Made by a program: the position numbers and the translations under genes | In this document: one piece after another, positions 1-64,000 of the stretch | Numbering within the stretch: the first letter of the stretch is position 1 | How the letters are laid out: each line of letters starts with the position of its first letter | The notes under the pieces: model-generated | What the model saw: the letters and a program-made list of their open reading frames with translations, nothing else | What the model was told of the DNA's origin: nothing | The model's database searches: none | DNA from: a virus | Virus record (IMG/VR): IMGVR_UViG_3300013232_000047 | Location: 32,001 to 96,000 of that record | Direction: 5' to 3' (one strand) | DNA: 64,000 bases

Positions 1-3000
1 AAAGCCGTTCGGTACGACAAGTTTTATCGGGATGTGCTGCTTTACTGGCACGGTGAAACGCTGATCGAGGACGTAGACACGGGCAAAACTCGGGTACCGA
101 GTGCTTTGGTCACCTTGTTTGATCCGAACAATCCGCTGGGAGCTGAGCCTTTGCAGCCGGGAGCTGCGTCTCCGATATGTGCTAAATGCAAACTATTCGA
201 GACAGGGTGCAAGAGCCCCTTTATGCAGCCAGTTGGTTCTGAGACGCCGCTGGTTACCATAATCTGTGACAGCGTGACCAAGAATGAGGACGCGAAAGGG
301 CAGATAAGCATCGACGGTTTTCCCGGTTGGATAGCGAAAATAATCCACGCTTGCAGAGAAGAAACGGGTGTGTCACTCGATGACATCCGATGGTTTCCGC
401 TGACTCGGTGTGCTAATGCAGGTAAAGCCAAGGTGGACTATAAGATCAAAGGAAACTGGTGCCGTTACCATCTCGTGGATGACCTGATGAGGCACCCGCC
501 TAAGCTCATCATACCCGTAGGCACAGCTTCGCTGGGCATGCTCTGCCATAAGTCTAATGCGCAGGATTGGCAGGGTAAATTGCTTACCTACCGTGGTTGG
601 CCTGACGACTGGTTGACTGACAAGCGCTTCGTTTTGCCCCGGCCTCATCCAGTAGACGCAACAAAACAGATAACGGGACATCCTGTCTTTGGCGAAGTTC
701 CTAGTGTGCGCATACCGATGATGCCAATTCAGAGTCCTCGTCTTGTTTTGCTTGCGATGAACAAGGTTGTAACCGCTCGGTGGAAACAGATCCTTGTTAA
801 TGCCATGAAGCTCGTGAAGGAGGGCGTTAAACCGAAGGTGTACACGCGTCCGTGGTATCGTTTTACTACTGACCCGGACGTAGCAGCGGAGGGCCTTTGT
901 GAAATTATTAACAATCCGGGGATGCTGCTCTGCTACGACACAGAAACTACTGGATTAAAGCCATGGTCATTTCACAAGCTCTGTACGACTAAGCTGCCCA
1001 CACCGCCAGCTATCGTCAGCATGATGTTCCGATGGAGCGATCCAAAGACAGGTAATTCACGGTCGATTGGTTTTCCATGGGATTACGAAGCCAGTCCAAT
1101 GAAGCCCTATTTAAAAATACTGGGTCCATTGGTTTACGAGGCGCTGACTAAGTCTAAGCTTATTGGTCATAATTTGACTTTTGATGTTTTGTATACTTTT
1201 GCCACGTTGTACCAGAAATGGTTGGTAGGATGGGATAATCCCGAGTTTAACAAAAAGCGTGATCGTTGGCTTTGTGCTTTGGCTGACGCTGCGAAATTCG
1301 ACACATGGCATGCGGCGTACACTTACATGCAGCGTGTCGGGTCATTGGGCTTGGAAATCATAGCCTATGATTGGGCACCTGAATTGGCCGGTTACGAGGA
1401 GGACATGGTTCTGCTTATCGAGCTTCATAAGGAGGCCATGCATCCCGGTGAAAATAAAGGCGGGCACTATCTCAACTGCGACAAGAAATATTGGCCTACG
1501 CATGTTATTCCGTATGTGATGGGAGACGTGGAATCCTGCTTTTTGGCTTCAGGACGCTTGCGTGAAAAGCTCAAGTCTACGGAAGGAAGACGCTACAACA
1601 TTCCACTTGCCCGGCCCGGCTCGCCCGGTCGTTTTCGTTTCTATACTCCCCTTTCACGTGCTTTTGTCTACGAAAGCATCATGGTTCCAGCGGCAGCGGT
1701 CCTTATGAAAATCATGGGTCGTGGCATGACCGTTGATCTCAAAAAACTCAATCAGATGGAGACCGCGTTGCCTAAAACTATCAGCGATCTTAGAACCAAG
1801 TTGAAGCAGGAGACTCCGGCGATCGGTCAATGGTGTGAGGAACAGGCATCACTTACTCCGGGATGGGAACTGGATTTGGAGAATAAGGGCCACTTGAAAG
1901 ACCTTTTGTTTAACGTGCTCAATCTGCCTGTTCAGCGCTTTACCAAAAATGGTAAGAAGTTTTACGGTGAGGACGAAAAGGCTTGGTCTGAGAATATCGA
2001 GAGCGCGGTTAAAAAACGGTTTCCTGACCTTGCTGAAGTTGAGCTGACTAAGAAAATAAGGGAGGAATGGCTTGAATTTGCAGCTACGGATAAGTTTACG
2101 CTAAACAGGATGGCTGTTGACCATGAGAGTGTACGACCATTGCAGGACTATCGTAAAGTCTACAAGTTATATTCAACCTACGTGCGTCCGCTGCGAAATA
2201 TTACCGTGGTTGGCCTCGACAAAAAGGCTCGTGTTAAGGACCCTCACCTGTGCTCAGATGCTTGTATTCACGCTAGCTTTTTAATGACAGGTACGCGTGG
2301 GGGACGACTTTGTGTGTCTGGTGATACTCGACTTGAAGTTAGAGTCGATGGCGTGAAGAAAGTTGTTGTAATTTCAGACTTGTGGAAGCACATTAATCAG
2401 CATGTTACAGTCAAAACACACTGTGGGCGATGGCAGCGAATCAAACGTCTGTACTTCAAGGGTTACGAGCGGATGTTTGAAGCAACTACTGAAAGCGGCG
2501 GCACGGTTAAAGCAACAGCCGAGCACAGGGTTTTCAGTGAGCGAGGATGGCAGTCTCTTGGGGTTGTTGCCGGACAAAAGCTCAAGTTATTCGTTGATTT
2601 GGCATCCGCAACTAGGACTGGTTTTGAACGAACAAAGTTTTCGGAGGTTGGCGCTACAAAAACAAATGAGTTTTCAGCAGATGAGCGAAACGATTTCAAG
2701 GCGTGTGGCTTTACGGAGCTGGCGGGCCTACCCTCAGTTGAAAGCGGAACTTCAACGGTTGCATCGGGCGCGTTTGGCCGATGCTCAGAAGGGCAACGAA
2801 AATGGTCGGAGAATGCCGTCAGTAGCGCTGCCAGAGGCCAAATTGGAGGCTTTGATCAGCCGTGGAATACCCATAGAGCGCATCGCGAAGGAGATGAAAA
2901 CAACGCCTTTTTTAGTCGAACGGAACATTCAGGTGTATGGGTTGCAGAAATTGGGCAACGCGCCGGTTCGTGCCAGAGTTCTGACAGAGTTTCAACTGAA

Positions 3001-5658
3001 GCAGATAGAAGCAGCGTGTCCGGGGTTGACAACATCTTTTGCGAGTTATTCTACGGACAAGGAGAGTTTTTTCCGAAAAGCTTATCAAGCGTACATGAGT
3101 CTTTTGCAGCAGGCTTGGTTTTTGAAGGATATGTGTCAGATGCCGTTTACACGATTGAAGGAGGACAGAGGTGGTATGGAGGAAATTTCGTGGTCGATGA
3201 ACCGCCACGAGTTGGCACTGTCTCAAGAGCTATTGTCTTTGAATATTCCGAATTATCGGGAGTACGTATACAGTGGGAACAAACGAGCCGACTTTGGGCT
3301 GATTGGCACGAACATCCTGATAGAAGTGGACGGAGATTACCATGTAGAGGCTCAAGACAAAGTCAATACAAGCATAGCCGAGCATTTAGGCTATCAAGTA
3401 CTGCGCTTCACAACACGCCAAGTCCAATTCAAAATGTCGGCGGTGATTGCCGAAATACAGGGCGCTTTGAAGCAGTCATTCAGTGGCGTTCCGTTGGTGT
3501 CCAAGCGGTGTGGGACATTGAAGTTGAAGGCGACCACAGCTACTTAGCACAAGGTCTTTTTCATCATAACTCATGCCGGGACCCAAATTTGCAGCAGCTA
3601 CCTCGTGATGGGGAAGTTAAGAGCCTTTACATTTCTCGATTTGGGAAGCGTGGCTGCATGTATCAGGGCGATCTTTCACAAGTTGAGCTGCGTCTGATGG
3701 CATCGGCTTGCGGTGATCCGACCATGGTTAAGGCGTACTTTGACGAAACAGACCTTCACACGCTTACAACTAGCCGTATTTTTAACACGCCTTACGAGCA
3801 TTTTAGTAAGGACTACATGAAGTGGCTTCAGGAGAGGCATAGAGACAAGGAAGCCAAGGAATTGAGTCAAAAGCGTAACATTGGAAAGTGTGTCGATCCG
3901 TCTACACTGGTGTCTGTAAACGGTCGAATCACGCGTATCGGTGATATTCACGCAGGAAGGGAAGAAGATACGTTTTATCCGATGAGCGGCAGGCACGTAC
4001 AGACTCCGAACGGCACGCAGGAAATTAGAGAATTTTATTGTAGCGGCATAAAAGAAAGAGTGCTTGTATGCAGTTTACACGGGATTATCAGCTGTAGTCC
4101 AAATCACCGCTTTCAACTTGCCGACGGTAGTTTGATTCAAGCGTCTCTTTTGAAAAAGGGTATGCTGTTGGCTGATGGCCAATCCTTGGTATGCGAACAC
4201 GTAAAAGCTGGCGTGTTTTTCGACCCATTTGGCACTTCGCCTAAATCAAATGTGTTCCAGATAAATATAACTCCAGATTTAGCTTACGTTCTTGGTCTGT
4301 TTTATGGTGATGGATGCTCTAACCTCGGTGAAGTTTCTATCTGTACAGGTGGAACACCCGAGTTTTTTGAATGGCAGGACATCATTGCGGATTCAGTGAG
4401 AAGGGCTGGTTTTTATCCAAAAATTGACCGAACAGTTTGGAGTAGTGAGGTTAGTGGGCCAAAAGTAATTAAGACAGGACCCACGGTTGGGCAGGAGATT
4501 AACGGAGCTTACGGACTTGTTAACTTTGGATGCACTAGGGTTTCCGACTTATTTATTCAGCTTGGGGCTGTAGACGAGACACGTTTTCGACGGCGGACGC
4601 TTACTTTACCTGAATGGATGTTCAACGCTCCAGACGATGTAAAATTGGAGTTTATTGCCGGAGTGCTGGATACGGATGGCTATGTAAAAAAGGACGGTAG
4701 CGCCTCTATTTGTACAAAATCGTGGCGATTTGCCCAAGACTTAATGGTGCTTGTTGGAACACTCGGCATTGCCTGCACGGTTGCGCCGGACTGGAATAAA
4801 ACCTACGAGCGCTATTACTTTATAGTCCGTTTTGCTCGACGTGACTCACACTTGTTTGCAGATAAATTGCGTAATCCCGGCAAGCGTGGCAGGATTAAAC
4901 CGGTAGTGTTTAGGTACTCAAAACGTGTTAAAAATAGGGTGACCTTGGTAATGGAGCAGGAACCTTCAATGCTTGTAGAGATCGCTATTGATAGCCCACA
5001 TCTGTATACTCCTGAAGGACTTACAACTCATCAAACGGTAAACTTCTTAACAGGTTATGGAGGAGGAGCTTTTGGGCTTCAAAACGTGTTAGCAGCCAAG
5101 TCTATCTATTTGAGCATCGAGCAGTGCGAAGCTATTATTGAATCCTTTTTCGCGTCGTACCCTGCTCTCCAGCGGTTCCTGATGTATTACAAGCAATTCA
5201 TAGTGGAGCAGCACGTGGCTGTTTCTATTTTTGGACGTGTCAGGGTGTTTGAAGAAGTTCAAGGTGACGACCAAGAGGCTAAAGCCAAAGCGCTTCGGGC
5301 CGGGTGTAACCACGTTATTCAATCGACGGCTTCAGACATGATGCTTTTGGCACTTGTTGCCATCGAAGACATGATGAAAGAAGCGGACCTTGAATCCATT
5401 TTGGTATCAACAGTGCATGACTCTCTTTTGGTAGATTGTGTACAATCTGAATTGCCTGTGGTTCACGATATTGTGACAACTGTTTTGAATAATTTTCCAA
5501 CAGTGCTGCCTGCACTGCTTGGCGCTGATTTTGATACAAGCTGGCTTCTGGTCCCCTTCACGGGGGACTGTGAAGTAGGCTTGGATTATTTGAGTGCAAA
5601 GTCCATTCCAAAGGATAACATCGACTGGGACAAACTTCTGTATCCTAGCAATGAGTAG
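1..5658 (+). CDS. polA: Family A DNA polymerase with N-terminal uracil-DNA glycosylase-like domain, 3'-5' exonuclease and two inteins (probably 5'-truncated)
   Basis: Exo I YDTETTG; TRGGRL|SCRDPNLQQLP; motif A DLSQVELR; motif B KRNIGK|TVNFLTGYG; motif C TVHDSL; CxxC..C N-terminal UDG-4-like region; frame is open from base 1. Confidence 0.95.
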   Translation, partial: KAVRYDKFYRDVLLYWHGETLIEDVDTGKTRVPSALVTLFDPNNPLGAEPLQPGAASPICAKCKLFETGCKSPFMQPVGSETPLVTIICDSVTKNEDAKGQISIDGFPGWIAKIIHACREETGVSLDDIRWFPLTRCANAGKAKVDYKIKGNWCRYHLVDDLMRHPPKLIIPVGTASLGMLCHKSNAQDWQGKLLTYRGWPDDWLTDKRFVLPRPHPVDATKQITGHPVFGEVPSVRIPMMPIQSPRLVLLAMNKVVTARWKQILVNAMKLVKEGVKPKVYTRPWYRFTTDPDVAAEGLCEIINNPGMLLCYDTETTGLKPWSFHKLCTTKLPTPPAIVSMMFRWSDPKTGNSRSIGFPWDYEASPMKPYLKILGPLVYEALTKSKLIGHNLTFDVLYTFATLYQKWLVGWDNPEFNKKRDRWLCALADAAKFDTWHAAYTYMQRVGSLGLEIIAYDWAPELAGYEEDMVLLIELHKEAMHPGENKGGHYLNCDKKYWPTHVIPYVMGDVESCFLASGRLREKLKSTEGRRYNIPLARPGSPGRFRFYTPLSRAFVYESIMVPAAAVLMKIMGRGMTVDLKKLNQMETALPKTISDLRTKLKQETPAIGQWCEEQASLTPGWELDLENKGHLKDLLFNVLNLPVQRFTKNGKKFYGEDEKAWSENIESAVKKRFPDLAEVELTKKIREEWLEFAATDKFTLNRMAVDHESVRPLQDYRKVYKLYSTYVRPLRNITVVGLDKKARVKDPHLCSDACIHASFLMTGTRGGRLCVSGDTRLEVRVDGVKKVVVISDLWKHINQHVTVKTHCGRWQRIKRLYFKGYERMFEATTESGGTVKATAEHRVFSERGWQSLGVVAGQKLKLFVDLASATRTGFERTKFSEVGATKTNEFSADERNDFKACGFTELAGLPSVESGTSTVASGAFGRCSEGQRKWSENAVSSAARGQIGGFDQPWNTHRAHREGDENNAFFSRTEHSGVWVAEIGQRAGSCQSSDRVSTEADRSSVSGVDNIFCELFYGQGEFFPKSLSSVHESFAAGLVFEGYVSDAVYTIEGGQRWYGGNFVVDEPPRVGTVSRAIVFEYSELSGVRIQWEQTSRLWADWHEHPDRSGRRLPCRGSRQSQYKHSRAFRLSSTALHNTPSPIQNVGGDCRNTGRFEAVIQWRSVGVQAVWDIEVEGDHSYLAQGLFHHNSCRDPNLQQLPRDGEVKSLYISRFGKRGCMYQGDLSQVELRLMASACGDPTMVKAYFDETDLHTLTTSRIFNTPYEHFSKDYMKWLQERHRDKEAKELSQKRNIGKCVDPSTLVSVNGRITRIGDIHAGREEDTFYPMSGRHVQTPNGTQEIREFYCSGIKERVLVCSLHGIISCSPNHRFQLADGSLIQASLLKKGMLLADGQSLVCEHVKAGVFFDPFGTSPKSNVFQINITPDLAYVLGLFYGDGCSNLGEVSICTGGTPEFFEWQDIIADSVRRAGFYPKIDRTVWSSEVSGPKVIKTGPTVGQEINGAYGLVNFGCTRVSDLFIQLGAVDETRFRRRTLTLPEWMFNAPDDVKLEFIAGVLDTDGYVKKDGSASICTKSWRFAQDLMVLVGTLGIACTVAPDWNKTYERYYFIVRFARRDSHLFADKLRNPGKRGRIKPVVFRYSKRVKNRVTLVMEQEPSMLVEIAIDSPHLYTPEGLTTHQTVNFLTGYGGGAFGLQNVLAAKSIYLSIEQCEAIIESFFASYPALQRFLMYYKQFIVEQHVAVSIFGRVRVFEEVQGDDQEAKAKALRAGCNHVIQSTASDMMLLALVAIEDMMKEADLESILVSTVHDSLLVDCVQSELPVVHDIVTTVLNNFPTVLPALLGADFDTSWLLVPFTGDCEVGLDYLSAKSIPKDNIDWDKLLYPSNE
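2311..3570 (+). mobile_element. Intein 1 in polA (420 aa)
   Basis: Starts CVSGDT, block B TAEHRVF, ends VWDIEVEGDHSYLAQGLFHHN followed by Ser; removal restores GGRL-SCRDPNLQ. Confidence 0.93.
2402..3547 (+). CDS. Vsr/DUF559-like endonuclease overprinted in +1 frame inside intein 1 (true start uncertain, perhaps 2620-2680)
   Basis: YREY..RADFGLIGTNILIEVDGDYH..LGYQVLRFT motif, preceded by HTH-like IPIERIAKEM segment. Confidence 0.8.
   Translation: MLQSKHTVGDGSESNVCTSRVTSGCLKQLLKAAARLKQQPSTGFSVSEDGSLLGLLPDKSSSYSLIWHPQLGLVLNEQSFRRLALQKQMSFQQMSETISRRVALRSWRAYPQLKAELQRLHRARLADAQKGNENGRRMPSVALPEAKLEALISRGIPIERIAKEMKTTPFLVERNIQVYGLQKLGNAPVRARVLTEFQLKQIEAACPGLTTSFASYSTDKESFFRKAYQAYMSLLQQAWFLKDMCQMPFTRLKEDRGGMEEISWSMNRHELALSQELLSLNIPNYREYVYSGNKRADFGLIGTNILIEVDGDYHVEAQDKVNTSIAEHLGYQVLRFTTRQVQFKMSAVIAEIQGALKQSFSGVPLVSKRCGTLKLKATTAT
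3889..5034 (+). mobile_element. Intein 2 in polA (382 aa) with LAGLIDADG endonuclease and C-terminal Gln
   Basis: Starts CVDPST, block B SPNHRF, LAYVLGLFYGDG and FIAGVLDTDG motifs, ends TTHQ followed by Thr; removal restores motif B. Confidence 0.93.
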
Positions 5659-5914
5659 TTATTATCGAATGAAAGCACGAGAACTTTTTGAGATGGGAGC
5701 AGCCCCAGTTGCTCCACCAAGACCGGGAGTTAAACCGGAGCATCCTACGACGCATCCGGGACGCCCAGCTCCACGGCCCGGCAGATTTCCAAGTCCATCA
5801 CGACGAAAGTTCCCCGGTAAGCGTGAGGAAGAGCTGCCAAAGCCTAAAGCTTGTGACAGTGCGACCAAGTACGAAAGTCGGGCACAACTAATCGTTAAAC
5901 GCCTTTTGGCATGA
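5651..5914 (+). CDS. Small Pro-rich hypothetical protein
   Basis: ATG overlaps polA end; C-terminal ESRAQLIVKRLLA motif shared with other putative head proteins. Confidence 0.6.
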   Translation: MSSYYRMKARELFEMGAAPVAPPRPGVKPEHPTTHPGRPAPRPGRFPSPSRRKFPGKREEELPKPKACDSATKYESRAQLIVKRLLA

Positions 5915-7245
5915 ACAACAAAGTTAAACGTTTGGTGGAAATGGCGCTCGATCTCGGCGGAGCGCCAGACTGGATTGACCGTGAAAAGAAACGGAAGATT
6001 ACAAGTCACGAGCATCCCTACGCACAGAATCCAGCCTTCCCGCGTGAGCCGGGTCCCGGTTCGTTTCCACAAGGCGAGGGTGAGCCACGTCCCGGTCAGG
6101 TTCGTAGCTACGCGGAGCTAGTTGCCTCAGACGTTTATCCGAAGATTGTGCGGAAGCTTCAGGCATCTCTGGGTGGCCAGATTCCACGTGGTGGCCCGAT
6201 GCAAATTTTGCAGATGCTTCAAGGAGCGCTTCAACGGGCAGTTCAGTTTGAGCAGGGACATGAACGGGAGCTGGAGCAGGCAGCTGTTCGCGTTGTGCTC
6301 GATTTGCCTGAGTTCAAGGATGCCAAGGCGGCGTATGCTGACGGTGACTTAAAGATAGTAGCTCAGCTTCGCCCGCAAATTGATCTTGGCGGCACCAGTG
6401 TCGAACCGGAAGCTCCAGATGAGGAACAAGAGGCGGAGCTTGAGATTGCGCAAATTGCGCAGGAGCTTGACCTTGAAAAAGAGAAGCGCCGAATGGTGAA
6501 CATGATGATTCAAGGCGCGGCAATAAATAAAAACCATGCCTACATGCAGATTGAGCAGGAGCTTCGGCGGATTAATCCACAAATTGTAAACACTTACGCT
6601 TTGTTGATGTCCGGCGGTGAACTTGCCTATTGGGTCCTGCCTGAAGAAATGCAGAAGATGATGTCTGGCGGAGGTGGCGGAGGTGGCGCTGCTGGTGTGG
6701 AAAAATTGAGTTTTGATGAGAATGGCACGCCTGTTATCACCGCACAGGCCGTTGTGTTCCCCGTGCTGATTCAGGAACTGGTCAAAGGGTTGATGGAATT
6801 CTATTCCTACGACGACAACGCGGACCCGAACACGCAGAGGCACGTCCATGGTCAAACAGATACTCTCGGTAATGAGCTTTGGGACATCAAGTTTGGTCCA
6901 GCTGTCTGGCGGCAGATTCTTCGCATGATTGGCGACGACAACCAAGAGTACATGCCTTACATCTATCGGCATTTGCTTGAATTGCCGACGACTGAATTTA
7001 ACACTCGAATGCAGCAGTTTTTGAGAGGCGAGCCTGAAGGTCGTCAGTTCATCGCTGATTTGGTTACACAGATCAAGAAGGAACATGAAGGCGAAGGTCA
7101 GCAACAGCAGCCTGAATTCGGTAGCGAACCTGCACCTGACGAAGGTGGCGAACCCGGCGCTGAGCCGGGGGAAGACGATAGTGCTGATTGGTGGAAGCAG
7201 GAGTCCGGTGCCAAGAAAATTGTCAAAGATTTACTGGGGGAGTAA
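5911..7245 (+). CDS. Hypothetical protein, possibly head-internal
   Basis: 444-aa ORF coupled to upstream gene; N-terminal VKRLVE and C-terminal KIVKDLLGE motifs. Confidence 0.75.
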   Translation: MNNKVKRLVEMALDLGGAPDWIDREKKRKITSHEHPYAQNPAFPREPGPGSFPQGEGEPRPGQVRSYAELVASDVYPKIVRKLQASLGGQIPRGGPMQILQMLQGALQRAVQFEQGHERELEQAAVRVVLDLPEFKDAKAAYADGDLKIVAQLRPQIDLGGTSVEPEAPDEEQEAELEIAQIAQELDLEKEKRRMVNMMIQGAAINKNHAYMQIEQELRRINPQIVNTYALLMSGGELAYWVLPEEMQKMMSGGGGGGGAAGVEKLSFDENGTPVITAQAVVFPVLIQELVKGLMEFYSYDDNADPNTQRHVHGQTDTLGNELWDIKFGPAVWRQILRMIGDDNQEYMPYIYRHLLELPTTEFNTRMQQFLRGEPEGRQFIADLVTQIKKEHEGEGQQQQPEFGSEPAPDEGGEPGAEPGEDDSADWWKQESGAKKIVKDLLGE

Positions 7246-7590
7246 AGTTTCTTTTTTGCACTCCGGGCAGGCATAAACAAGAAAGCTTTTATCATCAAGG
7301 GCGATTCCTCGAATGGGATCGCCTTTAATGCGTACTCCACAGTGCCCACAGCTTCTACCGGGTTTCAAAGCAGCTTCCGCTTTCTTAGCAGATACCAACG
7401 CAGCAGCTCCGCTGATTACAGGCAGCGATTGGGACGGTTTAGGCGTACTCGTTAAGGCACACTGCAGCAGATCCATCAGGGTGCGATTTATCAGGAAGAT
7501 TATCAGAACGGTGCTTGTAAGCGTAATCAGTGCTACAGCTGAACAGGCCAGTAGCAGCCCAATCCAAGTTGTTGTGGTATTCTCAAGCAT
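7231..7590 (-). CDS. Membrane-anchored zinc-ribbon protein
   Basis: N-terminal hydrophobic helix; CGHC...CPEC. Confidence 0.6.
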   Translation of the reverse strand: MLENTTTTWIGLLLACSAVALITLTSTVLIIFLINRTLMDLLQCALTSTPKPSQSLPVISGAAALVSAKKAEAALKPGRSCGHCGVRIKGDPIRGIALDDKSFLVYACPECKKETLLPQ

Positions 7591-7748
7591 AAATTTTTTA
7601 GTTTACAACGCCTACGGTATGTGTACGCTTCATCTATCGTTACATTTAAGAACTGAATATATGCGAGAAGCACTAAACACCGCTTGGGCTGAAACAGGGG
7701 CAACAGGCTATGTGTTTTGATAATCTCTCCATACAAATTCTACCGTTT

Positions 7749-9743
7749 ATGCTCGAAATAAATACTCGTATAGTGGAACTCCGCAATCTCATTCGCCAGT
7801 ATGACTACTTCTACTACGTGGTGGATGTTCCTAAAGTTGAAGACCATATCTACGATAAGCTCTACAAGGAACTGCAGGATCTGGAGACTAAGTACCCTGA
7901 ATTCTCCGATGTGAATTCACCAACCAAACGCATCGGTGGCATAGGTTCAAGCGGCTTTATTAAAACCAAGCATGATCGGAGAATGCTTTCGCTTCAGAAC
8001 GTCTATAACGCAAAGGAAGTTTTGGACTATTTTGGCCAAGGTGAGGAGGGAGTCTTGGAGCCAAAAATTGATGGCTTATCATTGAAGCTTATCTACAAGG
8101 AAGGAGAGCTGTACAAGGCTGTTACGAGGGGTAACGGTGAATTCGGCGACGATGTTACAGAGAATGCCCGGACTATTGTCAGCATTCCGCTGGTGTTAAC
8201 CAGTCCTACTGATATCGAGGTTACAGGTGAGGTCTACATGACCTATTCCGTGTTCAACAGGCTGAACGAAGAGCTGGAGGCAGAAGCACTGGAACAGTTC
8301 GCTAACGCTCGCAACGCTGCAAGTGGAACACTGAAACTCAAAAGTTCGGCGGAAGTTGCCAAGCGTAATCTGTCCTTTGTTGCGCACGGTAGCGTTACGG
8401 AATTTACGGAAATTGAGACACAGATGGAGCTTATTAGCATGTTGGAAAACTTAGGTTTTCAGACGACGTTCATGCTGCCAGTGCTTTCATCGTGTCCTAC
8501 GGTGACTCGATTACTGACATTCGATAATGCGTACGATATTCAAAAAAGCATAGAGAATGCGGATATAAATCGGAAGTTTCTTAATTTGGCGACGGATGGT
8601 TTGGTATTCAAGCTTAACAACTTGAAAAAACAGCGTGAATTAGGCGAAGGCACAAAATCTCCTCTATGGGCTTGCGCTTACAAGTTTCCGCCAGAGCGAA
8701 AATCTACAACCCTTCTCGACGTTACCCTTCAGGTTGGCAAATCAAGTAAGATTACACCGGTCGCAGAACTGAAACCTGTCCTTTTAAGCGGGACCTTGGT
8801 TAAACGGGCGAGTCTTTGTAATCAGGACGAAATTAATCGTCTTGGTGCTAATATCGGTGATGAGGTCTATGTTGAGAAGTCGGCAGAAATTATTCCCAAG
8901 GTCATGGGGGTCGCGAATAAGGTAACGGGTGGTGTCTATAAAATGCCCGACGTCTGTCCCTGCTGCAGGACCAAGCTGGTGAATCCAAGCGGCAAAGTAG
9001 ACTGGTTCTGCCCTAACCGTGACTGCGATGATCAGGTGTACGCCCGGCTGCGCCACGCAACAGGTAAGGCTGCTCTCGATATGGACGGATTCGGAGCGTC
9101 TATGATCCGTGAACTGATGACGCATGGCGTTCGTAAACTTTCAGACATATTCTTGCTTGATAACCTCACTTTTCTAAAAAATTCGGCTCGTAAAAAGCTT
9201 TTGGAAGGGCGCATTGCAGCAAAGAAACAACCGTTTTGGCGACAGCTGCACGCGTTGGGCATCGAAGGCATTGGCCAGACAACTTGCCAAGAAATTGCTG
9301 CTCAGTGGACTTCCCTTATTTCAGTCTTCGATGAGCTTGACAGGTTCAAAGAATTGTTCGGCGAAGTAGCCTTTAATAGTTTCCTTGAATACTACGCGTG
9401 TGAGGAACAAGAGCTGAATACGCTAGAGGCGTGCGGACTCACGTTTGAGACGGAACGGAACGGTATAGGAAGGCTCGCTGGAAAAGTATTTGCCATCACC
9501 GGAACCTTGATGTCAGGCAGTCGCGATCAAGTGATGCGTCGCATTGAGGCTGCAGGTGGAATGGTGAAAGCCAATGTTAGCGCGAAGTGCCATTATCTGG
9601 TTCTAGGCACAGACGCTGGTGCAATCAAGCCGGGCAAAGCGGAGAAGCTGGGAGTACCTGTCATAACAGAAGAACATCTGTATGAGATGATAGGTGAAGC
9701 GATGCCGGTTGCTCCGGAAGTAGAACCAGAAAGGGAGTATTAA
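7749..9743 (+). CDS. ligA: NAD-dependent DNA ligase
   Basis: EPKIDG adenylation motif, TRGNG, NARNAASG, Cys4 zinc finger, HhH repeats, BRCT (FAITGTL). Confidence 0.97.
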   Translation: MLEINTRIVELRNLIRQYDYFYYVVDVPKVEDHIYDKLYKELQDLETKYPEFSDVNSPTKRIGGIGSSGFIKTKHDRRMLSLQNVYNAKEVLDYFGQGEEGVLEPKIDGLSLKLIYKEGELYKAVTRGNGEFGDDVTENARTIVSIPLVLTSPTDIEVTGEVYMTYSVFNRLNEELEAEALEQFANARNAASGTLKLKSSAEVAKRNLSFVAHGSVTEFTEIETQMELISMLENLGFQTTFMLPVLSSCPTVTRLLTFDNAYDIQKSIENADINRKFLNLATDGLVFKLNNLKKQRELGEGTKSPLWACAYKFPPERKSTTLLDVTLQVGKSSKITPVAELKPVLLSGTLVKRASLCNQDEINRLGANIGDEVYVEKSAEIIPKVMGVANKVTGGVYKMPDVCPCCRTKLVNPSGKVDWFCPNRDCDDQVYARLRHATGKAALDMDGFGASMIRELMTHGVRKLSDIFLLDNLTFLKNSARKKLLEGRIAAKKQPFWRQLHALGIEGIGQTTCQEIAAQWTSLISVFDELDRFKELFGEVAFNSFLEYYACEEQELNTLEACGLTFETERNGIGRLAGKVFAITGTLMSGSRDQVMRRIEAAGGMVKANVSAKCHYLVLGTDAGAIKPGKAEKLGVPVITEEHLYEMIGEAMPVAPEVEPEREY

Positions 9744-9746
9744 GTC

Positions 9747-10223
9747 ATGCCAACGGTAATATGTTCACATGAAGGCTGCGACGCAGTCTTTACCAAAGAA
9801 ACACAAAACAGTGCGAATCAAGCTCTGAGAATGCATATAGGGCGGACGCACGAAAAACGAATCATTATGTTAAAAAATAATAATATCGAGTATTCTCAAC
9901 GGTGCCTTAGCAACGCGGAAACAGATAAGATCGTCGCGTTCATTAACGAGCGTCGAACAAAGTTTCCAACTAAGCTGGCCTGTTTTCAAGCTGCGTTGGA
10001 GCATATTGGTGCGACTAAACGCATATCCGCTACATCCAGCACAGTTACGCGCTACTTTGATAAGGCTGATAAGCGTAATAGTGCTGATGTGCCTGCCAAA
10101 CGCAAGTACACCCGGCGTCAGATCCAGCCAGAGTCGCGTGAAGTTCGTGTGAACTTTTGTCCGAACTGTGGCTGTAACATTCACGCTGTCGCCACAGGGT
10201 TGGCGATGGATAAAATCGCTTAG
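9747..10223 (+). CDS. Hypothetical zinc-finger protein
   Basis: C2H2-like N-terminus; C-terminal FCPNCG. Confidence 0.65.
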   Translation: MPTVICSHEGCDAVFTKETQNSANQALRMHIGRTHEKRIIMLKNNNIEYSQRCLSNAETDKIVAFINERRTKFPTKLACFQAALEHIGATKRISATSSTVTRYFDKADKRNSADVPAKRKYTRRQIQPESREVRVNFCPNCGCNIHAVATGLAMDKIA

Positions 10224-10225
10224 CC

Positions 10226-10570
10226 ATGAGCACTACTAAAATTGAAAAAGCAGCACGCAAGCTCTGCACGCATACGGTTATCTTCACTGACATCACAGAC
10301 AAGCTGGTGGCTGTTCGGGCGATGCAGGGACGCACTACTGGAGCCATTGCGCACGAGTTCGGCCTCACAAAGTCAGAGGCTCAGTACCGTATAACTAAGG
10401 CGCAGAAAAGCCTGAATACGCGCTTCCGCGCTGACTACCGCAATGGAGAAGGAGAGCTAGCTGCGAAGATGCTTGCAGCGACTACCAACATTGCAAGGCA
10501 GGTCGTGGAAAAACAGATTGCTCCGAAGTTTATTCCTTTCGCTCGTTCAGGGGTGCCACGTACTCCTTGA
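10226..10570 (+). CDS. Small HTH-like protein
   Basis: TTGAIAHEFGLTKSEAQYRI resembles a helix-turn-helix. Confidence 0.55.
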   Translation: MSTTKIEKAARKLCTHTVIFTDITDKLVAVRAMQGRTTGAIAHEFGLTKSEAQYRITKAQKSLNTRFRADYRNGEGELAAKMLAATTNIARQVVEKQIAPKFIPFARSGVPRTP

Positions 10571-10668
10571 AAAAGATTCTTTAAAAAACTTGTAAAAAGT
10601 TCTTGCGCGATAGCGAGTGTATACAGTAACGTGTATCCACGGTCAGGCACTAACGCTCTGACCCAATA

Positions 10669-10803
10669 ATGACGACAATGAATTTAGCAGCGAACATTAA
10701 AGACCGGACAAGTATGAAGGGGTATCCCCTGCATAATTGGCAGGTGTTTGCTCCGTCATCGTTGTGTGTCCGTACGGAGGAACCAGTTGGGGTAGGCGGG
10801 TAG
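10669..10803 (+). CDS. Putative attenuator leader peptide (44 aa)
   Basis: MTTMNLAANIKDRTSMKGYPLHNWQVFAPSSLCVRTEEPVGVGG; last codons are complementary to the 5' arm of the downstream terminator. Confidence 0.7.
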   Translation: MTTMNLAANIKDRTSMKGYPLHNWQVFAPSSLCVRTEEPVGVGG

Positions 10804-10823
10804 GACACAGGAAAATACTTTCC

Positions 10824-10857
10824 AAAACCCGCTACCCGAAAGAGTAGCGGGTTTTTT
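10824..10857 (+). terminator. Intrinsic terminator of putative attenuator
   Basis: AAAACCCGCTAC-ccgaaaga-GTAGCGGGTTTTTT. Confidence 0.85.
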
Positions 10858-10985
10858 ATTTTCAGTTTATGCGCCGTAAGGCGACGAGAGCCGGGCCGAT
10901 AATCCGGTAAACAACCACCGTGAAGTAAACCTGTGGATGCTGAAAAGCAAATGGGTGTTTGTTCTTTAGTTAAGTTATACGATCC

Positions 10986-11285
10986 TTGCGCCGCAATCCA
11001 CATACTCTGGTGGACGGCGCAGGGGCCGTATTTACTTTTGTGAAACCAAGTATTGCAGCCGCAGCTATCCGTATAGGCGAACGAATTTTTGCTGGTAAAA
11101 CCCAGTTTGAGGCTGTCGGCAAGCTTGTCAGAACGCCCAATGTCAGTGCCGAGGAGAAAATCGAGATGCTACTAGCGGGCGAAGCCGGGTATGTTACCGA
11201 CGACGGCCAGTTCGTAAACACCGATGATGCTTACGAGATTTCGCGGCAAGCGGGTGTTGTTTCCAATGCGGGTGTAGCTCAATAG
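10986..11285 (+). CDS. Hypothetical phage protein (start uncertain)
   Basis: GYVTDDGQFV..DAY motif typical of small phage proteins; end overlaps tRNA-Gly. Confidence 0.5.
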   Translation: MRRNPHTLVDGAGAVFTFVKPSIAAAAIRIGERIFAGKTQFEAVGKLVRTPNVSAEEKIEMLLAGEAGYVTDDGQFVNTDDAYEISRQAGVVSNAGVAQ

Positions 11286-11341
11286 TAGAGCGCGTGCTTG
11301 CCAAGCACAGGACGACGGTGCGATACCGTTCACTCGCTCCA
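11268..11341 (+). tRNA. tRNA-Gly(GCC)
   Basis: Cloverleaf, loop TT-GCC-AA, encoded CCA. Confidence 0.9.
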
Positions 11342-11460
11342 ATTTTAGATCGTACGTTAAACCGGGAGTACTGCGATTAGCTATCGCAGGGTGGATGCGA
11401 AGGCCACACAGCTCAGGATCGGGGGTTGCAACCTCTGATCACTCTGGCCGGTCACTTTAT

Positions 11461-11536
11461 GGGGATATGGCGCGACAAGTAAGGCAGTTGCTTTGCAAGC
11501 AATTTCATGTGGGGGCGGTACCCACTATCTCCACCA
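11461..11536 (+). tRNA. tRNA-Ala(TGC)
   Basis: GGGGATA/TATCTCC acceptor with G3:U70, loop TT-TGC-AA, CCA. Confidence 0.85.
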
Positions 11537-12083
11537 CTGTTTTAGTAAGTGTAAACTTTCCTGTTTTGGTTAAAAAATGAAGTTCTAAATGACAGGTTGG
11601 GCACAGCACCTGTAGGTTTTTGGGTTTGTTATTTTTTCTATTTTTGTCTAGGTGGTGTACTTCTAGCACTTCTAAGTAACGGTTATATCCACATTTAGCA
11701 CATTTTGCACCATGCACGCGCAGTCCCACTTGTCTGTAAGCAGAGGCTCCTCCTTTAAAGTGCCGGAGAAGTTCTGGGTAATTTTCGGTACATTGTGCTT
11801 CGTCTCTGCATTTTCTGGAGCAAAAGTGTAATCCTGATTTGCTTAGACGTAGCCGTTTATTCGTTCGGTTAAAGTGTTTGCCACAAAGGCTGCATTCGAT
11901 TTGAACTTGTTTTTGGCTGTTTATTCCACTGCACTCTCTTGAACAGAATTTTTGAGCTAGAAAATGTTTTGGCACCCAAAAAGGTTTATCACAAATTTTA
12001 CAGCATTTTTGGTGCAGGTTTCTGGCTTTTCCATCGTAATCTTTAGACGTTTTAGCTTGCATCGTGTAGATATAACGTAGCAC
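11505..12083 (-). CDS. HNH homing endonuclease with zinc-finger repeats
   Basis: CxxC..FCSRxC repeats; CAKCG..LEVHHLDKNRKNNKPKNLQVLCPTCH. Confidence 0.9.
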   Translation of the reverse strand: MLRYIYTMQAKTSKDYDGKARNLHQKCCKICDKPFWVPKHFLAQKFCSRECSGINSQKQVQIECSLCGKHFNRTNKRLRLSKSGLHFCSRKCRDEAQCTENYPELLRHFKGGASAYRQVGLRVHGAKCAKCGYNRYLEVLEVHHLDKNRKNNKPKNLQVLCPTCHLELHFLTKTGKFTLTKTVVEIVGTAPT

Positions 12084-12184
12084 GCAAAGCCAGTCTTTTC
12101 CACCAATTTATGAGGTGGTAAACGTTAAAATAGTCGGTCGCAGGTGGAAATCCTGTTATCTCCACCATTTCGTGTAGTTAAGGC

Positions 12185-13252
12185 ATGGCAGCGATTATTC
12201 GATCCTACGGAAGGTCAGGCGTGAATCACATTCGTCCTGCGCCGGGAAGTTACTACCTTCGAGGTCCAGAGATTCGTGAGCCCTACATCCCACCGTATCC
12301 GCCACTTCCTGCACCTGTCGTGCCACCATCTCCGCCTTCAACGTTGCCCGTAGTCATTACAGGTGAAGTACGTTTGGAAGGTATTCCTTATGATTCTGCA
12401 GTGGTTGCCTTCAGTGGTTCCGGATCTGTGGTTACGGATTCTTTTGGAACTTATGTTGGAACGGTGAGCTATGGCTACACAGGCACATCTTCGCTTTCAG
12501 GCTTTGATTTGCCAGTGTATACGGTAACACCTTCTTATCGCAGCTATGCAGGTCTGTCTACGGATGTGGCAGGTCAGGACTTTGACGTTGACATCAACTT
12601 TCTCAATATTTCAGGAACCGTGACGGAGAATGGCACTGGATTTAGTGTTCCGATTACCAACGGTGCCGGGACGTGGGCAACGAGTTCAAATGGATCTTAC
12701 GGATACTACGTGCCGTATGGTTGGAGCGGATCAACTGTTCCTCTTTCTGGTAGCGGAACATTTTCTCCTGATTCGTATGTTTATGGTCCTGTTGGCATTG
12801 ATCATTCCAATCAGAATTTTGCATTCACAGCGTTTGCGCCTGTGCCGCCTACACCTTCTATTGTTGACTGGACATTCTACGGTCCCTACAGCCCGGCACC
12901 TGTGTCTAATGGGGACACCATGAATGAGGCTTTCATGACTGTGAACGCCGGTGCGTCATGGTTAACTGCAGGTCCTACTACCCATTCAGTTAAAAACGTA
13001 GGAGCGTCGCCGCTTACGATTACGGACGTTCAACTTGCGGGCACCGGCTGGACAATGGATCTGTGGGACTATACCAGCATGGTTCCGTTTGTTCCTCCTT
13101 CCGCGTTAAATGACATTCCTGCTGGAGCACCGTTCCTGTTTAATATCGTTTTGACAGCTTCTGGGACGGGCGGTTATTCGTCGGCAGTAGTCACGGTAAC
13201 GCATACAGGTTCTAACTCTCCTTATACTGTAAATCTTGAGCGCACAGCATGA
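12185..13252 (+). CDS. Beta-rich repeat protein, probable virion decoration protein; paralog of 23820-24488
   Basis: Repeats ISGTV..SNGSYG..YGWSGSTVP..GTFSP..NQNF; Gly/Ser/Thr rich. Confidence 0.7.
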   Translation: MAAIIRSYGRSGVNHIRPAPGSYYLRGPEIREPYIPPYPPLPAPVVPPSPPSTLPVVITGEVRLEGIPYDSAVVAFSGSGSVVTDSFGTYVGTVSYGYTGTSSLSGFDLPVYTVTPSYRSYAGLSTDVAGQDFDVDINFLNISGTVTENGTGFSVPITNGAGTWATSSNGSYGYYVPYGWSGSTVPLSGSGTFSPDSYVYGPVGIDHSNQNFAFTAFAPVPPTPSIVDWTFYGPYSPAPVSNGDTMNEAFMTVNAGASWLTAGPTTHSVKNVGASPLTITDVQLAGTGWTMDLWDYTSMVPFVPPSALNDIPAGAPFLFNIVLTASGTGGYSSAVVTVTHTGSNSPYTVNLERTA

Positions 13253-13803
13253 GAGCGCTGATAGTCTTAAACATGTGGTCGTTTAAGGAGTTGGACGAAG
13301 TAAAGGCTCATGACGCGATGTTCGGTGATAAGCTTCGTATTGTAACGCCGCTGAACATCGACTTTGGTAACGTATGGCAGGTGCCCGATTCTATGAAGCT
13401 TCGAGTGGAGTGGACCAAGCGTTTTCTGCGTCGGTTTTTGCAGGAGTCGCATGACGTGCTCGTAAAAATTGATCCAGACACCGTTATCAAGAAACTGCCG
13501 GACATGCCTGCCGATTGTGACGTGGCAGGTGATTTCAGAAAGTCATCTGTAGGCTGGGTGTGGCTGGGTGCTTGCCAGTACTATACGCGTTCTGCTGTGG
13601 AAAAGATTTTATCCGATCCGCTTTACATTAACGGTTGTTACTATCAGGACGCAGCGCTGGCTAGCGTTGTATGCAGAACTGGTTTGAGGGCATTCAACAT
13701 GCCAGAGATCGACGGCTGGAGCCAGCCGGGTTCTACATCTGCTGTAACACATCGAGCCAAAAGTTCTATTCCAAAACAACCTGCTGGATTTGTTGAATTT
13801 TGA
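13249..13803 (+). CDS. Small glycosyltransferase-like protein
   Basis: VLVKIDPD DxD motif, LGACQYY, YQDAAL; paralog of 21359-22105. Confidence 0.6.
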   Translation: MRALIVLNMWSFKELDEVKAHDAMFGDKLRIVTPLNIDFGNVWQVPDSMKLRVEWTKRFLRRFLQESHDVLVKIDPDTVIKKLPDMPADCDVAGDFRKSSVGWVWLGACQYYTRSAVEKILSDPLYINGCYYQDAALASVVCRTGLRAFNMPEIDGWSQPGSTSAVTHRAKSSIPKQPAGFVEF

Positions 13804-13948
13804 GTGTCGCACTATACGCCCGGCGGATGGCAGCTCCGGAGTCGCTCTACTAAAAGGGCTGGCGTTAGAACGGATAAGCACGTGGTTATCGCCATGTCAC
13901 CTGTGTTAGGTCAAAGCTAGTCTACGCATCTGCGACACTCAAAACTTT

Positions 13949-14025
13949 AGCCCTGTGGTGGAATTAGTAGACACATCCGACTTTGAATCGGACAATTGCA
14001 GGTGCGAGTCCTGCCGGGGCTGCCA
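13949..14025 (+). tRNA. tRNA-Gln(TTG)
   Basis: TCCGA-CTTTGAA-TCGGA, CCA. Confidence 0.9.
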
Positions 14026-14091
14026 TTTGCGGTGTTTGGGTGCAACAACCATTTGAGCCGAGCCGCATTAAAAGTTTCGGCGCGATTTCAT

Positions 14092-14164
14092 ACGGAGGGC
14101 ATCAGCTGTGCAGACTGGTCTCCAAAACCGGTCGTGTCGAGAGCGTCACTCGAACTCCGTGCCA
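14092..14164 (+). tRNA. tRNA-Trp(CCA)
   Basis: CTGGT-CTCCAAA-ACCGG, CCA; atypical D arm. Confidence 0.8.
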
Positions 14165-14279
14165 TTTTCAGCGGGCCTCTGTGCATTGCAACACGGGGAT
14201 ACAACAGACCTGAGACACGGCAACGAGGATTTGTATACGTCCAAGTTGGCCGCAGGAAGAACCGCTGAACAATTTTGTT

Positions 14280-14370
14280 GGTAGCGTGAGCCGAGCAGCG
14301 ATGGCAACAGACTGTAAATCTGTCACCCTCTGGGAAAACACCACTGGTGCGAGTCCAGTCGCTACCACCA
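14280..14370 (+). tRNA. tRNA-Tyr(GTA)
   Basis: ACAGA-CTGTAAA-TCTGT, long variable arm, CCA. Confidence 0.9.
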
Positions 14371-14373
14371 TTT

Positions 14374-14850
14374 TCAAGCTAACTGCTGCAGATGTTGTTG
14401 ATGATGTTGGTGATGACGGACGTTAAAGATCGAAAAATAACGTTTTAGTAGCGTGACTAGATCCTCTAGCGTAATAGGTTTAACGATCACCGCTAGAGCG
14501 CCATAACTGTCAATTAGCCTGTATACATCATCGTCAGGAAATCCAGTAATGATGAGTACAGGCACGTTGATGTCTAAGCGGCGCATCTCCTTAATGACTT
14601 CAAATCCAGTCATACCTACCATGCGGATATCCAACAGTACACCTGAAAACTGGTCTTCGGCTAGAGCTCTTAGAGCGCTGGCACCGTCGTTGGCTACTCT
14701 TGACGTACAGCCTAGCCGAGCTAATCCAAACGCCAGTACGCTACAAACAGACGCCTCATCGTCTACGATTAGAAAGTGCGAAGGTTTAGCCAGCTTTTCA
14801 GCCAATTTTAAAACTGTCATTGGCTCGTTTAACACAGCATAACTACTCAA
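14374..14850 (-). CDS. Stand-alone response regulator receiver domain (likely start 14820)
   Basis: LIVDDE, LLDIRM..MTG, IITG, KP motifs. Confidence 0.9.
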   Translation of the reverse strand: MSSYAVLNEPMTVLKLAEKLAKPSHFLIVDDEASVCSVLAFGLARLGCTSRVANDGASALRALAEDQFSGVLLDIRMVGMTGFEVIKEMRRLDINVPVLIITGFPDDDVYRLIDSYGALAVIVKPITLEDLVTLLKRYFSIFNVRHHQHHQQHLQQLA

Positions 14851-14861
14851 CTCATTTTAAC

Positions 14862-14939
14862 GGGACGTTAGCTCAGTCCAGTCAGAGCGCTCGCCTGTCT
14901 AGCGAAAGGCCACGGGAGCGAAGCCCGTACGTCCCGCCA
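14862..14939 (+). tRNA. tRNA-Asp(GTC)
   Basis: TCGC-CTGTCTA-GCGA, CCA. Confidence 0.88.
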
Positions 14940-14955
14940 ATTGCGTAGATAGAGC

Positions 14956-15138
14956 ATGGCATTGACTGTACTCAAAGGTAAGAAGTTCAGTGTTTCTGTC
15001 AAATCGAAGGATAAGCGGCCAGATTACGTCAAAGTAGAACTGGTTGCAGGTGACAGAAGCCGAAAAGTATCACATCATCTTACACCGGCAGAGTGTAAGG
15101 TTTTTGCCTTCGCACTGCAGAAAGCCTCTAAAGCATGA
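14956..15138 (+). CDS. Small hypothetical protein
   Basis: 60-aa ORF after GTAGATAG motif, coupled to PAS gene. Confidence 0.55.
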   Translation: MALTVLKGKKFSVSVKSKDKRPDYVKVELVAGDRSRKVSHHLTPAECKVFAFALQKASKA

Positions 15139-15584
15139 TGATGAACGCACTTGAATTAGCACAGAAACTTACAGAAGCACGCGAAATTGTAGACGAAGCT
15201 ATCGTAAAAAATTGCCCAGTGCCGGTATTTTATGCCGATAAGGATGGAAAATTGTGCCGGGTTAACAACCTTTTGGGAAAATTACTGGCTGCAGATCCTG
15301 ATGATATTTTGGCTGATCGTTGGTTGAAGTTTGTAAAAGCAGGCAAGAAAGACTGGGAAGCTACCCTAAGAGCTAAACAAGATTCGACCAAAGTCTATTT
15401 GAAGCTTAAAGCAAGTGATGGAAGAGAGTTTGCTGTTTTTGTGAGTTTGATTCGATTAGTGAATGGTGGTTATATCGGATTTGTTTTACCAATTTGCGAG
15501 CATCCTACGGGGTGCCCGATGCATGGTTTCCTGCTTCACAATGTTGAGGATGATGGAACCAATGCAGCCCAAGTGCGTGGCTGA
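15135..15584 (+). CDS. Stand-alone PAS-domain protein
   Basis: IVKNCPVPVFYADKDGKLCRVNN..DDIL..WLKFV and KASDGREFAV pattern. Confidence 0.75.
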   Translation: MMMNALELAQKLTEAREIVDEAIVKNCPVPVFYADKDGKLCRVNNLLGKLLAADPDDILADRWLKFVKAGKKDWEATLRAKQDSTKVYLKLKASDGREFAVFVSLIRLVNGGYIGFVLPICEHPTGCPMHGFLLHNVEDDGTNAAQVRG

Positions 15585-15652
15585 ACCTGTCTACACGAGG
15601 GACAGTGGAAGTAATGATGGGAATGCTGCGAGTCCCCTTGGGCAAAGTTTTT

Positions 15653-15730
15653 CGAGCTGTAGCGTAGCCTAGTTAGCGCGTCTGTTTCGGGAACAGAAGG
15701 TCGTGAGTGCGAATCTCACCAGCTCGACCA
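15653..15730 (+). tRNA. tRNA-Pro(CGG)
   Basis: TCTGT-TTCGGGA-ACAGA, CCA. Confidence 0.9.
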
Positions 15731-16235
15731 TCTTAAGCTGATAAGCCTCTTGGACCCGGCTCACCTTGTTCGCCTTGTTCGCCTTGAATACCTTGTATGC
15801 CCTGAATACCTTGACTACCTTGGGTGCCTTTATCTCCTTTTTTATCTTCTTTGTGACTGATAAAATAGAGTGCCATGACGTAAGCAGCTGAGTTTTGGCT
15901 TTTGGTTTTTGCGCTAGATCAAGGGTTGCGTTAACCAAGGCTTCTTCACGTAGCAGGTGTGCTCGTAGTTGGAGCACAGCTAGCACCATGAATGCGGAGA
16001 CAGATATCCCCACAACAGTGGTGATGTTTTCGTAAGGTTCGCCGTGCCATTGAAAGCCGACTTCAGCTAGGCTTAATAGCCGACGAGCCAGAACAAATAG
16101 ATTTAAACCCATTAGGGCGTACCAAAGTTTTGGCGGTGTAAGTCTGCGAAGTGGCCGGGCTAAAAAAGTGGCAACAATTTGCAGTAAAATAGCCGTAACA
16201 GACATTGAGAATTGAATAATGTCTAGCGTCGTCAT
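15669..16235 (-). CDS. Three-helix membrane protein resembling a sensor input domain; C-terminus probably frameshifted into a collagen-like tail
   Basis: Three hydrophobic helices; similar to 16441-16848; ORF tail runs antisense into tRNA-Pro. Confidence 0.65.
   Translation of the reverse strand: MTTLDIIQFSMSVTAILLQIVATFLARPLRRLTPPKLWYALMGLNLFVLARRLLSLAEVGFQWHGEPYENITTVVGISVSAFMVLAVLQLRAHLLREEALVNATLDLAQKPKAKTQLLTSWHSILSVTKKIKKEIKAPKVVKVFRAYKVFKANKANKVSRVQEAYQLKMVELVRFALTTFCSRNRRAN
15733..15876 (-). CDS. Collagen-like Gly-X-Y peptide not in the ORF track
   Basis: MALYFISHKEDKKGDKGTQGSQGIQGIQGIQGEQGEQGEPGPRGLSA*, ending just before tRNA-Pro. Confidence 0.7.
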   Translation of the reverse strand: MALYFISHKEDKKGDKGTQGSQGIQGIQGIQGEQGEQGEPGPRGLSA

Positions 16236-16277
16236 CGCTTTAACTACGTTTAGCTTTTTAAGCGGACTCGTTATTTT

Positions 16278-16355
16278 CGGGGTGTAGCGAAGTTAGCCTA
16301 ACGCGCCTGATTTGGGGTCAGGAGATCATCGGTGCGAATCCGATCACCCCGACCA
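16278..16355 (+). tRNA. tRNA-Pro(TGG)
   Basis: CCTGA-TTTGGGG-TCAGG, CCA. Confidence 0.9.
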
Positions 16356-16361
16356 TTTTAT

Positions 16362-16438
16362 TGCTAGGTAGCTCAAATTAGTCGAGCGCGATATTGTTAA
16401 TATCGAAGATGTTGGTGCGAATCCGACCCTAGCAGCCA
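16362..16438 (+). tRNA. tRNA-Asn(GTT)
   Basis: CGATA-TTGTTAA-TATCG, CCA. Confidence 0.9.
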
Positions 16439-16440
16439 TT

Positions 16441-16848
16441 TTAGTTAGGGTACTTCGGCAGGTTGTTGGCTCTAGCTTGATCCTCGTACCAGCTGATTTC
16501 ATCTCGGAGTTTGGCTAGATGTTCAGCTAGTTTTTCTGCGACACAATCGCACGCGTTTCCGTTTAAGTTGAGTGATTTCCGCAATGCTGCTTTGCGAAGC
16601 ACAAATTTGTATACAGCTAACGTGGAAATTAAGGCTACGAGTGCGATGCCGTTGGCCGTGACAACGCTGAACCAGTCTGACAGTTTTAAGGTTTCACAGA
16701 TACGGTGCAAGAACATTATGACGAAGCCTAGAAATACTGCCAACCATGTCTGCATGTTTATCTTACGCCAGCAGAGACACCATACAATAACTGCGACCAT
16801 TTGTAGCATCAGTGCGAGCGTCACAAAAATTGATACAGTAGTGCTCAC
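16441..16848 (-). CDS. Three-helix membrane protein with coiled-coil tail
   Basis: Hydrophobic helices, LQ..W..HR pattern shared with 15669-16235; fits exactly between two tRNAs. Confidence 0.7.
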   Translation of the reverse strand: MSTTVSIFVTLALMLQMVAVIVWCLCWRKINMQTWLAVFLGFVIMFLHRICETLKLSDWFSVVTANGIALVALISTLAVYKFVLRKAALRKSLNLNGNACDCVAEKLAEHLAKLRDEISWYEDQARANNLPKYPN

Positions 16849-16862
16849 AGACTAACTATCAT

Positions 16863-16938
16863 GCTCCCGTGGCCGAGTACACGAGGCATTCGCCTTCTGA
16901 GCGAATAAACGCAGGTGGGATTCCTGCCGGGAGTACCA
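16863..16938 (+). tRNA. tRNA-Arg(TCT)
   Basis: TTCGC-CTTCTGA-GCGAA, CCA. Confidence 0.88.
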
Positions 16939-16948
16939 ATTTTTAGAT

Positions 16949-17038
16949 GGAGGATTGGCTGAGTACTTAAAGCATCGGTCTTGAAAACCGAAGTCTGCCT
17001 TAAAAGCAGCGCAGGTGGAAATCCTGCATCCTCCGCCA
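16949..17038 (+). tRNA. tRNA-Ser(TGA)
   Basis: TCGGT-CTTGAAA-ACCGA, long variable arm, GCCA. Confidence 0.92.
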
Positions 17039-17189
17039 CTTTGTGAGTAGCGCCCGCGCAGCGCTACGTTCCTGCCAAAATCCACGAGTAGCCAGCGGCT
17101 GGCCAGCCAACAGCTACAAACCTCGCTACAGAGGGTAACGCATTGGATATTCTGTTGGTGAAAATCCACGGGGCAGGACACAAACTTTT

Positions 17190-17277
17190 GGAAGATTGGC
17201 CGAGTCCAGTAAGGCACCGGCTTGGAAAGCCGGAGTCGTCGCAAGGCGCGTGAGAGCGAAGCTCACATCTTCCGCCA
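17190..17277 (+). tRNA. tRNA-Ser(GGA)
   Basis: CCGGC-TTGGAAA-GCCGG, long variable arm, GCCA. Confidence 0.92.
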
Positions 17278-17291
17278 TTTGTAATTAAGAC

Positions 17292-17444
17292 ATGGCAACA
17301 CCAACAACAGGTCAAGTCGGTATGCCGGTGGAAGTGGTATTTGATGGGACTAATTTTCCGTCACCGGAGCCGCTGGTAGACTCAACAGATGCAGGTGAAC
17401 CTGTGAAGTATGTTCCAACGCCGGGCGCAGCAGATGATGCTTAA
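17292..17444 (+). CDS. Small acidic protein (50 aa) not in the ORF track
   Basis: MATPTTGQVGMPVEVVFDG..; preceded by GTAATTAAG motif; fills the gap between two tRNAs. Confidence 0.6.
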   Translation: MATPTTGQVGMPVEVVFDGTNFPSPEPLVDSTDAGEPVKYVPTPGAADDA

Positions 17445-17445
17445 T

Positions 17446-17533
17446 GGAAGATTGGCCGAGTACTAAGGCTCCCGCCTCGAAAGCGGAGGACTAGGGTAAC
17501 CTAGCGCAGGTGGGATTCCTGCATCTTCCGCCA
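17446..17533 (+). tRNA. tRNA-Ser(CGA)
   Basis: CCGC-CTCGAAA-GCGG, long variable arm, GCCA. Confidence 0.9.
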
Positions 17534-17536
17534 TTT

Positions 17537-17863
17537 TTATGGAATTACGATATACCTTGGTTCTACAATGACCGCATCTCGCTGGTCCAATTTGGCGTAG
17601 GCGATGATGTAATCTGAAGTCAGTGTAACAGTTCCATTGCTGGTGTCTGACAAATTGGTTACCCCTGCTGTGGCTGAGGGATTCTTTTCCAGTCCGACCA
17701 TGTATGCTGTCAAGTCTTGTCCTGAAAGAGTTTGAATTGGAGGGCTATCTGCACCTACGACATTCGGCCCTGTCGTGACTGGTTGGCCGATGGCGTTGCG
17801 GCCTGCTACTGAAACAGCTCCAGCGGCTCCCGGCCCGGAGTAATTCTTTGAGTCGTATGTCAT
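17537..17863 (-). CDS. Hypothetical protein, possibly structural
   Basis: Preceded by GTAGTTAAG motif; Gly/Ala/Thr rich. Confidence 0.65.
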   Translation of the reverse strand: MTYDSKNYSGPGAAGAVSVAGRNAIGQPVTTGPNVVGADSPPIQTLSGQDLTAYMVGLEKNPSATAGVTNLSDTSNGTVTLTSDYIIAYAKLDQRDAVIVEPRYIVIP

Positions 17864-17888
17864 ACCTTAACTACGATTTGGTTCTTGG

Positions 17889-18254
17889 ATGTACATGTAC
17901 ATTAAGCCAAAAGTCTACAAAAAGGGTTGGGGCCGTGAACACTGGCTACACAATTCTGAGAAATACGCCTTCAAGATTTTGGAGTTCAAAAAGGGTGGAC
18001 GTAGCAGTCTCCACTTTCACGCGAAGAAAACGAAGACGTGGTTCGTTGAGTCTGGTGGGTTTGAGGTAGTGTTTGTAGACGGTGCGAATGCAAAGCGCAT
18101 CAAGCTTACAGTTACCCAAGGTATGGTGTTTCACATTCTGCCCGGCATTCCGCACCAAGTTCGTTGCTTTATGGCGGGTAGAATATTTGAGGCTAGCACC
18201 CAGCACTTTGAGGACGACAGTTATCGCATCGAAAAAGGCGGTATCTGCCATTGA
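17889..18254 (+). CDS. Cupin (mannose-6-phosphate isomerase-like)
   Basis: KGWGRE..SSLHFH..PGIPHQ..EAST motifs. Confidence 0.85.
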   Translation: MYMYIKPKVYKKGWGREHWLHNSEKYAFKILEFKKGGRSSLHFHAKKTKTWFVESGGFEVVFVDGANAKRIKLTVTQGMVFHILPGIPHQVRCFMAGRIFEASTQHFEDDSYRIEKGGICH

Positions 18255-18257
18255 TTT

Positions 18258-18382
18258 TGACGGGTCGAACTGAATACGGGTTATCATATGTAAAATGAAC
18301 AACGTGAGTTCAATTCTCACCCATGGCTCCAAATGCCATGGCCTTGGAGGTAAACACTCCGTGTCTAAAACCTTACCCGTCA
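18258..18382 (+). ncRNA. Y RNA-like (YrlA-like, T arm plus acceptor-like hairpin)
   Basis: CGGGTCGAA..GGTTATC..CTTACCCG closing stem; internal GTGAG-TTCAATT-CTCAC then CCATGGC-TCCAAAT-GCCATGG. Confidence 0.7.
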
Positions 18383-18387
18383 TTATC

Positions 18388-18463
18388 GGTCAGTTAGCTC
18401 ATTTGGTAGAGCAGCGTCTCGATAAGGCGCAGGCGGCTGGATCGTAGCCAGCACTGACCACCA
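18388..18463 (+). tRNA. tRNA-Ile(GAT)
   Basis: GCGTC-TCGATAA-GGCGC, CCA; C33. Confidence 0.85.
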
Positions 18464-18469
18464 ATTTAC

Positions 18470-18545
18470 GTCGGAGTAGCTCAGATGGAAGAGCAGAAGA
18501 CTGAAAATCTTCGTGTCACCAGCTCGAAACTGGTCTCCGGCACCA
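18470..18545 (+). tRNA. tRNA-Phe(GAA)
   Basis: GAAGA-CTGAAAA-TCTTC, CCA. Confidence 0.92.
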
Positions 18546-18548
18546 TTT

Positions 18549-18612
18549 CTGCGAGTCGAACAGCATCGGTTATCTTTGGATGAAAATCCGATGCGAATTA
18601 ACTTACTTGCAG
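18549..18612 (+). ncRNA. Short Y RNA-like
   Basis: GAGTCGAA..GGTTATC..ACTTACTT motif shared with the other Y-like RNAs. Confidence 0.6.
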
Positions 18613-18616
18613 GATT

Positions 18617-18695
18617 GTCCGTGAGCGCAAAGTCGTCGAGCGACCTGCCCTTCAAGCAGGAAATCTAAGGGGTGCGAGTCCCCTCACGGATACCA
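18617..18695 (+). tRNA. tRNA-Glu(TTC)
   Basis: CCTGC-CCTTCAA-GCAGG, CCA; C33. Confidence 0.82.
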
Positions 18696-18702
18696 ATTTA
18701 AC

Positions 18703-18777
18703 GGCCCGTTCGGCTATCAGCTAGGCCATCGGATTCTCAATCCGGGAAAGCGAGGGCGGCACTCGCACGGGCTACCA
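18703..18777 (+). tRNA. tRNA-Glu(CTC)
   Basis: TCGGA-TTCTCAA-TCCGG, CCA. Confidence 0.88.
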
Positions 18778-18792
18778 TCTTGTAATTAGGAT

Positions 18793-19236
18793 ATGACACG
18801 TGTTGAGTTTATTGTAGCTTCTTTGCTGGAATCTCCGGTGCGTGTGAGGCTTACGCATCTAGAGCCGAAGGGTCCTCCTGTTTGGAAGAAGCCCGCTGAA
18901 ATTCGAATGGTGCGGCTACAACCTGTGGACGAGTGGACTTCTTTTTGGAGCAACGGACACGGTGCTGTAAACGTGAAAGACCGTTTGAAGCGCGAACATT
19001 GGGATGCTTATCTGTCAGCGATGCGAGCTTTGAATGCTTATTTGAAACGTGAGTCGTTTATGGTAGATGCTTCTGGTTGGACGCTTAAAATGCCAGATGG
19101 CTACTGTATCGTTGGTAAGGGATCGCAAGGTGTTAGCTTTTTTGGTTCGGATATGTCTTCAAGAGAAAGAGGCAAAGAGATGGATAACCCTATCCTTCCT
19201 GAGTACGAAAATCGCACGTGGCGAAGGGGCTTTTAA
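18793..19236 (+). CDS. Hypothetical protein with IVASLLE leader
   Basis: 147-aa ORF after GTAATTAG motif. Confidence 0.65.
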   Translation: MTRVEFIVASLLESPVRVRLTHLEPKGPPVWKKPAEIRMVRLQPVDEWTSFWSNGHGAVNVKDRLKREHWDAYLSAMRALNAYLKRESFMVDASGWTLKMPDGYCIVGKGSQGVSFFGSDMSSRERGKEMDNPILPEYENRTWRRGF

Positions 19237-19253
19237 ATAACTGTTTTTTCTAG

Positions 19254-19281
19254 TTGACGAACAGATTAAATCTGTTACTTT
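19254..19281 (+). promoter_or_regulatory. Sigma70-type promoter, leaderless
   Basis: TTGACG-16-TACTTT, ATG 6 nt downstream. Confidence 0.6.
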
Positions 19282-19287
19282 TATCAC

Positions 19288-19509
19288 ATGAACGCGAAAT
19301 TTTTAGCTGAATCTATAAACAATGTGAGTGATGTTAAAGACGCATGTCGTCATCTGCGCACCGTGAGTGTTGTTGAGCGCGATGCAGCGTGTGGCCAAAT
19401 CCACGACGCTTGCTGCAGACTAAATGACAAGCTGTGTCACCAATACGCTAGTGACGCGATGTACTTTACTCTCTTTGGTAAAGAATTCGTAAAAGCTTTG
19501 CCCCTGTAA
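19288..19509 (+). CDS. Small hypothetical protein
   Basis: 73-aa ORF behind promoter. Confidence 0.6.
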   Translation: MNAKFLAESINNVSDVKDACRHLRTVSVVERDAACGQIHDACCRLNDKLCHQYASDAMYFTLFGKEFVKALPL

Positions 19510-19525
19510 GTTTCGCCTATCACTT

Positions 19526-20188
19526 CTATTGCTTCGGTGGTCTACATGCTGGCGTGTACTGACCACCGTTTTCACGTAAAGCCTGTAGCGCGGCAACTAT
19601 CGGCACAGGTCTTCGCCCCATTCCAGAGTACCAGTAATGCGTTACTAAGGCGTCGGGGCAGAACGTTGAATCTGGGTTTTGTATAACAGCATCGGAGACT
19701 ATGTCTACATTTTCGTGAATAACGTTGAAATCACCTAGTATAGCTTTGAACGTATGTTGTTCCCAGAGCTGGTTACTGCTGAATCGTTGGTGAGATGCTA
19801 ATGACATTTCGCCCAAAAACAGCCATGTGGCCAAAAGTTGAACTGACCAAGCACAGTTTTTAAGGGCGAATACGCCGCAGCATACGCCACAAGAATCTGA
19901 AGAAATCAGCATTGGTTTTACAGTGCTTTGGAACAGATCTACGAGTGTGCGTTGCCTGTTTACGAATACCGCATCTGCATCAATCCAGAATATCCAGTCA
20001 CAATTGGCTATTTCCTGCTGGATTACGCGTAACTTGTTCCACGAAGGATTCAGGTTAGGATCAGGTAAGCTTCGATAGCACACGAAATCATAGCCGTGGC
20101 TCTGCGCGTAATGCCGATTGAGTTCGCAGGTGACGTCGCCGATGGCGCTCATTGCGTCATCATAAAGTGTCACGATTTTAATGCGCAT
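19526..20188 (-). CDS. Glycosyltransferase, GT34 (MNN10/GMA12)-like
   Basis: YAQSHGYDF, PSWNKL, DWIFWIDADAVF, WEQ motifs. Confidence 0.85.
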   Translation of the reverse strand: MRIKIVTLYDDAMSAIGDVTCELNRHYAQSHGYDFVCYRSLPDPNLNPSWNKLRVIQQEIANCDWIFWIDADAVFVNRQRTLVDLFQSTVKPMLISSDSCGVCCGVFALKNCAWSVQLLATWLFLGEMSLASHQRFSSNQLWEQHTFKAILGDFNVIHENVDIVSDAVIQNPDSTFCPDALVTHYWYSGMGRRPVPIVAALQALRENGGQYTPACRPPKQ

Positions 20189-20189
20189 G

Positions 20190-21320
20190 CTAGTCTGGCA
20201 AGTCGCCGTGCTTTTTAAGTTCTTCGAGTTTTGGAGCGGGATCTGCGAGTCCGCCGATGACGGTGTAGACTGTCAGGTTGTCCTTGTTGCCTCGGTAAAT
20301 GCCACGGTGTACCGTATTTCCCGGCTTAAGCATGCGATTCATTTGATCAAAAGCGTGATCGAGGTTCAGCTGCGGTATCGAGGAAAGAACACCTACTCCG
20401 CCGATAATGACTACCCCGGCTACGCTGCCTGTGCCCAAGTCCACGTCTCCGGAAAGCAGGTTTTTCTTCAGATTGTTGCGGACGGCATAGCTGATGTCCG
20501 TGGCGTCATTCCATTTTACGACAGGCGTTGCACCGAAGGTAATGAGACCTGAGTCAAATACCGTCTTTAGATCATTCACGTCAAAGCTGCTGTAGTGGCT
20601 GTGTTTTACAGACACCGTGTTGAACAGGTGAAGCAGGCTGCATACGCTCATGTTTGCAGTGTCCCAGAACGGGTCTACGGCAAGCGATGGATACATCTTT
20701 CCGATCTTCTCGTTGTCACAGATAATGAGGGGGGATATGACGCCTTTATCCCGGAGGAATAGCAGATCCTTTAAGGTGTTGTAGGCATTTACACTGACTT
20801 TCTTACCTTCTGAAATCTTGGGTAAGGCAACGATGACACCCACTTTTTCGGAAGGGCAGCGAAGGGCTTTCTGAAGTTCGACGGCGGTGTCTACAAGGTG
20901 TACTGCAGTGCCAGCGCCGGTTCCTCCGCCCGCTCCTACGCAGACGAAGATGCGCTCAAAGCCCTGACCAAATGAACGGCGCATAAAATCAAGGACATCT
21001 TCCTTGCGTTCATGCATAAGCGCCTTGGCTACTGACGGGTTCTTACCTGCGCCTCCAGTGCCAAAGCATAGCTTGCGATCAGCTGGCAATTGGATATGGG
21101 TTAGGTCTTGTTCTGCTGTGTTGATACAGCAGACGCGTTTGTATCCCATTTTGTAAAATGTGGCAGCTAGCCGGGAGCCACCTTGGCCGCTGCCAATGAA
21201 GGCGAATTTGAAACCAGCCTGAAAGTCGTCAATAATTTCTTGATTTGCGACTTCTTCGGGCATTGGGATTTCTGGCACATTTACGTCAAATTCTACTGCG
21301 TTATTGGCTTCATCACTCAT
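20190..21320 (-). CDS. Tubulin/FtsZ-family GTPase
   Basis: IGSGQGG, INTA..D, GAGKNP, GAGGGTGAG signature, DNE, FDVND. Confidence 0.93.
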   Translation of the reverse strand: MSDEANNAVEFDVNVPEIPMPEEVANQEIIDDFQAGFKFAFIGSGQGGSRLAATFYKMGYKRVCCINTAEQDLTHIQLPADRKLCFGTGGAGKNPSVAKALMHERKEDVLDFMRRSFGQGFERIFVCVGAGGGTGAGTAVHLVDTAVELQKALRCPSEKVGVIVALPKISEGKKVSVNAYNTLKDLLFLRDKGVISPLIICDNEKIGKMYPSLAVDPFWDTANMSVCSLLHLFNTVSVKHSHYSSFDVNDLKTVFDSGLITFGATPVVKWNDATDISYAVRNNLKKNLLSGDVDLGTGSVAGVVIIGGVGVLSSIPQLNLDHAFDQMNRMLKPGNTVHRGIYRGNKDNLTVYTVIGGLADPAPKLEELKKHGDLPD

Positions 21321-21347
21321 AACTTAGATACAGAACAGATTTTTAGT

Positions 21348-21423
21348 GCTCCCGTAGCTCAGTTTATAGAGCGTCGCTTTCCTAGGGCGAATGTCGCTGG
21401 CGAGATCCCAGCCGGGAGTGCCA
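21348..21423 (+). tRNA. tRNA-Arg(CCT)
   Basis: TCGCT-TTCCTAG-GGCGA, CCA. Confidence 0.88.
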
Positions 21424-22105
21424 ATTTATTCACGGCAAGGGACTGAGTTTGTTTAAGGGAGTCTGTGGGGGTGCGTGATGTCATATTTTCGGTCTCTATT
21501 GGAGTACCGTTCATAAAGTAATAGCAGGACATGTCTGGGTGATTGTCCCACGTCATGTTGAGTCGTTTCAAAACGTGCATGTTGATACGGTCCGTAGACA
21601 AGTAATCTGCCCAACCCGTTGGTCCGAAGTCAGTATCTGCGTGGCCACCGCCGAAAGCCCATGTGTGCCAGTCTTTGTAAGCGTCATCAAGGAGAACTTG
21701 GCTATTAAAAATGCGTTCGGCGGCGCTGCGCCAGAAGCCTTGGCAGCCTCCTTGGATGTGTTCCTGAATGTGATTTTTACCCAGTAGGGTGCCAAAGCAG
21801 TCAGCTGCAGGGATGACTTTAAGCGGTCTATTTACGTGAGCATCTGGATCTATTTTGAAGATGAGCTCACCTTGTTCCTTTAAGCCTTCTCGAAATAAAC
21901 GGTCCCACCAAAGGGCTCCGCTGGCTTGATTTTTCATGGGAGTGCTTTGAACGAATCGGGCATTTATGTCCATTAGATCAGATCGAATTCTATCTGCAAT
22001 TAGCACGATTGAAGCCGTCGGGTATGCGCGGTAGATCAGATCAACTGATTCTTGAATGGCTACTTTTTGTTCACAAGCGACAGTCATCGCCCAAATAGTT
22101 TTCAT
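21359..22105 (-). CDS. Glycosyltransferase-like protein; true end probably 21453 via frameshift
   Basis: FKIDPDA, IQGGCQGF; -1 frame gives YDITHPHRLP* before the tRNA. Confidence 0.65.
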   Translation of the reverse strand: MKTIWAMTVACEQKVAIQESVDLIYRAYPTASIVLIADRIRSDLMDINARFVQSTPMKNQASGALWWDRLFREGLKEQGELIFKIDPDAHVNRPLKVIPAADCFGTLLGKNHIQEHIQGGCQGFWRSAAERIFNSQVLLDDAYKDWHTWAFGGGHADTDFGPTGWADYLSTDRINMHVLKRLNMTWDNHPDMSCYYFMNGTPIETENMTSRTPTDSLKQTQSLAVNKLALPAGISPATFALGKRRSIN

Positions 22106-22125
22106 AGCGTATTAGAACTTAATTT

Positions 22126-22201
22126 GCTCGCGTAGCTCAGTTTATAGAGCGCAGCCCTGCGAAGGCTGAGGTCGTTGGTGAGACTCCAACCGCGAGCACC
22201 A
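22126..22201 (+). tRNA. tRNA-Arg(GCG)
   Basis: CAGCC-CTGCGAA-GGCTG, CCA. Confidence 0.88.
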
Positions 22202-22244
22202 TCGTATTTAAAAAGACGGTTACCGTTCTTTCTAGTAACAGTAT

Positions 22245-22862
22245 ATGATACGAAAATTATTTACGCCGTTGTTTACACCAATGTCTGATGCAGGCATGCT
22301 AGATCCGGGTAGGGCTGTAAACATTGCTCACTACGCTCTTCAGTGCTCAGAACTGCCGGGTGCAATGGTTGAGTTTGGATGCTATAACGGTTGTTCATCT
22401 GCAGTCTTAGCGGTAGTGGCTGATAAGCCGCTTTACGTCTATGACAGCTTTGAGGGGTTGCCAGAGCGTGCGCCACAAGATGTAGGAGCACACGAATCAT
22501 TCAAAGCTGGATCGCTGGCTGTCGGCGAACATGAGATTCATGCTCTTTTTGCCAAATACGATCTGCGCAAGCCGATTGTTTGGAAGCTCTGGTTTAATCA
22601 GGTTGGACCTGAGCATCTGCCAGAGAGCATCTGTTTTGCTTATCTGGACGGTGATTTTTACACCAGCATTCGCGATAGTTTGAGCCTCGTTTATCCACGG
22701 ATGGTGCCGGGTGCAGCCTGCATCATTGACGACTACGGTTGGGAGGCTTTGAGTGGTGTTAAGATCGCAGTTGATGAATACATGGCTGATAAGCCTGAAA
22801 AGGTGAAACAGCTCGTGACTGGGAATCCTAGTGGTCTTCACGCCGTTTTCATAAAGATTTAG
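22245..22862 (+). CDS. TylF/MycF/NovP-family O-methyltransferase
   Basis: GAMVEFGCYNG, YDSFEGLP, FAYLDGDFY, IIDDY. Confidence 0.92.
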   Translation: MIRKLFTPLFTPMSDAGMLDPGRAVNIAHYALQCSELPGAMVEFGCYNGCSSAVLAVVADKPLYVYDSFEGLPERAPQDVGAHESFKAGSLAVGEHEIHALFAKYDLRKPIVWKLWFNQVGPEHLPESICFAYLDGDFYTSIRDSLSLVYPRMVPGAACIIDDYGWEALSGVKIAVDEYMADKPEKVKQLVTGNPSGLHAVFIKI

Positions 22863-22869
22863 TCAGTAG

Positions 22870-22943
22870 ATCCCGCTTGCATAATAGAAGTGCCTGAATC
22901 CTACAAATTCAAGGTGGCGGTGCGACTCCGTCGCGGGATACCA
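22870..22943 (+). tRNA. tRNA-Val(TAC)
   Basis: TGAAT-CCTACAA-ATTCA, CCA; C33. Confidence 0.82.
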
Positions 22944-22947
22944 TTTT

Positions 22948-23023
22948 GCCAGTATGCCTCAGCAGCTACAGGATTGGTTTTGTAAACCAATATTCGGCGG
23001 TGCGAGTCCGCCTACTGGCTCCA
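22948..23023 (+). tRNA. tRNA-Thr(TGT)
   Basis: TTGGT-TTTGTAA-ACCAA, CCA. Confidence 0.88.
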
Positions 23024-23026
23024 GAT

Positions 23027-23103
23027 GTGGCCGTAGCTCAATTTAGCTAGAGCCGTGGATTGTGAATCCACCTATACGGATGCGAATTCCGTCGGCCACC
23101 CCA
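23027..23103 (+). tRNA. tRNA-His(GTG)
   Basis: GTGGA-TTGTGAA-TCCAC, C73, CCA; position -1 is T rather than G. Confidence 0.9.
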
Positions 23104-23107
23104 AGTC

Positions 23108-23182
23108 AGCCCGTTGGTCGAGTAGTAAGGCATCCGTCTGCAAAACGGAATTACGCTGGTGCGATTCCAGTACGGGCTTCCA
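23108..23182 (+). tRNA. tRNA-Cys(GCA)
   Basis: TCCGT-CTGCAAA-ACGGA, U73, CCA. Confidence 0.9.
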
Positions 23183-23202
23183 ATTTGTTTTGTATTTAGG
23201 GC

Positions 23203-23547
23203 ATGTTCAGTATCGCACGCGTTATGCAATCCAATGTTTTTAAAGTGGTTAGAGCGCTTCTTGAAAATGAGAAAATTCCTGCCCCAACAGGAAGCGGTCG
23301 CATCGTGCGCATAAGAACACCTGAAGGTGAAATCAAAGGCAACTGGAATGGCTACTATGATCTGCGTCATGTTGGTGCCGGTACGCATCATTCTATTGGC
23401 TATATAGACGCAAATGGCCAGTGGACTCATGGGATGCTCAAATCCGGTTACGAGCTTTTAGATCCAGTGCCTTCTTTCGAAGAATGGACTAAAGAAAATG
23501 AGCGTAAGGACGCGGAGCGCAGAGCTCGTAAGGATCAGATATACTAG
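23203..23547 (+). CDS. Hypothetical protein with VVRALLE leader
   Basis: 114-aa ORF after GTATTTAG motif, between tRNAs. Confidence 0.65.
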   Translation: MFSIARVMQSNVFKVVRALLENEKIPAPTGSGRIVRIRTPEGEIKGNWNGYYDLRHVGAGTHHSIGYIDANGQWTHGMLKSGYELLDPVPSFEEWTKENERKDAERRARKDQIY

Positions 23548-23557
23548 AAATTTTAAT

Positions 23558-23632
23558 GCGGCATAGGTGCTGATAGACGCACGTGAGTTTTCCGAACTTG
23601 AGGAGTGGGCGCGATACCCACATGCCGCTCCA
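23558..23632 (+). tRNA. tRNA-Gly(TCC)
   Basis: TGAGT-TTTCCGA-ACTTG, GCG acceptor, U73, CCA. Confidence 0.82.
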
Positions 23633-23635
23633 GAT

Positions 23636-23710
23636 GTCACGCATTGGATACGTCACGGTGTGACCCGGCCTGTAGCCGGGATATTGTTGGTGTGATCTCA
23701 GTGCGTGGCT
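23636..23710 (+). pseudogene. Degenerate tRNA (loop CCTGTAG, identity unclear)
   Basis: Acceptor-like and anticodon-like stems present, T arm broken, no CCA. Confidence 0.45.
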
Positions 23711-23716
23711 TTATTT

Positions 23717-23787
23717 CGCAGCAGGTCAAGTGACTGCGATGGTCCCATAAGCCGTCTAGCCCGGCGCGATACCGGGTGCTGCGACCA
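23717..23787 (+). tRNA. tRNA-Met(CAT), atypical
   Basis: ATGGT-CCCATAA-GCCGT, short D arm, CCA. Confidence 0.72.
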
Positions 23788-23819
23788 CTTTTTTCAAGGT
23801 AATGTGCGTAGTTAAGACG

Positions 23820-24488
23820 ATGAATCCGAATTATAATCCGAATGTTGCCGGTGCTGAAAGAACCAGCATTTTCAGTTGGGCTTATCATCCGACTGGTTAC
23901 GTAAACACTGACGCTGGACCTTCGGCAGCTGGAATGGACCCGGATTTGGAAATCGGAACAGCCGGGACAACTACGTCTGCGCTCAGCTGGCTTATCTCTG
24001 GGAGGTTTACACAGAGCGGCACAGGCATGGGTGGTATGGGCCTCGTGTTTCCTGCTGTGGGCACGGCTGCAACGACAGGTGATGGCAACTACGCTATTAC
24101 GGTGCCTGATGGCTATAGTGGCACGGCTACTCCGCTTGGAATCGGTGGAACATTTTCACCTCTTTTCCGAGTGTATACAAATGTTGCGGCCAGCGCGATT
24201 AATCAGGATTACGCTTTCACACCTACACCTTCAGCTTCGATCCTTATTTCAGGCACTATTGCTGAAGACGGCACAGGTTTTAGCACAGCTATTCTTGCCA
24301 CTGGTTTGTTACCAACCTTCTGGAGTGCTTCTAACGGCAGCTACGGTATATCTGTAGATTCTGGATATAGCGGCACAATTCGTCCTGTTCACATTGTTGC
24401 GGGTACATTCGTGCCTGAAAACCGTGTATACACCAACGTTCTGGCTCCTTACACTGCTCAGAATTTCGCTTACTCTGGCACAGTCTAA
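23820..24488 (+). CDS. Beta-rich repeat protein, paralog of 12185-13252
   Basis: Two GYSGT..GTF.P..RVYTNV..QDY/QNF repeats; GTAGTTAAG motif before ATG. Confidence 0.75.
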   Translation: MNPNYNPNVAGAERTSIFSWAYHPTGYVNTDAGPSAAGMDPDLEIGTAGTTTSALSWLISGRFTQSGTGMGGMGLVFPAVGTAATTGDGNYAITVPDGYSGTATPLGIGGTFSPLFRVYTNVAASAINQDYAFTPTPSASILISGTIAEDGTGFSTAILATGLLPTFWSASNGSYGISVDSGYSGTIRPVHIVAGTFVPENRVYTNVLAPYTAQNFAYSGTV

Positions 24489-24494
24489 TTTTAC

Positions 24495-24570
24495 GCCTCC
24501 CTAGCTCAACTACTAGAGCATCTGGCTCTTAACCAGAATGTTGTGAGTGGAAATCTCACGGGTGGCACCA
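24495..24570 (+). tRNA. tRNA-Lys(CTT)
   Basis: TCTGG-CTCTTAA-CCAGA, CCA. Confidence 0.9.
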
Positions 24571-24573
24571 TTT

Positions 24574-24645
24574 GCCGATACCGCCAGCGCGGATGCGAGT
24601 TCCGTAAACTTGCAGTGGTTGGAGCGACACCAACTATCGGCTCCA
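24574..24645 (+). tRNA. tRNA-Thr(CGT), atypical
   Basis: CGAGT-TCCGTAA-ACTTG, short D arm, CCA; C33. Confidence 0.72.
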
Positions 24646-24646
24646 C

Positions 24647-24721
24647 GGGGGTGTAGCTCAACAGTAGAGCAGCGGAGAGACAATCCGAAGGTCGTTGGGG
24701 CGGCACCAACCATTCCCACCA
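24647..24721 (+). tRNA. tRNA-Val(GAC), atypical
   Basis: CGGA-GAGACAA-TCCG, CCA; G32/A33. Confidence 0.78.
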
Positions 24722-24771
24722 TTTTTTCATTTTCTGCGAAGAAAATGAGGTTCATGTGCGGATATAGTAGT

Positions 24772-25005
24772 ATGACTACACATGAACTTGTTAATCTGGA
24801 GATTGATTATCTGACTCGCGTAACGAAAAAAGCTAATCGTATACAACTTCGGGAAGAGCTGTTGGCACATCCAGACCGTTTTGCTGACAGTGAACTGGCA
24901 GCCTTGCTGTTCTTTGGAGATGAGTATGAACTGACAGCTTTGTCGTTCTTAGGAAATGAATATGAGTATGAACATTCCAATGCAGCCCATGCCGGTAGCG
25001 TATAG
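24772..25005 (+). CDS. Small hypothetical protein
   Basis: ATG at 24772 within the 24547 ORF; the upstream part overlaps tRNAs and is not coding. Confidence 0.5.
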   Translation: MTTHELVNLEIDYLTRVTKKANRIQLREELLAHPDRFADSELAALLFFGDEYELTALSFLGNEYEYEHSNAAHAGSV

Positions 25006-25228
25006 ACTCGTCTATTCGAACGATGCTACTGAGTTTGAAAACACCATAAACAGCCTGCTTAAAAAGGGTTGGACATTTCATGGTCCAACCATTGTGAAGC
25101 TTCTAGGCGAACACGGCGGACAAGGCTGGTACCAGCCTATGATTCAGCTTGAAGTCCAACCTGTTAAGATGGGCAAGATGGATACTCTCGACATTGTGTC
25201 TCCGATGAGTGGCATAATGACACGTTAA
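24956..25228 (+). CDS. DUF1737-like small protein
   Basis: YRLV..FENTINSLLKKGWTFHG..YQPMI pattern. Confidence 0.65.
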   Translation: MNMSMNIPMQPMPVAYRLVYSNDATEFENTINSLLKKGWTFHGPTIVKLLGEHGGQGWYQPMIQLEVQPVKMGKMDTLDIVSPMSGIMTR

Positions 25229-25304
25229 GCTCCCGTAGCTCAATTACTAGAGCAATTGTCTTCGGAACAATTGGTTGCAGGTGGGATTCCTGCCGGGAGT
25301 ACCA
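25229..25304 (+). tRNA. tRNA-Arg(TCG)
   Basis: ATTGT-CTTCGGA-ACAAT, CCA. Confidence 0.88.
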
Positions 25305-25306
25305 CT

Positions 25307-26287
25307 TTACAGAGATGACGGGCCACCCATGCTTGGGTAAAACGAAGCTTTGGGTGGCGGACCTTTAAGCTCAGGAGTCAACCCGGCTTTTTTGGCAGTG
25401 GCGTAATAGTCTTTCCGCTCAGCATGATGATGGCTGCGTATGACTTCAGCTGTTGCCGGGTCGCTGGTGTGCTCACGTTCAACCTTACGTCCAGCTTTCT
25501 TTTCCCAGTCTGAAACGTTCTTTACGTCGGCTTTGGGCTTAAGCGCCTCTGTCTGACGGAGAGTAGCGTAGTGATTTGGATTATCGGCGATGTTTGCTAG
25601 TACAGTCTCTTTGGCTTTTTCGTAGTCACCGAGGCGGCGAAATTCGTAACGAATAGCTGGGGCCAGTTTTATGGCATCAAAAGGTGAGTTCGGAGCTTCG
25701 CCCCATTCGTTTATAAGGAGGTCCATAACGATGTGTCCTGCGCTTTCTTTGGTGTAGAATATGCCGCTGTCTAAACAATCGTCTGCACAGCCTTGGCACA
25801 TAGGGGTGCCTGTTTCGTCCTTCATGTCTGACCGATAAACGGTTGTTCGAGCAGGTTTGTAGCATTTACCTTGGCAGACTGGGCAGCCGGGATCACCACA
25901 TTCGCAGAAATGCGGCGGTGGAATTTTCACGCGCTGCCGGGGCACAGTAGGGTCCAAGGCTTCTTGGGCGGGTTGGGTGAACTGTTTGGCGAGTTTCTGT
26001 AACAGCTCGTTTTTGATATTTTTGGGCGACTGCTTTTGATTTAAAACATAGTCTCTGGCGTTGAAGTCGCTACCTTCGGTTTCGTTAGGAATTATCCAGC
26101 CTCTGCTTTCTAATTCCTTTTGAAAACCTTGGTCTATGACGGGTCCAGCACCAACTCCGTTAGTAGCCCGGCCCCACACCTCCGGTGACAGGTCCATAAC
26201 CTGAATGTGCCAGCCATGTTCTGGCCAATACTGTCCTTTAGCAGGGTACTGTTTGCCATCGTACTGGTTTTTTACCAAAAAGTTCAT
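25307..26287 (-). CDS. Multi-module hypothetical protein with Cys cluster and DUF5661-like C-terminus
   Basis: CECGDPGCPVC..CQGC; GRKVEREHTSDP..DYY; TAGTTAA motif upstream. Confidence 0.7.
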   Translation of the reverse strand: MNFLVKNQYDGKQYPAKGQYWPEHGWHIQVMDLSPEVWGRATNGVGAGPVIDQGFQKELESRGWIIPNETEGSDFNARDYVLNQKQSPKNIKNELLQKLAKQFTQPAQEALDPTVPRQRVKIPPPHFCECGDPGCPVCQGKCYKPARTTVYRSDMKDETGTPMCQGCADDCLDSGIFYTKESAGHIVMDLLINEWGEAPNSPFDAIKLAPAIRYEFRRLGDYEKAKETVLANIADNPNHYATLRQTEALKPKADVKNVSDWEKKAGRKVEREHTSDPATAEVIRSHHHAERKDYYATAKKAGLTPELKGPPPKASFYPSMGGPSSL

Positions 26288-26305
26288 TTGATTTAACTAC
26301 ACATT

Positions 26306-26389
26306 GGGGATGTGGTTTACCCAGAATAGCAGATGGGACTCATTCAGATTGAGACAGCCTTGGAGGTGCGATTCCTCTTATCCCCACCA
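26306..26389 (+). tRNA. tRNA-Leu(CAG), atypical
   Basis: CTCA-TTCAGAT-TGAG, expanded D region, short variable region, CCA. Confidence 0.65.
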
Positions 26390-26397
26390 ATTTAAAT

Positions 26398-26474
26398 GCC
26401 CACGTAGCCCAACAGCAAGAGGCGCTAGTTTTAGGAACTAGCTGTTGTCGGTGCGAATCCGACCGTGGGTACCA
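26398..26474 (+). tRNA. tRNA-Leu(TAG)
   Basis: CTAGT-TTTAGGA-ACTAG, short variable arm, CCA. Confidence 0.88.
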
Positions 26475-26480
26475 ATTTGT

Positions 26481-26555
26481 GCCCCCGTAGCCCAACGCAG
26501 AGGCAACGGGTTTAAGCTCCGTTAAGTGCAGGTTCAAGACCTGTCGGGGGCACCA
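26481..26555 (+). tRNA. tRNA-Leu(TAA)
   Basis: ACGGG-TTTAAGC-TCCGT, short variable arm, CCA. Confidence 0.88.
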
Positions 26556-26558
26556 TGA

Positions 26559-26636
26559 CGCGCCGTAGCCCAACTAGCAGGAGGCAGCAGTTTCAAAAAC
26601 TGAACAGTGCAGGTGCGAATCCTGTCGGCGCGACCA
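26559..26636 (+). tRNA. tRNA-Leu(CAA)
   Basis: CAGT-TTCAAAA-ACTG, short variable arm, CCA. Confidence 0.88.
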
Positions 26637-26670
26637 TTTTTGGAACCTGAAAAATAGTAATTATTTCGTG

Positions 26671-26717
26671 TTGACAGTTAAAACATGTTTGAATACATTG
26701 GTTGTGTTCTTTGAAAT
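26671..26717 (+). promoter_or_regulatory. Sigma70-type promoter followed by boxA-like element
   Basis: TTGACA-17-TACATT then GTTCTTTGAAAT at 26706. Confidence 0.75.
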
Positions 26718-26721
26718 CTAT

Positions 26722-26771
26722 GTTCCGAAAGCTCTCCAAGAGCCGTGGTTTAATTCCACATCGGAACACCA
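26722..26771 (+). ncRNA. Minimal tRNA-like RNA (acceptor, one hairpin, T arm, CCA)
   Basis: GTTCCGA/TCGGAAC-ACCA; GCTC-TCCAA-GAGC; GTGG-TTTAATT-CCAC. Confidence 0.6.
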
Positions 26772-26782
26772 ATTTACGGTAT

Positions 26783-26859
26783 CGCGGGGTGGAGCAGCCC
26801 GGAAGCTCGCGACGCTCATAACGTCGAGGTCACAGGTTCAAATCCTGTCCCCGCAACCA
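26783..26859 (+). tRNA. Initiator-type tRNA-fMet(CAT)
   Basis: CGCGGGG 5' end with C1:A72 mismatch, CT-CAT-AA, canonical TTCAAAT, CCA. Confidence 0.9.
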
Positions 26860-26978
26860 ATTTTTACAGGTGTTCATTGAGGGCATAACCTAGAGTACCG
26901 AGGTGAGGGGATACTCCGTTTGTAACTGAGGAAGGGTAAGGAGTGAGCGACCTGAGACACCTGTAAGTTTTAATGCTT

Positions 26979-27063
26979 GGTCTCGTGCGCCTAACGGTAG
27001 GGCGGGGTTTACTTCCCCACGAAGTTTTACCCAGTGCTGGTTCGAATCCAGCTGAGACCACCA
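26979..27063 (+). ncRNA. tRNA-like RNA with extended non-anticodon arm
   Basis: Acceptor GGTCTCG/TGAGACC-ACCA, D arm, canonical T arm; central arm lacks a 7-nt anticodon loop. Confidence 0.65.
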
Positions 27064-27067
27064 TTTT

Positions 27068-27154
27068 GGGCGGTTAGTGACATTCAAATAGCACGTTGCG
27101 CCCCCGCAAGGGACGAGCGCAAAAGAGTCGGTGAAAAGCCGATGCCGTCCACCA
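27068..27154 (+). ncRNA. tRNA-like RNA with GCAA-capped central arm
   Basis: Acceptor GGGCGGT/GCCGTCC-ACCA; TTGCGC-CCC-GCAA-GGG-GCGCAA. Confidence 0.65.
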
Positions 27155-27215
27155 ATTTTACTTTATTTGGTAAGCGCATAACCGTTCCGCTATTTAAACC
27201 AAAGGTTGTAAATCA

Positions 27216-27472
27216 TGGGCCAAGATCATCAATTTGCCGAAAGGCACTGTAGATGTAGTCATTGAACTACTGGTGGAGGGCACCTGTAGTGCCCCCGAAA
27301 GTGCAGCGTTGTGTGACAACGCACATGGCGCTGCACACTCGATTTAGACAAGTAGTAGAGCCGTGTGGATGCGGCGACGGCACGTACCGTTGAATGCGGG
27401 TTCAACTCCCGCTACGAAAGTCTCGGTCTAAGCTCTAGATCGTAACTCAGGTGAAAGCCCTGAATGAGCCCA
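27216..27472 (+). ncRNA. Unknown structured RNA (~260 nt)
   Basis: Many hairpins, GAAA tetraloops, T-loop-like GCGGG-TTCAACT-CCCGC; no ORF. Confidence 0.5.
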
Positions 27473-27644
27473 ATTTTAGTTTGTTCTTTGAAGCGTGCAA
27501 ACAGGGTGAAGCCTGTGTCGTTCCGTTCGGGCATGGTTACTAACTCCCTTCACGCACGATCCGTTAGTGTGTCTGACGCCAGAATGGCGAAAGCTTGATT
27601 CTGGACAGTAGAGCAATGACAGCACGCTTTTGTTCTTTGAAATG

Positions 27645-28088
27645 GGGGCCGTAATGGTTTCGATTTACGAAAACTTACGGTTATGACATGTCGAGGATGG
27701 CTATCGGCCTCGTTAAGTAGTAGCCACAAGTCAAATGCTGACAACAGTGATGACAATATCCTGAACATCGACAGTTTGCTGGCTCAAGCAGAGTCCATCG
27801 TGAATAACGCGGACGAAGTGTTGGCCCAGTTTCCTGTCGAACAGGAACTTGCTGCAGCCTGAAGTGCTGTAGGCGGTGCAGTGGAGACTCCTGCTATCCA
27901 TTGTATCGCTAAACTAGCAGGGAAGTGTTCTACCGAGCACAGTCGGTGGGCTTGTCGATAAAGCTTAATCGAATCCTGCAGTTACTTTTTAGCTATTTAA
28001 AGCCTGCAGGTATAAAAATAGAGAAGCATGTGTAAGTAACCGGCGAGAGGTCGTAAAGAAAGGGGTTCGACTCCCCTCGGCTCCACCA
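27645..28088 (+). ncRNA. ssrA: tmRNA
   Basis: GGGGCCG..TTCGA 5' end, G3:U70, 3' GGGGTTCGACTCCCCTCGGCTCCACCA; tag frame 27737-27862 ending LAAA*. Confidence 0.95.
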
Positions 28089-28095
28089 TTTTTAA

Positions 28096-28222
28096 GGCTT
28101 GTGGGTCTAGAAGAGTAGGATTGCTATTAAGGGTGCTGCAACATCATGAGGCGTCCTCGGATAAGACGGCTGTAGGGTTACAGCTACAGATAAGTGAGGT
28201 TCGAATCCTCAACAAGCCATCA
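28096..28222 (+). ncRNA. tRNA-like RNA with multi-hairpin insertion
   Basis: Acceptor GGCTTGT/ACAAGCC, T arm TGAGG-TTCGAAT-CCTCA, ~70 nt structured centre, ends ATCA. Confidence 0.55.
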
Positions 28223-28435
28223 ATTTCCCGCCCGTTGCATCATAGTACAGAGCAGTACGACGGCCTAAAAACCGTATGAATAGGAGCGTAGCGAACTCTA
28301 GGGTGCCGGTATCTCGAAGTCACGAGGTCGCGGCGGGAAAGCTCTTTGAAATTTTGTGGTTGCGTTGTTGAACATAGGCTTATTAACTCACTATGTTCAG
28401 CACTATACACGCAGCCACAAAGCTCTTTGAAAATT

Positions 28436-28578
28436 TAGCGGGTCGAAATCGTTGGTTATCACCAAACTGTTTGTCGAAGGTTCGAATCCTTCTCCCGGCT
28501 CCATATGCCGGGGTAGCTCAGTTGGCAGAGCAATAGTCTTCCCGAAAGGGAATTTCCGACGGTAAACCTTATCCGCTA
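28436..28578 (+). ncRNA. yrlA: YrlA-type Y RNA
   Basis: GCGGGTCGAA..CTTATCCGC closing stem enclosing T arm, closed acceptor-like stem CCCGGC-TCCATAT-GCCGGG and D arm TAGCTCAGTTGGCAGAGC; upstream of Ro60. Confidence 0.85.
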
Positions 28579-28663
28579 TACTTTATGCAGTCAGCCTGTT
28601 CTTTGGCTACATGTTTCTTGCTTCAGTGTAGCCTAACTTTTCAGACAGGCTGACTGCGCTATT

Positions 28664-28726
28664 TTGTCGGGTCGAACGTAAAGGGTTATCTCTAAAAATC
28701 GCCCTTTGCCACCACTTACCTGACAA
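28664..28726 (+). ncRNA. Short Y RNA-like
   Basis: GTCGGGTCGAA..GGTTATC..CTTACCTGAC. Confidence 0.7.
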
Positions 28727-28732
28727 GAGCTT

Positions 28733-28890
28733 AAAAGTGTCGAGAGACCGCGTGTCGCTGGTTCAATTCCAGCCGTGTTCGCAGTAGCTCAGCGGTAGAG
28801 CAGCGCCGGAAGCGTGTGTCGCAGGTTCAAATCCTGCCTGTAAATGAACATGTAGCTCAGTGGTAGAGCAGCGAGTTCTCTCGACATTTT
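28733..28890 (+). ncRNA. Nested double tRNA-mimic RNA
   Basis: TGTCGAGAGA/TCTCTCGACA closing stem; order T arm, D arm, T arm, D arm, all with canonical GG and TTC. Confidence 0.75.
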
Positions 28891-28906
28891 TTGTCGTTTT
28901 TTCTAG

Positions 28907-28935
28907 TTGACGGAAAACACGTGATTCGATAGCTT
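28907..28935 (+). promoter_or_regulatory. Sigma70-type promoter, leaderless
   Basis: TTGACG-17-TAGCTT, ATG 6 nt downstream. Confidence 0.65.
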
Positions 28936-28941
28936 AGTCCT

Positions 28942-29304
28942 ATGAAAAGAATCTACCTAAGCAAAGCAGGTGAAGTAAGGATGCCGACTATCGACGAGCG
29001 TAGTCACTACGGAATGGCTAAAACTATTCTCGGTCCTTCTTGGGTAGGTGACACAGAAGATGCCTATACTGCTATGTGGCTGCTTGGCTGGGTGCGTGTA
29101 GCAGAATATGATGACACAGTTTACGCTGAAAAGTACATAAATGGAGAACCTGTAAAGTGGGTTGATCTTCCAAGAGCACAACGTGAATGGCTCGAAGACA
29201 GAAAGTTAGAAGGTAAGCAGGTCATGTGGAACGACACAGTGTTCGAGTCAACGCGTGAAGGAAAACAATTTGCAGGTGATATTGTTAAGGCTCTTTTGCA
29301 GTAA
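28942..29304 (+). CDS. Hypothetical protein
   Basis: 120-aa ORF; C-terminal DIVKALLQ motif. Confidence 0.7.
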   Translation: MKRIYLSKAGEVRMPTIDERSHYGMAKTILGPSWVGDTEDAYTAMWLLGWVRVAEYDDTVYAEKYINGEPVKWVDLPRAQREWLEDRKLEGKQVMWNDTVFESTREGKQFAGDIVKALLQ

Positions 29305-29320
29305 GTTACGTTTTTTCTAT

Positions 29321-29410
29321 GCCAATGTGAGCTAACCTAAAGGCTACCGCGTCCCGGAGAAAGTCTGGACAAGCGCGGCAGTGAGGGCGAAACCCCCTCC
29401 ATTGGCTCCA
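29321..29410 (+). ncRNA. tRNA-like RNA with extended central arm
   Basis: Acceptor GCCAATG/CATTGGC-TCCA, T-like arm GAGGG-CGAAACC-CCCTC, long arm capped by GAAA-containing loop. Confidence 0.6.
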
Positions 29411-29515
29411 ATTTCCGACGGGTCACCAACTTACCTGTCGGGTCAGTAAACCGCAAACGGCCCTCGCAGGGGCTTACGCGAGTTGGAGCGACTGCACAGA
29501 AGGAGGCGCAAAATT

Positions 29516-31222
29516 ATGGGCGCTATCAAGGTTAGTTCGTTAAATACTTCCCGCCAGCAGGCGCGGAACAAGAACCTCTCAGTTCAACAGCCTATTCCAG
29601 ACAAGGGGCAAGTGCTTAACAGCACGGGTGGCTACGTCTGGCAAGCCAATGACTGGGATCTGCTCACTCGGTTTCTTATTCTCGGTGTCGAGGGCGGCAC
29701 CTACTACGTGAATGAGCCGGAACTGTTGAAGAGTAACACAGAAGCCGTAAAGCGTTGCATTCATACGCACGGTGTTCGCACTGTAAAGGAAATCGTAGAC
29801 GTGTCTGTAAATGGACGTGCCTATCGTAACGATCCGGCTATCTACGCATTGGCACTGGCTACCTATCTTGGAAATCAAAAGACCACAGAGGCTGCATACG
29901 CAGCTGTTCCTAACGTGTGTCGCACCGGCACTCACCTGTATCACTTCGCCATGTACTGCGACGCCCTCCGTGGCTGGGGTCGTGGTTTGAAGAAGGCAGT
30001 GGGCCGTTGGTTTACGTGTCAGGACGCTAATCGTCTGGCCTACCAGATGGTAAAGTATCAGCAGCGGGATGGTTGGTCTGCGGCAGACTTGCTGCGAAAG
30101 TCACATCCTGTTGCCGAGGACGCTGCTCAAGATGCGGTGTTTCGTTGGGTCGTTGCTGGAATGGATTGCCTTGGTGCCCGTCAGATCAAGCGCAAGTGCG
30201 GTTCTACGGAACTGATACATGACTACGCAGACGTGACGGCACATCTGCCAAAGTTTATCGAGGTGTTTGAGAAGGCCAAGACTGCCAGTGAGAAGGAACT
30301 GGTCAAGCTCATCCTTGACCATGGTCTTCCTCGTGAGGGCGTGCCAACGGAGAAGTTGAACAGCGTCGCTGTTTGGGACGCACTGCTCCAGAAGATGCCG
30401 CTCACGGCCATGATTCGTAACCTCGGAAAGATGACCAGTATCGGGCTGTTGAAGCCGATGTCCGAAGGTTCTAAGCTGGTAAGTGAGCGCCTTCGAGACG
30501 CTGATTACCTGAAGAAGTCTCGTGTTCATCCGATGGCGGTGCTTGTTGCGTCCAAGGTGTATGCAAACAACAAGGGCTTGAAGGGCAAGCTGACGTGGAA
30601 TCATGTTCCGCAACTCCTGACTGCGCTTGATGAGGCGTTCTACGCGACCTTTGGCAACGTTGTGCCTTCGGGCAAGGATATGCTAATCGCGCTGGATGTA
30701 TCTGGTTCCATGTCCAGTGCAATTGCGGGTAGCGTGATATCTTCTGCGGAAGCTGTTGCAGCTATGTCTTTGGTTTGGGCATCTACGGAGCCGTCGGTTC
30801 ACGTGTTTGGATTTGCTAACACGTTTCGTGATCTGGGTATCCGCAAGGGTATGTCACTCGCTGAGGCAACGCGCCGGGCGCAAGACTCGAACTTCGGTTC
30901 GACAGATGTTTCGCTGGCTTACCAGTTTGCGCTTGATAACCGCATCAAGGTTGGTGGATTCATCGTAATGACGGATAACGAAGTCAATAGTGGTCGGCAC
31001 CCTGCGCTGGCTTTGCGTGAATACCGTGAGCGCTTTGTCAGCGATGCGCGTAGCGTCGTGGTTGCTACAGCTGCAACCAGATTCACGATTAACGATCCTA
31101 CAGATAAGTGGGGTTTGGATGTATCCGGGTTCGACACCTCGGTGCCGAACGTAGTCACCGACTTTATCCGTGGTGAGCACGTAAAGGCTGAAATGGATGA
31201 AGAAGTTTCGGTTGAGGATTAA
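29516..31222 (+). CDS. rsr: Ro60/Rsr TROVE-domain RNA-binding protein
   Basis: NSTGGYVW..LTRFLILG.EGGTYY, RTGTHLYHF, RGWGR, KYQQRDGWS, MPLTAMIRNLG, vWA MIDAS LDVSGSM, TDNE; AGGAGG upstream. Confidence 0.96.
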   Translation: MGAIKVSSLNTSRQQARNKNLSVQQPIPDKGQVLNSTGGYVWQANDWDLLTRFLILGVEGGTYYVNEPELLKSNTEAVKRCIHTHGVRTVKEIVDVSVNGRAYRNDPAIYALALATYLGNQKTTEAAYAAVPNVCRTGTHLYHFAMYCDALRGWGRGLKKAVGRWFTCQDANRLAYQMVKYQQRDGWSAADLLRKSHPVAEDAAQDAVFRWVVAGMDCLGARQIKRKCGSTELIHDYADVTAHLPKFIEVFEKAKTASEKELVKLILDHGLPREGVPTEKLNSVAVWDALLQKMPLTAMIRNLGKMTSIGLLKPMSEGSKLVSERLRDADYLKKSRVHPMAVLVASKVYANNKGLKGKLTWNHVPQLLTALDEAFYATFGNVVPSGKDMLIALDVSGSMSSAIAGSVISSAEAVAAMSLVWASTEPSVHVFGFANTFRDLGIRKGMSLAEATRRAQDSNFGSTDVSLAYQFALDNRIKVGGFIVMTDNEVNSGRHPALALREYRERFVSDARSVVVATAATRFTINDPTDKWGLDVSGFDTSVPNVVTDFIRGEHVKAEMDEEVSVED

Positions 31223-31251
31223 GTTCCGACAGAGGAACAGGTAGTTTACAA

Positions 31252-31290
31252 AGAGCGCCCCGGCGAAAGCTCGGGCGCTCTGTTCTATTT
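31252..31290 (+). terminator. Terminator-like hairpin after rsr
   Basis: AGAGCGCCC..GAAA..GGGCGCTCT then T-rich tail. Confidence 0.7.
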
Positions 31291-31296
31291 AAGCGT

Positions 31297-31611
31297 ATGA
31301 ACGCATCAATAAGTTTTCAGGATTGTGAAAGAAAAAGTCCGCCCGTGAATTATCCGATCATGTTTCTGGACGCTAAACCGTCTGGGATTGATCTTAAATT
31401 CAGCAAAGAAACCGATCCACGCAGCCGTCGTCCTAACGTCTACACTGTTTCTTTGACGCCAGCTGTTAAGATGGGCGAGTGGAACAATGTCGAAGGCGAC
31501 GAAGGCGACATTGAACAAGTGCAGTCTACAAAGCTTCCGCAAGGTACCCGAGTTGAAGGCATTTGGTGCGAAGCCGGGGAGCGACGCATCGTGGTGCTAG
31601 AATACGTTTGA
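31297..31611 (+). CDS. Hypothetical protein
   Basis: 104-aa ORF after TATTTAAG motif. Confidence 0.6.
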   Translation: MNASISFQDCERKSPPVNYPIMFLDAKPSGIDLKFSKETDPRSRRPNVYTVSLTPAVKMGEWNNVEGDEGDIEQVQSTKLPQGTRVEGIWCEAGERRIVVLEYV

Positions 31612-31616
31612 TTTTT

Positions 31617-31704
31617 GGAGGATTGCTAGAGTACTAATAGGCCGACCTGCTAAGTCGAGGCCGTCGTAAAAGGCGCACAGGTGGAAATCCTGTATCCTCC
31701 GCCA
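31617..31704 (+). tRNA. tRNA-Ser(GCT)
   Basis: CGAC-CTGCTAA-GTCG, long variable arm, GCCA. Confidence 0.9.
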
Positions 31705-31711
31705 TTTTAGT

Positions 31712-31789
31712 GGACCCGTAGCTCAATGTTTAGAGCACCAGACTCATAATCTGCGAGGTTGTGGGTGCGAATCTCCACCGGGTCCACCA
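31712..31789 (+). tRNA. tRNA-Ile2 or Met (CAT)
   Basis: CAGA-CTCATAA-TCTG, CCA. Confidence 0.85.
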
Positions 31790-31791
31790 AC

Positions 31792-31876
31792 GGGCACGTG
31801 GCTAAGAGGGAATTAGCAGACCCCTGAGCTTGAGAAGTTCAGAACCTTGGGAGTGCGAGTCTCCCCGTGCCCACCA
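31792..31876 (+). tRNA. tRNA-Leu(GAG), atypical
   Basis: TGAGC-TTGAGAA-GTTCA, expanded D region, short variable region, CCA. Confidence 0.75.
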
Positions 31877-31882
31877 ATTTTC

Positions 31883-31956
31883 GCCTTGCAAGCATTAAAG
31901 TGATGCAGCGCGCTTTTAACGCGCAGAACACGGAGCGTTACCGTGGCGGGGCACCA
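31883..31956 (+). tRNA. tRNA-Lys(TTT)
   Basis: GCGCG-CTTTTAA-CGCGC, CCA. Confidence 0.85.
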
Positions 31957-32413
31957 TTTCATAGTTCCAGACTCTGCTGTTTTCGGTTCCTTTTTTAGGG
32001 CTAACTTTTTCTCGGATTATTTCGTAAGAATACAGTTTGAGTGGCAACGACCATACGTGCGTTTTACATCTGTTGCAGTAGCAGCCGAACAGGACCCACG
32101 AAGGAGACCGGCGACGCCACACACCGCGTGGCTGATGAGGTGTAATGTAGCGAGGGTAAGTTATGATTTTGTCTAATTTGCTTTCGCAGTGAGCGCAAAT
32201 TAGTTTCTTTTTCTGACGTTCCAGCCATCCACGTTTCCAGAGGCGCTGGGCGGTTGAAACGCTGCGGTCGATGGCAGTGCCCACTTGTTCCCAGCTCTGA
32301 CCTCGTTCGCGAAGTTCACACATTAACTCCCAGCGCCGGGCTGAGTTTCTCCTAGCCCATGACCCGGCGTGTAATCGAAAAAGTTCGCGTTTGCTTACGA
32401 CATCTGCATTCAT
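31916..32413 (-). CDS. HTH and zinc-ribbon hypothetical protein
   Basis: GQSWEQVGTAIDRSVSTAQRL HTH; CAHC..CNRC; GTTCTTTAGTTAAG upstream. Confidence 0.65.
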   Translation of the reverse strand: MNADVVSKRELFRLHAGSWARRNSARRWELMCELRERGQSWEQVGTAIDRSVSTAQRLWKRGWLERQKKKLICAHCESKLDKIITYPRYITPHQPRGVWRRRSPSWVLFGCYCNRCKTHVWSLPLKLYSYEIIREKVSPKKGTENSRVWNYEMVPRHGNAPCSAR

Positions 32414-32454
32414 ACTTAACTAAAGAACAAACACCCCGCCGTTGCGCAATATTT

Positions 32455-33003
32455 ATGAACATGCTGGAACAACCAGTTTTGGTGCTAAATGCCTATTGGC
32501 AACCATTGGATGAAATCACAGTAGAGGCTGCTTTGTGCAATCTGTGCAAAGGATCTCTGCGTGGTATCGACACGACAGCTATGCGTGCCGTCCTGTGGGC
32601 TGAATGGCTTACCCTCCCTATCAGATCGAATGACCAGTCTATTCGGTCTATTCGAGGTGTTGTGCGCATTCCACGTGTCACTGTGGCGTTTTACGAAGGG
32701 ATGCCAGAGCGGATGCCACGAACAATTGCGGAGCGTGACAACTACATTTGCGCCTACACAGGTGAGCATTGTCCGCCACATATCGGCTCGGTGGATCATA
32801 TCGTGCCTCGGGATCAAGGAGGCTCCAATGACTGGATGAACAAAGTGTGGTCACGCCGGGATGTTAACAACAAGAAGAGCAACAGGACGCCTGCCGAGGC
32901 TGGTTTAAAGCTGCTTCGGCCACCGCGTAAGCCTAAGCCTATCAAGGCATGCCTGAAGATTAAGGCAAAGCATCCGGAGTGGGCTTTGTTCACCTACGTT
33001 TGA
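32455..33003 (+). CDS. HNH endonuclease (McrA-like)
   Basis: VLVLNAYWQP, RDNYICAYTG, SVDHIVPRDQGG, NNKKSNRTPAEAGL. Confidence 0.9.
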   Translation: MNMLEQPVLVLNAYWQPLDEITVEAALCNLCKGSLRGIDTTAMRAVLWAEWLTLPIRSNDQSIRSIRGVVRIPRVTVAFYEGMPERMPRTIAERDNYICAYTGEHCPPHIGSVDHIVPRDQGGSNDWMNKVWSRRDVNNKKSNRTPAEAGLKLLRPPRKPKPIKACLKIKAKHPEWALFTYV

Positions 33004-33342
33004 CATGTAAACGTAAACACGCGCAAGTGGCACAAAAAGTCACTTGCGCGTTTCGTCTGTACACACTAGATTGTATACGTGGACATCAATGCAACATCTC
33101 GTGGTTGTCAGTGCGAGCTCTGCCACCCAAACTGGTATTTGGGATGGGATGGCGGCTTTACGCCTAATCAACCTGAAACTTTTCCTGTTTTAAAGCGGGA
33201 AGAGGAAGGGGACGAAGCGCTTGTTACCAGATCGGCTCAAATGAGTCCGGTAATGGCAAACTAAAAATCCGACCTCTTAGGCCGGGTGTGCTAGCAAGTG
33301 TGGGGGAACCTTTGTCTTTAAACTACCTTTGATAGTTAAGGC

Positions 33343-33801
33343 ATGAGTAGCGAACAGATTGTCCGCCGTTTACTGGGCGAGAGTGACATGACTTTTACGA
33401 CGCGGCTTAAGCAGCGCACAGAAGTCGATGTCTATCATAGCTCGGAGTGGGTGGACGGAAATGCTGAGGTATTAATCGAGTGGTCATTACAGCTGGACGT
33501 CCGCTCTTTCGGCATTAAATCCTTCGATGTAACTGTGAACAAGGTCACTGCTTACATGTGGCTTATAGACGAGCTGGATAGAGAGCATCAAGAGGTTATT
33601 ACGGTTCCGTCTGTAGCACCTGAAGCACCTGCTGAGGGCGATATTCGCGGGGAGCTTTTGCACTATGGAAGACCGGACGATTATAAAATCGTAACCAAGT
33701 TTAATACGCGGGAGGCCGGTAGTAACGATTACATGTTGGGTGTGATGCCGCTCCACGCTGAGATTGATATGCGTAAACGGCGCATCGAAATTTCCTTTTG
33801 A
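33343..33801 (+). CDS. Hypothetical protein with IVRRLLGE leader
   Basis: 152-aa ORF after TAGTTAAG motif. Confidence 0.7.
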   Translation: MSSEQIVRRLLGESDMTFTTRLKQRTEVDVYHSSEWVDGNAEVLIEWSLQLDVRSFGIKSFDVTVNKVTAYMWLIDELDREHQEVITVPSVAPEAPAEGDIRGELLHYGRPDDYKIVTKFNTREAGSNDYMLGVMPLHAEIDMRKRRIEISF

Positions 33802-33833
33802 CAGAACAGGCGTTTGTATACATACTGTGCGGC

Positions 33834-34133
33834 ATGACTGAAGCCGACCTGAACTACTGGAGAAATTGGAAACCGGATCAAGTAGCCATAGACTTTATGC
33901 TTGGGCTAATCAGCAGCTCAAAAGCGGGATGGAAGATACCCCGTAACGGAACTGTTTACAGATTTGATCGGGAACGAAAAGCCTTTGTGCTCATAGAGGG
34001 CCAGATTGATGGGCTGTTCTATATGAACAAGAAAGTACTGGAAGCAATCGGCTGGACGATCGAGGTAGATCCCCTCGCTGCGTTGTTATCTGTTGGTCAC
34101 GGTAAAACACAAGCGGTTATCACAATAGCATGA
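33834..34133 (+). CDS. Hypothetical protein
   Basis: Promoter TTGACA-17-CATACT at 33798-33826 places the start at ATG 33834. Confidence 0.65.
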   Translation: MTEADLNYWRNWKPDQVAIDFMLGLISSSKAGWKIPRNGTVYRFDRERKAFVLIEGQIDGLFYMNKKVLEAIGWTIEVDPLAALLSVGHGKTQAVITIA

Positions 34134-34348
34134 CCTATCGACTCGTAGACCGTTTCTTTTCACGTCTCTGGCGCAGGACCAAGCGCTATTCTGAAAAGGA
34201 ATTGCGCTGGCAGGCGCGAAAGCACGGTCTCACGCTGCGCCTGAAAGGCGATACGATTGAACTGACACACCCGGCTACCAAGCAGGTTGTGGCTCATTTC
34301 AAAGGTAAAGAAGATTCTGTTCTAGTCCTTCCGTTTGGTACCCGATGA
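34130..34348 (+). CDS. Small hypothetical protein
   Basis: ATGA-coupled on both sides. Confidence 0.6.
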   Translation: MTYRLVDRFFSRLWRRTKRYSEKELRWQARKHGLTLRLKGDTIELTHPATKQVVAHFKGKEDSVLVLPFGTR

Positions 34349-34803
34349 AATTTTTAATTTTAGCCCTATTGATGTTGCTCGACCCTGTGTTGTACGCTCA
34401 GCCCTATCAGGAGAAGGTTGTGGCTGCTGTGCTGGTTGCTGAAGCTTCCAGCGAAGGCGTGCGTGGCATGAAAGCTGTAGCGGAGGTTATCCGGCAGCGA
34501 TCTAGAGACACGAGTAAAACACCTTTGCAGGTTGTGACCAAAGGTAACAGGCAACGACGAGCTTTCAGCTGTTTGAATGGCAAGACTCCTGACAGCCTTT
34601 ACAGGCATTGGTGCCGGGATGAGAACTACGGCAACGCTTTGAAAATAGCTGCTACTCTCGTGCATAATCCACAAAGTCTTGGCAACAGTACCTATCAGGC
34701 TACGCATTATACGCGGAAACGAGAAAAGCCTTACTGGGCTAGAGGCAAGAAGCCTGTGGCTGTGATCGGCCAGCACGCTTTCTACAAGTTGAGCGACTAT
34801 TGA
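34345..34803 (+). CDS. Cell wall hydrolase (SleB/Hydrolase_2 family)
   Basis: Signal helix, AEASSEG..GMKAVAEVI..R, FSC, ATHY, PYWA, IGQHAFY. Confidence 0.88.
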   Translation: MKFLILALLMLLDPVLYAQPYQEKVVAAVLVAEASSEGVRGMKAVAEVIRQRSRDTSKTPLQVVTKGNRQRRAFSCLNGKTPDSLYRHWCRDENYGNALKIAATLVHNPQSLGNSTYQATHYTRKREKPYWARGKKPVAVIGQHAFYKLSDY

Positions 34804-34847
34804 CTTTTAAGGTTGACAGCAGTCGTCAGTGTGTATACATTCTTGGG

Positions 34848-35414
34848 ATGGATAAGATTGAAATTGTGCGCGGTTTGATGATGCCTTTCTACCCCATGCT
34901 ACCTTTGAATGGCCGTTCGATCCGAACTTCCAAGGCTGTCAACGAGCTCTATGCGGAGATTGAAGACGGTGAATGGATTTGCCAGCCGAATGTGAATGGC
35001 GATCGGGCCTGTATAGGCGTGCTCGATAAACAGGTCTATATTCAGGATCATCAAGGTGGATGGTACCCCCATTCGGTTAAAAATGTTTCAGTTTATGCCG
35101 GGCTGCCGAATAGGACGTGTTTGGATGGTGTAGTTTTCGAAGACAACTTTTACCCGTTTGAATGCTTGGCAGTGGGTGGTAACTTGTTTACGTTTTTTAC
35201 CATAGATGAGCGGGAGACAGCGGCTTGTATGCTAATGCGACTTATTAACCAGCCGTGGATTTTTGATACACCTTCTAAAGAATGGCTGCTAAAGCGGCGT
35301 GCTAACTTGCCAAAGTTTGAAGGTGTGATACTGAAGCGATCCAACTCACCTTACGTGTTTCAGAACGGTCCTAACAAATCTAGTCCTGATTGGTTAAAGC
35401 GTAATTGGGATTAG
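34848..35414 (+). CDS. ATP-dependent ligase-like adenylation domain lacking the catalytic Lys
   Basis: QPNVNGDR in motif I, LDG, EGVILK..SPY, WLK; promoter TTGACA-17-TACATT at 34813-34841. Confidence 0.7.
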   Translation: MDKIEIVRGLMMPFYPMLPLNGRSIRTSKAVNELYAEIEDGEWICQPNVNGDRACIGVLDKQVYIQDHQGGWYPHSVKNVSVYAGLPNRTCLDGVVFEDNFYPFECLAVGGNLFTFFTIDERETAACMLMRLINQPWIFDTPSKEWLLKRRANLPKFEGVILKRSNSPYVFQNGPNKSSPDWLKRNWD

Positions 35415-35466
35415 TATGCTTACTTATTTCGTATGGAGTACACCTGTTTTCTGTTCTTTAGGGTGT

Positions 35467-36489
35467 ATGACAAAAGAAGCGCCCGAAGGTCAAACGTATA
35501 CAACTGGATACTACAACAGCAAAAGTTGGCCCATTCAGCTGGTGGTGTCGCGATACAACGTAACACTGTACTTGCCTCCCGGCGAGTTTTTGCGAGATAG
35601 ACAAAAGCGCAAGATTAACGACCCATTTTTCGAGGTCTACGTGAAAGGTGGCACGCTCGCCCGCGAAACTTCTGATAAGCCCGTTCCTATTTTGCATGTG
35701 CCAATCCCAACACCGGTGGTTGGTCCAGCCAACGATGGTCAGTCTGTGCGCTCGGTTACCGAATTTACGACAGATTCCAAAGGTCAAAAGCAGCCAGTCA
35801 TACCGCAGCCTAAACCGTCTACTGAGCAGTCTATCAACAAGCCAGCCTACGTTGGTATGTCCATGGATGAAGCAAAGAAGATGGGTTTGGTGCGTAAGGT
35901 TCGAGAAGTGCCGGAAGATTACGGTGTACCGGACAACAGCTCAGCTACACCGCCTCGTACGCCTCCTCCTCTGCGCATTGCAATGGATACTGACCAGCCT
36001 GCGCGTCCCAGCGCTCCAGTTCTTCCGATTCAGCCTCCACCTCCACCTGCTGCTGTTCCTGTTGCCAAGACTGCTGCACGTAAGCAAATGCAAGAGCAAC
36101 TAAGGAGAGGAGCCGTGGAGACCAAGGAACTGGATAGTGAGACTGGGTTCATGAACGTCGCTATGCAGAACATTCCTGCGGGCGTGGGTTTCGCTCAACC
36201 TGAAATAGCTATGCAAGCTCAAGAGCAGGTGTTTGAAACGGATGCGTTGCCTACTCCAAATATCGGAGCTGACGAGGTTCTTCCAGTTCCGCAGGAAGAT
36301 TCAGATACCGAAGAACAAGCTTCGATTCCTCAGCCAACAGTTAAGCCTGCTCGTGTTCCAGTTCGTGCTAACAAATTTGCTTGTATGGAATGTGGCCAGA
36401 CCTTCAAGTTACGGCCTGAGCTGGTAGGGCACGCTAAACGCGAACACGCGGAACAGATCACCGCGATTCTAGCTCCCTATCCCGGTTAA
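35467..36489 (+). CDS. Pro-rich protein with C-terminal C2H2 zinc finger
   Basis: FACMECGQTF..LVGHAKREH. Confidence 0.7.
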   Translation: MTKEAPEGQTYTTGYYNSKSWPIQLVVSRYNVTLYLPPGEFLRDRQKRKINDPFFEVYVKGGTLARETSDKPVPILHVPIPTPVVGPANDGQSVRSVTEFTTDSKGQKQPVIPQPKPSTEQSINKPAYVGMSMDEAKKMGLVRKVREVPEDYGVPDNSSATPPRTPPPLRIAMDTDQPARPSAPVLPIQPPPPPAAVPVAKTAARKQMQEQLRRGAVETKELDSETGFMNVAMQNIPAGVGFAQPEIAMQAQEQVFETDALPTPNIGADEVLPVPQEDSDTEEQASIPQPTVKPARVPVRANKFACMECGQTFKLRPELVGHAKREHAEQITAILAPYPG

Positions 36490-36540
36490 ACACGTGTAGC
36501 TTTTGTGTTGCTTAATCGGGTGCCTAATGTAAGATAAGAC

Positions 36541-37761
36541 ATGTCTGAAATTTACGGCAGGTTGACGGTACTAGAGCGAAAAGGAAGAAAATGCCGTTGT
36601 GTCTGTGCGTGTGGCAAACAGGTAGATAAGAACTGGTACGACGTCAAGAGGGGCGCGTCGCGCAGCTGCGGATGTCTGCGCGTGGAGGATCTTAAAGAAC
36701 GCACTGTAAAGACAATAGAAACCGGGACTATCTATGGCAGGCTGACGGTTGTTTCTTACGAGGGTAAGCGCTGCAAATGTCAGTGTGCGTGCGGAAATAT
36801 AGTCAAGGTAGCTTCCACAAAACTTCGAACCGGGCACACCCAGAGTTGCGGTTGTTATCAGAAAGATAGAGCGCGGGCAGCGGCGCTTAAAGTTGTGACT
36901 CCCGGCACGTGTTTTGACCGATTGACTGTGCTCAGGCAAGAAGGGGAATACTGTGTTTGCCGTTGTGTCTGTGGGCAGGAGGTACGCGTAGAAACGAAGA
37001 AGCTGCGTATTGGTCACGTGCGCAGCTGCGGTTGTCTACGCGTAACGCAGGCACAGGTGATGACTCAAGCTAAAATGTTGCCAGCCGGGGAAACTGCGTT
37101 CAACAGCCTCTATGCGCAATACCGGGTGCAAGCAAGTTTGAGACAGCATGTCTTTGAACTCACGCCGGACGACTTTAGAGCTCTGACTAAGCAGCCATGC
37201 TACTACTGCGGGGTTGAGCCCGCTCAAATCAAACGTACTCCCGGTTCTGCTGGAAACTATGTCTACAATGGCATTGATCGGCGCGACAACAATCTAGGCT
37301 ACACTGTGCAAAACTGTGTTTCTGCTTGCTGGATGTGCAATGGTGCAAAGTCGGAAAAAAGTGAGAAAGAATTTTTGGAGTGGGTTGTACTTCTGGTAAC
37401 GCCTCAGAAAGATTCACGATCTACACCCGCACAGATGACGGTGCCTTATCGGAATTTGTACCGACGGTACGGGAATACCGCTAAGTCCAAGAATCTGGTA
37501 TTTGAAATCGACCCAGCTCAGTTTCTGGATTTGGTTTCATCTCCTTGCCGGTACTGCGGTAGACCTGCTCATCGTAAAATCTCAGAATCGAAACCAGATT
37601 TGTACACGGGCATAGACAGGCTGGATAATCGTACAGGTTACGTCCTTAAAAATGTGGTACCCTGCTGTTGGGATTGCAATAACGCTAAAGGCTGCGGTAG
37701 CTTGGAGGATCTTAGAGCTTGGGCTGAACGTGTAGTTAAGTGGAAATATGCTTACAAGTAA
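36541..37761 (+). CDS. Homing endonuclease with three N-terminal repeats and two HNH-like domains
   Basis: 3x RLTV..CxCxCG..SCGC; YNGIDRRDNNLGY..CWMCN and YTGIDRLDNRTGY..CWDCN. Confidence 0.88.
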   Translation: MSEIYGRLTVLERKGRKCRCVCACGKQVDKNWYDVKRGASRSCGCLRVEDLKERTVKTIETGTIYGRLTVVSYEGKRCKCQCACGNIVKVASTKLRTGHTQSCGCYQKDRARAAALKVVTPGTCFDRLTVLRQEGEYCVCRCVCGQEVRVETKKLRIGHVRSCGCLRVTQAQVMTQAKMLPAGETAFNSLYAQYRVQASLRQHVFELTPDDFRALTKQPCYYCGVEPAQIKRTPGSAGNYVYNGIDRRDNNLGYTVQNCVSACWMCNGAKSEKSEKEFLEWVVLLVTPQKDSRSTPAQMTVPYRNLYRRYGNTAKSKNLVFEIDPAQFLDLVSSPCRYCGRPAHRKISESKPDLYTGIDRLDNRTGYVLKNVVPCCWDCNNAKGCGSLEDLRAWAERVVKWKYAYK

Positions 37762-38511
37762 TAGCAGTACGCCTGTAAAGACCAGTGCAGACAGCCCTGA
37801 TACGCTGCCTATTAGAGGCTACACTTGCGACCAACTCTCAAATTACATAATACGGCAGCTCGGCGGGCCGGTGTGGAATGTCGAGCTGAGCAAGCAAATG
37901 ATTTTGGACTGTATACAGGATTCATTGGGTTTGTACTCACAGTGGGTGCCTAACCTGAAAGTTGGCAATGTGGTGATGGTTCGCGGCCAGTTCAAATATC
38001 TTCAGGGACAGGACATGGGTCTAGGTATTATTCAAATAGACTTTGTCGAACCTAACCCTGTGCCAACTGAGATTTTTTATATGGGAACCTCATTAACCCG
38101 GCTCCCCTGTTTCGTACTGGATTGGATGAGTACGATACTTTCCTTCGTTGGCGCAAAACTTGGGCACGTGTGACGAGTATACGGCCAGACTGGTTCTACG
38201 ATGAGATGGAACAGGCGCTTTACATCCACAATCCTATCGAGCGCTATCAGGCAGGCATTTACTGTTACTGGCCGCACGAGCGCACAGAGAACTTGACCTA
38301 CACTGGAGCAGATTGGGTGAAGCGCTATGCGACGGCCAAAGCAAGGTTTTTACAGGGTGAACTTTGGTTGAAGTACTCTGGTGCTATTCCCGGCCCGGTT
38401 AAGGATATTCAGCTGGACGTGAGTAAGCGTGACAAAGCCCAAGAGGAAATGAATATGCTGATGGAGCAGCTCAAAGGTATGCAGCGCAGCGTCCCGGCTA
38501 TGATTGACTAG
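37748..38511 (+). CDS. Neck/head-completion protein (T4 gp13-like), split by a frameshift near 38075
   Basis: YIIRQLGGPVWNVEL N-terminus; WVKRYATAKA..GE..KYSG.IPGP C-terminus in the -1 frame. Confidence 0.75.
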
Positions 38512-38520
38512 GCAGCCAAA

Positions 38521-38865
38521 ATGAACTCTTTGGTCCGAAAAGTCATGGGTGAAGCTTACAATTTTCCTGACTATGGTGAGCAGGAAAATCCGGAGCACTG
38601 GGCGGACGTATATCCTCAAGGATTTGTGGCTATTCGTCCGGAGGACCCTACTGATAAAAGAGAGTTTAGATTCGAAGAAGAGCAGTATAAAGGCCGCGTC
38701 TCTCGGGGTTATTACCTCTCAGTGTTTTGGTCTGCTTATGGAAAATCGCGACAGCTCTTGCGAGGGATATGTCATGAGGTTGGATCTCCGGAACAGGCTA
38801 AAAGACTTGTAGCACGCGAGGTTAAGAAACACCAAGATCAAGGCTGGCAGATTAAAATGCTATGA
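38521..38865 (+). CDS. Hypothetical protein with VRKVMGE leader
   Basis: Leader shared with the next two genes. Confidence 0.7.
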   Translation: MNSLVRKVMGEAYNFPDYGEQENPEHWADVYPQGFVAIRPEDPTDKREFRFEEEQYKGRVSRGYYLSVFWSAYGKSRQLLRGICHEVGSPEQAKRLVAREVKKHQDQGWQIKML

Positions 38866-39104
38866 ATCCATTAATTCGACGGATTATAGGCGAAAGTATC
38901 GACGAGAACGCCGTTATAAGAAAACAACGTTCCGAGGATTATTCCGTCTGTCCACATTGTCACAAAGAGATTTACGAGAAAAGCACTTATAGCGAGGACG
39001 GGGGCGCTACAATGCGTCACAACTGCGGCGGCGTTGTTGAGTTCCCGAGTGCCCCACCGCCTAAAGGATTCGTGATTGGAGACACCACGGGTACGTCTCT
39101 ATGA
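38862..39104 (+). CDS. Small zinc-ribbon protein with IRRIIGE leader
   Basis: CPHC..HNC; ATGA coupling. Confidence 0.7.
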   Translation: MNPLIRRIIGESIDENAVIRKQRSEDYSVCPHCHKEIYEKSTYSEDGGATMRHNCGGVVEFPSAPPPKGFVIGDTTGTSL

Positions 39105-39436
39105 ACCCGGTTGTCCGAAAAGTAATCGGTGAAGGTGCAGACGATTTCGATGCCAAGCAATACTTGATGTCCATGCCACAGGAGTATGACGGCTACAAGG
39201 TCCACATCAGTGCCGATCCTATGTTTTGGAATGAAGCTAGCTGGGAACAGTGCCTGCTTTATGCCAAGAAAATGGCAGAGATGCTTACGTATCAGTTTCC
39301 CGGCATTGAAACAGACGTATCTCTTAATCCTAACACTTTTCCAAGCGGCGGAGAAGACGCTGAAGTGCTGGAACTGATAGACAGTTGGATTAATGACCAT
39401 TTTGTTGAGGCAATCCGGGCTGTCGAGGGCAATTAA
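39101..39436 (+). CDS. Hypothetical protein with VRKVIGE leader
   Basis: ATGA coupling; shared leader. Confidence 0.7.
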   Translation: MNPVVRKVIGEGADDFDAKQYLMSMPQEYDGYKVHISADPMFWNEASWEQCLLYAKKMAEMLTYQFPGIETDVSLNPNTFPSGGEDAEVLELIDSWINDHFVEAIRAVEGN

Positions 39437-39454
39437 AAAATCCATTTTTTCTGG

Positions 39455-39483
39455 TTGACGACAATGTTGGCGTAGTCTACATT
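39455..39483 (+). promoter_or_regulatory. Sigma70-type promoter, leaderless
   Basis: TTGACG-17-TACATT, ATG 6 nt downstream. Confidence 0.7.
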
Positions 39484-39489
39484 GTAGCC

Positions 39490-40908
39490 ATGAACTACAT
39501 GCTTTACGAAGCCAACGTCGCTGGACTCATTGCTCGACTTGAAAAATTGAACAAGCGCTGCGCTCGTCTGGGTGTGGCTCCAATCACGTGGACTATCCTC
39601 GGCCACGAAGACGTGCCTGTGGATGGCCAGCCCGGCAGGGTTGAGCGCAGAGTCAGCATTAGCGTGAACGGTGAAACGCCGAAGTTCAATGGTTGGTCTT
39701 TCATTGGCACGCTAAATCATACGGTTGAAGGCAACGTTATTCGCGCCATTCCCGGCGTTGAGGTGCCTGTTCAGCTCCGTAACCGCCAGCCAGTGTGTGA
39801 TCATTGCCAGTGTAACCGGAATCGCCGGGACACCTACATCGTCCGTCACGATGACGGCACCCACAAACAGGTTGGATCGAGCTGCCTCAAAGACTTTCTA
39901 GGTCACACCGATCCATCCAAGCTTGCAGCGGCTGCTGAACTTATTTTGAACGCGTTTGAGGTCTGTTCCTCCCACACCGGTCGTTGTAATGGATCGGTCG
40001 ATACCTACCGTATTGATCTGCCAGAATACCTGAACGCAGTCGCTACTGAAATCTTGCGTTCTGGTAGCTTCATTACGCGTAAGATGGCTAGAGAGAGTGC
40101 TACACCTCTTATACCTACAGCCGATACAGCCATGAACATGTTCAATACCTACCGTTTTCACCCTACCCATTGGACTGCGCAAGCTAAAAAGCTGGCTACA
40201 GACGCTCGTGAGTGGGCTATCAGCAAGTATGCGCCTCACTTGTGTGAAACAGGTAGTGACGCCGATTTCAAATCCGCTCTGCTCAACTTCGTGACGAATC
40301 GCAACGATAGCCTCAGTGACTTCGAGCATAACCTGCTCATTGTAGCTTCTTGCGAAGCCATCGAACCGAGAATGATTGGGGTCGCCGCCTACATCATTGA
40401 GGCTTATCGCCGTGCTCAGCCAAAGGCGCAGGCCACGCAGTTGAACACCGCCGGGCTGAGTGTCATTCTCGGCATGTTCAGTAAGGCCAAGGAAAATTTG
40501 AAGTTCCCGGCTATTCGCCTCATGGACGATAGTCGTAACGAATACCAGCTTTCTCTCGCGGGCGCAGCCAGCAAGAATGCGGGTTGCATTTACGTCAAAG
40601 GTGAGAAAGTAGACAACGATGAAGAGGGTGCCACCCGGCCCTACCTTGGCAAAATTACTCCTCAAGGGCGTTTCTTCCCTGCCCAAGACTGTCCTCGCAA
40701 CGTTGAAAGTGAGCTTCAGAAGTTTGCCGCCGATCCTGAAGGTCTGGCTACTAGATATGGGCGCATGACTGGTTGTTGCTGCTTCTGCGGACGCAAGCTC
40801 ACAGATGCCCGGAGCACCGACGTCGGTTACGGTCCTACGTGTGCCGATAAATTTGGTTTAGACTGGGGTTCTAAGGCTATTGAGGCTCCTGCTGTGGTGG
40901 CTGCCTAA
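39490..40908 (+). CDS. Conserved phage protein with C-terminal DUF6011-like zinc domain
   Basis: CDHC..R.R..QVGSSCLKDF; CCFCGRKLTDARSTDVGYGPTCA. Confidence 0.8.
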   Translation: MNYMLYEANVAGLIARLEKLNKRCARLGVAPITWTILGHEDVPVDGQPGRVERRVSISVNGETPKFNGWSFIGTLNHTVEGNVIRAIPGVEVPVQLRNRQPVCDHCQCNRNRRDTYIVRHDDGTHKQVGSSCLKDFLGHTDPSKLAAAAELILNAFEVCSSHTGRCNGSVDTYRIDLPEYLNAVATEILRSGSFITRKMARESATPLIPTADTAMNMFNTYRFHPTHWTAQAKKLATDAREWAISKYAPHLCETGSDADFKSALLNFVTNRNDSLSDFEHNLLIVASCEAIEPRMIGVAAYIIEAYRRAQPKAQATQLNTAGLSVILGMFSKAKENLKFPAIRLMDDSRNEYQLSLAGAASKNAGCIYVKGEKVDNDEEGATRPYLGKITPQGRFFPAQDCPRNVESELQKFAADPEGLATRYGRMTGCCCFCGRKLTDARSTDVGYGPTCADKFGLDWGSKAIEAPAVVAA

Positions 40909-40916
40909 TTTTGAAG

Positions 40917-40951
40917 TAAGGTGGCTCGCTTAAAGTGAGCCACCTTATTTT
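40917..40951 (+). terminator. Intrinsic terminator
   Basis: TAAGGTGGCTCGC-TTAAA-GTGAGCCACCTTA-TTTT. Confidence 0.75.
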
Positions 40952-40991
40952 CCAGTTGACTGCATCTCAAAACTTGTATACTTTAATTTTT

Positions 40992-41201
40992 ATGATTTAT
41001 CCTGCGTCTAGTACTGTGCGCACCAAGCCTACACCTGTTACTTTCACGCTAGAGTCAGCTCGACGGCTTAAAGCTGTCTACATTGAGGAGTGCAAGACTA
41101 AGACCAAGCATGATTCCTTCTTTTTTGAAGGGGATGAGTACGTGCTAAGCTACACCAAGTACCTCATCGAATATTTAGAAACCTTGTTTGGAAAGTTATG
41201 A
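40992..41201 (+). CDS. Small hypothetical protein
   Basis: Promoter TTGACT-17-TACTTT at 40956-40984; Y.KYLIEYLE motif. Confidence 0.65.
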   Translation: MIYPASSTVRTKPTPVTFTLESARRLKAVYIEECKTKTKHDSFFFEGDEYVLSYTKYLIEYLETLFGKL

Positions 41202-41465
41202 GTCAAGGCACATCTCAAAGCCCTCAAGGTAAGCTATCTTCGGGTCTTTCGAGTCCACGTGTATATGTACGCCTAGTGCTGTAGGTGTACTTTTAGGCGG
41301 TGTAGGCGTCAATTCTCGGCATTCCACTGGGATTCCATTCCATACCAGCGCAACGCTGCGTCGTAATCCCAGAGATACCAACGCTAACGGATCAACGAAT
41401 ATCCGACTTGGCATCCGGTTGTGCTTGGCTCGGAATTGCTCCACCAGTTGGCTTAAAATCTTCAT
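41196..41465 (-). CDS. Small hypothetical protein
   Basis: 89-aa ORF in an intergenic gap. Confidence 0.55.
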   Translation of the reverse strand: MKILSQLVEQFRAKHNRMPSRIFVDPLALVSLGLRRSVALVWNGIPVECRELTPTPPKSTPTALGVHIHVDSKDPKIAYLEGFEMCLDS

Positions 41466-41628
41466 TCAGTTTGGCTTTCAATTTGTCTGCGTGTTCCAGC
41501 AGGCGGTTGGTCAGTTGACGCTGCTCCATAATGACTTCGCAGGCGATTAGAAGCATGTTTGCTTTTTGTCCTGTCACATTTGCAGCAGCTTTTAACGCCA
41601 AGTGTTCTCTTTCAAGTTCAGTTGTCAT
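41392..41628 (-). CDS. Small coiled-coil hypothetical protein
   Basis: MTTELEREH.. portion of the 41392-42102 ORF outside the opposite-strand gene. Confidence 0.45.
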   Translation of the reverse strand: MTTELEREHLALKAAANVTGQKANMLLIACEVIMEQRQLTNRLLEHADKLKAKLNEDFKPTGGAIPSQAQPDAKSDIR

Positions 41629-41653
41629 AAATACTCTGTTCTTAGAGAACACA

Positions 41654-43237
41654 ATGAATTCGGAACACGTGCCAACATTTTCACTGGCGTACACTTCTGT
41701 TCGCCCGGCTTTAATTCCACAAGTGGTTAACCTTTGGACCACCCGCGCTAAGCGTCCGTTTGAGATTGAGTGGGTGATATCTGTAGACGAAGGTGACGCT
41801 GAATCTCTAGCTGCGGCTATGTCCTGTATGCCTTTGGCTGAGCCTCTTGAGCCCAAGTGTGGGGCGGTTAAGGTCCGCATCAATAACGGAGCTAAAACCT
41901 GCGTGGCCGGGTGGAACGTTGCAGCTGAGCATACAACTGGAAAAATCATCATCGCTGTGGCGGATGATTTTAATCCGCCAATAGGCTGGGATGACTTGCT
42001 TCTTTCGGCTGTGCCTCCGAGCAAACAGGATGGGGAATACGTCATCCACGTAAATGACGGATACGTGCAATCTCTCTGCACTTTAGCCATCTTGTCGCGC
42101 AAGCGCTATGATCGGTTTGGTTATCTTTGGTACCCCAAGTACGAGAGTATGTTTGTTGACACAGAATTCGGTGAAGTTGCTGTCAGGGATGGTGTCGTCA
42201 TCGAGGCCATGCATCTTTTATTCGAGCATCTTCACCCGGACTGCGGTAAGCGTCCACGTGACCAGCAGGACATTAAGCATGCTTCTCAGACGCGCTGGCA
42301 GACTGGCGAAACGTTGTTTAATTATCGCCGTGCTATTGGCTTCCCTATTGATGACGGTCCCAAGGCTGTTAGAGCGCCGATCGCATCGCCTAAGCAAGTT
42401 GATACTACTGGTTTTTGTGCCTACATGCAGGTCACGCGTGATGACATATGCCTGTTTGAGGTCTGTAACCGAATGAAGGAGGAAGGTGTTAATGACATCT
42501 TCTGGGCAGAGCCTGACGAATACTGGTCCGGTGAACCTTTGGAACCTAACTGCAAAGATGAGCTGGACGCCGCAGCGGAACAGGTGCGGAAAGTAGGCAT
42601 TAATTTGCGTAGGCGTACTTTCAACGTGAAATCTAACAGGATGCCCGGCGATTCTCGCATTACCGTTGAAACCCGCGTAAGGAACGACAGTTTACGCTGG
42701 ATTCGCAGCGAAGGCTTTAAACATATCTTGATTGTAGACGGTGACGAGCTGTGGAAGCGGGGTACGCTGGCAACTATTAAGCCCTACATTGATCAAGGTC
42801 ATTCAGCTGTGTTGACATACATGATTCCGGTTATTGGACTGCCGGGCTGGCCCGTGGGCGAAGCTGTAGACACTGCTGTCGTGTACATTGGTGGGACTTC
42901 CTTGTTCAAGTGCTGTCGCTCACCTTTGGGGCGTCTCGTTATCGTGCCAGCACCGTTGGTGATTCATTTTACGGGCACTCGTCGCACAATGGAGGACACT
43001 ATTGTAAAGCACACTCGTTCTGGTCACTACGATGATAAGGACTACCTCTTTGATCTCTGGATAAAAGACGTGTTGCCTAACATTAAGCCGAATTGGACAT
43101 ACAAGTGGCCTAACGGCATCGAAGGTCTGCACATGTTTCAGCCAAAACAAATTTGGCCTCGGGTTCGTGAGTGGCTACCTGACGAGCTTGCTGCCATACC
43201 GGATAGTGTTCGAAAATATATTGGAATGACTCCCTGA
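41654..43237 (+). CDS. Two-domain GT-A fold glycosyltransferase
   Basis: CVAGWN..IIIAVADDF, YESMFVDTEF; second domain RNDSL..ILIVDGDELW. Confidence 0.8.
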   Translation: MNSEHVPTFSLAYTSVRPALIPQVVNLWTTRAKRPFEIEWVISVDEGDAESLAAAMSCMPLAEPLEPKCGAVKVRINNGAKTCVAGWNVAAEHTTGKIIIAVADDFNPPIGWDDLLLSAVPPSKQDGEYVIHVNDGYVQSLCTLAILSRKRYDRFGYLWYPKYESMFVDTEFGEVAVRDGVVIEAMHLLFEHLHPDCGKRPRDQQDIKHASQTRWQTGETLFNYRRAIGFPIDDGPKAVRAPIASPKQVDTTGFCAYMQVTRDDICLFEVCNRMKEEGVNDIFWAEPDEYWSGEPLEPNCKDELDAAAEQVRKVGINLRRRTFNVKSNRMPGDSRITVETRVRNDSLRWIRSEGFKHILIVDGDELWKRGTLATIKPYIDQGHSAVLTYMIPVIGLPGWPVGEAVDTAVVYIGGTSLFKCCRSPLGRLVIVPAPLVIHFTGTRRTMEDTIVKHTRSGHYDDKDYLFDLWIKDVLPNIKPNWTYKWPNGIEGLHMFQPKQIWPRVREWLPDELAAIPDSVRKYIGMTP

Positions 43238-43255
43238 AAATAAGTTCTTTATCAC

Positions 43256-44488
43256 GTGCAAGAATCTAAACTACCATCCAATTCGCAGTACGTAATCGTT
43301 ACAGTGAACAAGCCGGTAATGTTCATGCAGACAGATGACGAAACGTGGCTGTTTAACCCTAACCGGCGTTACATTATTAATGCTTCTCGGATACCTTCGA
43401 TTCATCCATTTATTGAGTCAGTTTCAGAGCTAGACAATAGCTCAATGCTCAATCCCTTACGGGCTGGTAAGGCTGTGACTGGTGCGAAGATTCTGGTTGA
43501 GCGTTTTCGTGAACGGGGCATTGGTGACCTTCTATTTCTGACAGGTCCGTTGAGCTACATCCATCACTGCTCAGGTGCGAACTGCGAGATTGATGTGTAC
43601 GCCTTCAGTGATCGGGGCTTGGTGTTGACACACGCACCGTTTTTGCACAATCAAACAGTGTATTGCGGGCCTATTGAATACGACCAATTGAAGATGTACA
43701 ACTACCATTGGTTTGTAGGCTCGGTGACTGAGTGCGATGAAGAGGGCGATCAACTTAATGTGTACGATGCCTTGTTTAAGCAACTGGGCTTTGAACCGGA
43801 TACTATTGACGCTCGCTGGAAGAAGCCTACGGCTACACTGGTACCTTCAGATTACCGAGACCTAGATGCGCTTTTGAAGTGGATTTTCGACGCTAAAAAA
43901 TTGGACATGCGTCGTATGCCCTATTACGTGGTTGCACCGTTTTCCAACAGTTCCCTGCGGTGCGCCAAGTACTCTACATGGTTGCACGTTATCAAGCAGC
44001 TGTCTCAGCGTCGTCCGGTAGTCGTGATTGGAACGTCTACAATGCGTTTGCCTGATACAGACATGAGCGTTGGAACCTTTATGCAGGCACTGGACAACTA
44101 TGGCGGTAGCGGCGTCATAAACCTAGTAGACAGGACACCCTCTGTGCGTTTGTTGATGGCTCTTATTGCACGTGCCAAAGCCGTTGTATGCCTAGATTCG
44201 GCTCCACTATACATAGCCGAGGCTGTTGGCACCCCGGCTATTTCTCTGTGGGGCAGCCATGATCCCGGCGTGCGCATTGGATATGACGAGAATTATATGC
44301 GTTATGCCATCTGGAATCGCAATGATTGCAACTGTTCTCCTTGCTATGCCTACTCGACATTTCCAGCAAATAAGTGTCCAGATGGGCCAAAGCAAAAAAT
44401 TTGTGAGTGCTTTGAAAATATCGAGGCAGATCAAGTTCTCAAGGTCATGGATGACGTGGAAAAAGACACAGGTCTAACAACTAAATGA
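43256..44488 (+). CDS. GT9 (heptosyltransferase-like) glycosyltransferase
   Basis: RGIGDLLF, LDSAPLYIAEAVGTPAISLWG, CSPC. Confidence 0.85.
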   Translation: MQESKLPSNSQYVIVTVNKPVMFMQTDDETWLFNPNRRYIINASRIPSIHPFIESVSELDNSSMLNPLRAGKAVTGAKILVERFRERGIGDLLFLTGPLSYIHHCSGANCEIDVYAFSDRGLVLTHAPFLHNQTVYCGPIEYDQLKMYNYHWFVGSVTECDEEGDQLNVYDALFKQLGFEPDTIDARWKKPTATLVPSDYRDLDALLKWIFDAKKLDMRRMPYYVVAPFSNSSLRCAKYSTWLHVIKQLSQRRPVVVIGTSTMRLPDTDMSVGTFMQALDNYGGSGVINLVDRTPSVRLLMALIARAKAVVCLDSAPLYIAEAVGTPAISLWGSHDPGVRIGYDENYMRYAIWNRNDCNCSPCYAYSTFPANKCPDGPKQKICECFENIEADQVLKVMDDVEKDTGLTTK

Positions 44489-44988
44489 ATACCTTAATTC
44501 CACCCTTAAAGAAGTTCAAGGTAGGCAACGACGAGATGGATATTGACGCGCTTCTTAAGCGTGACTATTCGGATGTGCGCGAGGCCAGTCAGGTGCTACC
44601 GGCAGCCATGTCATACCTTGGCTGGCAGCGCAGCTACTACAGGGAGCAACAGTACCTTGCGGAAGTGGCCGTCAAGGAAATTAAGGCTAGGCTGACGCTC
44701 AAGTACAAAATGGAGGGAATGGACAGCGATGGTTACATCGGTGTTAAACCGACTGAAGGCGCAATTGAAGCAGCGGTGCTTGTTCACCCTGACGTGGTTG
44801 ATGCCCAAAATCGTGTCGGAAAATGCCTGCGTATCGTCGATAACTTATTCGCTCAGATTGACGCTTTCAAATACAAAATAGAGTTAGTTCGTTCAGGTGA
44901 AGCAACGACGCGGCAGGCTGCTGCTCACGAATTACCGTCGGACGAAGAACTCGAAAATCGGTCACAAAACCAACAAACGGGAGACTAA
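44485..44988 (+). CDS. UvsY-like recombination mediator (putative)
   Basis: Helical protein with KPTEGAIEAAV..PD; position before SSB and RecA-like genes. Confidence 0.5.
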   Translation: MNTLIPPLKKFKVGNDEMDIDALLKRDYSDVREASQVLPAAMSYLGWQRSYYREQQYLAEVAVKEIKARLTLKYKMEGMDSDGYIGVKPTEGAIEAAVLVHPDVVDAQNRVGKCLRIVDNLFAQIDAFKYKIELVRSGEATTRQAAAHELPSDEELENRSQNQQTGD

Positions 44989-44990
44989 AA

Positions 44991-46412
44991 ATGCAAAGAA
45001 ACGCACCAAGTAAAATAGATCCTGAAATACTGGGTGAGCTGCACTATGAGCAGAACTTCACTCAGTCTATTAGCAACACCAAGCGCCAAGTCAAATTGGA
45101 AAAAGGCAAAATGTGGCGTATTCGTTATCTGCCTGCGAAGCTGGGTCCTAAAAAGACTTTCTTCGCTCGTATTGCCAAACATTGGTTGGCAACTAAGCCT
45201 GTTGTTTGTCCCCGGCAAACCTCACCCGCTTTTGGAGGTGATCCAGATTCGTATTGTCCAGTTTGTGATCGTTCCCATGAGCTTAATGAAAGTACCAACC
45301 AAGCAGAAAGTCAACTTGGTTACGAGAGCCGATCAAATCCACAGTGGCTTGTTTACTGTGTCGTATTTGAAAAGGACGGCTCTGAGCAGTCCATGCAGGA
45401 GGTGCTTGTGCCTTACGAGCATTGGATGTACAAAAGCACGTGGGAGGAACTGAAAGCCTTTTACATGGCAGGCGGTCAAAAGTCTCCGCTCAGCGTGTTG
45501 GACTACAAGTTGGGCAACGACTTCATAGTCAGCCGCACCAGTAAAGGCTTCAAACTCGATAAGCAGGACTCAATGCCTATTTTTGATTCTAACGATTCAA
45601 AATACGTAGATTGGATTAAGAAAATCGAGGAACAGCTTAAAAATCCTCGTGTTCAAATGCCCAAAGACGAGGAGCTACAAGCGTTTGTCATCAAGTTAGA
45701 AGAACAGGTAAACCAGCTCCGTGGTATTCGCGGCAGTGCTCGCCGGGGCCAGCCTTCTGTTGGACTTGAAGAAGAAGAAACGCAGCCTCAGCACGAGGAG
45801 AACGTGGATGATCCAGAGTCTCCGTCTCGCGCACCTGCTGCAGCCGCCCGTCCAGCCGCTCGCCGTCCAGCGCCAGCGCCAGCACCAGAACCCGAACCAG
45901 AACCCGAACCAGCCCCTGAAGACGAAGATCAGATTCCCGGCGCTGAAATGCCTGCCAAACCGGCTCCCGCTCGCGCAGCTGCTCCAGTTGCAGCCGCACG
46001 TCCAGTAACTCCAGCTCCGGCTCCCGCTCGCGCAGCTGCTCGTCCAGTAGATTCAGCTCCGGCTACGCGCCGCCCTGCTCCTCAACCCGAACCGGAGCCT
46101 GAGCCTGAACCACAAGATCCGGACTTTGAGCCCGAGCCAGCACCTGCACCGCGAGTTCAAGCCGGGCGTGCTGCGGCTCGTCCCGCAGCTCCTGTGGCTA
46201 CTCGTCGGCCTGTTTCACAACCTGAGCCCGAGGCCGAGGACGATCCTTTGCCTCCGGACGAAACCAGCGATCAAGCTCCTCCAGCACCCTTGGATGGAGT
46301 AGAAGACGAAGGCGAGCCTGCTGCTGCGCCTCCTACAATCAGCCGCAAAGGCGCTGCTTTAGGTAGCGCTATCAGAGACAAGATTAACGCAGTAAAAAAT
46401 CGTGGCTTATGA
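44991..46412 (+). CDS. Single-stranded DNA-binding protein (gp32-like) with long Pro/Ala/Glu tail
   Basis: RIRYLP..HW..CP..CPVC..GNDF pattern; acidic low-complexity tail. Confidence 0.7.
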   Translation: MQRNAPSKIDPEILGELHYEQNFTQSISNTKRQVKLEKGKMWRIRYLPAKLGPKKTFFARIAKHWLATKPVVCPRQTSPAFGGDPDSYCPVCDRSHELNESTNQAESQLGYESRSNPQWLVYCVVFEKDGSEQSMQEVLVPYEHWMYKSTWEELKAFYMAGGQKSPLSVLDYKLGNDFIVSRTSKGFKLDKQDSMPIFDSNDSKYVDWIKKIEEQLKNPRVQMPKDEELQAFVIKLEEQVNQLRGIRGSARRGQPSVGLEEEETQPQHEENVDDPESPSRAPAAAARPAARRPAPAPAPEPEPEPEPAPEDEDQIPGAEMPAKPAPARAAAPVAAARPVTPAPAPARAAARPVDSAPATRRPAPQPEPEPEPEPQDPDFEPEPAPAPRVQAGRAAARPAAPVATRRPVSQPEPEAEDDPLPPDETSDQAPPAPLDGVEDEGEPAAAPPTISRKGAALGSAIRDKINAVKNRGL

Positions 46413-47800
46413 GTAAGAAAGAAAAGATCGAGGCTCCACCGCCCACTTTTCAAGAGCTTATTCTGGCTAATCTGCGAAAACATGCACCCCGCAGTGAGAA
46501 CAGCGGGGTGTATGAAATCAGTAGCACGAATGAACAAGTTTTGTCTAAAATCCAGTACGTTTTAACAACCGGTAATCCTGCCTTCGATGAACTCGTGGGC
46601 GGGATGCCCTTTGGTAGAATCGTCGAGGTTTATGGACTGGAAGGCTGTGGAAAGACGGCGTTGGCTATCCGTTGCGCCGGGCGAGCTGAGCGTGGTTTTG
46701 TCAGCGAAATCATTCGAGACGTGGACGGCAACGTAACATACCGTCAGCTTGACCCCGATGAGTTCGATGTCGGCGTTATCTACATTGACAACGAACGATC
46801 ACTAGACGATGACCGAAAGCTTATTGTCGATGGTCAGCGTATCAACGTGGGTTTAGCCTACTGTGATACAGTGGATAAGCTGTTCAAGCAGATTGATGAT
46901 TCCATCGGGACTATTGAGGCGTTGGAGAAAACTGTGGCTGGGCGTAAGAAGCTTCATTTCCTTGTCATCGTGGTAGATACAATTGCATCGACCAGCAATA
47001 AACAGGAACAGGCTCAGGCATGGGGTAAGGTTGATTTTAACCGTGCTCCGCAGGCTTATAGCCAAGGTTTCCGCAAGCTGATGAGCAAGGTTAACAGTCA
47101 CAACGTCTGTCTTATCTGCACCAATCAGGTTCGCGTGAACTTCAAAGCAGCTCAGCAGGCCCAGCAAATGGGCCGCCAATTGTCTGGCACCAGTAGCTTT
47201 GAGTACACCAGCTACGGTGGCTACGCATTGCGTTTTTACGCCACGCATCGCATTTTTATGCATGCCAATCAGGCGAAGTACAAACTGTTGCCCAGCGCTC
47301 AGTTTGCTGCGGGTATCGTGGTGGGTTTCCACAGCGTTAAAAATCGCATCAAGATGCCGTTCCGCGACGGGAAGATGGTTTTGCTGCTTGATCCTGAGCA
47401 GGGTGGCCTTCATCCTGTTTTTAGCATGCTGGAAACCTTGGTTCTGCTAAAGGCCATTGAGGTTAAATCGAAGGAAAAGGGCTGCAACTTTGTCTGTAAA
47501 TTCGCGGCTTGCGGAATCACGCCGACCACCTTTGACCCGGATCAGCTAGATACTTCGTTAGACGAAGATGACGATAAACCTAAACGCCGGGGCGCTCCTC
47601 GTGAAAAGAAGGAGGTTGGTTTCAAATATCGTGCGGATTGGCCTGCGTTCTACGCGCAGCATCAGGCTGATTGTGATCTGCTTTGGAAAGCTGCCGTGAC
47701 CGGTGCGTTCGTAACTGTGGGACTAGACGGACAAACTGACGAAGAAATAGACGCTGATGACTTAATCAGCAATCCAGTCCTACCTGAATTGGAAGATTGA
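46409..47800 (+). CDS. recA: RecA/UvsX recombinase
   Basis: GGMPFGRIVEVYGLEGCGKT, YIDNE, IVVDTIA, TNQVR, GGYALRFYA, KNRI. Confidence 0.93.
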   Translation: MSKKEKIEAPPPTFQELILANLRKHAPRSENSGVYEISSTNEQVLSKIQYVLTTGNPAFDELVGGMPFGRIVEVYGLEGCGKTALAIRCAGRAERGFVSEIIRDVDGNVTYRQLDPDEFDVGVIYIDNERSLDDDRKLIVDGQRINVGLAYCDTVDKLFKQIDDSIGTIEALEKTVAGRKKLHFLVIVVDTIASTSNKQEQAQAWGKVDFNRAPQAYSQGFRKLMSKVNSHNVCLICTNQVRVNFKAAQQAQQMGRQLSGTSSFEYTSYGGYALRFYATHRIFMHANQAKYKLLPSAQFAAGIVVGFHSVKNRIKMPFRDGKMVLLLDPEQGGLHPVFSMLETLVLLKAIEVKSKEKGCNFVCKFAACGITPTTFDPDQLDTSLDEDDDKPKRRGAPREKKEVGFKYRADWPAFYAQHQADCDLLWKAAVTGAFVTVGLDGQTDEEIDADDLISNPVLPELED

Positions 47801-47802
47801 TT

Positions 47803-48417
47803 ATGGCAAAGAAAACTGAATATGTAACAGATGAAGAACTGACTAATGCTGTTAGTCAGCTGCTTACCACCGTTCCTCAGCTTAAGGCACTTCGTGATTG
47901 CGATGTGGTTATCCTTTGCTGCATGCGTGTTCGCATGGATGATAATGGTGAAACTGAACAACCGAAAGGCTGTCCAGTTAAACTCAAGAAGTTGTCGGAT
48001 TTGGAGCGTTTGTTCGTTGAGGGCAATGCGCACTACATTCTGACGATGGATTATCATTTCTGGAAAAACTCCAATGAGAGGCAGCACACTGCTCAGTTGT
48101 TCGATGAACTGATGGGCATCAAGGTTGAAACGTCTGAAACAGGATTGAAGCTCAAAAAGCGTGATGCGACTGTTACAGTGCGACACGTTGAAACTGTTGA
48201 GCTGTTTGGCGCATTTGACGACCCTACACTGGCACTTCGTGAAGCCATGAAAAACGTGGGAAAACGAATGAAAGACTTTGTAGACGATATTACCCCGGCA
48301 GCGTCATCTGCCGATGATTCTGATCCGGAACAAGCACCCGAATCGGGGGAACAGCCCGAAGATGCTGACGAAGTTCCAGTGTCAAAACAAAAGGTAAAAA
48401 CTGTGCCTAAAAAATAG
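47803..48417 (+). CDS. Hypothetical protein, phage metallopeptidase-like
   Basis: YILTMD..W..QHTAQLFDELMGI pattern with HExxH not intact; acidic tail. Confidence 0.5.
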   Translation: MAKKTEYVTDEELTNAVSQLLTTVPQLKALRDCDVVILCCMRVRMDDNGETEQPKGCPVKLKKLSDLERLFVEGNAHYILTMDYHFWKNSNERQHTAQLFDELMGIKVETSETGLKLKKRDATVTVRHVETVELFGAFDDPTLALREAMKNVGKRMKDFVDDITPAASSADDSDPEQAPESGEQPEDADEVPVSKQKVKTVPKK

Positions 48418-48492
48418 TGAATATTTTTTGATTATCCATCTTGTCAAAAGTTTACAATTGCATAGCCTTGGAGCTAGCAACATCAAATTTTT

Positions 48493-49218
48493 ATGAGCAG
48501 TAAACCAATAACTTTTGGCCGATATCAAAAGGTTGAAGCCATTCTAGAGGCGGATCGAGCGATTAAAGCCAAGCTAGGTCCAAAGACTCAAATTGTCTGC
48601 CGACCCCCGCCCAGCAATGAAAAGGTTTTTTTCGCTAAGCCCGTTGTTTACATAACGGAGACGCTACACGCCAACGGCGCAGATGCCCATACGACCAGTA
48701 GGACGGATGTGCTGAAGCTCGCGTTGAAACTTATGCAGGAAGGTGACGGTGTGTTTAAAGTCCCTGATATCATTCACCCACCTGCTGCGCTTGAAACAGG
48801 CAAGCCTGTTGCAGAACCAAAGAAAGAAAAGCCTGAAAAACCGAGTCCTGATGTTCCAAAGCCAGCTGTTAAAAAGGCTGCTTCAGGACTGGCAAAAGCG
48901 ACAGCTGCTACAAAGAGTCCGGTTGCTAAAAAAGAGGACAAAGTTGTTCCAAAAACCGAAGAGGATTTAACTCGACCTCCACGTCCGGAACTGATAGAGG
49001 GCATTAAGAGGATGGCCACTCTTGATCCAACGCTTCCGTACGCTTATGGGATAAGCATGTCAACCTTGTTGATGACGGCAGATCAAATAGCAGAGGCTCA
49101 TGACCGTTCTCCCGGTCGTAAGGAACGTCAGCAGAAATTGGCCGAATTGATACGTGATTACCAAGCTCTGACGATAATTCCAAAGGGTGTTAAAGAAAAT
49201 AGTTCAGGTTCTGAGTAA
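48493..49218 (+). CDS. Hypothetical protein
   Basis: 241-aa ORF with Lys/Pro linker. Confidence 0.65.
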   Translation: MSSKPITFGRYQKVEAILEADRAIKAKLGPKTQIVCRPPPSNEKVFFAKPVVYITETLHANGADAHTTSRTDVLKLALKLMQEGDGVFKVPDIIHPPAALETGKPVAEPKKEKPEKPSPDVPKPAVKKAASGLAKATAATKSPVAKKEDKVVPKTEEDLTRPPRPELIEGIKRMATLDPTLPYAYGISMSTLLMTADQIAEAHDRSPGRKERQQKLAELIRDYQALTIIPKGVKENSSGSE

Positions 49219-49267
49219 CCGCGTTGATCGCCATTCTTAAACTGTATGGCGATCTTGTTTAAGCCAC

Positions 49268-50281
49268 ATGCCTAAGAAAGCAAATGACCTTAGTCCGTCA
49301 CCAGAGGGGGAACATATTTTCCCAGCCTCTCAGCTTACGCCTCTTGCTGTCCGGTGGAAGGAACTTTCCGCCGCCGGGCGGCATAAAGAGGCCATGTTCG
49401 TTTTAGAGCAAATTGTCGAGGGATCAACTGCCATGTTTCAACGGTTGGCCCAGTTCGAAGACTTTCACTATACGGTTGACCTGCCTATCCTCGTCAGCGC
49501 TGCGCAGGAGAAGGTGGTAAAGTGGCTTCAAAAGTGGCAGCCAAAGAAGGGTCGTTTATTCTCGTGGTTTTCAAAGTGCGCTAAAAACGCTTATCGTTCC
49601 GAACTGGTTAAGGTGATTCAGTACCGTAAGCGCTACCACGTCACGAGCGACAATCTAGAAAAATTTTATGGTCACGAAGATCATGCTATCGACAAGCATG
49701 ATCTTGCTCAAGAGTTTCAAAACAAGTTAAAGCAGATGACTTGTCGCTGGGGAGATCCACAGGAAATAGCTACCATTCGATACCATATAGACTGCATTGT
49801 TGATGATGAGCGCGACAAACAAGGTGCTATTAGAGGAGCATCTTATGCCTACGGATTGAGTCTGGAGAGTTCAAAATTTTTCTACGGTTGGACTTTGGCA
49901 GCTATGCGCCATGAGCTGTACAGCAAAATTCATGTGCCTTTCACAGAGCAAGACTTGTTTCGGGCAGCGTGTTCTTACGAGCCTGTGGTCGATCTACTGG
50001 AATACGTGTCTTGGGACACTCTAAAGAGAATCATCACACGCTATCAAGGGACCCGGCTTAAATTCCCTACGCTTGCTTACTTGGCAAAGATACATGAGAA
50101 CTACGCGATTCATCGAGATATTGAAAGAAGCGACCTTGATCCGGATGCTGTCGCGGAAGTAGCGCGGAAACGGAAACGCACTGCCCGTTCAGCGCAAGAA
50201 ATATTTAACGATATGGTGAAAATTTTAGATCCAAACCGTACGGGAGAATATGGAATTTACGAACACGGAGACGACAATTGA
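49268..50281 (+). CDS. Sigma factor-like protein
   Basis: Region-2-like KWQPKKGRLFSWFSKCAKNAY. Confidence 0.65.
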   Translation: MPKKANDLSPSPEGEHIFPASQLTPLAVRWKELSAAGRHKEAMFVLEQIVEGSTAMFQRLAQFEDFHYTVDLPILVSAAQEKVVKWLQKWQPKKGRLFSWFSKCAKNAYRSELVKVIQYRKRYHVTSDNLEKFYGHEDHAIDKHDLAQEFQNKLKQMTCRWGDPQEIATIRYHIDCIVDDERDKQGAIRGASYAYGLSLESSKFFYGWTLAAMRHELYSKIHVPFTEQDLFRAACSYEPVVDLLEYVSWDTLKRIITRYQGTRLKFPTLAYLAKIHENYAIHRDIERSDLDPDAVAEVARKRKRTARSAQEIFNDMVKILDPNRTGEYGIYEHGDDN

Positions 50282-51734
50282 GTGGTCATCTTTAAGACTG
50301 ACCGACAGAAATTTCAGGTTGGTGTTGTATCAAGCACCTAACCTGCGCCCACCAGTGCTGGACGAGATGATGCCTGACTGTGAACGACTGATACATTCAG
50401 TTGCTCAAATTTATTCTGACCAAAGCAGCCCCCATTTGCAGTTTGAGGAAATGGTTGGGGAAGGCCGGTTAAAGCTAGCTGAGATCATAGACAAGGGTCA
50501 TGTGATGAAGCAGCCAACCCGCAGTAATTTTTTCAAATTTTTCAAGGCATCTCTTCAGAATCATGCCAAGTCCAGAGTTCAAAAGTACAGGTTCACTGAA
50601 AAGCGCACAGGGGTAAAACCTCCTCCTAGAAAAGAACGCTTCGCTGTAACCCTTCCCGGCGTGACTTCTGAGGAGGAAGAAAAGCAGCGCCCAGCTTATC
50701 ATAAGCAGGTCGAGCTGAGCTTAGACGATACGGACCTCCATCTTCAAGTCGCGGATACCAGTGATGATGAAGCAGAGCTGCGAGAAGTTGCAGAAGATTA
50801 CGAGGTACTCCTAGGCGAGGTAGAGAAAGTTGTGTTTAGGCAGCTTTACTGGCCTAATGAAAAAGCTCGCTGTATTGCCTTTGTAGACGCTCATTTTCAA
50901 CGGATGTCCGGAAAATTTTCTGTTAAAATAAAACACAGTCATTTAGCTGAAGGACTAGAAATATCCTTAGAATTGTTTGAAGAAACTGTTCTAAGGATTA
51001 AGAAGAAGATTGCCGCTTACCAAGCTATGACTGATGCAGAACAATTAGACAAAGCGCGTCAAAGCGCAGTGATTTCGCAGTTGAAGTCTGTATTTGGTGT
51101 GCAGATTCCACCAACTGCGGACAGTATGCTTATACGCCGATTGTTTACACTAGCAGCGCGTGACCAGCATACAAAGGTAAACCAGCAGGTTGCTGAGATG
51201 CTGGAAATCATTGGTGCAAAAGTTCCGCGTCTACACAAGGACATGATCTCTTGTTACGGCGTGTTGTATACAGCCTACGATCGCCGCTGTCAGTCTTGTG
51301 GTTTGAAGAAAAGTTGTTTTGTAGAGGCTTCCAATCTTGGGCTGACTAAGATAACGCTCAGTCCCCTGTTGCTCGGCTCTCGCCAGCAGCGCAGTCCAGT
51401 TATACTGCCGACTATTGAAGGGGAAGAAACGCCGGGCGCAGCCAGCTACGACGAAGCTGAGATTCTCAGTTATCTTGACGAGTACTTCAAGAGATTCAAA
51501 CGGGGTGACACTATCTACTACGGCCATCCGACCGAGGATGCTGATAAGCAGGTCCTCCTGTTCTGTCTTGGTGCTCAGACCAGTCCGCTTGTGATTCGTT
51601 TTTGCAGCCCAAGTGAGTCACTGAAAAAGAAACTGGTCGCTAAAGGCAAAAGCTGGTTTGCGCCAGATAATACGCCTACAGCGGCCATAACTGCGTTGAT
51701 AGATCAACACGCCAAGGATAATCTTAATGGCTAA
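50250..51734 (+). CDS. Second sigma factor-like protein with C-terminal extension
   Basis: FEEMVGEGRLKL..FFKFFKASLQNH, VELSLDD, region-4-like HLAEGLEIS; CYG..CQSC..C. Confidence 0.55.
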   Translation: MEFTNTETTIEWSSLRLTDRNFRLVLYQAPNLRPPVLDEMMPDCERLIHSVAQIYSDQSSPHLQFEEMVGEGRLKLAEIIDKGHVMKQPTRSNFFKFFKASLQNHAKSRVQKYRFTEKRTGVKPPPRKERFAVTLPGVTSEEEEKQRPAYHKQVELSLDDTDLHLQVADTSDDEAELREVAEDYEVLLGEVEKVVFRQLYWPNEKARCIAFVDAHFQRMSGKFSVKIKHSHLAEGLEISLELFEETVLRIKKKIAAYQAMTDAEQLDKARQSAVISQLKSVFGVQIPPTADSMLIRRLFTLAARDQHTKVNQQVAEMLEIIGAKVPRLHKDMISCYGVLYTAYDRRCQSCGLKKSCFVEASNLGLTKITLSPLLLGSRQQRSPVILPTIEGEETPGAASYDEAEILSYLDEYFKRFKRGDTIYYGHPTEDADKQVLLFCLGAQTSPLVIRFCSPSESLKKKLVAKGKSWFAPDNTPTAAITALIDQHAKDNLNG

Positions 51735-52095
51735 GCCTATTGAACCAACGTCGCCTGCAACGCCCACGGCGCAGGCACAGCCAATGCAGCCAATCAGTCG
51801 TTTTGAAGCTCAGCGTAGTCTTGGTTTATTTGCCAAATGGGACTACACCATGTTCGGTTTGATACTGTTCACGTGGGTTAGTGTCCTTTACTACTGGCTT
51901 CTGCGTCCTGAACCCAGTTTCAGTATTATTCTGTTTGGTTTGTTGATAACGCTGTTACTCGCTGTTGCGTGGCTTATTGTGCTGGTTTACCGGGTGCTCG
52001 TGTTCATTCTGGATGTACACGCGGACATCATGTTACTCCCGGAGGCTGCTTCACGCATTGTGCTCGGATACTACGAAGGTCGAACTAAAAAATGA
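51727..52095 (+). CDS. Two-helix membrane protein
   Basis: Two hydrophobic segments. Confidence 0.65.
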   Translation: MAKPIEPTSPATPTAQAQPMQPISRFEAQRSLGLFAKWDYTMFGLILFTWVSVLYYWLLRPEPSFSIILFGLLITLLLAVAWLIVLVYRVLVFILDVHADIMLLPEAASRIVLGYYEGRTKK

Positions 52096-52388
52096 AAGCT
52101 TACACACGAAATAACCTCGCGGATGACTTAGCTGATCACCTTAAATTACCAGTCAGTCAGGTAAAGCCTACAGTGGAATTTATCATTGATCGTTTGGCTC
52201 AGGTCATGGTTGAAGGTCAAAAAGTTGAATTTCGCGGTTTTGGCATTTTTGTGCCACAAATTCGCAAAAGCAAAATTGGAAGGAATCCAAAGTGCCCGGA
52301 AGCGGGTACCTATGTAATTCCTGCGCGGAAGGTGATTCGGTTCCGAGTTGGCAAGGAACTGGATATTAAGCTCAATCCTTCAGTGTAG
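52092..52388 (+). CDS. HU/IHF-family DNA-binding protein
   Basis: VEFRGFGIF..RKSKIGRNP..IPARKVIRFRVGKEL. Confidence 0.93.
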   Translation: MKAYTRNNLADDLADHLKLPVSQVKPTVEFIIDRLAQVMVEGQKVEFRGFGIFVPQIRKSKIGRNPKCPEAGTYVIPARKVIRFRVGKELDIKLNPSV

Positions 52389-52408
52389 GCGGTCGGCAAC
52401 TCAAGCCT

Positions 52409-52443
52409 AAAGCGGTTCGTTTCTCCCGGCGAACCGCTTTTTT
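52409..52443 (+). terminator. Intrinsic terminator
   Basis: AAAGCGGTTCG..CGAACCGCTTTTTT. Confidence 0.8.
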
Positions 52444-52457
52444 CGTTCTTACATACT

Positions 52458-53384
52458 ATGAAATCAGCTATTGCCATACTCACGTATCGTCGAATTAACG
52501 CGCTCAAAACCATGCTCGAAGGCGTCGAAAAACACTGTCCACAATATGCAACAGCTATAATGGAAGACTGTGGTCAACGAGATGGCACAGCGGATATGCT
52601 GTGCGCTGGGCGGTCACCTGAACCTCAAAAGCATTTGATGGCGACCCAGTGGATTCCAGAGGATTCAGAAAAGGCTAATTACCCAAACGTGGATGTATAC
52701 ATGGGTGATCGTAATTTGGGCGTGGCTGGAAATTCTAACAGGGCACTCAAATGGTTTTTGGACGGTGACTGCGATCATTTGTTGCTCTGTAATGACGACC
52801 TATTTGTGCTGGGCGATTTCGCTGATCTTTACGCACGGGCACACCAAGATTTGGGCGTCGGCATGTTCGCTTTTTGTGATTTTACGGAGGCTTCTCCTGC
52901 CATATCAGGTGCTCCAGAATCATACAAGTGGACGACTTACCCGGTGCGAGGGTGGAATGTGAAATTCCTGCCTCGGTTTACAGGCATAATGATGTCTGTA
53001 ACACGTAAGACTGTGGAGGCTGCTGGTTACTTTGACGCGAGCTTCGGTCAGTTTGGTGAGGAGCACTGTGATTGGACTATCCGTTGTCGTTTAGCCGGTG
53101 GCATCCGGTTGAATAATCAAGACATGAACTGCCTCGATGTCGAGCACGCGAGGCTTAGACACCAAGATGTTGAGACATCCATGCCACGGGGCGTAGAACG
53201 TCAGATGGCAGATGAAGAAGCTAGCCGGGTCATGCAGGAGGCAGCACGATCGTATGCTTACCGGCATTTTTATCGTCCGTTTCGGTTGAAGTTGCCAAGT
53301 AAAGCGGGCGGGTACCGTGGAGGAGGTATCTCGGTTTCGCGCCTTTTAGACTACGACTATAACCTTGTAGTGGATCTCGTGTAG
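52458..53384 (+). CDS. GT2-family glycosyltransferase
   Basis: AILTYRR, EDCG, NLGVAGNSN, LLCNDD, GYFD..FG.EHCDW. Confidence 0.88.
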   Translation: MKSAIAILTYRRINALKTMLEGVEKHCPQYATAIMEDCGQRDGTADMLCAGRSPEPQKHLMATQWIPEDSEKANYPNVDVYMGDRNLGVAGNSNRALKWFLDGDCDHLLLCNDDLFVLGDFADLYARAHQDLGVGMFAFCDFTEASPAISGAPESYKWTTYPVRGWNVKFLPRFTGIMMSVTRKTVEAAGYFDASFGQFGEEHCDWTIRCRLAGGIRLNNQDMNCLDVEHARLRHQDVETSMPRGVERQMADEEASRVMQEAARSYAYRHFYRPFRLKLPSKAGGYRGGGISVSRLLDYDYNLVVDLV

Positions 53385-53393
53385 TTAGGCTAT

Positions 53394-53990
53394 ATGGTAA
53401 ACAAATGGTTAAGCCGTGTCATGGGACAGGCCGTGGTCGAATCTGTGCCTGCGCGTAGGGTGTCTGCACTGACTAAAGTGCTCGGTGAAGCCGAGGATAG
53501 TGAAGACGAGAAGGCTGACAGTCCTGAACCCGAGGATAAGCAGGAAAGTCCTAAACAGGAGCCTTTACCTGCACCTGCTACCGATAAGCCTGAAGCAGCT
53601 GTAGACGCCGACATCGAAGCCGGTGCGGAATCGAGCGCAGACGACACCGTGATCAGTCAAACTGTTGCCCACTTGGTTTCAGCTTGGGAGAGCGGCAGTA
53701 AAATGGACGTTGCCTCTGAGCTGTTGTATACGGCGGTAAGTTACACAGATTTTGTGAGGATGCTATTTCAGATCGGTGAGCAGGCTGGCGTGGAACTGGG
53801 CGGGATGCTTGACGAGCTTTCTGAAGTGCAGCCCAGTATAGACCAGCCGGGCGGTGGCAGACCACCTGAAGCCGATCAAGGGAATAGTGCCGGGCGAATT
53901 TTGTCCCGCGTTGCTCAGCATCGTAGAACCGAGAAACCGGTAATTCAGCCTGCTGGTGAATCTTCTCCTGAACTTGATACAGCACCATGA
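53394..53990 (+). CDS. Acidic hypothetical protein, possible prohead core
   Basis: SRVMGQ..VES leader; GTAGTTAG motif; upstream of protease. Confidence 0.65.
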   Translation: MVNKWLSRVMGQAVVESVPARRVSALTKVLGEAEDSEDEKADSPEPEDKQESPKQEPLPAPATDKPEAAVDADIEAGAESSADDTVISQTVAHLVSAWESGSKMDVASELLYTAVSYTDFVRMLFQIGEQAGVELGGMLDELSEVQPSIDQPGGGRPPEADQGNSAGRILSRVAQHRRTEKPVIQPAGESSPELDTAP

Positions 53991-54799
53991 GCAATTCAAT
54001 TCTTGACCAAGTGATGGGGCGCAAGCCTCGTGTGAATGAGGATGTGCCAGTGCCTTGTGCTGCTTTGCCGCGTCGCAGCTATCGAGATCGTTTGGAACAA
54101 CAGCGCTTGCGTCGTGATCCGGAGGGCACTGAAACTAACAAAAAACGCGAGGAAGATAGTATGGACGCTGATTTGCGTGCTGCTGTGGGTGAGTCAGAGG
54201 AAGAATCGAGTAGTGACACAAAATCTATCATACCAGATGGTGCCGAAGAAATAGACGGCGCAACGAACGTCATAACGACCCGGCTTAAGCCTATCAGGGA
54301 CGTTGTTCAGGAGCCATCTTATCCATCTGGTGCGAAGGAAAAGCTGCTTACACCCTACGCGGCGCTTACAGCTCCAGATGCTACACCAGAGGGAATGTCG
54401 CCGTTGGACCCGTCAAAAGTGCCGGGCATGGCGTCGCCGAATAAGTTTTCATGGTCGGAGTTGCAGAAGGCTGCGCCAGAACCTCCGCAGGAAACGGTAA
54501 TACCTTCTACTGGCGGTGATACAGCTGTTAACGCCATGGACGTGCTGCTTGGACGTAATCGTGGTGCTGGGCGGCCTCCGGTGGATGCAGCGGAAATGGC
54601 AGCCGCAGGTCAGTTTGCTACCGAAGAAGCGGCATTGGCGTCCATGGGCATTCAAAATCCAGCTATAGTAGAAGAAGCGGCTGCAAAAGCTTCAGCCGCA
54701 TTGGTTGCTAATCCTGATCCAACAGGCGGCAGTTTGATGCCGGAACACGTGCCTGCAGACATCAAAAAAGTTTGTGAGGCAGCTCGTAAATGGATCTGA
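53987..54799 (+). CDS. Acidic hypothetical protein, possible prohead core
   Basis: DQVMG..VNE leader; ATGA coupling. Confidence 0.65.
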   Translation: MSNSILDQVMGRKPRVNEDVPVPCAALPRRSYRDRLEQQRLRRDPEGTETNKKREEDSMDADLRAAVGESEEESSSDTKSIIPDGAEEIDGATNVITTRLKPIRDVVQEPSYPSGAKEKLLTPYAALTAPDATPEGMSPLDPSKVPGMASPNKFSWSELQKAAPEPPQETVIPSTGGDTAVNAMDVLLGRNRGAGRPPVDAAEMAAAGQFATEEAALASMGIQNPAIVEEAAAKASAALVANPDPTGGSLMPEHVPADIKKVCEAARKWI

Positions 54800-54859
54800 T
54801 TTGTATACATTCGTTTATTACTCACTTTGAATGGGAAGCAATTGTAGGCGTTTACATCT

Positions 54860-55150
54860 GTGTCAACTACTGTAGAGCAAAAACTTTCTGAACCGATCGA
54901 GCCGTTGGGTTTACACGTTTTGGTAACTCGTGAGCCTTGGTCTGATTTTTTCGTGCTTACACTTGACAACGGTCATTCCGAAGAGCTTGAAGTTGAGGAT
55001 ACTAGGACTTGGTTTAAGCAGCGAGGAGCGAATATGGATCTTATCGAGAAGGCTCTTGACCAATGTTGGAATTTCCAAAGATGCGAAGTCATTATCGACA
55101 ATCCTAAAGATCCTTCGCTGCCTCCCCTGCCATACGCTCCTCGTTTATAA
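54860..55150 (+). CDS. Hypothetical protein
   Basis: 96-aa ORF in head gene cluster. Confidence 0.6.
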   Translation: MSTTVEQKLSEPIEPLGLHVLVTREPWSDFFVLTLDNGHSEELEVEDTRTWFKQRGANMDLIEKALDQCWNFQRCEVIIDNPKDPSLPPLPYAPRL

Positions 55151-55259
55151 AGTGTTTGGATTGATTTTCAATTCTCTTAGATGCGGTTTACGCGTCTCTA
55201 ACATGGTCTAAGGAGTTTTCAGCATAGTTTACAGCAAGCAGTGAAGTGCTGTAAACATC

Positions 55260-57149
55260 ATGCGACAATACCTAGTTGAAGGCGCTACAGGCGCATTTCC
55301 TTTCATCGTAGACCGGAGTAAACCTCCGGTTGTCGAAAGCAAGCCTACTGGTGGATCTTTAACGCGTATTCCCGGTAGGTTTTCAGTCTGTGACTGCGTG
55401 AATGGTAATAACCGGCGTTATTCACGCCGGGTCTGGGAGAAAAATTTGACGGACGGTTCTCTGCTTCAAGGGTCCATTAAGCGCAATGCTGCATTCGGAC
55501 TTCTGGAACATCCCAAGGACGGAATAGTAACGCTGCTTTCTCCCATATCCCACCACGTCACGATGGCACAGATGGTCGAAGGCAAAGACTCGACTGGAAA
55601 GTCTATCAGTGAAGTCGTCGGCGAAATCACGCTTCTGGATACCGTCGAGGGAAACAAGCTCAAGGCGCTCATAGAGGGCGGCTACAATCCACTTGTTTCA
55701 AGCCGTGGTTACGGCTCTTTACAACGCGCCGGTGACGGTGTGGACGAAGTTCAGGAGGATTACGTCTGTGAAAGCTGGGACGTGGTGATTAAGCCTTCTT
55801 TCGAACAAGCTGAACTTATTCCGGATCGCAGCTCTACTACAGCAACGATGGCAGAGCCTGTTAAACCTCAAGCTGAATCATTTGTTGAAGATCCTTCCAA
55901 GTTTGATCCTAGCGCATGTCCTGAATGCGGTCTTGTTAACAAGCTGGAAACCAATCGCTGCTCGTGTGGACACACCTTCGTTAAACCTCCGGCCAATATT
56001 CCGATAGAGCAGATGCCTGATGACGTGAAAGCGAGCCTGCTGGCTCAGCTACAGGCTTGGCGTAAAAATAAAGCTACAAAGATCCCAACCTTCGGTAGCG
56101 GTAACGAGGAGATTTCATTTTCCGAAACCTTAAATTTGAAGGAATCGACGCCTTCAACTGGTACGGCACGCCCGGCCAGCGAAACCAAAACAAAGACAAA
56201 CCATATGGAACTGAACGAAATCAAGTTGCGCGTTGATGCCCTTCGCAACATCGACCCGGCGAAGCCACGGTTCGCTGAGTCGATGGCGCAAGTCGAAGAA
56301 TTGCATCAGAGTGTAGCTCAGTGGGCCGCTACGGACGCTACCCGTTCGTGGGAGGCTCAGAAGCTCCACAAGGAACTTGAGAGCGTTAGTGAAGCACTCA
56401 CTAACAGTATCAAGGCACCTGTTAAAGAGGCCAAGCGCCTCAGTGAACAAAACCTGAAGCTGATGAAGGTCATCAACGCTGTTGCACAAACTGCGCTGAC
56501 CTACAAGAAGCGTGTCGGCGAGTCCATGAAGTCCACGACAGAAGGTCAAAAACTCAAAGAAGAACTTACCCGCCGGGGACAAGGCTGGAAGCGCGTTGCT
56601 GAAGAACGCGGCCAGAAGCTGTCGGTGCTGGAAAAAGACTTCTCTGACTCCTGCGAAGCTCTCGATGCCATATCGAAGCGGTATCACGAAGATACCACTG
56701 AGCTGGCTCGACGTCTCATTGTGCTGGAGTTCAAGGAAAAGGCGGCAGCCCCTGAAATCCAGAAGTCGCTCAAGGAAGCTACTCGCCTTCGTCATATCGC
56801 GTCAATTCGCGAGACGTTGGAAGGCAAGAATACTCCTGTGGTAACTGAAGAAGAAGGCAAGAAAGCCGCTGGAGTTGGCAAGCCTGCGGACGGAGAGAAT
56901 CCGACGATGGCGAAGAAGACAGGTGACAAGAAGAAAGAGGGTGAAGGCGATTGCGTTGCCAAAGAACCCGGCAGTGTCACTAACGAGTCGAAAGACAAAA
57001 CGGCTTCGGAAACTACCCCGTTGGTGGAATCCAAAGAGAAACAGCCTGTCAACGAGACAGGTGCGAAGCTCGTGTACAGCACCCGCGACCCACGCTCTAT
57101 TAATGAGAGCGTAGACCTCGTGAAGCGCCTGAGCACAGCCGCCAAGTAA
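55260..57149 (+). CDS. Prohead protease (T4 gp21-like) fused to a coiled-coil scaffold
   Basis: NGNNRRY, GLLEHP, ISH, VSSRGYGS, WDVVIKPS; long coiled-coil C-terminal half. Confidence 0.88.
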   Translation: MRQYLVEGATGAFPFIVDRSKPPVVESKPTGGSLTRIPGRFSVCDCVNGNNRRYSRRVWEKNLTDGSLLQGSIKRNAAFGLLEHPKDGIVTLLSPISHHVTMAQMVEGKDSTGKSISEVVGEITLLDTVEGNKLKALIEGGYNPLVSSRGYGSLQRAGDGVDEVQEDYVCESWDVVIKPSFEQAELIPDRSSTTATMAEPVKPQAESFVEDPSKFDPSACPECGLVNKLETNRCSCGHTFVKPPANIPIEQMPDDVKASLLAQLQAWRKNKATKIPTFGSGNEEISFSETLNLKESTPSTGTARPASETKTKTNHMELNEIKLRVDALRNIDPAKPRFAESMAQVEELHQSVAQWAATDATRSWEAQKLHKELESVSEALTNSIKAPVKEAKRLSEQNLKLMKVINAVAQTALTYKKRVGESMKSTTEGQKLKEELTRRGQGWKRVAEERGQKLSVLEKDFSDSCEALDAISKRYHEDTTELARRLIVLEFKEKAAAPEIQKSLKEATRLRHIASIRETLEGKNTPVVTEEEGKKAAGVGKPADGENPTMAKKTGDKKKEGEGDCVAKEPGSVTNESKDKTASETTPLVESKEKQPVNETGAKLVYSTRDPRSINESVDLVKRLSTAAK

Positions 57150-57181
57150 CAAACCAAAACCCCAAAGAAACAGAAATACAT

Positions 57182-58657
57182 ATGGTAATCCTCTCTGAAA
57201 GTGGACGGCCAGTTCTGGCGAGTGATGGCGGGCATATCAGCCGCTTCACCGACATTCTGGAGTGGGGCTACCGTCTGGCGGAAACGCCTGTCGGCATCCC
57301 TGAGAAGAATCCTCGTGGCTTATGGGAAGCGCGTGGCTGGAAAGAGTTCGTGGCGCACATGCCCGAGCACAAACGGCCTATCGCTGCCATCATGCTCGAA
57401 AATTGCCGGTCTCGCTTCGGTCGTCTCGACGAAGTGACCCGCACGACCTCACTCGGCACGTTCGATAAATGGATTTTCCCCATTATCGCCAACATGTCTG
57501 AGAATGATGTCATTGACCAGCTGATTGCCCTCCAGCCTATGGCTGGCCCGGTCTCTCAGATCGTCTACATGGACATCGTGACTGGTCGCCGAAAAGGTCG
57601 CACCCCGGCTGGTTCGCCCATGTGGCGTGCTCTGCAGGGCGCGGTTGACCGTGACGACGACGCTGATGAGCTGATTCAGGACGAGAGCGGAACCACAAAC
57701 GGTTCTGGCGTACTCGTGCTGGAATGGACTCCTATCCGCGCCGGGACTGTTACAGGCACCGTGGGTGCAGCTTCTGTTGCTGACGATGGCAATGGTAACA
57801 TGATCAACGTCGCTACAAACGCCGTTGTGGGTGCTATCATCTATCAGGGCACAGGCGCTGGTGCAGTTAACTTCACCTTGGGTGGTGGAGCATACCAGAA
57901 CGCGGCTTACAGCCTGACGTATGCGTTCAATTCTGAAGGCAACCTCGCCATTCAGGACTACGAAATGAAGCTCAGTTCGACTCCTGTCACCGCAAAGGTG
58001 ATGAAGTTGAAAACGCTGTGGTCGGAAGAAGCCGATCAAAACTTGCAAGCGATGTATAACATCAAGGCGGAGAGCGTCCTGCTCAATGCTCTGACAAATG
58101 CGTTGCAGTACCAGAAACATCGTCAGGTCATCTTTGACTTGCGTGCCAAGGCTGATGCAGGTTTCGTGGTTTGGGACGCTATCGCCCCGGCGAGCGTTAA
58201 CTACCAGACGCATAAGTTCTCCATCATTGATGCCTTCGAGACTGCCTCGAACTTCATCTTTGGAAGTACAAACATGGTTGCTGGTAACTGGTTGCTGCTT
58301 GGTCTCCAAGCTGCGACTGTTGTGGCCACGCTGCCTCAGTTCGTACCCAAGAATGCTCGCACCCAAATGCAAGGAATTACTTATTTGGGTGACCTCGGAA
58401 ACAAGAAGGTCTTTGCTGATCCTCACTATCCGAACAACGAGTTTCTGGTTGGTCACAAGGGCGATCAGTTCTTGACGACTGGCTACGTGTTGGCTGAGTA
58501 CCAAAAGCTGTACACCACGCCTGATATCGTTCTGCCTGATTTCATCCATCAACGCGGGTTTGCTACGAGTTTCGCTCGTAAGATGATCAACGCGAAGATG
58601 TACTGTCGCGGCCTCATTCAGAATAGTCCAACGGCATTCGGTCAAACTATTGGCTAA
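57182..58657 (+). CDS. Major capsid protein (T4 gp23-like)
   Basis: AIMLEN, LQPMAGPVSQIVY, VTAKVMKLKTLWSEEADQNLQA, GHKG..GYVLA.Y; directly after protease. Confidence 0.92.
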   Translation: MVILSESGRPVLASDGGHISRFTDILEWGYRLAETPVGIPEKNPRGLWEARGWKEFVAHMPEHKRPIAAIMLENCRSRFGRLDEVTRTTSLGTFDKWIFPIIANMSENDVIDQLIALQPMAGPVSQIVYMDIVTGRRKGRTPAGSPMWRALQGAVDRDDDADELIQDESGTTNGSGVLVLEWTPIRAGTVTGTVGAASVADDGNGNMINVATNAVVGAIIYQGTGAGAVNFTLGGGAYQNAAYSLTYAFNSEGNLAIQDYEMKLSSTPVTAKVMKLKTLWSEEADQNLQAMYNIKAESVLLNALTNALQYQKHRQVIFDLRAKADAGFVVWDAIAPASVNYQTHKFSIIDAFETASNFIFGSTNMVAGNWLLLGLQAATVVATLPQFVPKNARTQMQGITYLGDLGNKKVFADPHYPNNEFLVGHKGDQFLTTGYVLAEYQKLYTTPDIVLPDFIHQRGFATSFARKMINAKMYCRGLIQNSPTAFGQTIG

Positions 58658-58675
58658 TCTGTTTGGTAGAAATTC

Positions 58676-58708
58676 AAAAGCCCCCGGAGTTTCCTCCGGG
58701 GGCTTTTT
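58676..58708. terminator. Bidirectional intrinsic terminator between capsid gene and TIGR array
   Basis: AAAAGCCCCCGGAG-TTTC-CTCCGGGGGCTTTTT. Confidence 0.9.
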
Positions 58709-58721
58709 CGCTTATAACCTA

Positions 58722-59824
58722 TGGTGCTTTAACCCTGCACGGCTCGCTCTCACGTGTTGGTGCTCTCTACCTATCTGGCTCGCTCTGTAGTATCGGTGCT
58801 CTTGCTCGCTCTGGCTCGCTCATCTATAATGCTACTTTCACTTATTTTGGCTCGCTCGTTCATCACGGTGCTCTCATGTGTGACGGCTCGCTCACATCTC
58901 GTGGTGCTCTTCGCGGCTGTGGCTCGCTCTTCAGTTTTGGTGCTCTCTCGGTCTCTGGCTCGCTTCTTTACGTTGGTGCTCTCTACCTATCTGGCTCGCT
59001 CTGTAGTATCGGTGCTCTTGCTGGTTATGGCTCGCTCGTAATCTTTGGTGCTCTCAGCTTCCCCGGCTCGCTCTATTTCATCGGTGCTCTCTGAAATTGC
59101 GGCTCGCTCAGTCGCTTTGGTACTCTTTGTGGCCCCGGCTCGCTCTTTCATCTCGGTGCTCTACTTCGCAATGGCTCGCTTCTTTCCTGTGGTAATCTCT
59201 TAGGCTATGGCTCGCTCTATCGTTTTGGTGCTCTTCCTTTCAAAGGCTCGCTTCCGCATTTTGGTGCTCTCGGGTTCAATGGCTCGCTACTCCTGCTTGG
59301 TGCTCTTTGGCGATTTGGCTCGCTCTGTGTCTTTGGTGCTCTCCGACATGGCGGCTCGCTCGCGCTCTACGGTGCTCTTCAACGGATTGGCTCGCTCCTG
59401 CTGGTTGGTGCTCTCTGTCGGCACGGCTCGCTCTACTGTTTTGGTGCTCTCACGGTCTCTGGCTCGCTTATTCTTTTTGGTGCTCTCCTGCCATTTGGCT
59501 CGCTATCTTACTGTGCTGCTATTGTCATTTTTGGCTCGCTCGGGTTCTACGGTGCTCTATGCGTCCTTGGCTCGCTTTCCTGATGTGGTGCTCTAGCTTC
59601 TTGTGGCTCGCTCATCTATAACGTTGCTGTCACCTTTTCTGGCTCGCTCAATCTTCGTGGTGCTCTCTGGCTTTGTGGCTCGCTCATCATCTCTGGTGCT
59701 CTCCCTTGAGGTGGCTCGCTCCTAGACTTTGGTGCTCTTCGTTTACGTGGCTCGCTCTCGCATCACGGTGCTCTCGTATGTAATGGCTCGCTTGCATTCA
59801 ACGGTGCTCTACGTCTGTTTGGCT
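58722..59824 (-). repeat. TIGR-type array 2: 31 units of 36 nt
   Basis: Minus strand AGCGAGCCA-9 nt-AGAGCACCA-9 nt; exact 36-nt phase checked at 58722, 59082, 59442, 59802. Confidence 0.92.
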
Positions 59825-60081
59825 TAAATTCGTCGCCATTCTGCAATTGCTCGCATGTTGCTGGAAGGAACTTGGCTGGGTGCGTATCGACCCGTTTTTT
59901 CAATCAATTTGTCTTTTCTAGCTTGTCGAAAAACGCATCCCCAAGCGTTGGGATGCGCTGGATTTGCAGATTGGTTTTGATGTGCCTTAATGCGGATATC
60001 ATCAGAGTTAAAGAGTGTTCCGATGGGAATCCGGATGATGAGACGCATAATTTCCTCTTGCCATGCGCTGTGGTGTTGCAT
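59824..60081 (-). CDS. Small basic protein between arrays (winged-helix-like)
   Basis: FNSDDIR..PAHPNAWG.VF..LIEKTG pattern. Confidence 0.7.
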   Translation of the reverse strand: MQHHSAWQEEIMRLIIRIPIGTLFNSDDIRIKAHQNQSANPAHPNAWGCVFRQARKDKLIEKTGRYAPSQVPSSNMRAIAEWRRI

Positions 60082-60083
60082 GT

Positions 60084-60998
60084 CTAGCTCGCTTTCGCTT
60101 CTGTTGCTTGTCTGTCTAAAAGGTCATTCAGTTTAAGGACTAGGCGCTGTAGTGCCCTGTAGTCTTTCAGGTGGGTATAGTACTCTGTGACGATATTTTC
60201 AACGGTTGCTGTGTCAAAGGACGTACCGTCGATGATCAGGTTTTTGTCACTGAATCCCCAGCGGCAGGATTTGATCTTTTGAACCTGCAGCGTAGCTTGT
60301 GCCTCTTTCAAAATCGTAGCCTTGTCTTGGACGAGCTTCTTGCCCGGCAGGATGATTCTGGACTGCCACGCGCTGATCTTGTCCTTGTCTACGGCCTGTT
60401 CCACTACGATCTTAGTCTTGCCATCCGTTGTCACCTTTCTAGGGATAAGGAGAGTTTTGGTTTTAAGGATGTGATCCTGTGTATCGGCGGTGGCTTCTGT
60501 CATTATGACGCGCTGATAAAGCGGGCATCGGGACGTGAAAAACTGATAGCTTATACGGTTACGGCCAATCGCGTCTAAAGCACGCAGAAAACCTGCGTCG
60601 ATGCTGGGACAGTTCCGAAGGATATCAGCATCTATTTCAGCTTGTTGTCCGGACGGCGTGCGATCAATCCAAGCGACATAGAGAATTCCGGTAGCTGTCC
60701 ATGCCAGATGTCCAAGGTTAATGCCTCGTATGAACGCTTTTTTAAGTTCCCCGAGGTCAGTCGGAACTAGCAGACGCGATTTAACAAATTCATACGTCGT
60801 CACCGCGTCTGGTGTTGTTGTGAGCAATTCCTGTAAGGACTGCTTGTCGTTAGTTTTAGTGTTTGTGTTTGTTGGTTTAGTCATATATTCGCGCAACTCC
60901 TGTGTTTGTGCGCCCAGTCGGAACTGGGCGCGGTTATGTTGCCGGGCCATCATCGACCCGCGCATTCTGGATATGGCGTTGTTTAATGCTTCGCTCAT
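60084..60998 (-). CDS. Hypothetical protein between arrays
   Basis: 304-aa ORF; start overlaps the last degenerate repeat of array 1. Confidence 0.7.
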   Translation of the reverse strand: MSEALNNAISRMRGSMMARQHNRAQFRLGAQTQELREYMTKPTNTNTKTNDKQSLQELLTTTPDAVTTYEFVKSRLLVPTDLGELKKAFIRGINLGHLAWTATGILYVAWIDRTPSGQQAEIDADILRNCPSIDAGFLRALDAIGRNRISYQFFTSRCPLYQRVIMTEATADTQDHILKTKTLLIPRKVTTDGKTKIVVEQAVDKDKISAWQSRIILPGKKLVQDKATILKEAQATLQVQKIKSCRWGFSDKNLIIDGTSFDTATVENIVTEYYTHLKDYRALQRLVLKLNDLLDRQATEAKAS

Positions 60999-61004
60999 TT
61001 ATTT

Positions 61005-61459
61005 TGGTGCTCTCTGGCTTTGTGGCTCGCTTGCGCATCTCGGTGCTCTCTTCCGCAATGGCTCGCTCTTTGGTTCTGGTGCTCTCATCCTGCTTGGCTC
61101 GCTCTGGTAGACTGGTGCTCTCTCCTGATGTGGCTCGCTCGTGTTGTTTGGTGCTCTCTGGTCCATTGGCTCGCTCTTTGTCCGTGGTGCTCTCCTTTGG
61201 TATGGCTCGCTTGCGTTCAACGGTGCTCTCCTTCACTCTGGCTCGCTTACATTCGGTGGTGCTCTCCTGCAATTCGGCTCGCTCCGCAATAGTGGTGCTC
61301 TCCTGCATTCTGGCTCGCTCTTACGGTTTGGTGCTTTCGCCTTGCGCGGCTCGCTCTTTGGTTCTGGTGCTCTCATCCTGCTTGGCTCGCTCTGGTCAGT
61401 TGGTGCTCTCCGGTGTAATGGCTCGCTCATCGGTGTTGGTGCTCTCCCTAATCATGGCT
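61005..61459 (-). repeat. TIGR-type array 1: 13 units of 36 nt
   Basis: Same two alternating 9-nt repeats and 9-nt spacers; starts at the stop codon of the Nop-domain gene. Confidence 0.92.
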
Positions 61460-62601
61460 TAAGCTGCATCTGCGTTACGCTGCGCATCTGTGTTAAGCTG
61501 TGCTTCTGCCTTATTTTTTCCCAACGGATCTTGCAGGTGGGCATGGCCCAGATGTGAGAAAACATAGGGCTTAGGAGGTTCTTTGTGGAAGTGTTGGCGG
61601 TACATTTCTTGTTGAAAATCAGCCAAGAAACGTTTTGCCACCCAGCGTAAAACTCGGTTGTGGATGTGGCCGGGAGCTAGCTTTCCCTGCTTAAGGATGG
61701 CGCGTTGCTCGTGATCGGGTACCTCCCGTAACTTGGCAGCAGCTTGAGCGGCGTACAGTCCCGCTTCGTTACGAGCTGTTTCATAGGCTTTGCGCTCATC
61801 GTAGCTAAGGCTGTAGGTACTGGCGTCCACAAAACCTTTATTTTTACAGAATGAGTCACCGATGTAATGTTGAAGCACTTTGCACCGAGCATTCCAAGGA
61901 CGCAGCGCCAAAGTTTTCACAATCTGATCTCGTGTCAGCTTGACGCGTTTACCCTTGGCATCGGTGGTGGCGTATTTAAGCATCGAATGATAGTTGCGGT
62001 GAAACGTTTCAGACGCACGTGCCAGAATTTCCAGCGGGGTGCCCTTCTGGGCTTTTACCCATGCTTTTGATTTGTCAGCTCCCAACCACTCCTGCTGTGG
62101 ATTTACTCCGAAAATGGACCAGACATCGCCTGCGGTGAGGGCTTTTTCTGGATCAATGTAAGCCACCAGTGCGGCAGCAATTCCGTGCGAGATGCCTCTG
62201 AATTGCATCGCCCATCGGGCCATGGGCTGTTGCTCGGCCCAGTAACGAACTGCGGTGTTAATCAGCTGTTCCTGCTTGGCAGCGTTTTTGTGGAACCATG
62301 TGAGGACTGCAGGCTGGCGCTGCTCTTCTTTTGGTTTGTGTTCCTCGCGTTTTTTAAGGCTTTTAACCTGATTCCCGGCGCTGATTCGCTTGTCCATGGC
62401 TTGCAGATATTCGCCTATCAATATCTTGGCTTCGAGCCGTGGCATTACGCGGACGTCTTCTGCCATGCCTTTCGGCATTTCAGTGTAGCCGATCGCTTCG
62501 GCTATTTTTTCCATGTCAGTGAGAAAGCAGCTCTCTGTGATTCTCACGTCCACTTTTCTTGGTTTGGTCTTGTCCACTTTTCTCTTAATTTTTTTATCCA
62601 T
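61459..62601 (-). CDS. tasA: TIGR-associated Nop-domain protein without nuclease domain (TasA-like)
   Basis: Coiled coil (QAMDKRISAGNQ), FRGISHGIAAALVAYID..AGDVWSIFG, PWNARCK..IGDSFCK, HIHNRVLRWVAKRFLADF; no DEDD RuvC or HNH; array abuts stop. Confidence 0.85.
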   Translation of the reverse strand: MDKKIKRKVDKTKPRKVDVRITESCFLTDMEKIAEAIGYTEMPKGMAEDVRVMPRLEAKILIGEYLQAMDKRISAGNQVKSLKKREEHKPKEEQRQPAVLTWFHKNAAKQEQLINTAVRYWAEQQPMARWAMQFRGISHGIAAALVAYIDPEKALTAGDVWSIFGVNPQQEWLGADKSKAWVKAQKGTPLEILARASETFHRNYHSMLKYATTDAKGKRVKLTRDQIVKTLALRPWNARCKVLQHYIGDSFCKNKGFVDASTYSLSYDERKAYETARNEAGLYAAQAAAKLREVPDHEQRAILKQGKLAPGHIHNRVLRWVAKRFLADFQQEMYRQHFHKEPPKPYVFSHLGHAHLQDPLGKNKAEAQLNTDAQRNADAA

Positions 62602-62641
62602 ATGTTTGAGGTATCTATAAGGTTTCTACGTTTGCGGGGTA

Positions 62642-62671
62642 AGACTACTACAGAAGTGTATACTCTGTCAA
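62642..62671 (-). promoter_or_regulatory. Sigma70-type promoter for the tas operon
   Basis: TTGACA-18-TAGTCT on minus strand. Confidence 0.6.
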
Positions 62672-62712
62672 ATAAAAGTTCACACAAAAATTTAGTGTGG
62701 GATTTAGCAGGC

Positions 62713-62747
62713 ACTCAGTCTTCTGTCCAAGTGACAGAAGACTGAGT
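62713..62747. terminator. Strong hairpin, possible terminator
   Basis: ACTCAGTCTTCTGTC-CAAGT-GACAGAAGACTGAGT; no clear U tail. Confidence 0.55.
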
Positions 62748-62761
62748 TGATCTGTTAAGCC

Positions 62762-63958
62762 TTATTGAATGCCTTTACCGGCTTTGATAGTTCCAAAAAT
62801 GCCTTGCGCCGCCTGCTGCAAAGGCCGTATACCTGCTACGATACTGGTCAGTGCTTCAGGACTGAAAAGCTTGTCGCGCAGATGTTGACGTCCATTTTTG
62901 ACGAATGTCCACAAGTGAGTGGTCGCTAACCTTACGTGCAGCTCTACCTCTTGGTAGAAGGCTTGTTCAAACGTGTCGAGCTGTTCGATTGGTACGCCAT
63001 TCTTTTGTACTAGGCGCTGTTTGCATGCTTGCCATGCCGCCTGAATCATAGGGTGCCGCAGATGGATTTCAATTGTGGGACCTTGGTTTGGATTAAGGTC
63101 CGAGTTTTGCTGTAATGGCAACGCATCCTTATCTTTTGGATCGTAGGGCTTGTCCACAGTTATGGCCTCTAGCAAGCCGTACGGAACTTTGAATAGTCTA
63201 CCACTACCACGACCTGTTTCTTGTGAGGGAATACGGGGACCGCCCGTGCCAATCGGTATATATGCTTCACCCGCATTGTCATTGTCTAGCTCATGACGAC
63301 GACGACGACGTGTTCCTTTGTATCGCTCTACAAGGATAGTGTTCATGTAGGGCAAGTACTGTTCACCAACCCGGCGTAGTGTTTCATCGTCTATTTCTCC
63401 TCGCATGCTTGCGAAATCGGCAAAATAGTCGTTAATGGCATTCGTAATGAATTGAGGTCGTTTAGACTGGTAGCTGGCTGTCCACTCTTCGACAGGCAGG
63501 TCAGCACCACCTTTGATTCGGTCTTGGTAGTGCAGTGTTCGACGAGACGGGTCAGGAAAAACCTTCGCATCATCTGTGCTTAAAGGCTCCACTACAATAG
63601 CGAGCCGACGGCGTACGGTGTCTGTATTGACCCATGGAAATAGTGCTGTTTTACCACGAGCATGCGTCTGAACGCCGAAGGCTTCAATGATGCCGGGATG
63701 GGCTTCGTGTATGTAGGCAAAGATTGGCACAGATGGTGCGTCTCCAGACTGGTAGCCTGTCCAGCTGTCCTGTCCGGGTTTGCTTTCACCTATGTTAGGA
63801 AAAAGATAAGTCGTTACGTTGGCAGAGACGGTGCTATCTCCGTTAATAAGGACTGTTTCTGTGAAGGGATCGGTGCTAGCCGTTTTTTGCTTACGACGTC
63901 CCATTTCAGCATAGTGCTGTAGGCATTTTTCCATGCCACAGACAGTCCGTTTGTTCAC
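62762..63958 (-). CDS. Hypothetical protein (start may lie further upstream)
   Basis: 398-aa ORF, no motif recognised. Confidence 0.65.
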   Translation of the reverse strand: MNKRTVCGMEKCLQHYAEMGRRKQKTASTDPFTETVLINGDSTVSANVTTYLFPNIGESKPGQDSWTGYQSGDAPSVPIFAYIHEAHPGIIEAFGVQTHARGKTALFPWVNTDTVRRRLAIVVEPLSTDDAKVFPDPSRRTLHYQDRIKGGADLPVEEWTASYQSKRPQFITNAINDYFADFASMRGEIDDETLRRVGEQYLPYMNTILVERYKGTRRRRRHELDNDNAGEAYIPIGTGGPRIPSQETGRGSGRLFKVPYGLLEAITVDKPYDPKDKDALPLQQNSDLNPNQGPTIEIHLRHPMIQAAWQACKQRLVQKNGVPIEQLDTFEQAFYQEVELHVRLATTHLWTFVKNGRQHLRDKLFSPEALTSIVAGIRPLQQAAQGIFGTIKAGKGIQ

Positions 63959-64000
63959 GCCCTTACTTTGTTGTGTTTTCGGCCAGTATTCCTTTTTGCG

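Follow-up and report, generated by a model that had tools for sequence, protein, structure and literature searches.

A covarying A18/G55 elbow in a long phage tRNA array

The contact between G18 and U55 at the corner of tRNA is near-universal, and bases of this region are also targets of modification: U55 of TruB (pseudouridine 55), G18 of TrmH (Gm18), and U54 of TrmA. The tRNA-type T-loop is U54-U55-C56-R-A and takes up an inserted G18, whereas the standard T-loop of FMN and cobalamin riboswitches is U/Y-G-N-R-A and takes up an adenosine. T-loops of FMN riboswitches are described as 88.7% UGNRA and 10.9% CGNRA; the adenosine that intercalates in them hardly varies and contacts the sugar edge of the G at position 2 through two hydrogen bonds. 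In a riboswitch screen of unmodified RNA described there, YGNRA loops ranked best and the tRNA-type UUCRA was classed as weaker (bioRxiv 10.1101/2022.12.26.521914). CdiA-CT E479 is reported to be a tRNase that cuts the T-loop (PMC9086364), the PARIS nuclease AriB to read D-loop bases and to be evaded by variant tRNAs of phage T5 (PMC12409363), and anticodon nucleases to be evaded by phage tRNAs (PMC10264068, PMC11555353). The L-array of Anabaena is described as induced by translational stress in a source that also cites T4 SegB for cutting inside tRNA genes (PMC8421152). A literature search found no published description of an A18/G55 tRNA elbow.

The window (the whole 64,000-nucleotide stretch of DNA that was analysed, from an uncultured giant phage) carries 38 standard tRNA genes, each of which lies on the + strand and encodes its CCA. 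They were collected with ARAGORN at a lowered threshold and a custom scan for CCA-ended sequences with a 5-bp T stem, a 7-nt loop, and 6 bp or more of acceptor stem (Table 1). At its default threshold ARAGORN reports 24 tRNAs in the whole window, and Rfam RF00005 gives 28 matches above the gathering score between 9000 and 35000, including one Y-RNA mimic at 28778-28845; tRNA-Trp(CCA) is called by neither program. Four further tRNA-like, CCA-ending RNAs (18247-18331, 26979-27063, 27068-27154, and 29321-29410) were left out because a normal anticodon arm is absent or folding is poor.

Table 1. Features of the tRNA array and its neighbours (positions in the window; paired motifs are D-loop / T-loop).
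Feature	Position	Strand	Details
tRNA array, 38 standard CCA-encoding genes	11268..31956	+	34 with G55
tRNA-Gly(GCC)	11268..11341	+	D-loop AATAGTA, T-loop TGCGATA; A18 G19 / G55 C56
tRNA-Ala(TGC)	11461..11536	+	G3:U70 kept; T-loop GGCGGTA (G54:G58, G55)
HNH endonuclease ORF, second, weak	11505..12083	-	within array
tRNA-Gln(TTG)	13949..14025	+	T-loop TGCGAGT; D-loop AG
tRNA-Trp(CCA)	14092..14164	+	short D arm; T-loop AGCGTCA (A54:T58, G55)
tRNA-Tyr(GTA)	14280..14370	+	long variable region; T-loop TGCGAGT
tRNA-Asp(GTC)	14862..14939	+	D-loop AGTCCAGTCA, T-loop AGCGAAG
tRNA-Pro(CGG)	15653..15730	+	TGCGAAT; AG
tRNA-Pro(TGG)	16278..16355	+	TGCGAAT; AG
tRNA-Asn(GTT)	16362..16438	+	TGCGAAT; AG
tRNA-Arg(TCT)	16863..16938	+	D-loop AGTACACG, T-loop TGGGATT; A18 C19 / G55 G56
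tRNA-Ser(TGA)	16949..17038	+	AGTACTTA / TGGAAAT; C19:G56
tRNA-Ser(GGA)	17190..17277	+	AGTCCAGTA / AGCGAAG
tRNA-Ser(CGA)	17446..17533	+	AGTACTA / TGGGATT; C19:G56
tRNA-Ile(GAT)	18388..18463	+	GG and T55 retained; A54:T58 (ATCGTAG)
tRNA-Phe(GAA)	18470..18545	+	GG and T55 retained; C54 (CTCGAAA)
tRNA-Glu(TTC), 79 nt	18617..18695	+	unusual D arm; TGCGAGT
tRNA-Glu(CTC)	18703..18777	+	ATCAGCTA / GGCGGCA; G54:G58
tRNA-Arg(CCT)	21348..21423	+	AGTTTATA / CGAGATC; A18 T19 / G55 A56
tRNA-Arg(GCG)	22126..22201	+	AGTTTATA / TGAGACT; T19:A56
tRNA-Val(TAC)	22870..22943	+	AATAGAA / TGCGACT
tRNA-Thr(TGT)	22948..23023	+	AGCAGCTA / TGCGAGT
tRNA-His(GTG)	23027..23103	+	extra 5' G paired to C73; TGCGAAT
tRNA-Cys(GCA)	23108..23182	+	AGTAGTA / TGCGATT
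tRNA-Gly(TCC)	23558..23632	+	CGCGATA; C54:A58, G55
tRNA with CAT in anticodon loop, 71 nt	23717..23787	+	unusual D arm; CGCGATA
tRNA-Lys(CTT)	24495..24570	+	AACTACTA / TGGAAAT; C19:G56
tRNA-Thr(CGT), 72 nt	24574..24645	+	short D-loop; AGCGACA
tRNA-Val(GAC)	24647..24721	+	AACAGTA / GGCGGCA; A33 replaces U33 (one reading of the fold)
tRNA-Arg(TCG)	25229..25304	+	AATTACTA / TGGGATT; C19:G56
tRNA-Leu(CAG)	26306..26389	+	84 nt with perfectly paired acceptor stem (ARAGORN: 26312-26389); TGCGATT
tRNA-Leu(TAG), 77 nt	26398..26474	+	no long variable arm; TGCGAAT
tRNA-Leu(TAA), 75 nt	26481..26555	+	T55 retained (TTCAAGA); D-loop without GG
tRNA-Leu(CAA), 78 nt	26559..26636	+	TGCGAAT
tRNA-Met(CAT), initiator-type	26783..26859	+	canonical GG, TTCAAAT
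tmRNA	27645..28088	+	canonical T arm, GGGG TTCGACT CCCC
Y-RNA-like tRNA mimics	28436..28890	+	TTC in 4/4 T arms, GG in 3/3 D arms
Ro60/Rsr	29483..31222	+	TROVE plus Ro60 vWA domains
tRNA-Ser(GCT)	31617..31704	+	AGTACTA / TGGAAAT; C19:G56
tRNA-Met/Ile(CAT)	31712..31789	+	TGCGAAT; D-loop without AG
tRNA-Leu(GAG)	31792..31876	+	85 nt with perfectly paired acceptor stem (ARAGORN: 31800-31876); TGCGAGT
tRNA-Lys(TTT)	31883..31956	+	TAAAGTG / AGCGTTA; A54:T58, G55
HNH endonuclease	32359..33003	+	at end of array

The initial annotation had proposed that the elbow of these tRNAs is systematically rewired, and its counts are borne out. Position 55 is G in 34 of the 38 genes and T in Ile-GAT, Phe-GAA, Leu-TAA, and fMet; the dinucleotide GG occurs in the D-loop core of 0/34 G55 tRNAs and 3/4 T55 tRNAs, Leu-TAA being the T55 exception that lacks it. 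Position 56 is C in 30/38, G in six genes that each have TAC in the D-loop (Arg-TCT, Arg-TCG, Ser-TGA, Ser-CGA, Ser-GCT, and Lys-CTT), and A in two that each have TAT (Arg-CCT and Arg-GCG). In 33/38 genes a plausible 18/19 place holds a purine and, directly after it, the base that forms a Watson-Crick pair with N56, a number reached in none of 20000 shuffles of T-loops among genes (mean 23.5, maximum 31); the five genes with no candidate under this rule are Glu-TTC, the 71-nt CAT gene at 23717, Thr-CGT, Leu-TAA, and Met-CAT at 31712.

The same association extends beyond this array. Among 182 unique tRNAs of the phage clade, T55 occurs with GG in 46/61, and G55 with AG in 98/117 and with GG in 2/117; the corresponding figures are 187/209 (none with AG) and 348/391 for 609 tRNAs of IMG/VR loci, and 179/197 and 260/309 for 509 tRNAs of GTDB loci. 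A model alignment of clade tRNAs gives 18/55 combinations of G/T (38), A/G (66), A/T (1), and G/G (25). At 19:56, C56 accompanies purine-G in 150/158 clade tRNAs, G56 accompanies purine-C without purine-G in 12/13, and A56 accompanies purine-T in 8/9; the match is looser by the same rule in the bacterial set (G56 6/9, A56 2/7), and only 72.7% of 19:56 cells pair in the model alignment because D-loop lengths vary. Pairs at 54:58 in that alignment are T:A (92), A:T (23), A:A (19), C:A (10), G:G (5), and C:C (1), and 103/117 G55 loops of the clade match YGNRA. The earlier claim of compensatory change thus holds at 18:55, 19:56, and 54:58.

The tRNA bodies are otherwise conserved. Stem cells of the aligned clade tRNAs are paired in 97.3% of 3149 cases vs 58.3% after shuffling, all 21 of 21 stem pairs show changes on both sides in the model alignment, and G53:C61 and R57 are conserved in 148/150 and 150/150, respectively. 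U33 is present in 29/32 anticodon loops and R37 in 31/32, identity elements such as Ala G3:U70 and the paired extra 5' G of His are retained, discriminator bases are in place by the rules familiar from bacteria, and the array tRNAs are conserved across phages whose capsids are 58-97% identical. The genes therefore appear, from their sequences, to be real and constrained tRNAs; the stem covariation, G53:C61 with R57, the covariation at 18:55, 19:56, and 54:58, the joint D-loop switches of orthologs described below, and the identity elements support the proposal of a folded, chemically distinct elbow that reflects selection and not decay, and A18/G55 may be regarded as an alternative tRNA design that is apparently working. 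Since UGNRA with an intercalating adenosine is standard for riboswitch T-loops, an equivalent A18/G55 fold is plausible. By analogy, R57 and A58 would stack on either side of A18, which would bond to G55 at its sugar edge, the 19-56 Watson-Crick pair would persist in either orientation, and G53:C61 and the 54:58 pair would continue to close the T-loop; with these interactions retained, we infer that the L-shape and its flat outer face would be preserved. Not preserved are bases that proteins read and modify: G55/A18 genes lack the TruB and TrmH targets U55 and G18, and many also lack the TrmA target U54.

Comparison with related phages bears on the direction of change. This phage (G000) and its relative G001 have capsids that are 89% identical and syntenic tRNA arrays (longest common gene order of 28, where 2000 shuffles gave 15 at most), and position 55 differs (G vs T) in 23/28 matched genes while the state of position 56 is unchanged. 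Where orthologs that are 80% or more identical have different bases at 55, the D-loop has switched as well (6/6 pairs); in the G001 ortholog of tRNA-Asp(GTC), an unchanged T stem carries the loop ATCGAAG and the D-loop contains TGG. G55 is found in 0/45 tRNAs of G001 and 0/44 of a second close relative, G006, so it is dispensable in the clade; these two arrays have A54 in 25 genes and plain TT in 17 and 16, respectively. The G55 elbow recurs in other jumbo-phage lineages and is near fixation in independent ones, among them lineages whose capsids share 25-27% identity and others for which no relative was detectable.

Accessory long tRNA arrays in genomes of Verrucomicrobiota, Planctomycetota, and Myxococcota also carry the elbow. 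One such bacterial array (G016) has G55 in 18/18 tRNAs, and a second (G019), with RtcB inside and transposases flanking, is likewise of the G55 type. The dispersed tRNAs of these two bacteria, which carry homologous arrays and may not be hosts of this phage, have GG/TTC in 38/38 examined, a sample taken from the highest-scoring Rfam rows that favours canonical genes. The expectation that host tRNAs would not share the elbow was therefore upheld for housekeeping genes; phage specificity was not, because the same bacteria bear G55 in accessory arrays. An HNH endonuclease is the commonest protein neighbour of G55 arrays elsewhere, and Ro60 homologs of 50-54% identity lie within bacterial G55 arrays; of 148 loci searched, Ro60 homologs occur in 7 GTDB array loci and HNH genes in 17 GTDB and 11 IMG/VR loci.

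The explanation we prefer, to which we give about an even chance as a joint proposition, is that these are working elongator tRNAs with an orthogonal elbow, belonging to a mobile backup set and likely to escape elbow-directed factors. On this view the array belongs to a lineage of long accessory tRNA arrays that moves horizontally. Its members are accompanied by an HNH endonuclease, frequently by Ro60, and once by RtcB, and they occur both in jumbo phages and, alongside a canonical housekeeping set, in chromosomes of the three bacterial phyla. The selective reason is most likely escape from factors that act through canonical T-loop or D-loop bases, which might include T-loop- or elbow-directed nucleases, other tRNA-targeting toxins, and defences. 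The RtcB, Ro60, and HNH neighbours of the arrays, the T-loop-cutting CdiA-CT E479 (PMC9086364), and the phage tRNAs that evade PARIS (PMC12409363) or anticodon nucleases (PMC10264068, PMC11555353) speak for this reading. Against it, neither the window nor the relatives nor the bacterial arrays yielded an identifiable gene for a nuclease, toxin, or defence that reads the elbow. Canonical elbows are retained by the initiator tRNA, tmRNA, suppressor tRNA, and Y-RNA mimics (mimic T-loops include TTCGAAT, TTCAATT, and TTCAAAT), which would leave them open to any general attack on the elbow.

A rather unlikely alternative gives escape from attack no role: UGNRA with an inserted adenosine would be stable without pseudouridine 55, m5U54, or Gm18, and tRNAs produced in bursts, whether late in infection or when translational stress induces L-arrays, would function at once, with no wait or competition for TruB, TrmA, or TrmH. 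Each recurrent change (G55, A18, and A54, C54, or G54) abolishes a modification site, and the ranking of YGNRA above UUCRA in unmodified RNA (bioRxiv 10.1101/2022.12.26.521914) and the stress induction of the Anabaena L-array (PMC8421152) are in keeping with this idea. However, it leaves unexplained the Ro60 and RtcB neighbours, the shift of G001 and G006 to, or their staying at, U55 with A54, and the canonical initiator, tmRNA, and Y-RNA mimics of the same phage; the tmRNA and mimics keep GG/TTC, whereas the array tRNAs beside them are mostly A18/G55.

Less probable again is a near-neutral founder effect, in which an equally good A18:G55 arose in an ancestral array and, with no benefit of its own, became widespread as genes duplicated, anticodons changed, and the homing endonuclease moved whole arrays. 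One T arm, GCAGG TGGGATT CCTGC, is common to Arg-TCT, Arg-TCG, and Ser-CGA and suggests duplication or conversion within the array, HNH endonucleases widely accompany arrays, and Myxococcota have mixed arrays (e.g., L171, with G55 in 2/32 tRNAs). Against it, two phages with 89% identical capsids disagree at position 55 in 23 of 28 syntenic genes, and the loops differ at positions 57-60. This excludes whole-arm conversion as a route, and each switch at 55 needs two matched changes; near-fixation of G55 in independent phage lineages and the lack of drift in the non-tRNA mimics of the same genome also count against it.

We consider it improbable that selection acts on DNA, shielding array genes from something that recognizes the conserved GGTTCGAATCC box (a homing endonuclease, integrases with attachment sites in tRNA genes, or recombination with host tRNA genes), with A18 as mere compensation at the RNA level. 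HNH endonucleases flank or occupy the arrays, and T4 SegB offers a precedent (PMC8421152), but the same HNH family is stable in bacterial chromosomes with dozens of canonical tRNA genes, which excludes general cutting of the canonical box, and the matched-partner variation at 54, 56, and 58 looks like selection on RNA. Decaying pseudogenes or mispredicted tRNAs, suggested by the 24 default ARAGORN calls, lowered Rfam scores, and odd D arms or missing U33 in a few genes, are the least credible reading and already contradicted: the stems covary, G53:C61 is conserved, CCA is encoded, identity elements are in place, and the tRNAs are conserved among phages whose capsids are 58-97% identical.

The array in the window comprises 38 standard tRNA genes spread over 20.7 kb, every one with an encoded CCA. 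A G in place of U55 in the T-loop (G55) had been assigned to 34 of these genes by the initial annotation and T55 to four (Ile-GAT, Phe, Leu-TAA, and initiator Met), with which our calls agree gene for gene; its assignments at position 56 were likewise recovered, with C56 in 30 genes, G56 in six (Arg-TCT, Arg-TCG, Ser-TGA, Ser-CGA, Ser-GCT, and Lys-CTT), each with TAC in the D-loop, and A56 in two (Arg-CCT and Arg-GCG), both with TAT. The D-loop GG occurs in none of the 34 G55 tRNAs, C56 is absent from eight of the 38 genes, and T54 is absent from 12. The contacts G18-pseudouridine 55 and G19-C56 are, by textbook accounts, nearly invariant in tRNA; the absence of canonical elbow bases counts against the description "canonical tRNA" and not against "works as tRNA."

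The count of 38 comes from ARAGORN at a lowered threshold together with a scan for T arm, acceptor stem, and CCA. ARAGORN with default settings finds 24 tRNAs, and Rfam RF00005, searched over positions 9000-35000, gives 28 matches of at least 29 bits (the gathering threshold), one of which is a Y-RNA mimic, plus the tmRNA; about 10 of the 38 genes lie below the Rfam threshold or are seen only by low-threshold ARAGORN, the T-arm scan, or the covariance model described below. With 24 of 38 genes found, default tRNA finders overlook a third of the set, and phage tRNA content is underestimated because standard finders miss G55 genes. Several protein genes lie within the array (see table); searches of Pfam and PHROGs with further ORFs of 355, 184, 326, 248, and 228 aa within the array returned nothing. 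Four additional tRNA-like RNAs of 85-90 nt, ending in CCA, have good acceptor and T arms and abnormal anticodon regions, with canonical TTC loops in two and G55 loops (TGAAAAG and CGAAACC) in the other two; they may represent additional Y-like RNAs or tRNAs of a special kind. Bacterial tRNA-Leu has a long variable arm, which the window genes for Leu(TAG), Leu(TAA), and Leu(CAA), at 75-78 nt, lack; short Leu genes occur likewise in bacterial arrays. Leu(CAG) and Leu(GAG) are 84-85 nt long and carry six to seven additional bases between the acceptor and D stems, and the distant phage relatives G012 and G014 have normal 85-nt Leu genes.

Features of the tRNA array and its surroundings (window coordinates)
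Feature	Position	Strand
tRNA array (38 standard tRNA genes)	11268-31956	+
tRNA with GGCGG T-loop	11461-11536	+
Response-regulator receiver domain	14374-14850	-
Weak PAS domain	15135-15584	+
tRNA-like RNA	18247-18331	
tRNA with GGCGG T-loop	18703-18777	+
Glycosyltransferase	19526-20188	-
Tubulin/FtsZ-like GTPase	20190-21320	-
TylF-type methyltransferase	22245-22862	+
tRNA with GGCGG T-loop	24647-24721	+
Leu(CAG)	26306-26389	+
Leu(TAG), Leu(TAA), Leu(CAA)	26398-26636	+
tRNA-like RNA	26979-27063	
tRNA-like RNA	27068-27154	
tmRNA	27645-28088	
Y-RNA-like mimics	28436-28890	
tRNA-like RNA	29321-29410	
Ro60	29483-31222	
Leu(GAG)	31792-31876	+
HNH endonuclease	32359-33003	
Major head protein	57182-58657	

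The source of the window is an uncultured jumbo phage, as follows from its tailed-phage head genes, its large relatives, and the lack of a cultured match. The parent IMG/VR contig is 120,022 bases long and 53% complete (CheckV), G+C content is about 49% throughout, and the presence of a major head protein and a prohead protease identifies a tailed phage. No cultured phage has a head protein more than 29% identical to this one, but 52 relatives of it (31-97% identity) occur among IMG/VR contigs, several of which are 200-240 kb long. Megablast of the tRNA region found no match among cultured phages, and a distant BLAST search of the same phages with the Val-Thr-His-Cys cluster gave only a generic likeness of 76-78%, to the tRNA-His of T4-like phages.

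A covariance model built on 26 window tRNAs yielded 255 matches across the window and eight related arrays, of which the best 150 were aligned. Among these 150, which represent the clade (the window phage and related phage arrays), 97.3% of stem cells are paired, vs. 58.3% after shuffling and 35-49% with slid partners, and double changes occur at 21 of 21 stem pairs. The T-loop invariants are kept (G53 in 148/150, C61 in 148/150, and a purine at 57 in 150/150), and within the window U33 is found in 29/32 anticodon loops, a purine at 37 in 31/32, and a fully paired acceptor stem (7/7 pairs) in 28/32. Identity elements are also preserved: tRNA-Ala keeps G3:U70, tRNA-His has its extra 5' G paired with C73, and the discriminator base is U in Gly, Cys, and Thr, G in Gln, Asn, Asp, and Ser, C in His, and A in the rest, a distribution that agrees with the bacterial identity rules. 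By these sequence criteria the window genes appear to encode real tRNAs.

The elbow bases of these tRNAs change in concert. In 33 of the 38 window tRNAs, a plausible 18/19 place is occupied by a purine and, after it, the Watson-Crick complement of base 56; when T-loops are shuffled among the genes the mean is 23.5 and the maximum 31, so that none of 20,000 shuffles reaches 33. In alignment-free counts over 182 unique tRNAs of the clade, GG accompanies T55 in 46 of 61 cases, and G55 is accompanied by AG in 98 of 117 and by GG in two of 117. The same association is found outside the clade in loci that were chosen by a T-arm pattern leaving the D-loop untouched: 609 tRNAs from IMG/VR loci give T55 with GG in 187/209, T55 with AG in none, and G55 with AG in 348/391, and 509 tRNAs from bacterial (GTDB) loci give T55 with GG in 179/197 and G55 with AG in 260/309. 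Among orthologs that share an anticodon and are at least 80% identical, six pairs differ at 55, and the D-loop switches between GG and AG in all six. For the 19:56 pair, C56 goes with purine-G in 150/158 tRNAs of the clade, G56 with purine-C and without purine-G in 12/13, and A56 with purine-T in 8/9; the match is looser in the bacterial set than in the clade. Alignment-free counts and the permutation test are preferred here because alignments misplace the variable D-loop: in both the MAFFT alignment and the model alignment it is out of register in some rows, leaving 19:56 unpaired in 41/150 and producing 25 apparent G18/G55 combinations. At 54:58, the model alignment of 150 contains T:A in 92, A:T in 23, A:A in 19, C:A in 10, G:G in five, and C:C in one, with G54 always facing G58 (5/5) and T58 always facing A54 (23/23); three window tRNAs have GGCGG T-loops of the G54/G58 kind. 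Pairs other than G:C at 19:56 (C:G, U:A, and A:U) fall mostly in Arg tRNAs, in the clade and in bacterial arrays alike. The adjacent D-loop base, A20, is read by ArgRS in E. coli, and the Arg bias of the 19:56 variants may be linked to this reading.

The altered loops resemble T-loops known from other RNAs. The generalized T-loop has its second base stacked on the first and its third base turned outward, and a base from outside the loop intercalates between bases 4 and 5; the tRNA equivalents of base 2, base 3, and the intercalator are 55, 56, and G18 (PMC4810234). T-loops of FMN and cobalamin riboswitches are UGNRA (88.7%) or CGNRA (10.9%), with two bases flipped out after the YGNRA motif and an intercalator, almost always an adenosine, that is held to the sugar edge of the position-2 G by two hydrogen bonds; rRNA also contains T-loops of a GGAAG type (bioRxiv 10.1101/2022.12.26.521914). 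The G55 loops of the clade fit YGNRA within a 7-nt loop in 103 of 117 cases (the others being AGNRA in nine, AGNRT in four, and YGNRC in one), those of the window being TGCGA, CGCGA, their A54 versions, and the three GGCGG loops, and an adenosine partner goes with the position-2 G at the sequence level. Unlike the riboswitch motif, which docks two riboswitch helices, the G55 loop would replace a tRNA-type loop and keep its position 3 Watson-Crick paired with base 19. Since the window loops match these known riboswitch and rRNA kinds, A18:G55 can be regarded as the other standard solution of the T-loop motif, and we infer by analogy that the A18:G55 elbow would form in the window tRNAs and that the fold would survive. 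We know of no structure of an A18/G55-type tRNA.

Fifteen large relatives of the phage were scanned and their arrays fetched. G55 is found in 24/30 tRNAs of G003, 27/30 of G008, 38/40 of G012, 10/11 of G013, and 27/29 of G014; the array of G015 is mixed (7/15), and G55 is absent from G001 (0/45) and G006 (0/44), each of which has A54 in 25 genes. Several relatives carry a suppressor or initiator tRNA alone, or no tRNA. The arrays of the window phage (G000) and G001, whose capsid proteins are 89% identical, are syntenic, with a longest common gene order of 28 (39 and 44 genes), vs. a mean of 9.6 and a maximum of 15 after shuffling. Among the 28 matched genes, 23 have G55 in the window phage and T55 in G001, four have T in both, and one has G vs. 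C, and the unusual G56 or A56 states are common to both phages. The 18:55 contact therefore differs between close relatives gene by gene, and it has changed in some two dozen genes within one lineage; copying of whole T arms cannot account for this, because the loops of the switched genes differ elsewhere. Avoidance of a TT step at 54-55 in both lineages was considered and dropped as a general rule, since 17 of 45 G001 genes have TT.

Searches with a pattern of two neighboring G55-type T arms found carriers well beyond this group. In IMG/VR, 47 stretches match; in five large carriers that were checked, the capsid is 72% identical to that of the window phage in one and 25-27% identical in two, and two are complete genomes of 219 and 226 kb with no detectable relative. 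GTDB species genomes contain at least 120 pattern stretches, 80 of which were made into loci; 36 of the 80 examined lack a tRNA (our own estimate of chance hits being about 34), and 40 of the 80 have at least two G55 tRNAs. Among the GTDB matches listed, nearly pure G55 arrays occur in assemblies of Verrucomicrobiota and Planctomycetota, some on contigs of 0.6-3.6 Mb, and mixed arrays in Myxococcota and other groups, one of them in the isolate Archangium lansingense MIWBW. In this myxobacterium, a small array on a 13.8-Mb contig (locus L150) has two A18/G55 genes, Ala-CGC and Val-GAC, beside U55 genes, and several of its genes lack an encoded CCA; as a cultured organism, it offers a possible experimental handle. 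In two bacterial genomes whose arrays are of the G55 type, the dispersed tRNAs have GG and TTC in 31/31 (G016) and 7/7 (G019), these tRNAs having been picked from the best-scoring Rfam rows, which favors canonical genes.

The bacterial arrays and the phage have genes in common. When every ORF of 70 aa or more in window positions 9700-34200 was compared by tblastn with 148 array loci, only Ro60 and the HNH endonuclease recurred, the former at 50-54% identity between phage and bacterial arrays and the latter with relatives in 29 of the 148 loci (among them 17 GTDB and 11 IMG/VR); a partner enzyme specific to G55 arrays was rejected on the basis that recurring neighbors in these 148 loci are limited to these two. 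The G019 array encloses an RtcB ligase (15545-16675 of locus L257, on contig C4) and is flanked by two transposases, an AAA_21/SMC-like ATPase, and ordinary cell genes. A BLAST comparison of ORFs from 15 bacterial array loci, including the RtcB-bearing L257, with those of the 120-kb phage contig found no RtcB relative among the latter.

The G55 arrays are the long accessory arrays (L-arrays) of Santamaria-Gomez et al. L-arrays consist of dozens of head-to-tail tRNA genes, supernumerary to a dispersed housekeeping set and spread horizontally, with a homing endonuclease as neighbor and rtcB nearby, in Verrucomicrobia, Planctomycetes, and other phyla (Santamaria-Gomez et al., 2021, PMC8421152). 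They are characteristically not expressed during normal growth and switch on under translational stress. The window array is likewise far longer than the usual clusters acquired gene by gene, it has an HNH neighbor, and its kind occurs in several phyla and phage lineages; the bacterial counterparts are supernumerary to dispersed canonical sets, and for the phage the corresponding set would be that of its host. The altered elbow, the link to Ro60 and Y RNA, and carriage by jumbo phages are absent from the main-text description, in which the terms "T-loop" and "G18" never occur (PMC8421152). No description of an A18/G55 elbow was found in the openly available literature searched.

TruB modifies U55, TrmH G18, and TrmA U54 (PMC7912444). 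The G55 and A18 replacements leave TruB and TrmH no base to modify, and the 12 genes lacking T54 likewise offer none to TrmA. Other RNAs of the same region retain the canonical elements: the T arm of the tmRNA is canonical, as are the T arms and three D arms of the Y-RNA-like mimics beside Ro60. ARAGORN does not call the tmRNA, which reaches 107 bits in Rfam and has an internal open frame ending in ELAAA; the Rfam YrlA matches at the mimics are weak (29-33 bits vs. a threshold of 69). Because the tmRNA and mimics are canonical, the change cannot be put down to biased mutation across the genome or to the canonical elbow having become dispensable in general; it is specific to translating elongator tRNAs. 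YrlA Y RNAs, in which Ro60 adjoins tRNA-like RNAs, phages included, have a T arm that is a TruB substrate in Salmonella (PMC4201824). The window Ro60 also adjoins tRNA-like RNAs; the difference is that in the window phage the mimics are canonical at the elbow and the real tRNAs are not.

As a possible selective cause, we favor escape from something that reads the canonical elbow, because of the RNA-damage context (RtcB and Ro60), the fast lineage-wide switching, and the precedents of a T-loop tRNase and PARIS. A tRNase that cuts the T-loop, CdiA-CT E479, exists (PMC9086364), and the PARIS nuclease AriB reads the D-loop and is evaded by phage tRNA variants (PMC12409363). The tRNAs of phage T5 escape PrrC-type nucleases, retron Eco7, and PARIS/AriB (PMC10264068, PMC11555353, PMC12409363); there too a phage tRNA set differs from host tRNAs at nuclease-read bases, but in these reported cases the changes lie in or near the anticodon loop of a few tRNAs, whereas the window phage has changed the elbow of nearly all elongator tRNAs. 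Against escape, the initiator, tmRNA, and mimics keep canonical elbows, G001 and G006 manage without G55, and no elbow-reading factor was identified in the window, relatives, or bacterial arrays. The main rival holds that the elbow is one that folds without modification, suited to tRNAs made in bursts. Natural departures from T54, pseudouridine 55, C56, and G18 G19 are known from the A54:A58 of eukaryotic initiator tRNA and from mitochondrial tRNAs with reduced elbows (PMC7912444, PMC4810234). In these sources the eukaryotic initiator changes only 54 and 60 and many metazoan mitochondrial tRNAs lose the elbow entirely, unlike the window tRNAs, which keep the elbow pairs by matched substitutions. 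A founder effect is less likely, the 18:55 states differing between syntenic arrays of close relatives, and so are DNA-level explanations, the HNH family being stably resident in bacterial chromosomes with dozens of canonical tRNA genes and the matched variation at 54, 56, and 58 suggesting that selection acts on the RNA.

Escape could be elaborated into a combination of evasion and decoy, which we consider improbable as a whole. A putative factor, whether a nuclease of bacterial immunity, a toxin exchanged between bacteria, or a weapon that phages direct at host tRNA, would read T54, pseudouridine 55, and G18 in these bacteria; the translating tRNAs of the arrays and jumbo phages would use A18:G55 or the A54 version, orthogonal elbows unreadable to it, and the Ro60-associated Y-RNA mimics would present several canonical elbows as a sink that soaks the factor up. 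In that case, the quick G55/A54 turnover among close relatives would record an arms race at the tRNA corner, not at the anticodon.

The arrays provide hundreds of natural tRNAs, for almost every amino acid, in which the architecture (G53:C61, R57, and matched 54:58, 18:55, and 19:56) is kept and the bases are changed, with a canonical tRNA set persisting in the same cells. If these tRNAs work, much of the invariance in elbow sequence would be imposed by the proteins that read it, not by the fold, and the role of pseudouridine 55, m5U54, and Gm18, with their enzymes, would be testable with natural parts. They may also supply a ready-made orthogonal elbow for tRNA engineering, and they mark the tRNA corner as a possible battleground of phages, mobile elements, and bacteria.

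For 14 of 23 window tRNAs, the best same-anticodon match (57-85% identity) is in loci labeled Verrucomicrobiota, which is only a hint of the host. Look-up of the DNA ligase in Atlas gave mixed taxa with no pointer to a host, and the phage capsid had no relative in five bacterial genomes holding G55 arrays. Outside the array, at 4837-4912 of the full phage contig and 27 kb upstream of the window, the phage encodes an amber suppressor tRNA that has the anticodon CTA and a canonical elbow, and one suppressor (CTA or TTA) is retained in array-less relatives (loci L055, L058, L059, L067, L069, and L071). The capsid match in G026 contains one in-frame TAG, and stop-codon recoding of late genes is possible in this phage group.

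Follow-up and report, generated by a model that had tools for sequence, protein, structure and literature searches.

A two-gene cassette at a guide-unit boundary of a phage TIGR-TasA operon is probably lineage-specific cargo

The freshwater phage of IMG/VR record IMGVR_UViG_3300013232_000047 carries TIGR-TasA, a known type of RNA-guided DNA-binding system, and its two guide arrays are separated by genes for proteins of 304 and 85 amino acids. Are these two proteins working parts of the TasA system, as the earlier note on this DNA had proposed in calling them candidate effectors of a possibly undescribed subtype, or is their position a property of the arrays? The explanation that we favour as the probable one, although well short of certainty, is that this is an ordinary dual-repeat TIGR-TasA operon, in which a lineage-specific two-gene cassette sits at a guide-unit boundary and is co-transcribed with the arrays, and that neither protein looks like a dedicated TasA effector. 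The window, by which we mean the whole stretch of DNA that was analysed, comprises 64,000 nucleotides (positions 32,001 to 96,000 of the 120-kb record), and its relevant features are collected in Table 1.

Table 1. Features of the TIGR-TasA locus, in coordinates of the window, with the basis of each assignment.
Feature	Coordinates	Strand	Description and basis
tasA	61459..62601	-	380 aa, nuclease-less Nop-domain TIGR-associated protein; TAA stop at 61461-61459
TIGR array 1	60988..61461	-	13 units of 36 nt; printed register, 18-nt spacing, TRF period 36
304-aa ORF	60084..60998	-	no family assignment; ORF list, profile and fold searches
85-aa ORF	59824..60081	-	small phage protein family, possibly winged-helix-like; phrog_27658
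TIGR array 2	58705..59826	-	31 units; starts TAAGCC on the 85-aa stop codon, ends in truncated edge repeat AAGCGA
GC-rich hairpin	58677..58712		T/A runs on both sides; read directly from the sequence, not listed by the consensus scan

Read along the minus strand, tasA is followed by 13 guide units, the 304-aa gene, the 85-aa gene, 31 further guide units (44 in total) and a terminator hairpin. The two cargo genes are real and are embedded between the arrays on the same strand and without gaps, as the earlier note had described. An in-frame TAA lies directly upstream of the ATG of the 304-aa gene, so this ATG is the first possible start. One public gene call (P0001, 288 aa) begins at M17, but the homologs P0002 (56% identity, MSEALN...) and P0004 (25% in the family alignment, MS-LLKE...) align from M1, which makes M1 the better start. 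The 85-aa ORF begins 2 nt past the TAG of the 304-aa gene, and its own TAA reaches into array 2, where it overlaps the first unit. The hairpin that follows this array is likely a two-way terminator, closing the minus-strand TIGR operon as well as the plus-strand gene on the capsid side. We saw no terminator ahead of it across tasA, the arrays and the cassette, and the 304-aa gene contains one promoter-like site, versus 2.5 expected by chance. We infer that tasA, both arrays and the cassette would be transcribed as one precursor. Since the GC content of the cassette genes (0.49 and 0.46) is close to that of the genome (0.491), there is no sign of a recent foreign origin. With regard to the guides themselves, no exact tandem-spacer target was found in the 120-kb record. 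When one mismatch per spacer is allowed, seven candidate self-target matches appear there as a raw count.

By its sequence features, the locus is a dual-repeat TIGR-TasA system. The TasA protein matches the NCBIfam model NF052498.1 (TIGR_Tas_endo) with 125.4 bits, where the cut-off is 100, and phrog_4285 with an E-value of 6.8e-25; a Pfam search gave no match at E≤1, to nuclease domains or otherwise. The protein aligns along its length with 29 TasA relatives, with only ~55 residues ahead of the conserved Nop core, and is distinguished from them by a private insert of ~55 aa and a longer basic N-terminus. It retains the dyad P-Y346-x6-H353, in which, across the 30 sequences, H353 is invariant and Y346 has a conservation of at least 90%. 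The 7-residue spacing is that of Y289 and H296 in SpTasH, where, in the available text of the report on that protein (PMC13421893), the Y/H dyad processes dual-repeat arrays.

In both arrays an edge repeat, GAGCGAGCC, alternates with a loop repeat, GAGAGCACC, in exact 18-nt steps with 9-nt spacers, and the contacts with the genes follow one pattern. At the start of each array only AGCC, the final 4 nt of the edge repeat, is present, its A being the final A of a stop codon; at the end only the first 6 nt of that repeat remain ([G/A]AGCGA). TAAGCCA from position 61461 is made of the TAA of tasA followed by GCC A..., and the TAA of the 85-aa ORF (59826-59824) continues into array 2 through the identical TAAGCCA, so the reading that both arrays start on a stop codon is confirmed in register. 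The ATG of the 304-aa gene (60998-60996) consists of the last two nucleotides of the final B spacer, AAAATAAAT, and G1 of the terminal edge repeat of array 1. This degenerate repeat, GAGCGAAGC (60996-60988), forms the first codons of the gene, again as had been noted. Coding and guide sequences overlap by 1-8 nt at the gene boundaries. The interiors of both genes are free of array remnants: repeat-core matches with at most one mismatch number one in 1.175 kb, versus a background of 0.74 per kb. A relative ~90% identical (run X3) retains the tasA-array and array-304 junctions, and the architecture is retained in relatives ~90% and ~94-99% identical. Because the register is exact, the edge repeat is split at the identical place in both arrays, the pattern recurs in related loci and the gene interiors lack remnants, the junction layout exceeds chance. 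The cassette lies exactly at a guide-unit boundary, and we therefore regard the two arrays as a single array split in two.

The ends of the arrays, here and in relatives, suggest that each tigRNA unit begins with AGCC and finishes with GAGCG, the edge repeat being processed between G5 and A6. If the cut is there, any gene within an array would be preceded by a 3′-truncated edge repeat and followed by a 5′-truncated one that its stop codon overlaps. The Y/H loop of TasA would then cut out the guides and leave a bicistronic 304/85 mRNA. Because TasA retains the Y/H dyad, it is plausible from the sequence that array processing sets the cassette mRNA free in this way.

Is this arrangement peculiar to the two cargo genes? 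For comparison we used 117 IMG/VR loci fetched by their shared repeat pattern, 83 of which carry tasA. At 36 of the 72 distinct tasA stop junctions in these same-repeat loci, the stop codon overlaps the first guide unit (TAGCC in 17, TAAGCC in 7, TGAGCC in 6 and other forms in 6); 16 others have an array at most 60 nt away in a different register, and an array is lacking at the remaining 20. Where related loci have an array upstream of tasA, it finishes with GAGCG(N), followed by 0-15 nt and the start codon, and locus L034 has an ATGAGCG fusion as at the start of the 304-aa gene. Stop-codon fusion is also found at unrelated embedded genes, namely those of L021 (an SNF2 helicase; TAGCC), L065 (TAAGCC), L072 (TAACC) and L109 (TAAACC), and array ends in unrelated loci split the repeat at the identical position. 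Fused gene-array boundaries are a general layout of this TIGR family, for tasA and unrelated embedded genes alike, so nothing in them is specific to the 304/85 cargo, and they do not support the proposal of an undescribed subtype. The genes embedded in other loci encode an SNF2 helicase, TnpB and proteins of unknown function, none of them related to the 304-aa protein. (A 646-aa protein of locus L033 that had looked ParB-like by eye received no support from Pfam at E≤0.001. It has no relative in the other comparison loci, and hhalign against the 304-aa family gave a probability of 0.07%.)

The overlap of stop codons with guides could simply reflect genome compaction, in which case the outer truncated repeats would never be cut, a guide unit would stay on the cassette mRNA as its leader and nothing about the junctions would be regulatory. 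Phage genes often overlap by a few bases, as this account supposes. It would also accommodate the statement in the available text of Faure et al. (PMC12045711) that minimal arrays were processed only with full edge repeats. However, one exact register at 36 of 72 distinct tasA junctions and a repeat split at the identical position in unrelated loci are more regular than compaction alone predicts, and we regard compaction alone as a possible but not a likely explanation. A further reading, which we hold to be doubtful, is that the arrays act as Tas-dependent RNA punctuation, with genes set at the tigRNA scissile site between G5 and A6 and stop codons that straddle the cut (U/AG, UA/A and UG/A, the slash marking the cut). 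If this were true, the upstream mRNA would lose its stop codon as the first guide matured, and what becomes of the tasA and cargo messages would be coupled to guide production, perhaps in a negative feedback that works by rescue of stop-less mRNA. The leader of the cassette mRNA would be set by the cut at the last full repeat, and the 304/85 cassette would be a natural example of genes so controlled.

If the junctions do not mark the cassette as part of the TasA system, the proteins themselves could. Its sequence suggests that the 304-aa protein is probably an orphan-family, non-enzymatic and lineage-specific phage accessory protein. It has five real relatives, in addition to its own record, among 1.84 billion cluster representatives; the giant repetitive proteins P0007-P0009 were dropped from the family as spurious because their matches span only ~20-60 residues. 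The centre of the 304-aa protein is helical and contains the conserved motif L-x-A-[VI]-G-x-x-R; the protein also has a region rich in beta structure and, at its C-terminus, a long helix. The only polar residues that are invariant in the family alignment, R148, Q174 and Q224, do not suggest an obvious catalytic set. Searches of Pfam, NCBIfam and PADLOC gave no match at E≤1, the best PHROG matches are weak (E 0.21-0.30), and a PDB profile search reached E 1.1 at best. All six family members gave just matches at E≥0.06 in Pfam, to unrelated families. The AF2 model has a mean pLDDT of 40.8 without and 53.3 with an alignment. Foldseek found nothing in the PDB at E≤0.001, the best VIA-align wide hit (Z 4.9) covers the terminal helices only, and the best BFVD match has an E-value of 5.7e-3 (TM 0.14-0.20). 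From the ESM Atlas came only viral clusters without names and a single DUF3102 cluster, which scored 0.91 on a low feature count. Judged by these sequence and model comparisons, the protein has no match to a known family or fold.

Relatives of the 304-aa protein are missing from all 117 same-repeat loci, whether sought by tblastn or by profile, and pattern searches found none in viral, metagenome or genome contigs or in the phage collection. The TasA proteins of the 117 loci are only 27-39% identical to the one studied here, and no close TasA relative was found in IMG/VR or the phage collection, so the missing 304-aa gene would be compatible with a partnership limited to this lineage. Such close relatives as came to light (runs X2 and X3) do retain the gene, which counts against the explanation that we favour. 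In the distant homolog P0010, 142 in-frame residues lie ahead of the conserved core, and their 12-residue periodicity is 0.12, versus 0.38-0.47 for a translated array.

The 85-aa protein has a different distribution. Over residues 19-84, it matches phrog_27658, a family of small phage proteins of unknown function, with an E-value of 7.5e-8. In the ESM Atlas it resembles clusters of small viral proteins (TM 0.85-0.87) and part of a McrB-family protein (TM 0.73), and its nearest named feature matches, WHD_RNase_R and DpnI_C, score 0.77, a level flagged as often due to chance. The best PDB sequence matches are weak (E 0.21 and 1.3). The protein is probably a small DNA-binding, lineage-specific accessory protein of a widespread phage family. 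Relatives were found in 24 IMG/VR loci, 20 of which have neither an array nor tasA within the fetched flanks. For the 85-aa gene, homologs thus do exist independently of TIGR loci, an outcome that the earlier note had named as counting against its proposal. The other four (L043, L033, L121 and L122) carry the gene at varied positions, always on the strand of tasA and no more than ~2 kb from tasA or its array, and in L043 its stop codon abuts the ATG of tasA. The co-occurrence with tasA in other genomes that the earlier note had suggested as a check was not found for the 304-aa gene among the 117 loci, and for the 85-aa gene the picture is mixed, with 2 of the 117 same-repeat TIGR loci and 4 of the 24 on one side and the 20 distant loci on the other.

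On the strength of these four loci, one could tie the 85-aa protein alone to TIGR-TasA, perhaps as a cofactor or as a small DNA-binding protein that regulates the operon, with the 304-aa gene as a passenger. The TasA proteins of the four loci form a second clade, only ~30% identical to TasA here, so that the small protein recurs beside quite distinct TasA proteins; a gene without ties to TIGR would be expected to do so less often, though two of the four loci were seeds of the search. However, apart from the 20 loci without TIGR nearby and the scarcity of the gene among the 117, the relative comes after an SNF2 helicase gene in L121, L122 and L120, and in L120 the 707 nt upstream of the helicase contain no array, so the gene may belong to another module. 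We consider this explanation unlikely.

Least likely of all, and in our view improbable, is that both cargo proteins serve this nuclease-less TasA as dedicated accessories or effectors, define a new TasA subtype and are recruited to DNA by guide-bound TasA: the gapless embedding of the genes in the operon, its retention in the ~90% and ~94-99% identical relatives, the private TasA insert as a possible docking site and the precedent of TasParB-tasA operons with intervening arrays in the available text of PMC12045711 would fit, but the 304-aa family is missing from the 117 loci and has no enzyme-like conserved residues, no ParB domain was found (Pfam and PF02195 searches), the cargo of other loci is unrelated, the upstream residues of P0010 lack translated-array periodicity, the 85-aa relatives lie mostly away from TIGR, and TasA represses transcription unaided in assays reported in the available text of the Xu et al. 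preprint (10.64898/2026.09.09.750476).

We thus return to an ordinary operon with a lineage-specific cassette. Since the cargo looks lineage-specific and TasA alone represses in published work, the finding matters little for the question of TasA effectors. More useful is a general rule of this same-repeat family: genes and guide arrays join exactly where the guides would be cut, with an overlapping stop codon in half of the distinct loci. The arrays also bracket diverse genes. The junction rule would tie guide maturation to the fate of mRNAs in a concrete way that can be tested. Annotators should note that unrelated genes may interrupt TIGR arrays, so that array finders that halt at the first gene would under-count guides.

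The closest known system is dual-repeat TIGR-TasA, such as FpTasA of Flavonifractor plautii (Faure et al. 2025, PMC12045711). According to the available text of that paper, it shares with our locus a nuclease-less Nop-domain protein, edge repeats that alternate with loop repeats, 9-nt spacers, 36-nt units and a phage-encoded location. It differs in that two non-tas genes interrupt the array here, in unit number (44 here, versus the usual 5-15) and in the private insert and longer basic N-terminus of our TasA. The same text describes TasParB genes that share operons with tasA, with arrays between them. The likeness lies in a second gene in the tasA operon and in dual-repeat arrays that can lie between; the TasParB-TasA loci have 10-nt repeats, however, whereas the repeats here have 9 nt. 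A ParB domain was sought without success in the 304-aa and 85-aa proteins (Pfam, E≤1), among the six members of the 304-aa family (E≤10) and in the whole 120-kb record (PF02195, 0 matches at E≤10), for which the positive control was found in 11 of 14 genomes.

Structured RNA units that are excised from between coding regions define mRNA ends in other settings, as in the cutting of pre-crRNA by Cas12a or Cas6 and in mitochondrial tRNA punctuation. The arrangement inferred here from sequence would, if correct, work alike, although protein, RNA and chemistry differ and the locus is not a member of these systems. A further comparison is with the intragenic tigRNAs within tas coding sequences described in the Xu et al. 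2026 preprint, whose available text suggests a link between guide maturation and translation. In their available text, neither that preprint nor the Science paper mentions overlap of guides with stop codons or embedded genes other than tas. The words ‘stop codon’ occur once in that text of the preprint, in a figure legend on array positions, and are absent from that of the Science paper. In both cases guide units overlap coding sequence at gene ends, whereas in the locus studied here the overlap is 1-8 nt, is confined to the boundaries and extends to non-tas genes.

The locus appears to be a dual-repeat TIGR-TasA system, a known kind, since the 380-aa TasA protein scores above the NCBIfam TIGR-Tas cut-off (125.4 bits versus 100), no nuclease domain was found in it, a tyrosine-histidine dyad is conserved, and the array starts, array ends and terminator agree with the TIGR array description in the passages available from Faure et al. 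(PMC12045711). The dyad lies in a C-terminal P-Y-x6-H motif, in which, when aligned with 29 relatives, H353 is invariant and Y346 is shared by at least 90% of the sequences. The two residues have the same spacing as Y289 and H296, through which SpTasH cleaves its own precursor, according to the passages available from PMC13421893. An insert of ~55 aa (residues ~179-233, window 61903-62067) separates two conserved motifs, FGxxP...W and RPWNA; it occurs in none of the 29 aligned relatives, and the N-terminus is longer and basic. Elsewhere, a 709-aa TasA ORF (L039:102-2231, minus strand) matches TasA residues 42-172 and 247-359 at its ends, and we suspect, by eye, that the ~330-aa insert between them is an intein.

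Features of the locus, in window positions
Feature	Positions	Strand	Remarks
tasA	62601-61459	minus	380 aa; TAA at 61461-61459
Array 1	61461-60988	minus	13 guide units
304-aa ORF	60998-60084	minus	TAG stop
85-aa ORF	60081-59824	minus	starts 2 bases past the TAG of the 304-aa ORF; TAA at 59826-59824
Array 2	59826-58705	minus	31 guide units
GC-rich hairpin	58677-58712		T/A runs on both flanks; end of locus
Gene resembling a virion gene	57182-58657	plus	hairpin backs onto this gene

Each guide unit consists of the edge repeat GAGCGAGCC, a 9-nt spacer, the loop repeat GAGAGCACC and another 9-nt spacer; the repeat cores follow one another in exact 18-nt steps, with a period of 36 (TRF). Copies of whole units and of single spacers recur inside array 1 and are shared between arrays 1 and 2 (window 61392-61357 and 61104-61069; 61032 and 59685; 61140 and 59613), and one spacer A is used again as a spacer B. 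The two arrays share a common history. The source record is a 120-kb linear virus, 53% complete (CheckV). Upstream of tasA, a minus-strand island of three genes (window 62762-64000 and, on a sequence reaching beyond the window end, L142:763-2802, 4310-5152 and 7054-7824) adjoins plus-strand genes resembling virion genes. One of its genes encodes 679 aa that include a GHKL ATPase domain (HATPase_c_3, E 6.6e-7); the other two encode an N6/N4 DNA methylase (E 4.8e-30) and a protein of the DUF932 family.

The earlier note had described arrays that begin on stop codons and a terminal repeat fused to the 304-aa gene, and both descriptions hold. GCCA directly follows the TAA of tasA and that of the 85-aa ORF, so both arrays open as TAAGCCA; at each start the edge repeat is reduced to AGCC, its A being common to the stop codon. 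At their ends both arrays keep just the six leading bases of the edge repeat: array 1 closes with GAGCGA, next to the 304-aa gene, and array 2 with AAGCGA, ahead of the hairpin. The 304-aa ATG takes its first two bases from the end of the final spacer of array 1 and its third, G1, from the terminal repeat, and an in-frame TAA lies immediately upstream. Although the public gene call (P0001) begins at M17, M1 is the likelier start because two homologs, P0002 (MSEALN) and P0004 (MS-LLKE), align from it. If taken as an insertion, the cassette of 304-aa and 85-aa genes falls within a single edge repeat, with GAGCG(A) on one side and (A)GCC on the other. No array remnants were found inside these genes, where one near-match to the repeat core occurs in 1.175 kb versus a background of 0.74 per kb. 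Close relatives on freshwater metagenome contigs (~87-92% identical in run X3, ~94-99% in run X2) retain tasA and the 304-aa gene together with both junctions, but their spacers are not the same.

The edge-spacer-loop pattern occurs in at least 117 IMG/VR loci. TasA is carried by 83 of the 117 listed, at 27-35% identity to TasA here by tblastn, and no close relative of the latter was found in IMG/VR. Across these phage contigs, which were gathered by repeat pattern and whose TasA proteins share no more than 27-39% identity with TasA here, the 9-nt repeats are identical letter for letter; the guide handles are much more conserved than TasA, their binding protein. Among the loci listed, the tasA stop overlaps the first unit in one register in 36 of 72 distinct junctions (TAGCC 17, TAAGCC 7, TGAGCC 6, others 6); in a further 16 the array lies no more than 60 nt away but in another register, and the remaining 20 lack one. 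Arrays upstream of tasA end on GAGCG and a variable base, followed after 0-15 nt by the start codon, and one tasA start (ATGAGCG, L034) is fused exactly like that of the 304-aa gene. Truncated repeats retain positions 1-5 when cut short at the 3′ end and positions 6-9 at the 5′ end, a pattern that fits a predicted 36-nt guide with AGCC at its start and GAGCG at its end (4+27+5). Other genes also lie within arrays: an SNF2 helicase gene in L021 (Pfam E 1e-15) has an ATG preceded by GAGCG and 11 nt and a stop that reads TAGCC, and three unclassified genes have stops fused to the array (TAAGCC in L065, TAACC in L072, TAAACC in L109). Because tasA and embedded genes unrelated to tas obey the same rule, the fused junctions are a property of the arrays and do not point to a tie with the 304/85 cargo. 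The interest of the locus rests mainly on this general rule. SNF2-type helicase genes recur within or adjoining TIGR arrays (L021:1866-3452, confirmed by Pfam; L121:4430-5866; L043:7955-9529), and a TnpB/OrfB_IS605 gene (L094:1403-2527, minus strand, E 1.1e-26) lies between an array and tasA.

The sequence layout, the conserved dyad and the family-wide junction rule are established; as to processing, a single precursor would be transcribed from upstream of tasA through to the hairpin, and TasA would cleave its full edge repeats to give 44 guides plus one bicistronic mRNA for the 304-aa and 85-aa proteins. The leader of this mRNA would be the last guide unit, AT-rich immediately before the ATG. 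Cutting of the truncated outer repeats as well, at the presumed G5|A6 site, would split two stops, that of tasA and that of the 85-aa gene, and would remove the 304-aa ATG. Such cutting may not happen, since processing of minimal arrays required full edge repeats (Faure et al., PMC12045711, passages available).

The further proposal that the cargo genes are effectors of a nuclease-less Tas, possibly an undescribed subtype, is mostly unsupported: the same junctions occur family-wide, and relatives of the 304-aa protein are found in 0 of the 117 loci listed, these holding distant TasA proteins only. Relatives of the 85-aa protein found by pattern search occupy 24 IMG/VR loci, with an array or tasA within the fetched flanks in four, two of which (the L033 and L043 contigs) were seeds of the search, and neither in 20. 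In L043 the stop codon of the relative abuts the tasA ATG, and in L033 the relative follows tasA at a distance of ~650 nt. L121 and L122 each have a relative that overlaps the 3′ end of an SNF2 helicase gene, whose own start lies 8 nt past the array; L120 has the same gene pair, with no array within 707 nt upstream. The linkage of the 85-aa family to TIGR-TasA is thus loose but repeated, and a functional tie is retained as a less likely rival reading. The protein itself matches phrog_27658 (E 7.5e-8). Similar structures in the ESM Atlas are many small phage protein clusters (TM 0.85-0.87) and, at TM 0.73, one part of a McrB-family protein; the 85-aa protein may plausibly be a winged-helix-like DNA binder.

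Family, fold and defence-system searches with the 304-aa protein gave no match. When 1.84 billion cluster representatives were searched exhaustively, eight reached E<=0.001: its own record, four distant relatives at 27-38% identity (P0003-P0006) and three giant proteins of repetitive sequence, which we discounted as relatives. A word-indexed search added P0002 (56% identity). Common to the family is the motif L-x-A-[VI]-G-x-x-R in a helical central region, and its only invariant polar residues, R148, Q174 and Q224, do not look like an enzyme active site. In the homolog P0010, 142 in-frame residues precede the conserved core with a 12-residue periodicity of 0.12, versus 0.38-0.47 for translated array, a weak argument against array linkage. 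These residues hold two proline/arginine-rich repeats of ~43 aa each and lack a 12-residue period. The likeliest reading, which we consider fairly probable, is that the cassette is lineage-specific and sits at a guide-unit boundary.

Transcriptional repression by TasA proteins works without a partner, according to the passages available from the preprint of Xu et al. In the passages of that preprint and of the Science paper, no statement on stop-codon overlap or on embedded genes other than tas was found; ‘stop codon’ occurs once in those of the preprint, in a figure legend on array positions, and is absent from those of the Science paper. No sequence test supports a ParB-like 304-aa protein, and the locus therefore differs from the published TasParB arrangement. 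In the parts of these sources available, overlap of guide units with coding sequence has been described for tas itself only (Xu et al.), and the only gene in print as lying between TIGR arrays is tasParB, in TasParB operons (Faure et al., PMC12045711).

Follow-up and report, generated by a model that had tools for sequence, protein, structure and literature searches.

Genome engineering currently takes an interest in TIGR-Tas systems, compact RNA-guided DNA binders that need no PAM and were first described in 2025 (Faure et al. 2025, Science; PMC12045711). The available text of that paper describes dual-repeat TIGR-TasA systems, such as FpTIGR of Flavonifractor plautii, in which a solo Nop-domain Tas protein accompanies an array of 36-nt units, with two short repeats alternating around spacers of ~9 nt; such systems are found in phages. 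Their arrays begin with an edge whose 5' end is degenerate and finish with one that lacks its 3' part, a terminator lying beyond it, and their repeat motifs are allowed to diverge if both repeats covary. The same source describes TasA-TasParB operons, which have 10-nt-type repeats and arrays lying 5' of, 3' of, and between the operon genes. A further dual-repeat, phage-borne system is that of SpTasH from Salicola phage CGphi29 (PDB codes 21kl, 9w03, and 9w04; PMC13421893), a DNA-cutting protein with an HNH nuclease at its N terminus. Tas effectors without nuclease activity, namely MbTasA and inactive TasR proteins from CPR-type bacteria, repressed transcription when tested in Escherichia coli with designed targets, and MbTasA was found to bind target DNA and to reversibly repress a reporter and cysG (Xu et al. 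2026, preprint 10.64898/2026.09.09.750476).

Here, we characterized a locus on an uncultured, freshwater-type tailed phage, in a 64,000-nt stretch of DNA (positions 32,001 to 96,000 of IMG/VR record IMGVR_UViG_3300013232_000047; hereafter, the window) that is part of a 120-kb phage contig. We are close to certain that it is a genuine dual-repeat TIGR-TasA system. The first-pass annotation, a model's reading of the sequence, had proposed co-oriented arrays downstream of a Nop-type protein, and this arrangement was confirmed: all elements lie on the minus strand, with the protein-coding frame directly 5' of array 1. The features, in the order of transcription, are as follows.

62713..62747, minus strand: 15-bp hairpin just past the stop codon of a GHKL-ATPase gene (-29.5 kcal/mol, z = -6.1; matched by 0 of 200 shuffles)
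62666..62671, minus strand: perfect -35-like TTGACA 5' of tasA (read by eye)
61459..62601, minus strand: tasA, 380 aa, nuclease-less TIGR-associated protein (NCBIfam, phmmer, Foldseek, and VIA-align)
60990..61463, minus strand: TIGR array 1, 13 units of 36 nt and then a 3'-truncated edge, AGCGAA (sequence read in the 36-nt register)
60084..60998, minus strand: ORF304, 304 aa, between the arrays (open reading frame list)
59824..60081, minus strand: ORF85, 85 aa (open reading frame list; phrog_27658 match)
58708..59828, minus strand: TIGR array 2, 31 units of 36 nt and then a 3'-truncated edge, AGCGA (sequence read in the 36-nt register)
58666..58707, minus strand: intrinsic terminator after array 2, a 14-bp G+C-rich hairpin (58676-58707) and then UUUUGAAUUU (fold energy)

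The protein passes the NCBIfam model NF052498 (TIGR_Tas_endo) with 125.4 bits against a cut-off of 100, and phmmer aligned it to TasH (21kl) at 1.2e-6 and to TasR (9mty) at 2.3e-4. A Pfam scan found no family at E≤1, and the PHROG label for the protein's family is "transposase." The AlphaFold2 (AF2) model (pLDDT 86.8) has a disordered N-terminal tail (residues 1 to 52), a coiled coil (~55 to 123), and a Nop domain, the last two being the combination that characterizes Tas proteins. Comparison of this model to solved structures with Foldseek placed TasH or TasR at all of the top 10 positions, and all nine matches at E≤0.001 were TasH or TasR chains. A structure comparison with TasR, which the first-pass annotation had proposed as a check, recovered the Nop fold: with VIA-align, the model superposed on TasH (Z = 18.0, root mean square deviation [RMSD] = 3.1, 224 residues aligned), TasR (Z = 17.3, RMSD = 2.3, 194 aligned), and the IS110-family protein ISCro4 (Z = 14.0, RMSD = 3.0, 176 aligned). 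SpTasH is the best match by both sequence and fold; relative to it, the protein described here has an extra helical insertion in the Nop domain (~170 to 233) and, in place of the HNH nuclease, a 52-residue, low-confidence N-terminal tail.

An N-terminal HNH or RuvC nuclease domain is absent from this protein. The structural alignments begin at residues 53 to 55 of the model, versus residue 66 of TasH and residue 111 of TasR; residues 1 to 56 contain one cysteine and no histidine, and the block-mean pLDDT of residues 1 to 30 is below 50. The original reading of an IS110/Nop region lacking RuvC and HNH was thus upheld by NCBIfam, phmmer, Foldseek, and VIA-align, and because a Tas protein without a nuclease domain is of the TasA subtype, we refer to it as TasA. 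A C-terminal loop bears Y346 and H353, which align with Y289 and H296 of SpTasH (phmmer alignment), the Tyr/His processing dyad named in the accessible part of PMC13421893 and given likewise in that of the Xu preprint (10.64898/2026.09.09.750476). All 31 homologues retain H353; Y346 is retained in 22 and replaced by phenylalanine in the other 9, the nearest homologue (P0002) included, so self-processing may be confined to part of this clade. TasA is also predicted to form a homodimer through its coiled coil. The predicted dimer scored 0.53, versus 0.00 for the best of three controls; of proteins with solved structures, 20 of 30 one-chain pairs and 1 of 23 single chains attained the mark that this dimer reached. 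The runs had at least 79% of contacts in common and a partner pLDDT of at least 75, with an interface along residues 33 to 117. Since Tas dimers have already been solved, this pass may reflect likeness only.

Both arrays consist of AGCGAGCCA and AGAGCACCA alternating around variable 9-nt spacers, as in dual-repeat arrays (two alternating repeats of 8 to 12 nt, spacers of ~9 nt, and 36-nt units). On the minus strand, the units run from 61463 down to 60996 in array 1 and from 59828 down to 58713 in array 2 without an indel in the 36-nt register, which bears out the 13 + 31 units first counted, and Tandem Repeats Finder reported periods of 36, 72, and 108. The edge repeat AGCGAGCC[A/G] is exact in 42 of 44 units and the loop repeat AGAGCACC[A/G] in 37 of 44 (seven units of array 2 have a degenerate loop). 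Both repeats open with AG, usually with a G before it, and end in CC[A/G]; CC is present at both box-C positions in 41 of 44 units. Some units may therefore be dead, judging from the three that lack CC at a box-C position and from the seven degenerate loops. The pattern AGCGAGCCA-N9-AGAGCACC (≤1 mismatch) matched the reverse strand of the contig 38 times and the forward strand 0 times, and its backwards-read control matched neither strand. The arrays open with the degenerate edges CTTAAGCCA and TTTAAGCCA and close with the truncated edge AGCGA, as FpTIGR-type arrays do in the text available (PMC12045711); a rho-independent terminator follows array 2, whereas array 1 ends in a gene. The spacer pairs are unique in 43 of 44 units. 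At the ninth position of the spacers, G occurs in 32 and 34 of 48 rows (47 real units plus one terminal pseudo-unit), and the arrays of relatives have 10-nt repeats and 8-nt spacers. The spacers are purine-rich, some half-guides are common to several units, and one spacer duplicates the edge repeat. Six identical spacer pairs occur among 95 spacers, where 0.09 was expected and the maximum in 300 shuffles was 2. A third array, of at least four units, lies at the start of the contig, far from tasA.

In several respects, this locus departs from the systems in the accessible text of PMC12045711. It has 44 units beside tasA, where 5 to 15 are most common; its repeats begin with (G)AG, compared to the UG described for TaTasR; and, unlike the dual-repeat systems of Faure et al., it has two protein genes welded between its arrays and a further array far off. 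It resembles the TasA-TasParB operons in its TasA, repeat type, and array placement; however, the embedded genes are orphans here, and no ParB-like domain was detected in the open reading frames scanned. The tigRNAs bound by the TasR proteins of Xu et al. 2026 (10.64898/2026.09.09.750476), as far as that preprint's available part describes them, are of a different, stem-loop type. Among candidate stretches in viral contigs, 550 of 601 encode a relative. Within the best 80 of these 550, a crude detector found arrays with a period of ~36 in 65, and many related arrays share GAGCGAGCCA / GAGAG[A/C]ACC[A/G] repeats. Fragments of the locus at ≥99% identity are present in DNA contigs from two runs on lake water, which belong to two other studies, and no RNA run was found to contain the stretch. 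The locus is a large but ordinary member of the already known TIGR-Tas family.

Genes and arrays adjoin without spare sequence. The stop codon of tasA sits in the first degenerate edge of array 1, CT[TAA]GCCA, and that of ORF85 in the first degenerate edge of array 2, TT[TAA]GCCA. ORF304 takes its ATG from the terminal 3 nt of the final spacer B of array 1, and its codons 2 and 3 are the truncated edge. ORF304 matched no Pfam, PHROG, PADLOC, or NCBIfam family, and its AF2 model (pLDDT 53) was too poor for a fold search. Its single close homologue is P0033 (56% identity), and a search of 1.84 billion representatives gave eight proteins at E≤1e-3. ORF85 matches phrog_27658 (unknown function) at 7.5e-8. 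A profile scan of ORF304, ORF85, and nine minus-strand open reading frames 5' of tasA found no ParB family, hmmscan having a shorter reach than the HHpred used in PMC12045711. Directly 5' of tasA, on the same strand, lies the gene for the 679-aa GHKL ATPase; the hairpin past its stop codon has no U-tract and is thus not a canonical intrinsic terminator. The promoter placed upstream by the first-pass annotation was not recovered, as a consensus scan gave no sigma-70-like site 5' of tasA, and the best -10 candidate for the TTGACA (TAGTCT, 18 nt 3' of it) matches at 3 of 6 positions. The terminator that it placed downstream is there: the hairpin after array 2 has a fold energy of -32.1 kcal/mol (z = -5.6; equaled by 0 of 200 shuffles) and is followed by a U-tract, though it was not listed by the consensus scan. 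Read on the other strand, this hairpin comes after the major capsid gene.

Two other classes of locus were considered and rejected. A CRISPR-Cas system requires a single repeat of 25 to 36 nt, spacers of similar size, and cas genes, rather than alternating 9-nt repeats and 9-nt spacers; a PADLOC scan of eight proteins returned no family except methyltransferase families for two upstream open reading frames. IS110-family recombinases (ISCro4, 9t56; IS621, 8wt9) have a Nop-like RNA-binding fold in common with TasA. The ISCro4 match, however, covers only chain residues 125 to 320 and leaves the N-terminal catalytic domain without a counterpart in the model, and TasA gave no match to the Pfam DEDD transposase family. 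Unlike IS110-family elements, the locus has no DEDD/RuvC-like domain, single bridge RNA, or element ends and carries long arrays of 36-nt units instead.

By analogy with the family, a single minus-strand transcript would probably run from tasA through array 1, ORF304, ORF85, and array 2 to the terminator. TasA would dimerize through its coiled coil and bind the repeats, with CC[A/G] serving as box C and (G)AG as box D. The arrays would be cut in the middle of the edge repeats into 36-nt tigRNAs of the form AGCCA, spacer A, AGAGCACCA, spacer B, and AGCG, and the cutter is probably TasA's own C-terminal loop with Y346 and H353. Each ribonucleoprotein could then unwind ~16 to 18 bp of DNA with no need for a PAM, with spacer A annealing to one strand and spacer B to the neighboring stretch of the opposite strand. 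Having no nuclease, the complex would bind and block transcription, possibly also replication, instead of cutting. The RNA-guided repression by a TasA in the accessible part of the Xu preprint (10.64898/2026.09.09.750476) makes guide-directed binding without cutting the likely mechanism here; however, the tested repressor, MbTasA from a Minisyncoccota bacterium, is a family relative only, and the phage TasA is known from its sequence and model. Taken jointly, TIGR-TasA identity and guide-directed binding as the mode of action are highly probable, and DNA binding or repression is probably the natural outcome of this TasA. The role of TasA had been called unresolved; the repression seen in E. 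coli makes this partly outdated.

To identify targets, we compared 47 guides with the 120-kb contig, arrays masked, and found no match with zero or one mismatch in four geometries at gaps of 0 to 2. When guides were reduced to 8+8 cores at gaps of 0 to 6, there were no perfect matches in 28 cells and four one-mismatch matches, none in the expected geometry (0.13 expected per cell). The best 80 related loci contained no guide target, and scanning public collections with three guides yielded none. Because the phage is of a lytic type, we favor host genes or co-infecting mobile elements as the targets of the guides (43 distinct in the window and at least 4 in the third array). The first-pass annotation had also listed the phage itself, which lacks support within the 120 kb available. 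One guide, A2-20, has a site in the expected geometry, with 16 of its 18 bases matched, inside the gene just 5' of the third array; this is one of four two-mismatch matches over 12 cells, with an estimated ~0.24 expected per cell. That the guides control the timing of the phage's own lifecycle, through genes beyond the contig, is nonetheless conceivable, as CheckV puts completeness at 53%, so about half of the genome is unseen, and viral lifecycle control is listed as a possible role in the accessible text of the Xu preprint (10.64898/2026.09.09.750476). Given the results for full-length guides and cores, we consider this unlikely.

An alternative that we regard as doubtful is that TasA is a guide-directed recruiter and that ORF304, ORF85, or the GHKL ATPase is the effector brought to the target. 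The seamless junctions of ORF304 and ORF85 and the position and strand of the ATPase gene are consistent with this, as are the ParB-like partners of some TasA operons in the accessible part of PMC12045711. In addition, P0033, the close homologue of ORF304, is given with a single contig of 6,552 nt, as is P0002, the nearest homologue of TasA, and weak ORF85 homologues occur in 2 of the best 80 related loci, directly 5' of tasA in one and nearby in the other. However, none of those 80 loci has an ORF304 homologue, ORF304 is without a recognizable domain or a confident model, and a strong hairpin parts the ATPase gene from tasA. It is very unlikely that the arrays are decaying or selfish, lacking present targets and sustained by duplication and recombination rather than use. 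The identical spacers, common half-guides, copied edge repeat, degenerate loops, and failure to find a target would fit such a history; against it, TasA is intact with invariant family residues, box C is retained at both positions in 41 of 44 units, the period holds without exception for 1.6 kb, and nearly identical fragments recur in the lake-water runs. Translation of the arrays as a repeat protein, which the first-pass annotation had named as an outcome that would overturn its reading, is next to impossible. Plus-strand open reading frames of 143, 129, 186, and 138 aa do overlap the arrays; however, such long frames arise because the spacers are purine-rich, and open runs are no longer than in spacer-shuffled arrays (fractions of 500 shuffles reaching the observed length, 0.36 and 0.61 on the plus strand and 0.30 and 0.93 on the minus strand). 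Moreover, stops occur in all six frames, variability lacks a 3-base periodicity (1.82, 1.82, and 1.85 bits), and none of four array open reading frames tested has a PHROG family at E≤1e-5.

The natural targets of TIGR-Tas systems and the growth of their arrays are open questions in the accessible texts of Faure et al. (PMC12045711) and the Xu preprint (10.64898/2026.09.09.750476). With a tasA stop codon in an edge and the ORF304 start in a last spacer, edge cutting by TasA would trim the tasA mRNA at its stop codon and decapitate that of ORF304. The transcript from tasA to array 2 might conceivably regulate itself through competition between guide maturation and gene expression, an idea that we consider improbable. 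If it were true, ORF304 and ORF85 would be new TIGR-associated factors present at levels controlled by TasA, and the satellite array and shuffled half-guides would point to growth by repeat recombination and not by acquisition. As it stands, the locus leaves knowledge of the TIGR-Tas family unchanged; what it contributes is a phage member in good condition, with unusually many guides and 120 kb of surrounding sequence. Its 44 units beside tasA and at least 4 remote ones, seamless junctions, and half-guide duplications make it reasonably suited to target searches, when its host has been identified, and to studies of how arrays evolve.

The locus consists of a single Tas gene followed by two arrays on the same strand, as the first-pass annotation had described when it reported a co-oriented protein upstream of the repeats. 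The 380-aa ORF, tasA, ends exactly at the start of array 1. Its features, with those of a third array found elsewhere on the contig (the whole 120,022-nt record, G000:C1), are as follows.

62762-64000 and past the window end (L157:763-2802), minus strand: gene for a GHKL-type ATPase of 679 aa (HATPase_c_3, 29.9 bits; cut-off, 25)
62666-62671, minus strand: perfect TTGACA with a weak -10, found by eye upstream of tasA
61459-62601, minus strand: tasA, 380 aa
61463 down to 60996, minus strand: array 1, 13 units of 36 nt, then the truncated edge AGCGAA
61382-61390 and 61094-61102, minus strand: spacer GAACCAAAG, spacer B of array 1 units 3 and 11
60084-60998, minus strand: ORF304, 304 aa
59824-60081, minus strand: ORF85, 85 aa
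59828 down to 58713, minus strand: array 2, 31 units of 36 nt, then the truncated edge AGCGA
58676-58707, minus strand: terminator at the end of array 2, a 14-bp G+C-rich hairpin and then UUUUGAAUUU
G000:C1:1-134 (L003:1-134), outside the window, minus strand: third array, edge and loop repeats as in arrays 1 and 2, at least 4 units

To characterize TasA, we compared its sequence and predicted structure with those of known proteins. No Pfam family matched at an E value of ≤1, and the PHROGs label was "transposase" (phrog_4285, 6.8e-25). The NCBIfam model NF052498, "TIGR-Tas system RNA-guided endonuclease," scored 125.4 bits (curated cut-off, 100), and a phmmer search of PDB sequences at E ≤ 10 returned two distinct sequences only, TasH (1.2e-6; 21kl and 7 more entries) and TasR (2.3e-4; 9mty). 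An AlphaFold2 model built on 31 homologues had a mean pLDDT of 86.8. When this model was searched with Foldseek, all nine matches at E ≤ 0.001 and the entire top 10 were TasH or TasR chains. An all-against-representatives search with VIA-align likewise recovered TasH (Z = 18.0, rmsd = 3.1, 224 aligned) and TasR (Z = 17.3, rmsd = 2.3, 194 aligned), so the structural comparison with TasR that had been proposed as a check came out in favor of a Tas fold. The next match was the IS110-family protein ISCro4 (Z = 14.0, rmsd = 3.0, 176 aligned); all others had a Z of ≤7.8, and Prp31 (Z = 6.8, rmsd = 4.5, 163 aligned) lay within the noise band of helical proteins. The structural alignments open at residues 53 to 55 of the TasA model, facing residue 66 of TasH and residue 111 of TasR; therefore, the nuclease domains of TasH and TasR have no counterpart in TasA. 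Residues 1 to 56 include one Cys and no His, and the block-mean pLDDT of residues 1 to 30 is below 50. The earlier description of a Nop/IS110-type protein without RuvC or HNH thus holds, and the protein belongs to the nuclease-less subtype, TasA. It shares an extra helical insertion (about residues 170 to 233) with 11 of 30 homologues.

Two residues of TasA, Y346 and H353, align by phmmer with the Tyr/His pair of SpTasH, which is described in the available text of two sources as processing pre-tigRNA (PMC13421893; Xu preprint, 10.64898/2026.09.09.750476). H353 is conserved in all 31 homologues and Y346 in 22, with Phe in the other 9, the closest relative (P0002) among them. The homodimer prediction for TasA passed, scoring 0.53 where the best of three controls scored 0.00; because Tas dimers have already been solved, this reflects likeness more than independent proof. 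Among proteins solved as one-chain pairs, 20 of 30 attained this mark, as did 1 of 23 proteins solved as single chains. The dimer runs had at least 79% of contacts in common and a partner pLDDT of at least 75, and the predicted interface runs along a coiled coil (residues 33 to 117).

The arrays themselves bear out a strict 36-nt period with two alternating repeats around 9-base spacers. In both, each unit runs from an edge repeat (AGCGAGCCA) through a 9-base spacer A and a loop repeat (AGAGCACCA) to a 9-base spacer B, and the 36-nt register of arrays 1 and 2 on the minus strand has no indels. The exact edge AGCGAGCC[A/G] is found in 42 of the 44 units, the exact loop AGAGCACC[A/G] in 37, and the CC at both 3' ends in 41; 43 of the 44 spacer pairs are unique. 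A scan of the contig for the edge-N9-loop pattern (≤1 mismatch) gave 38 matches on the reverse strand and none on the forward strand, and the reversed pattern, used as a control, gave none. Tandem Repeats Finder independently reported periods of 36, 72, and 108. By the register, the pattern scan, and Tandem Repeats Finder, the counts first given (13, 31, and 44) are right. The last repeat base is A or G. At the ninth spacer position, C is absent and G accounts for 32 and 34 of 48 rows (47 real units and a terminal pseudo-unit). Since the ninth base is biased and related loci have 10-nt repeats (GAGCGAGCCA and GAGAG[A/C]ACC[A/G]) with 8-nt spacers, the freely variable core here is 8 + 8 bases. 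The degenerate first edge, truncated last edge, and terminator fit the dual-repeat arrays of Faure et al. as these appear in the available text (PMC12045711). The third array extends from contig position 134 past the contig start. Its opening sequence, TAAAAGCCA, is at the TAA stop of a lipoprotein-like ORF of 135 aa (132-539, lipobox LTGC), and the contig break probably lies inside the array's repeat.

A regular array could also be a translated repeat protein, and the arrays do contain long antisense open frames. These frames follow from the purine-rich spacers, whose purine content in the RNA sense (window 58713-59828 and 60996-61463) is 0.64 to 0.67, versus 0.53 to 0.56 for the sense strands of neighboring genes. 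The plus-strand open frames are not longer than those in spacer-shuffled arrays: of 500 shuffles, fractions of 0.36 and 0.61 had frames as long as those observed on the plus strand, and 0.30 and 0.93 did so on the minus strand. Stops are present in all six array frames, array variability has no 3-base rhythm, and none of four array ORFs tested had a PHROG family. By the shuffle, stop, periodicity, and PHROG tests, the arrays are not coding. Purine-rich spacers did not hold as a family rule, as 40 related arrays had a median of 0.56 against a background of 0.543.

The gene-array junctions are seamless, with bases in common (window 61459-61463, 60990-60998, and 59824-59828). The tasA stop TAA lies within the degenerate first edge of array 1, CT[TAA]GCCA, and the ORF85 stop lies within the first edge of array 2, TT[TAA]GCCA. 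The ATG of ORF304 is the final three bases of the last spacer of array 1, and its codons 2 and 3 are the truncated edge; the N-terminus MSEALN is conserved in P0033, the single close homologue of ORF304. Cutting at the junction edges would affect the tasA, ORF304, and ORF85 mRNAs. Of the two transcription signals first proposed, the downstream terminator was recovered: the hairpin has a folding energy of -32.1 kcal/mol (z = -5.6). It was not in the list of a simple terminator scan and, read on the other strand, lies 3' of the major capsid gene. The upstream promoter was not borne out, as a promoter scan found no sigma-70-like site upstream of tasA and the TTGACA seen by eye has only a weak -10. 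A further hairpin, of 15 bp and with no U-tract after it, lies 3' of the gene upstream of tasA.

We found more repetition among the spacers than expected. The 95 spacers include 6 identical pairs, where 0.09 would be expected and 300 column shuffles gave at most 2; pairs differing by one mismatch number 8, versus 2.4 expected. In array 1, units 3 and 11 (window 61391 and 61103) carry the same complete guide, and the spacer B-edge-spacer A block of array 2 units 23/24 is repeated at units 29/30 (window 58784-59036). Some spacers occupy the A slot in one unit and the B slot in another, and in A2-29 (unit 29 of array 2) spacer A, GAGCGAGCA, duplicates the edge repeat. These observations suggest that these arrays change partly through duplication and through recombination between repeats. 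Spacers in common with related arrays were considered and rejected, with 32 matching 9-mers versus 26 expected. Ten of the 32 are explained by an overlap between spacer GAACCAAAG and the loop repeat GAGAGAACCA of other TIGR subfamilies, through which the spacer sequence turns up 10 times at repeat-spacer junctions of related loci; its recurrence would be a chance product of a 6-base overlap and 3 free bases.

To look for targets, the check proposed at the outset, we searched for paired spacer matches in four strand arrangements, the three unexpected ones serving as internal controls. The 47 guides had no match with 0 or 1 mismatch on the 120,022-nt contig (arrays masked, gaps of 0 to 2, ≤3 mismatches) and four 2-mismatch matches spread over 12 geometry/gap cells. 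One of these, for A2-20 (unit 20 of array 2), agrees at 16 of its 18 bases in the expected arrangement (spacer A, then spacer B as its reverse complement); the site, G000:C1:239-256 (L003:239-256), falls within the lipoprotein-like ORF that immediately precedes the third array. As one of four such matches over 12 cells, it may be due to chance. The 8 + 8 cores (masked contig, gaps of 0 to 6, ≤1 mismatch) gave no perfect match in 28 cells and 4 one-mismatch matches, none in the expected geometry. Against the arrays themselves, the guides had no match in the opposite-strand geometries; the same-strand matches reflect duplication, e.g., A2-29. Across 80 related tasA loci (834,625 nt), there was one 1-mismatch match, in a control geometry. 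Two guides scanned against viral_contigs hit 8 stretches (3 lineages) and 2 stretches, and the one complete phage record among those hit (364,554 nt), when compared with all 47 guides, showed only the match by which it had been selected and nine 2-mismatch matches across geometries. Three guides scanned against prokaryote genomes (genome_contigs) hit 13, 4, and 21 stretches, with no genus common to the three lists; by our own arithmetic, chance alone would give about 17 stretches for an 18-mer in 596 Gb. The large-collection counts, for 3 of 43 distinct guides, are at chance level. The paired-spacer search thus found no target in the contig, the 80 related loci, or the 3-guide collection scans. 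In their available text, both papers (PMC12045711; 10.64898/2026.09.09.750476) state that natural targets cannot yet be determined.

No close phage relative was found. Neither megablast of 9 kb of the window nor tblastn of TasA found a match among 50,697 phage records, and identity of the capsid protein to isolates was <30% in the 15 best of 352 records and <60% in all 352. A single-protein TasA scan of viral_contigs gave 0 loci, and no TasA relative above 46% identity was found in metagenome_contigs. TasA relatives are common in viral contigs, being encoded by 550 of 601 candidate stretches. Among the best 80 of the 550, arrays with a period of about 36 were found in 65 by a crude detector. 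Array totals had a median of 10.8 units, and the largest were 51.8, 43.6, and 32.4, so the 44 units here are a large set and not a unique one. Contigs from four DNA runs were also compared with the locus: short pieces with at least 99% identity cover tasA in two lake-water runs, and a freshwater-sediment run contains a relative at about 90 to 95% identity with rearranged arrays. A search for sequencing runs containing the locus listed no RNA run.

CheckV estimates the 120,022-nt contig, an IMG/VR virus record, to be 53% complete. The window encodes a Gp23-type capsid protein, a prohead protease, a large DNA polymerase, an NAD-dependent ligase, and a UvsX-like recombinase, with several free-standing HNH endonuclease genes. 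Separate parts of the 1,874-aa polymerase ORF (window 34-5658) match several polymerase PHROGs, and this ORF may be a fusion or carry an insertion. The GHKL-type ATPase gene lies directly upstream of tasA, with an N6/N4 DNA methylase gene further upstream, both on the same strand as tasA. No ParB-like gene was detected near tasA among ORF304, ORF85, and nine minus-strand ORFs upstream of tasA. For ORF304, there was no family in Pfam, PHROGs, PADLOC, or NCBIfam, the best PDB profile match had an E value of only 1.1, and the AF2 model had a pLDDT of 53. An Atlas search with ORF304 returned unnamed viral clusters only, plus DUF3102 in 30% of one cluster, and its remote homologues P0034 and P0035, used as queries on viral_contigs, gave no loci. 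A PDB search with ORF85 gave chance-level rows only.

Family membership suggests how the locus most likely works. The arrays would be transcribed together with tasA, a TasA dimer would sit on the box C/D-like repeat ends, and the precursor would be cut in the middle of the edge repeat to yield 36-nt tigRNAs. In the resulting RNP, spacer A would pair with one DNA strand and spacer B with an adjacent stretch of the other strand, with no PAM, as described in the available text of PMC12045711. Since TasA has no nuclease, the outcome would be DNA binding. In a 2026 preprint (10.64898/2026.09.09.750476), a TasA named MbTasA is shown to bind target DNA and to repress transcription reversibly in E. 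coli. Collectively, these data confirm the first-pass observation of this locus and support its interpretation as TIGR-TasA. The TIGR-Tas family is already known, and the NCBI model names the protein; this locus is of some interest for how many guides it carries, for the third array at a distance from the others, for the genes fused to its arrays, and for its duplicated half-guides.
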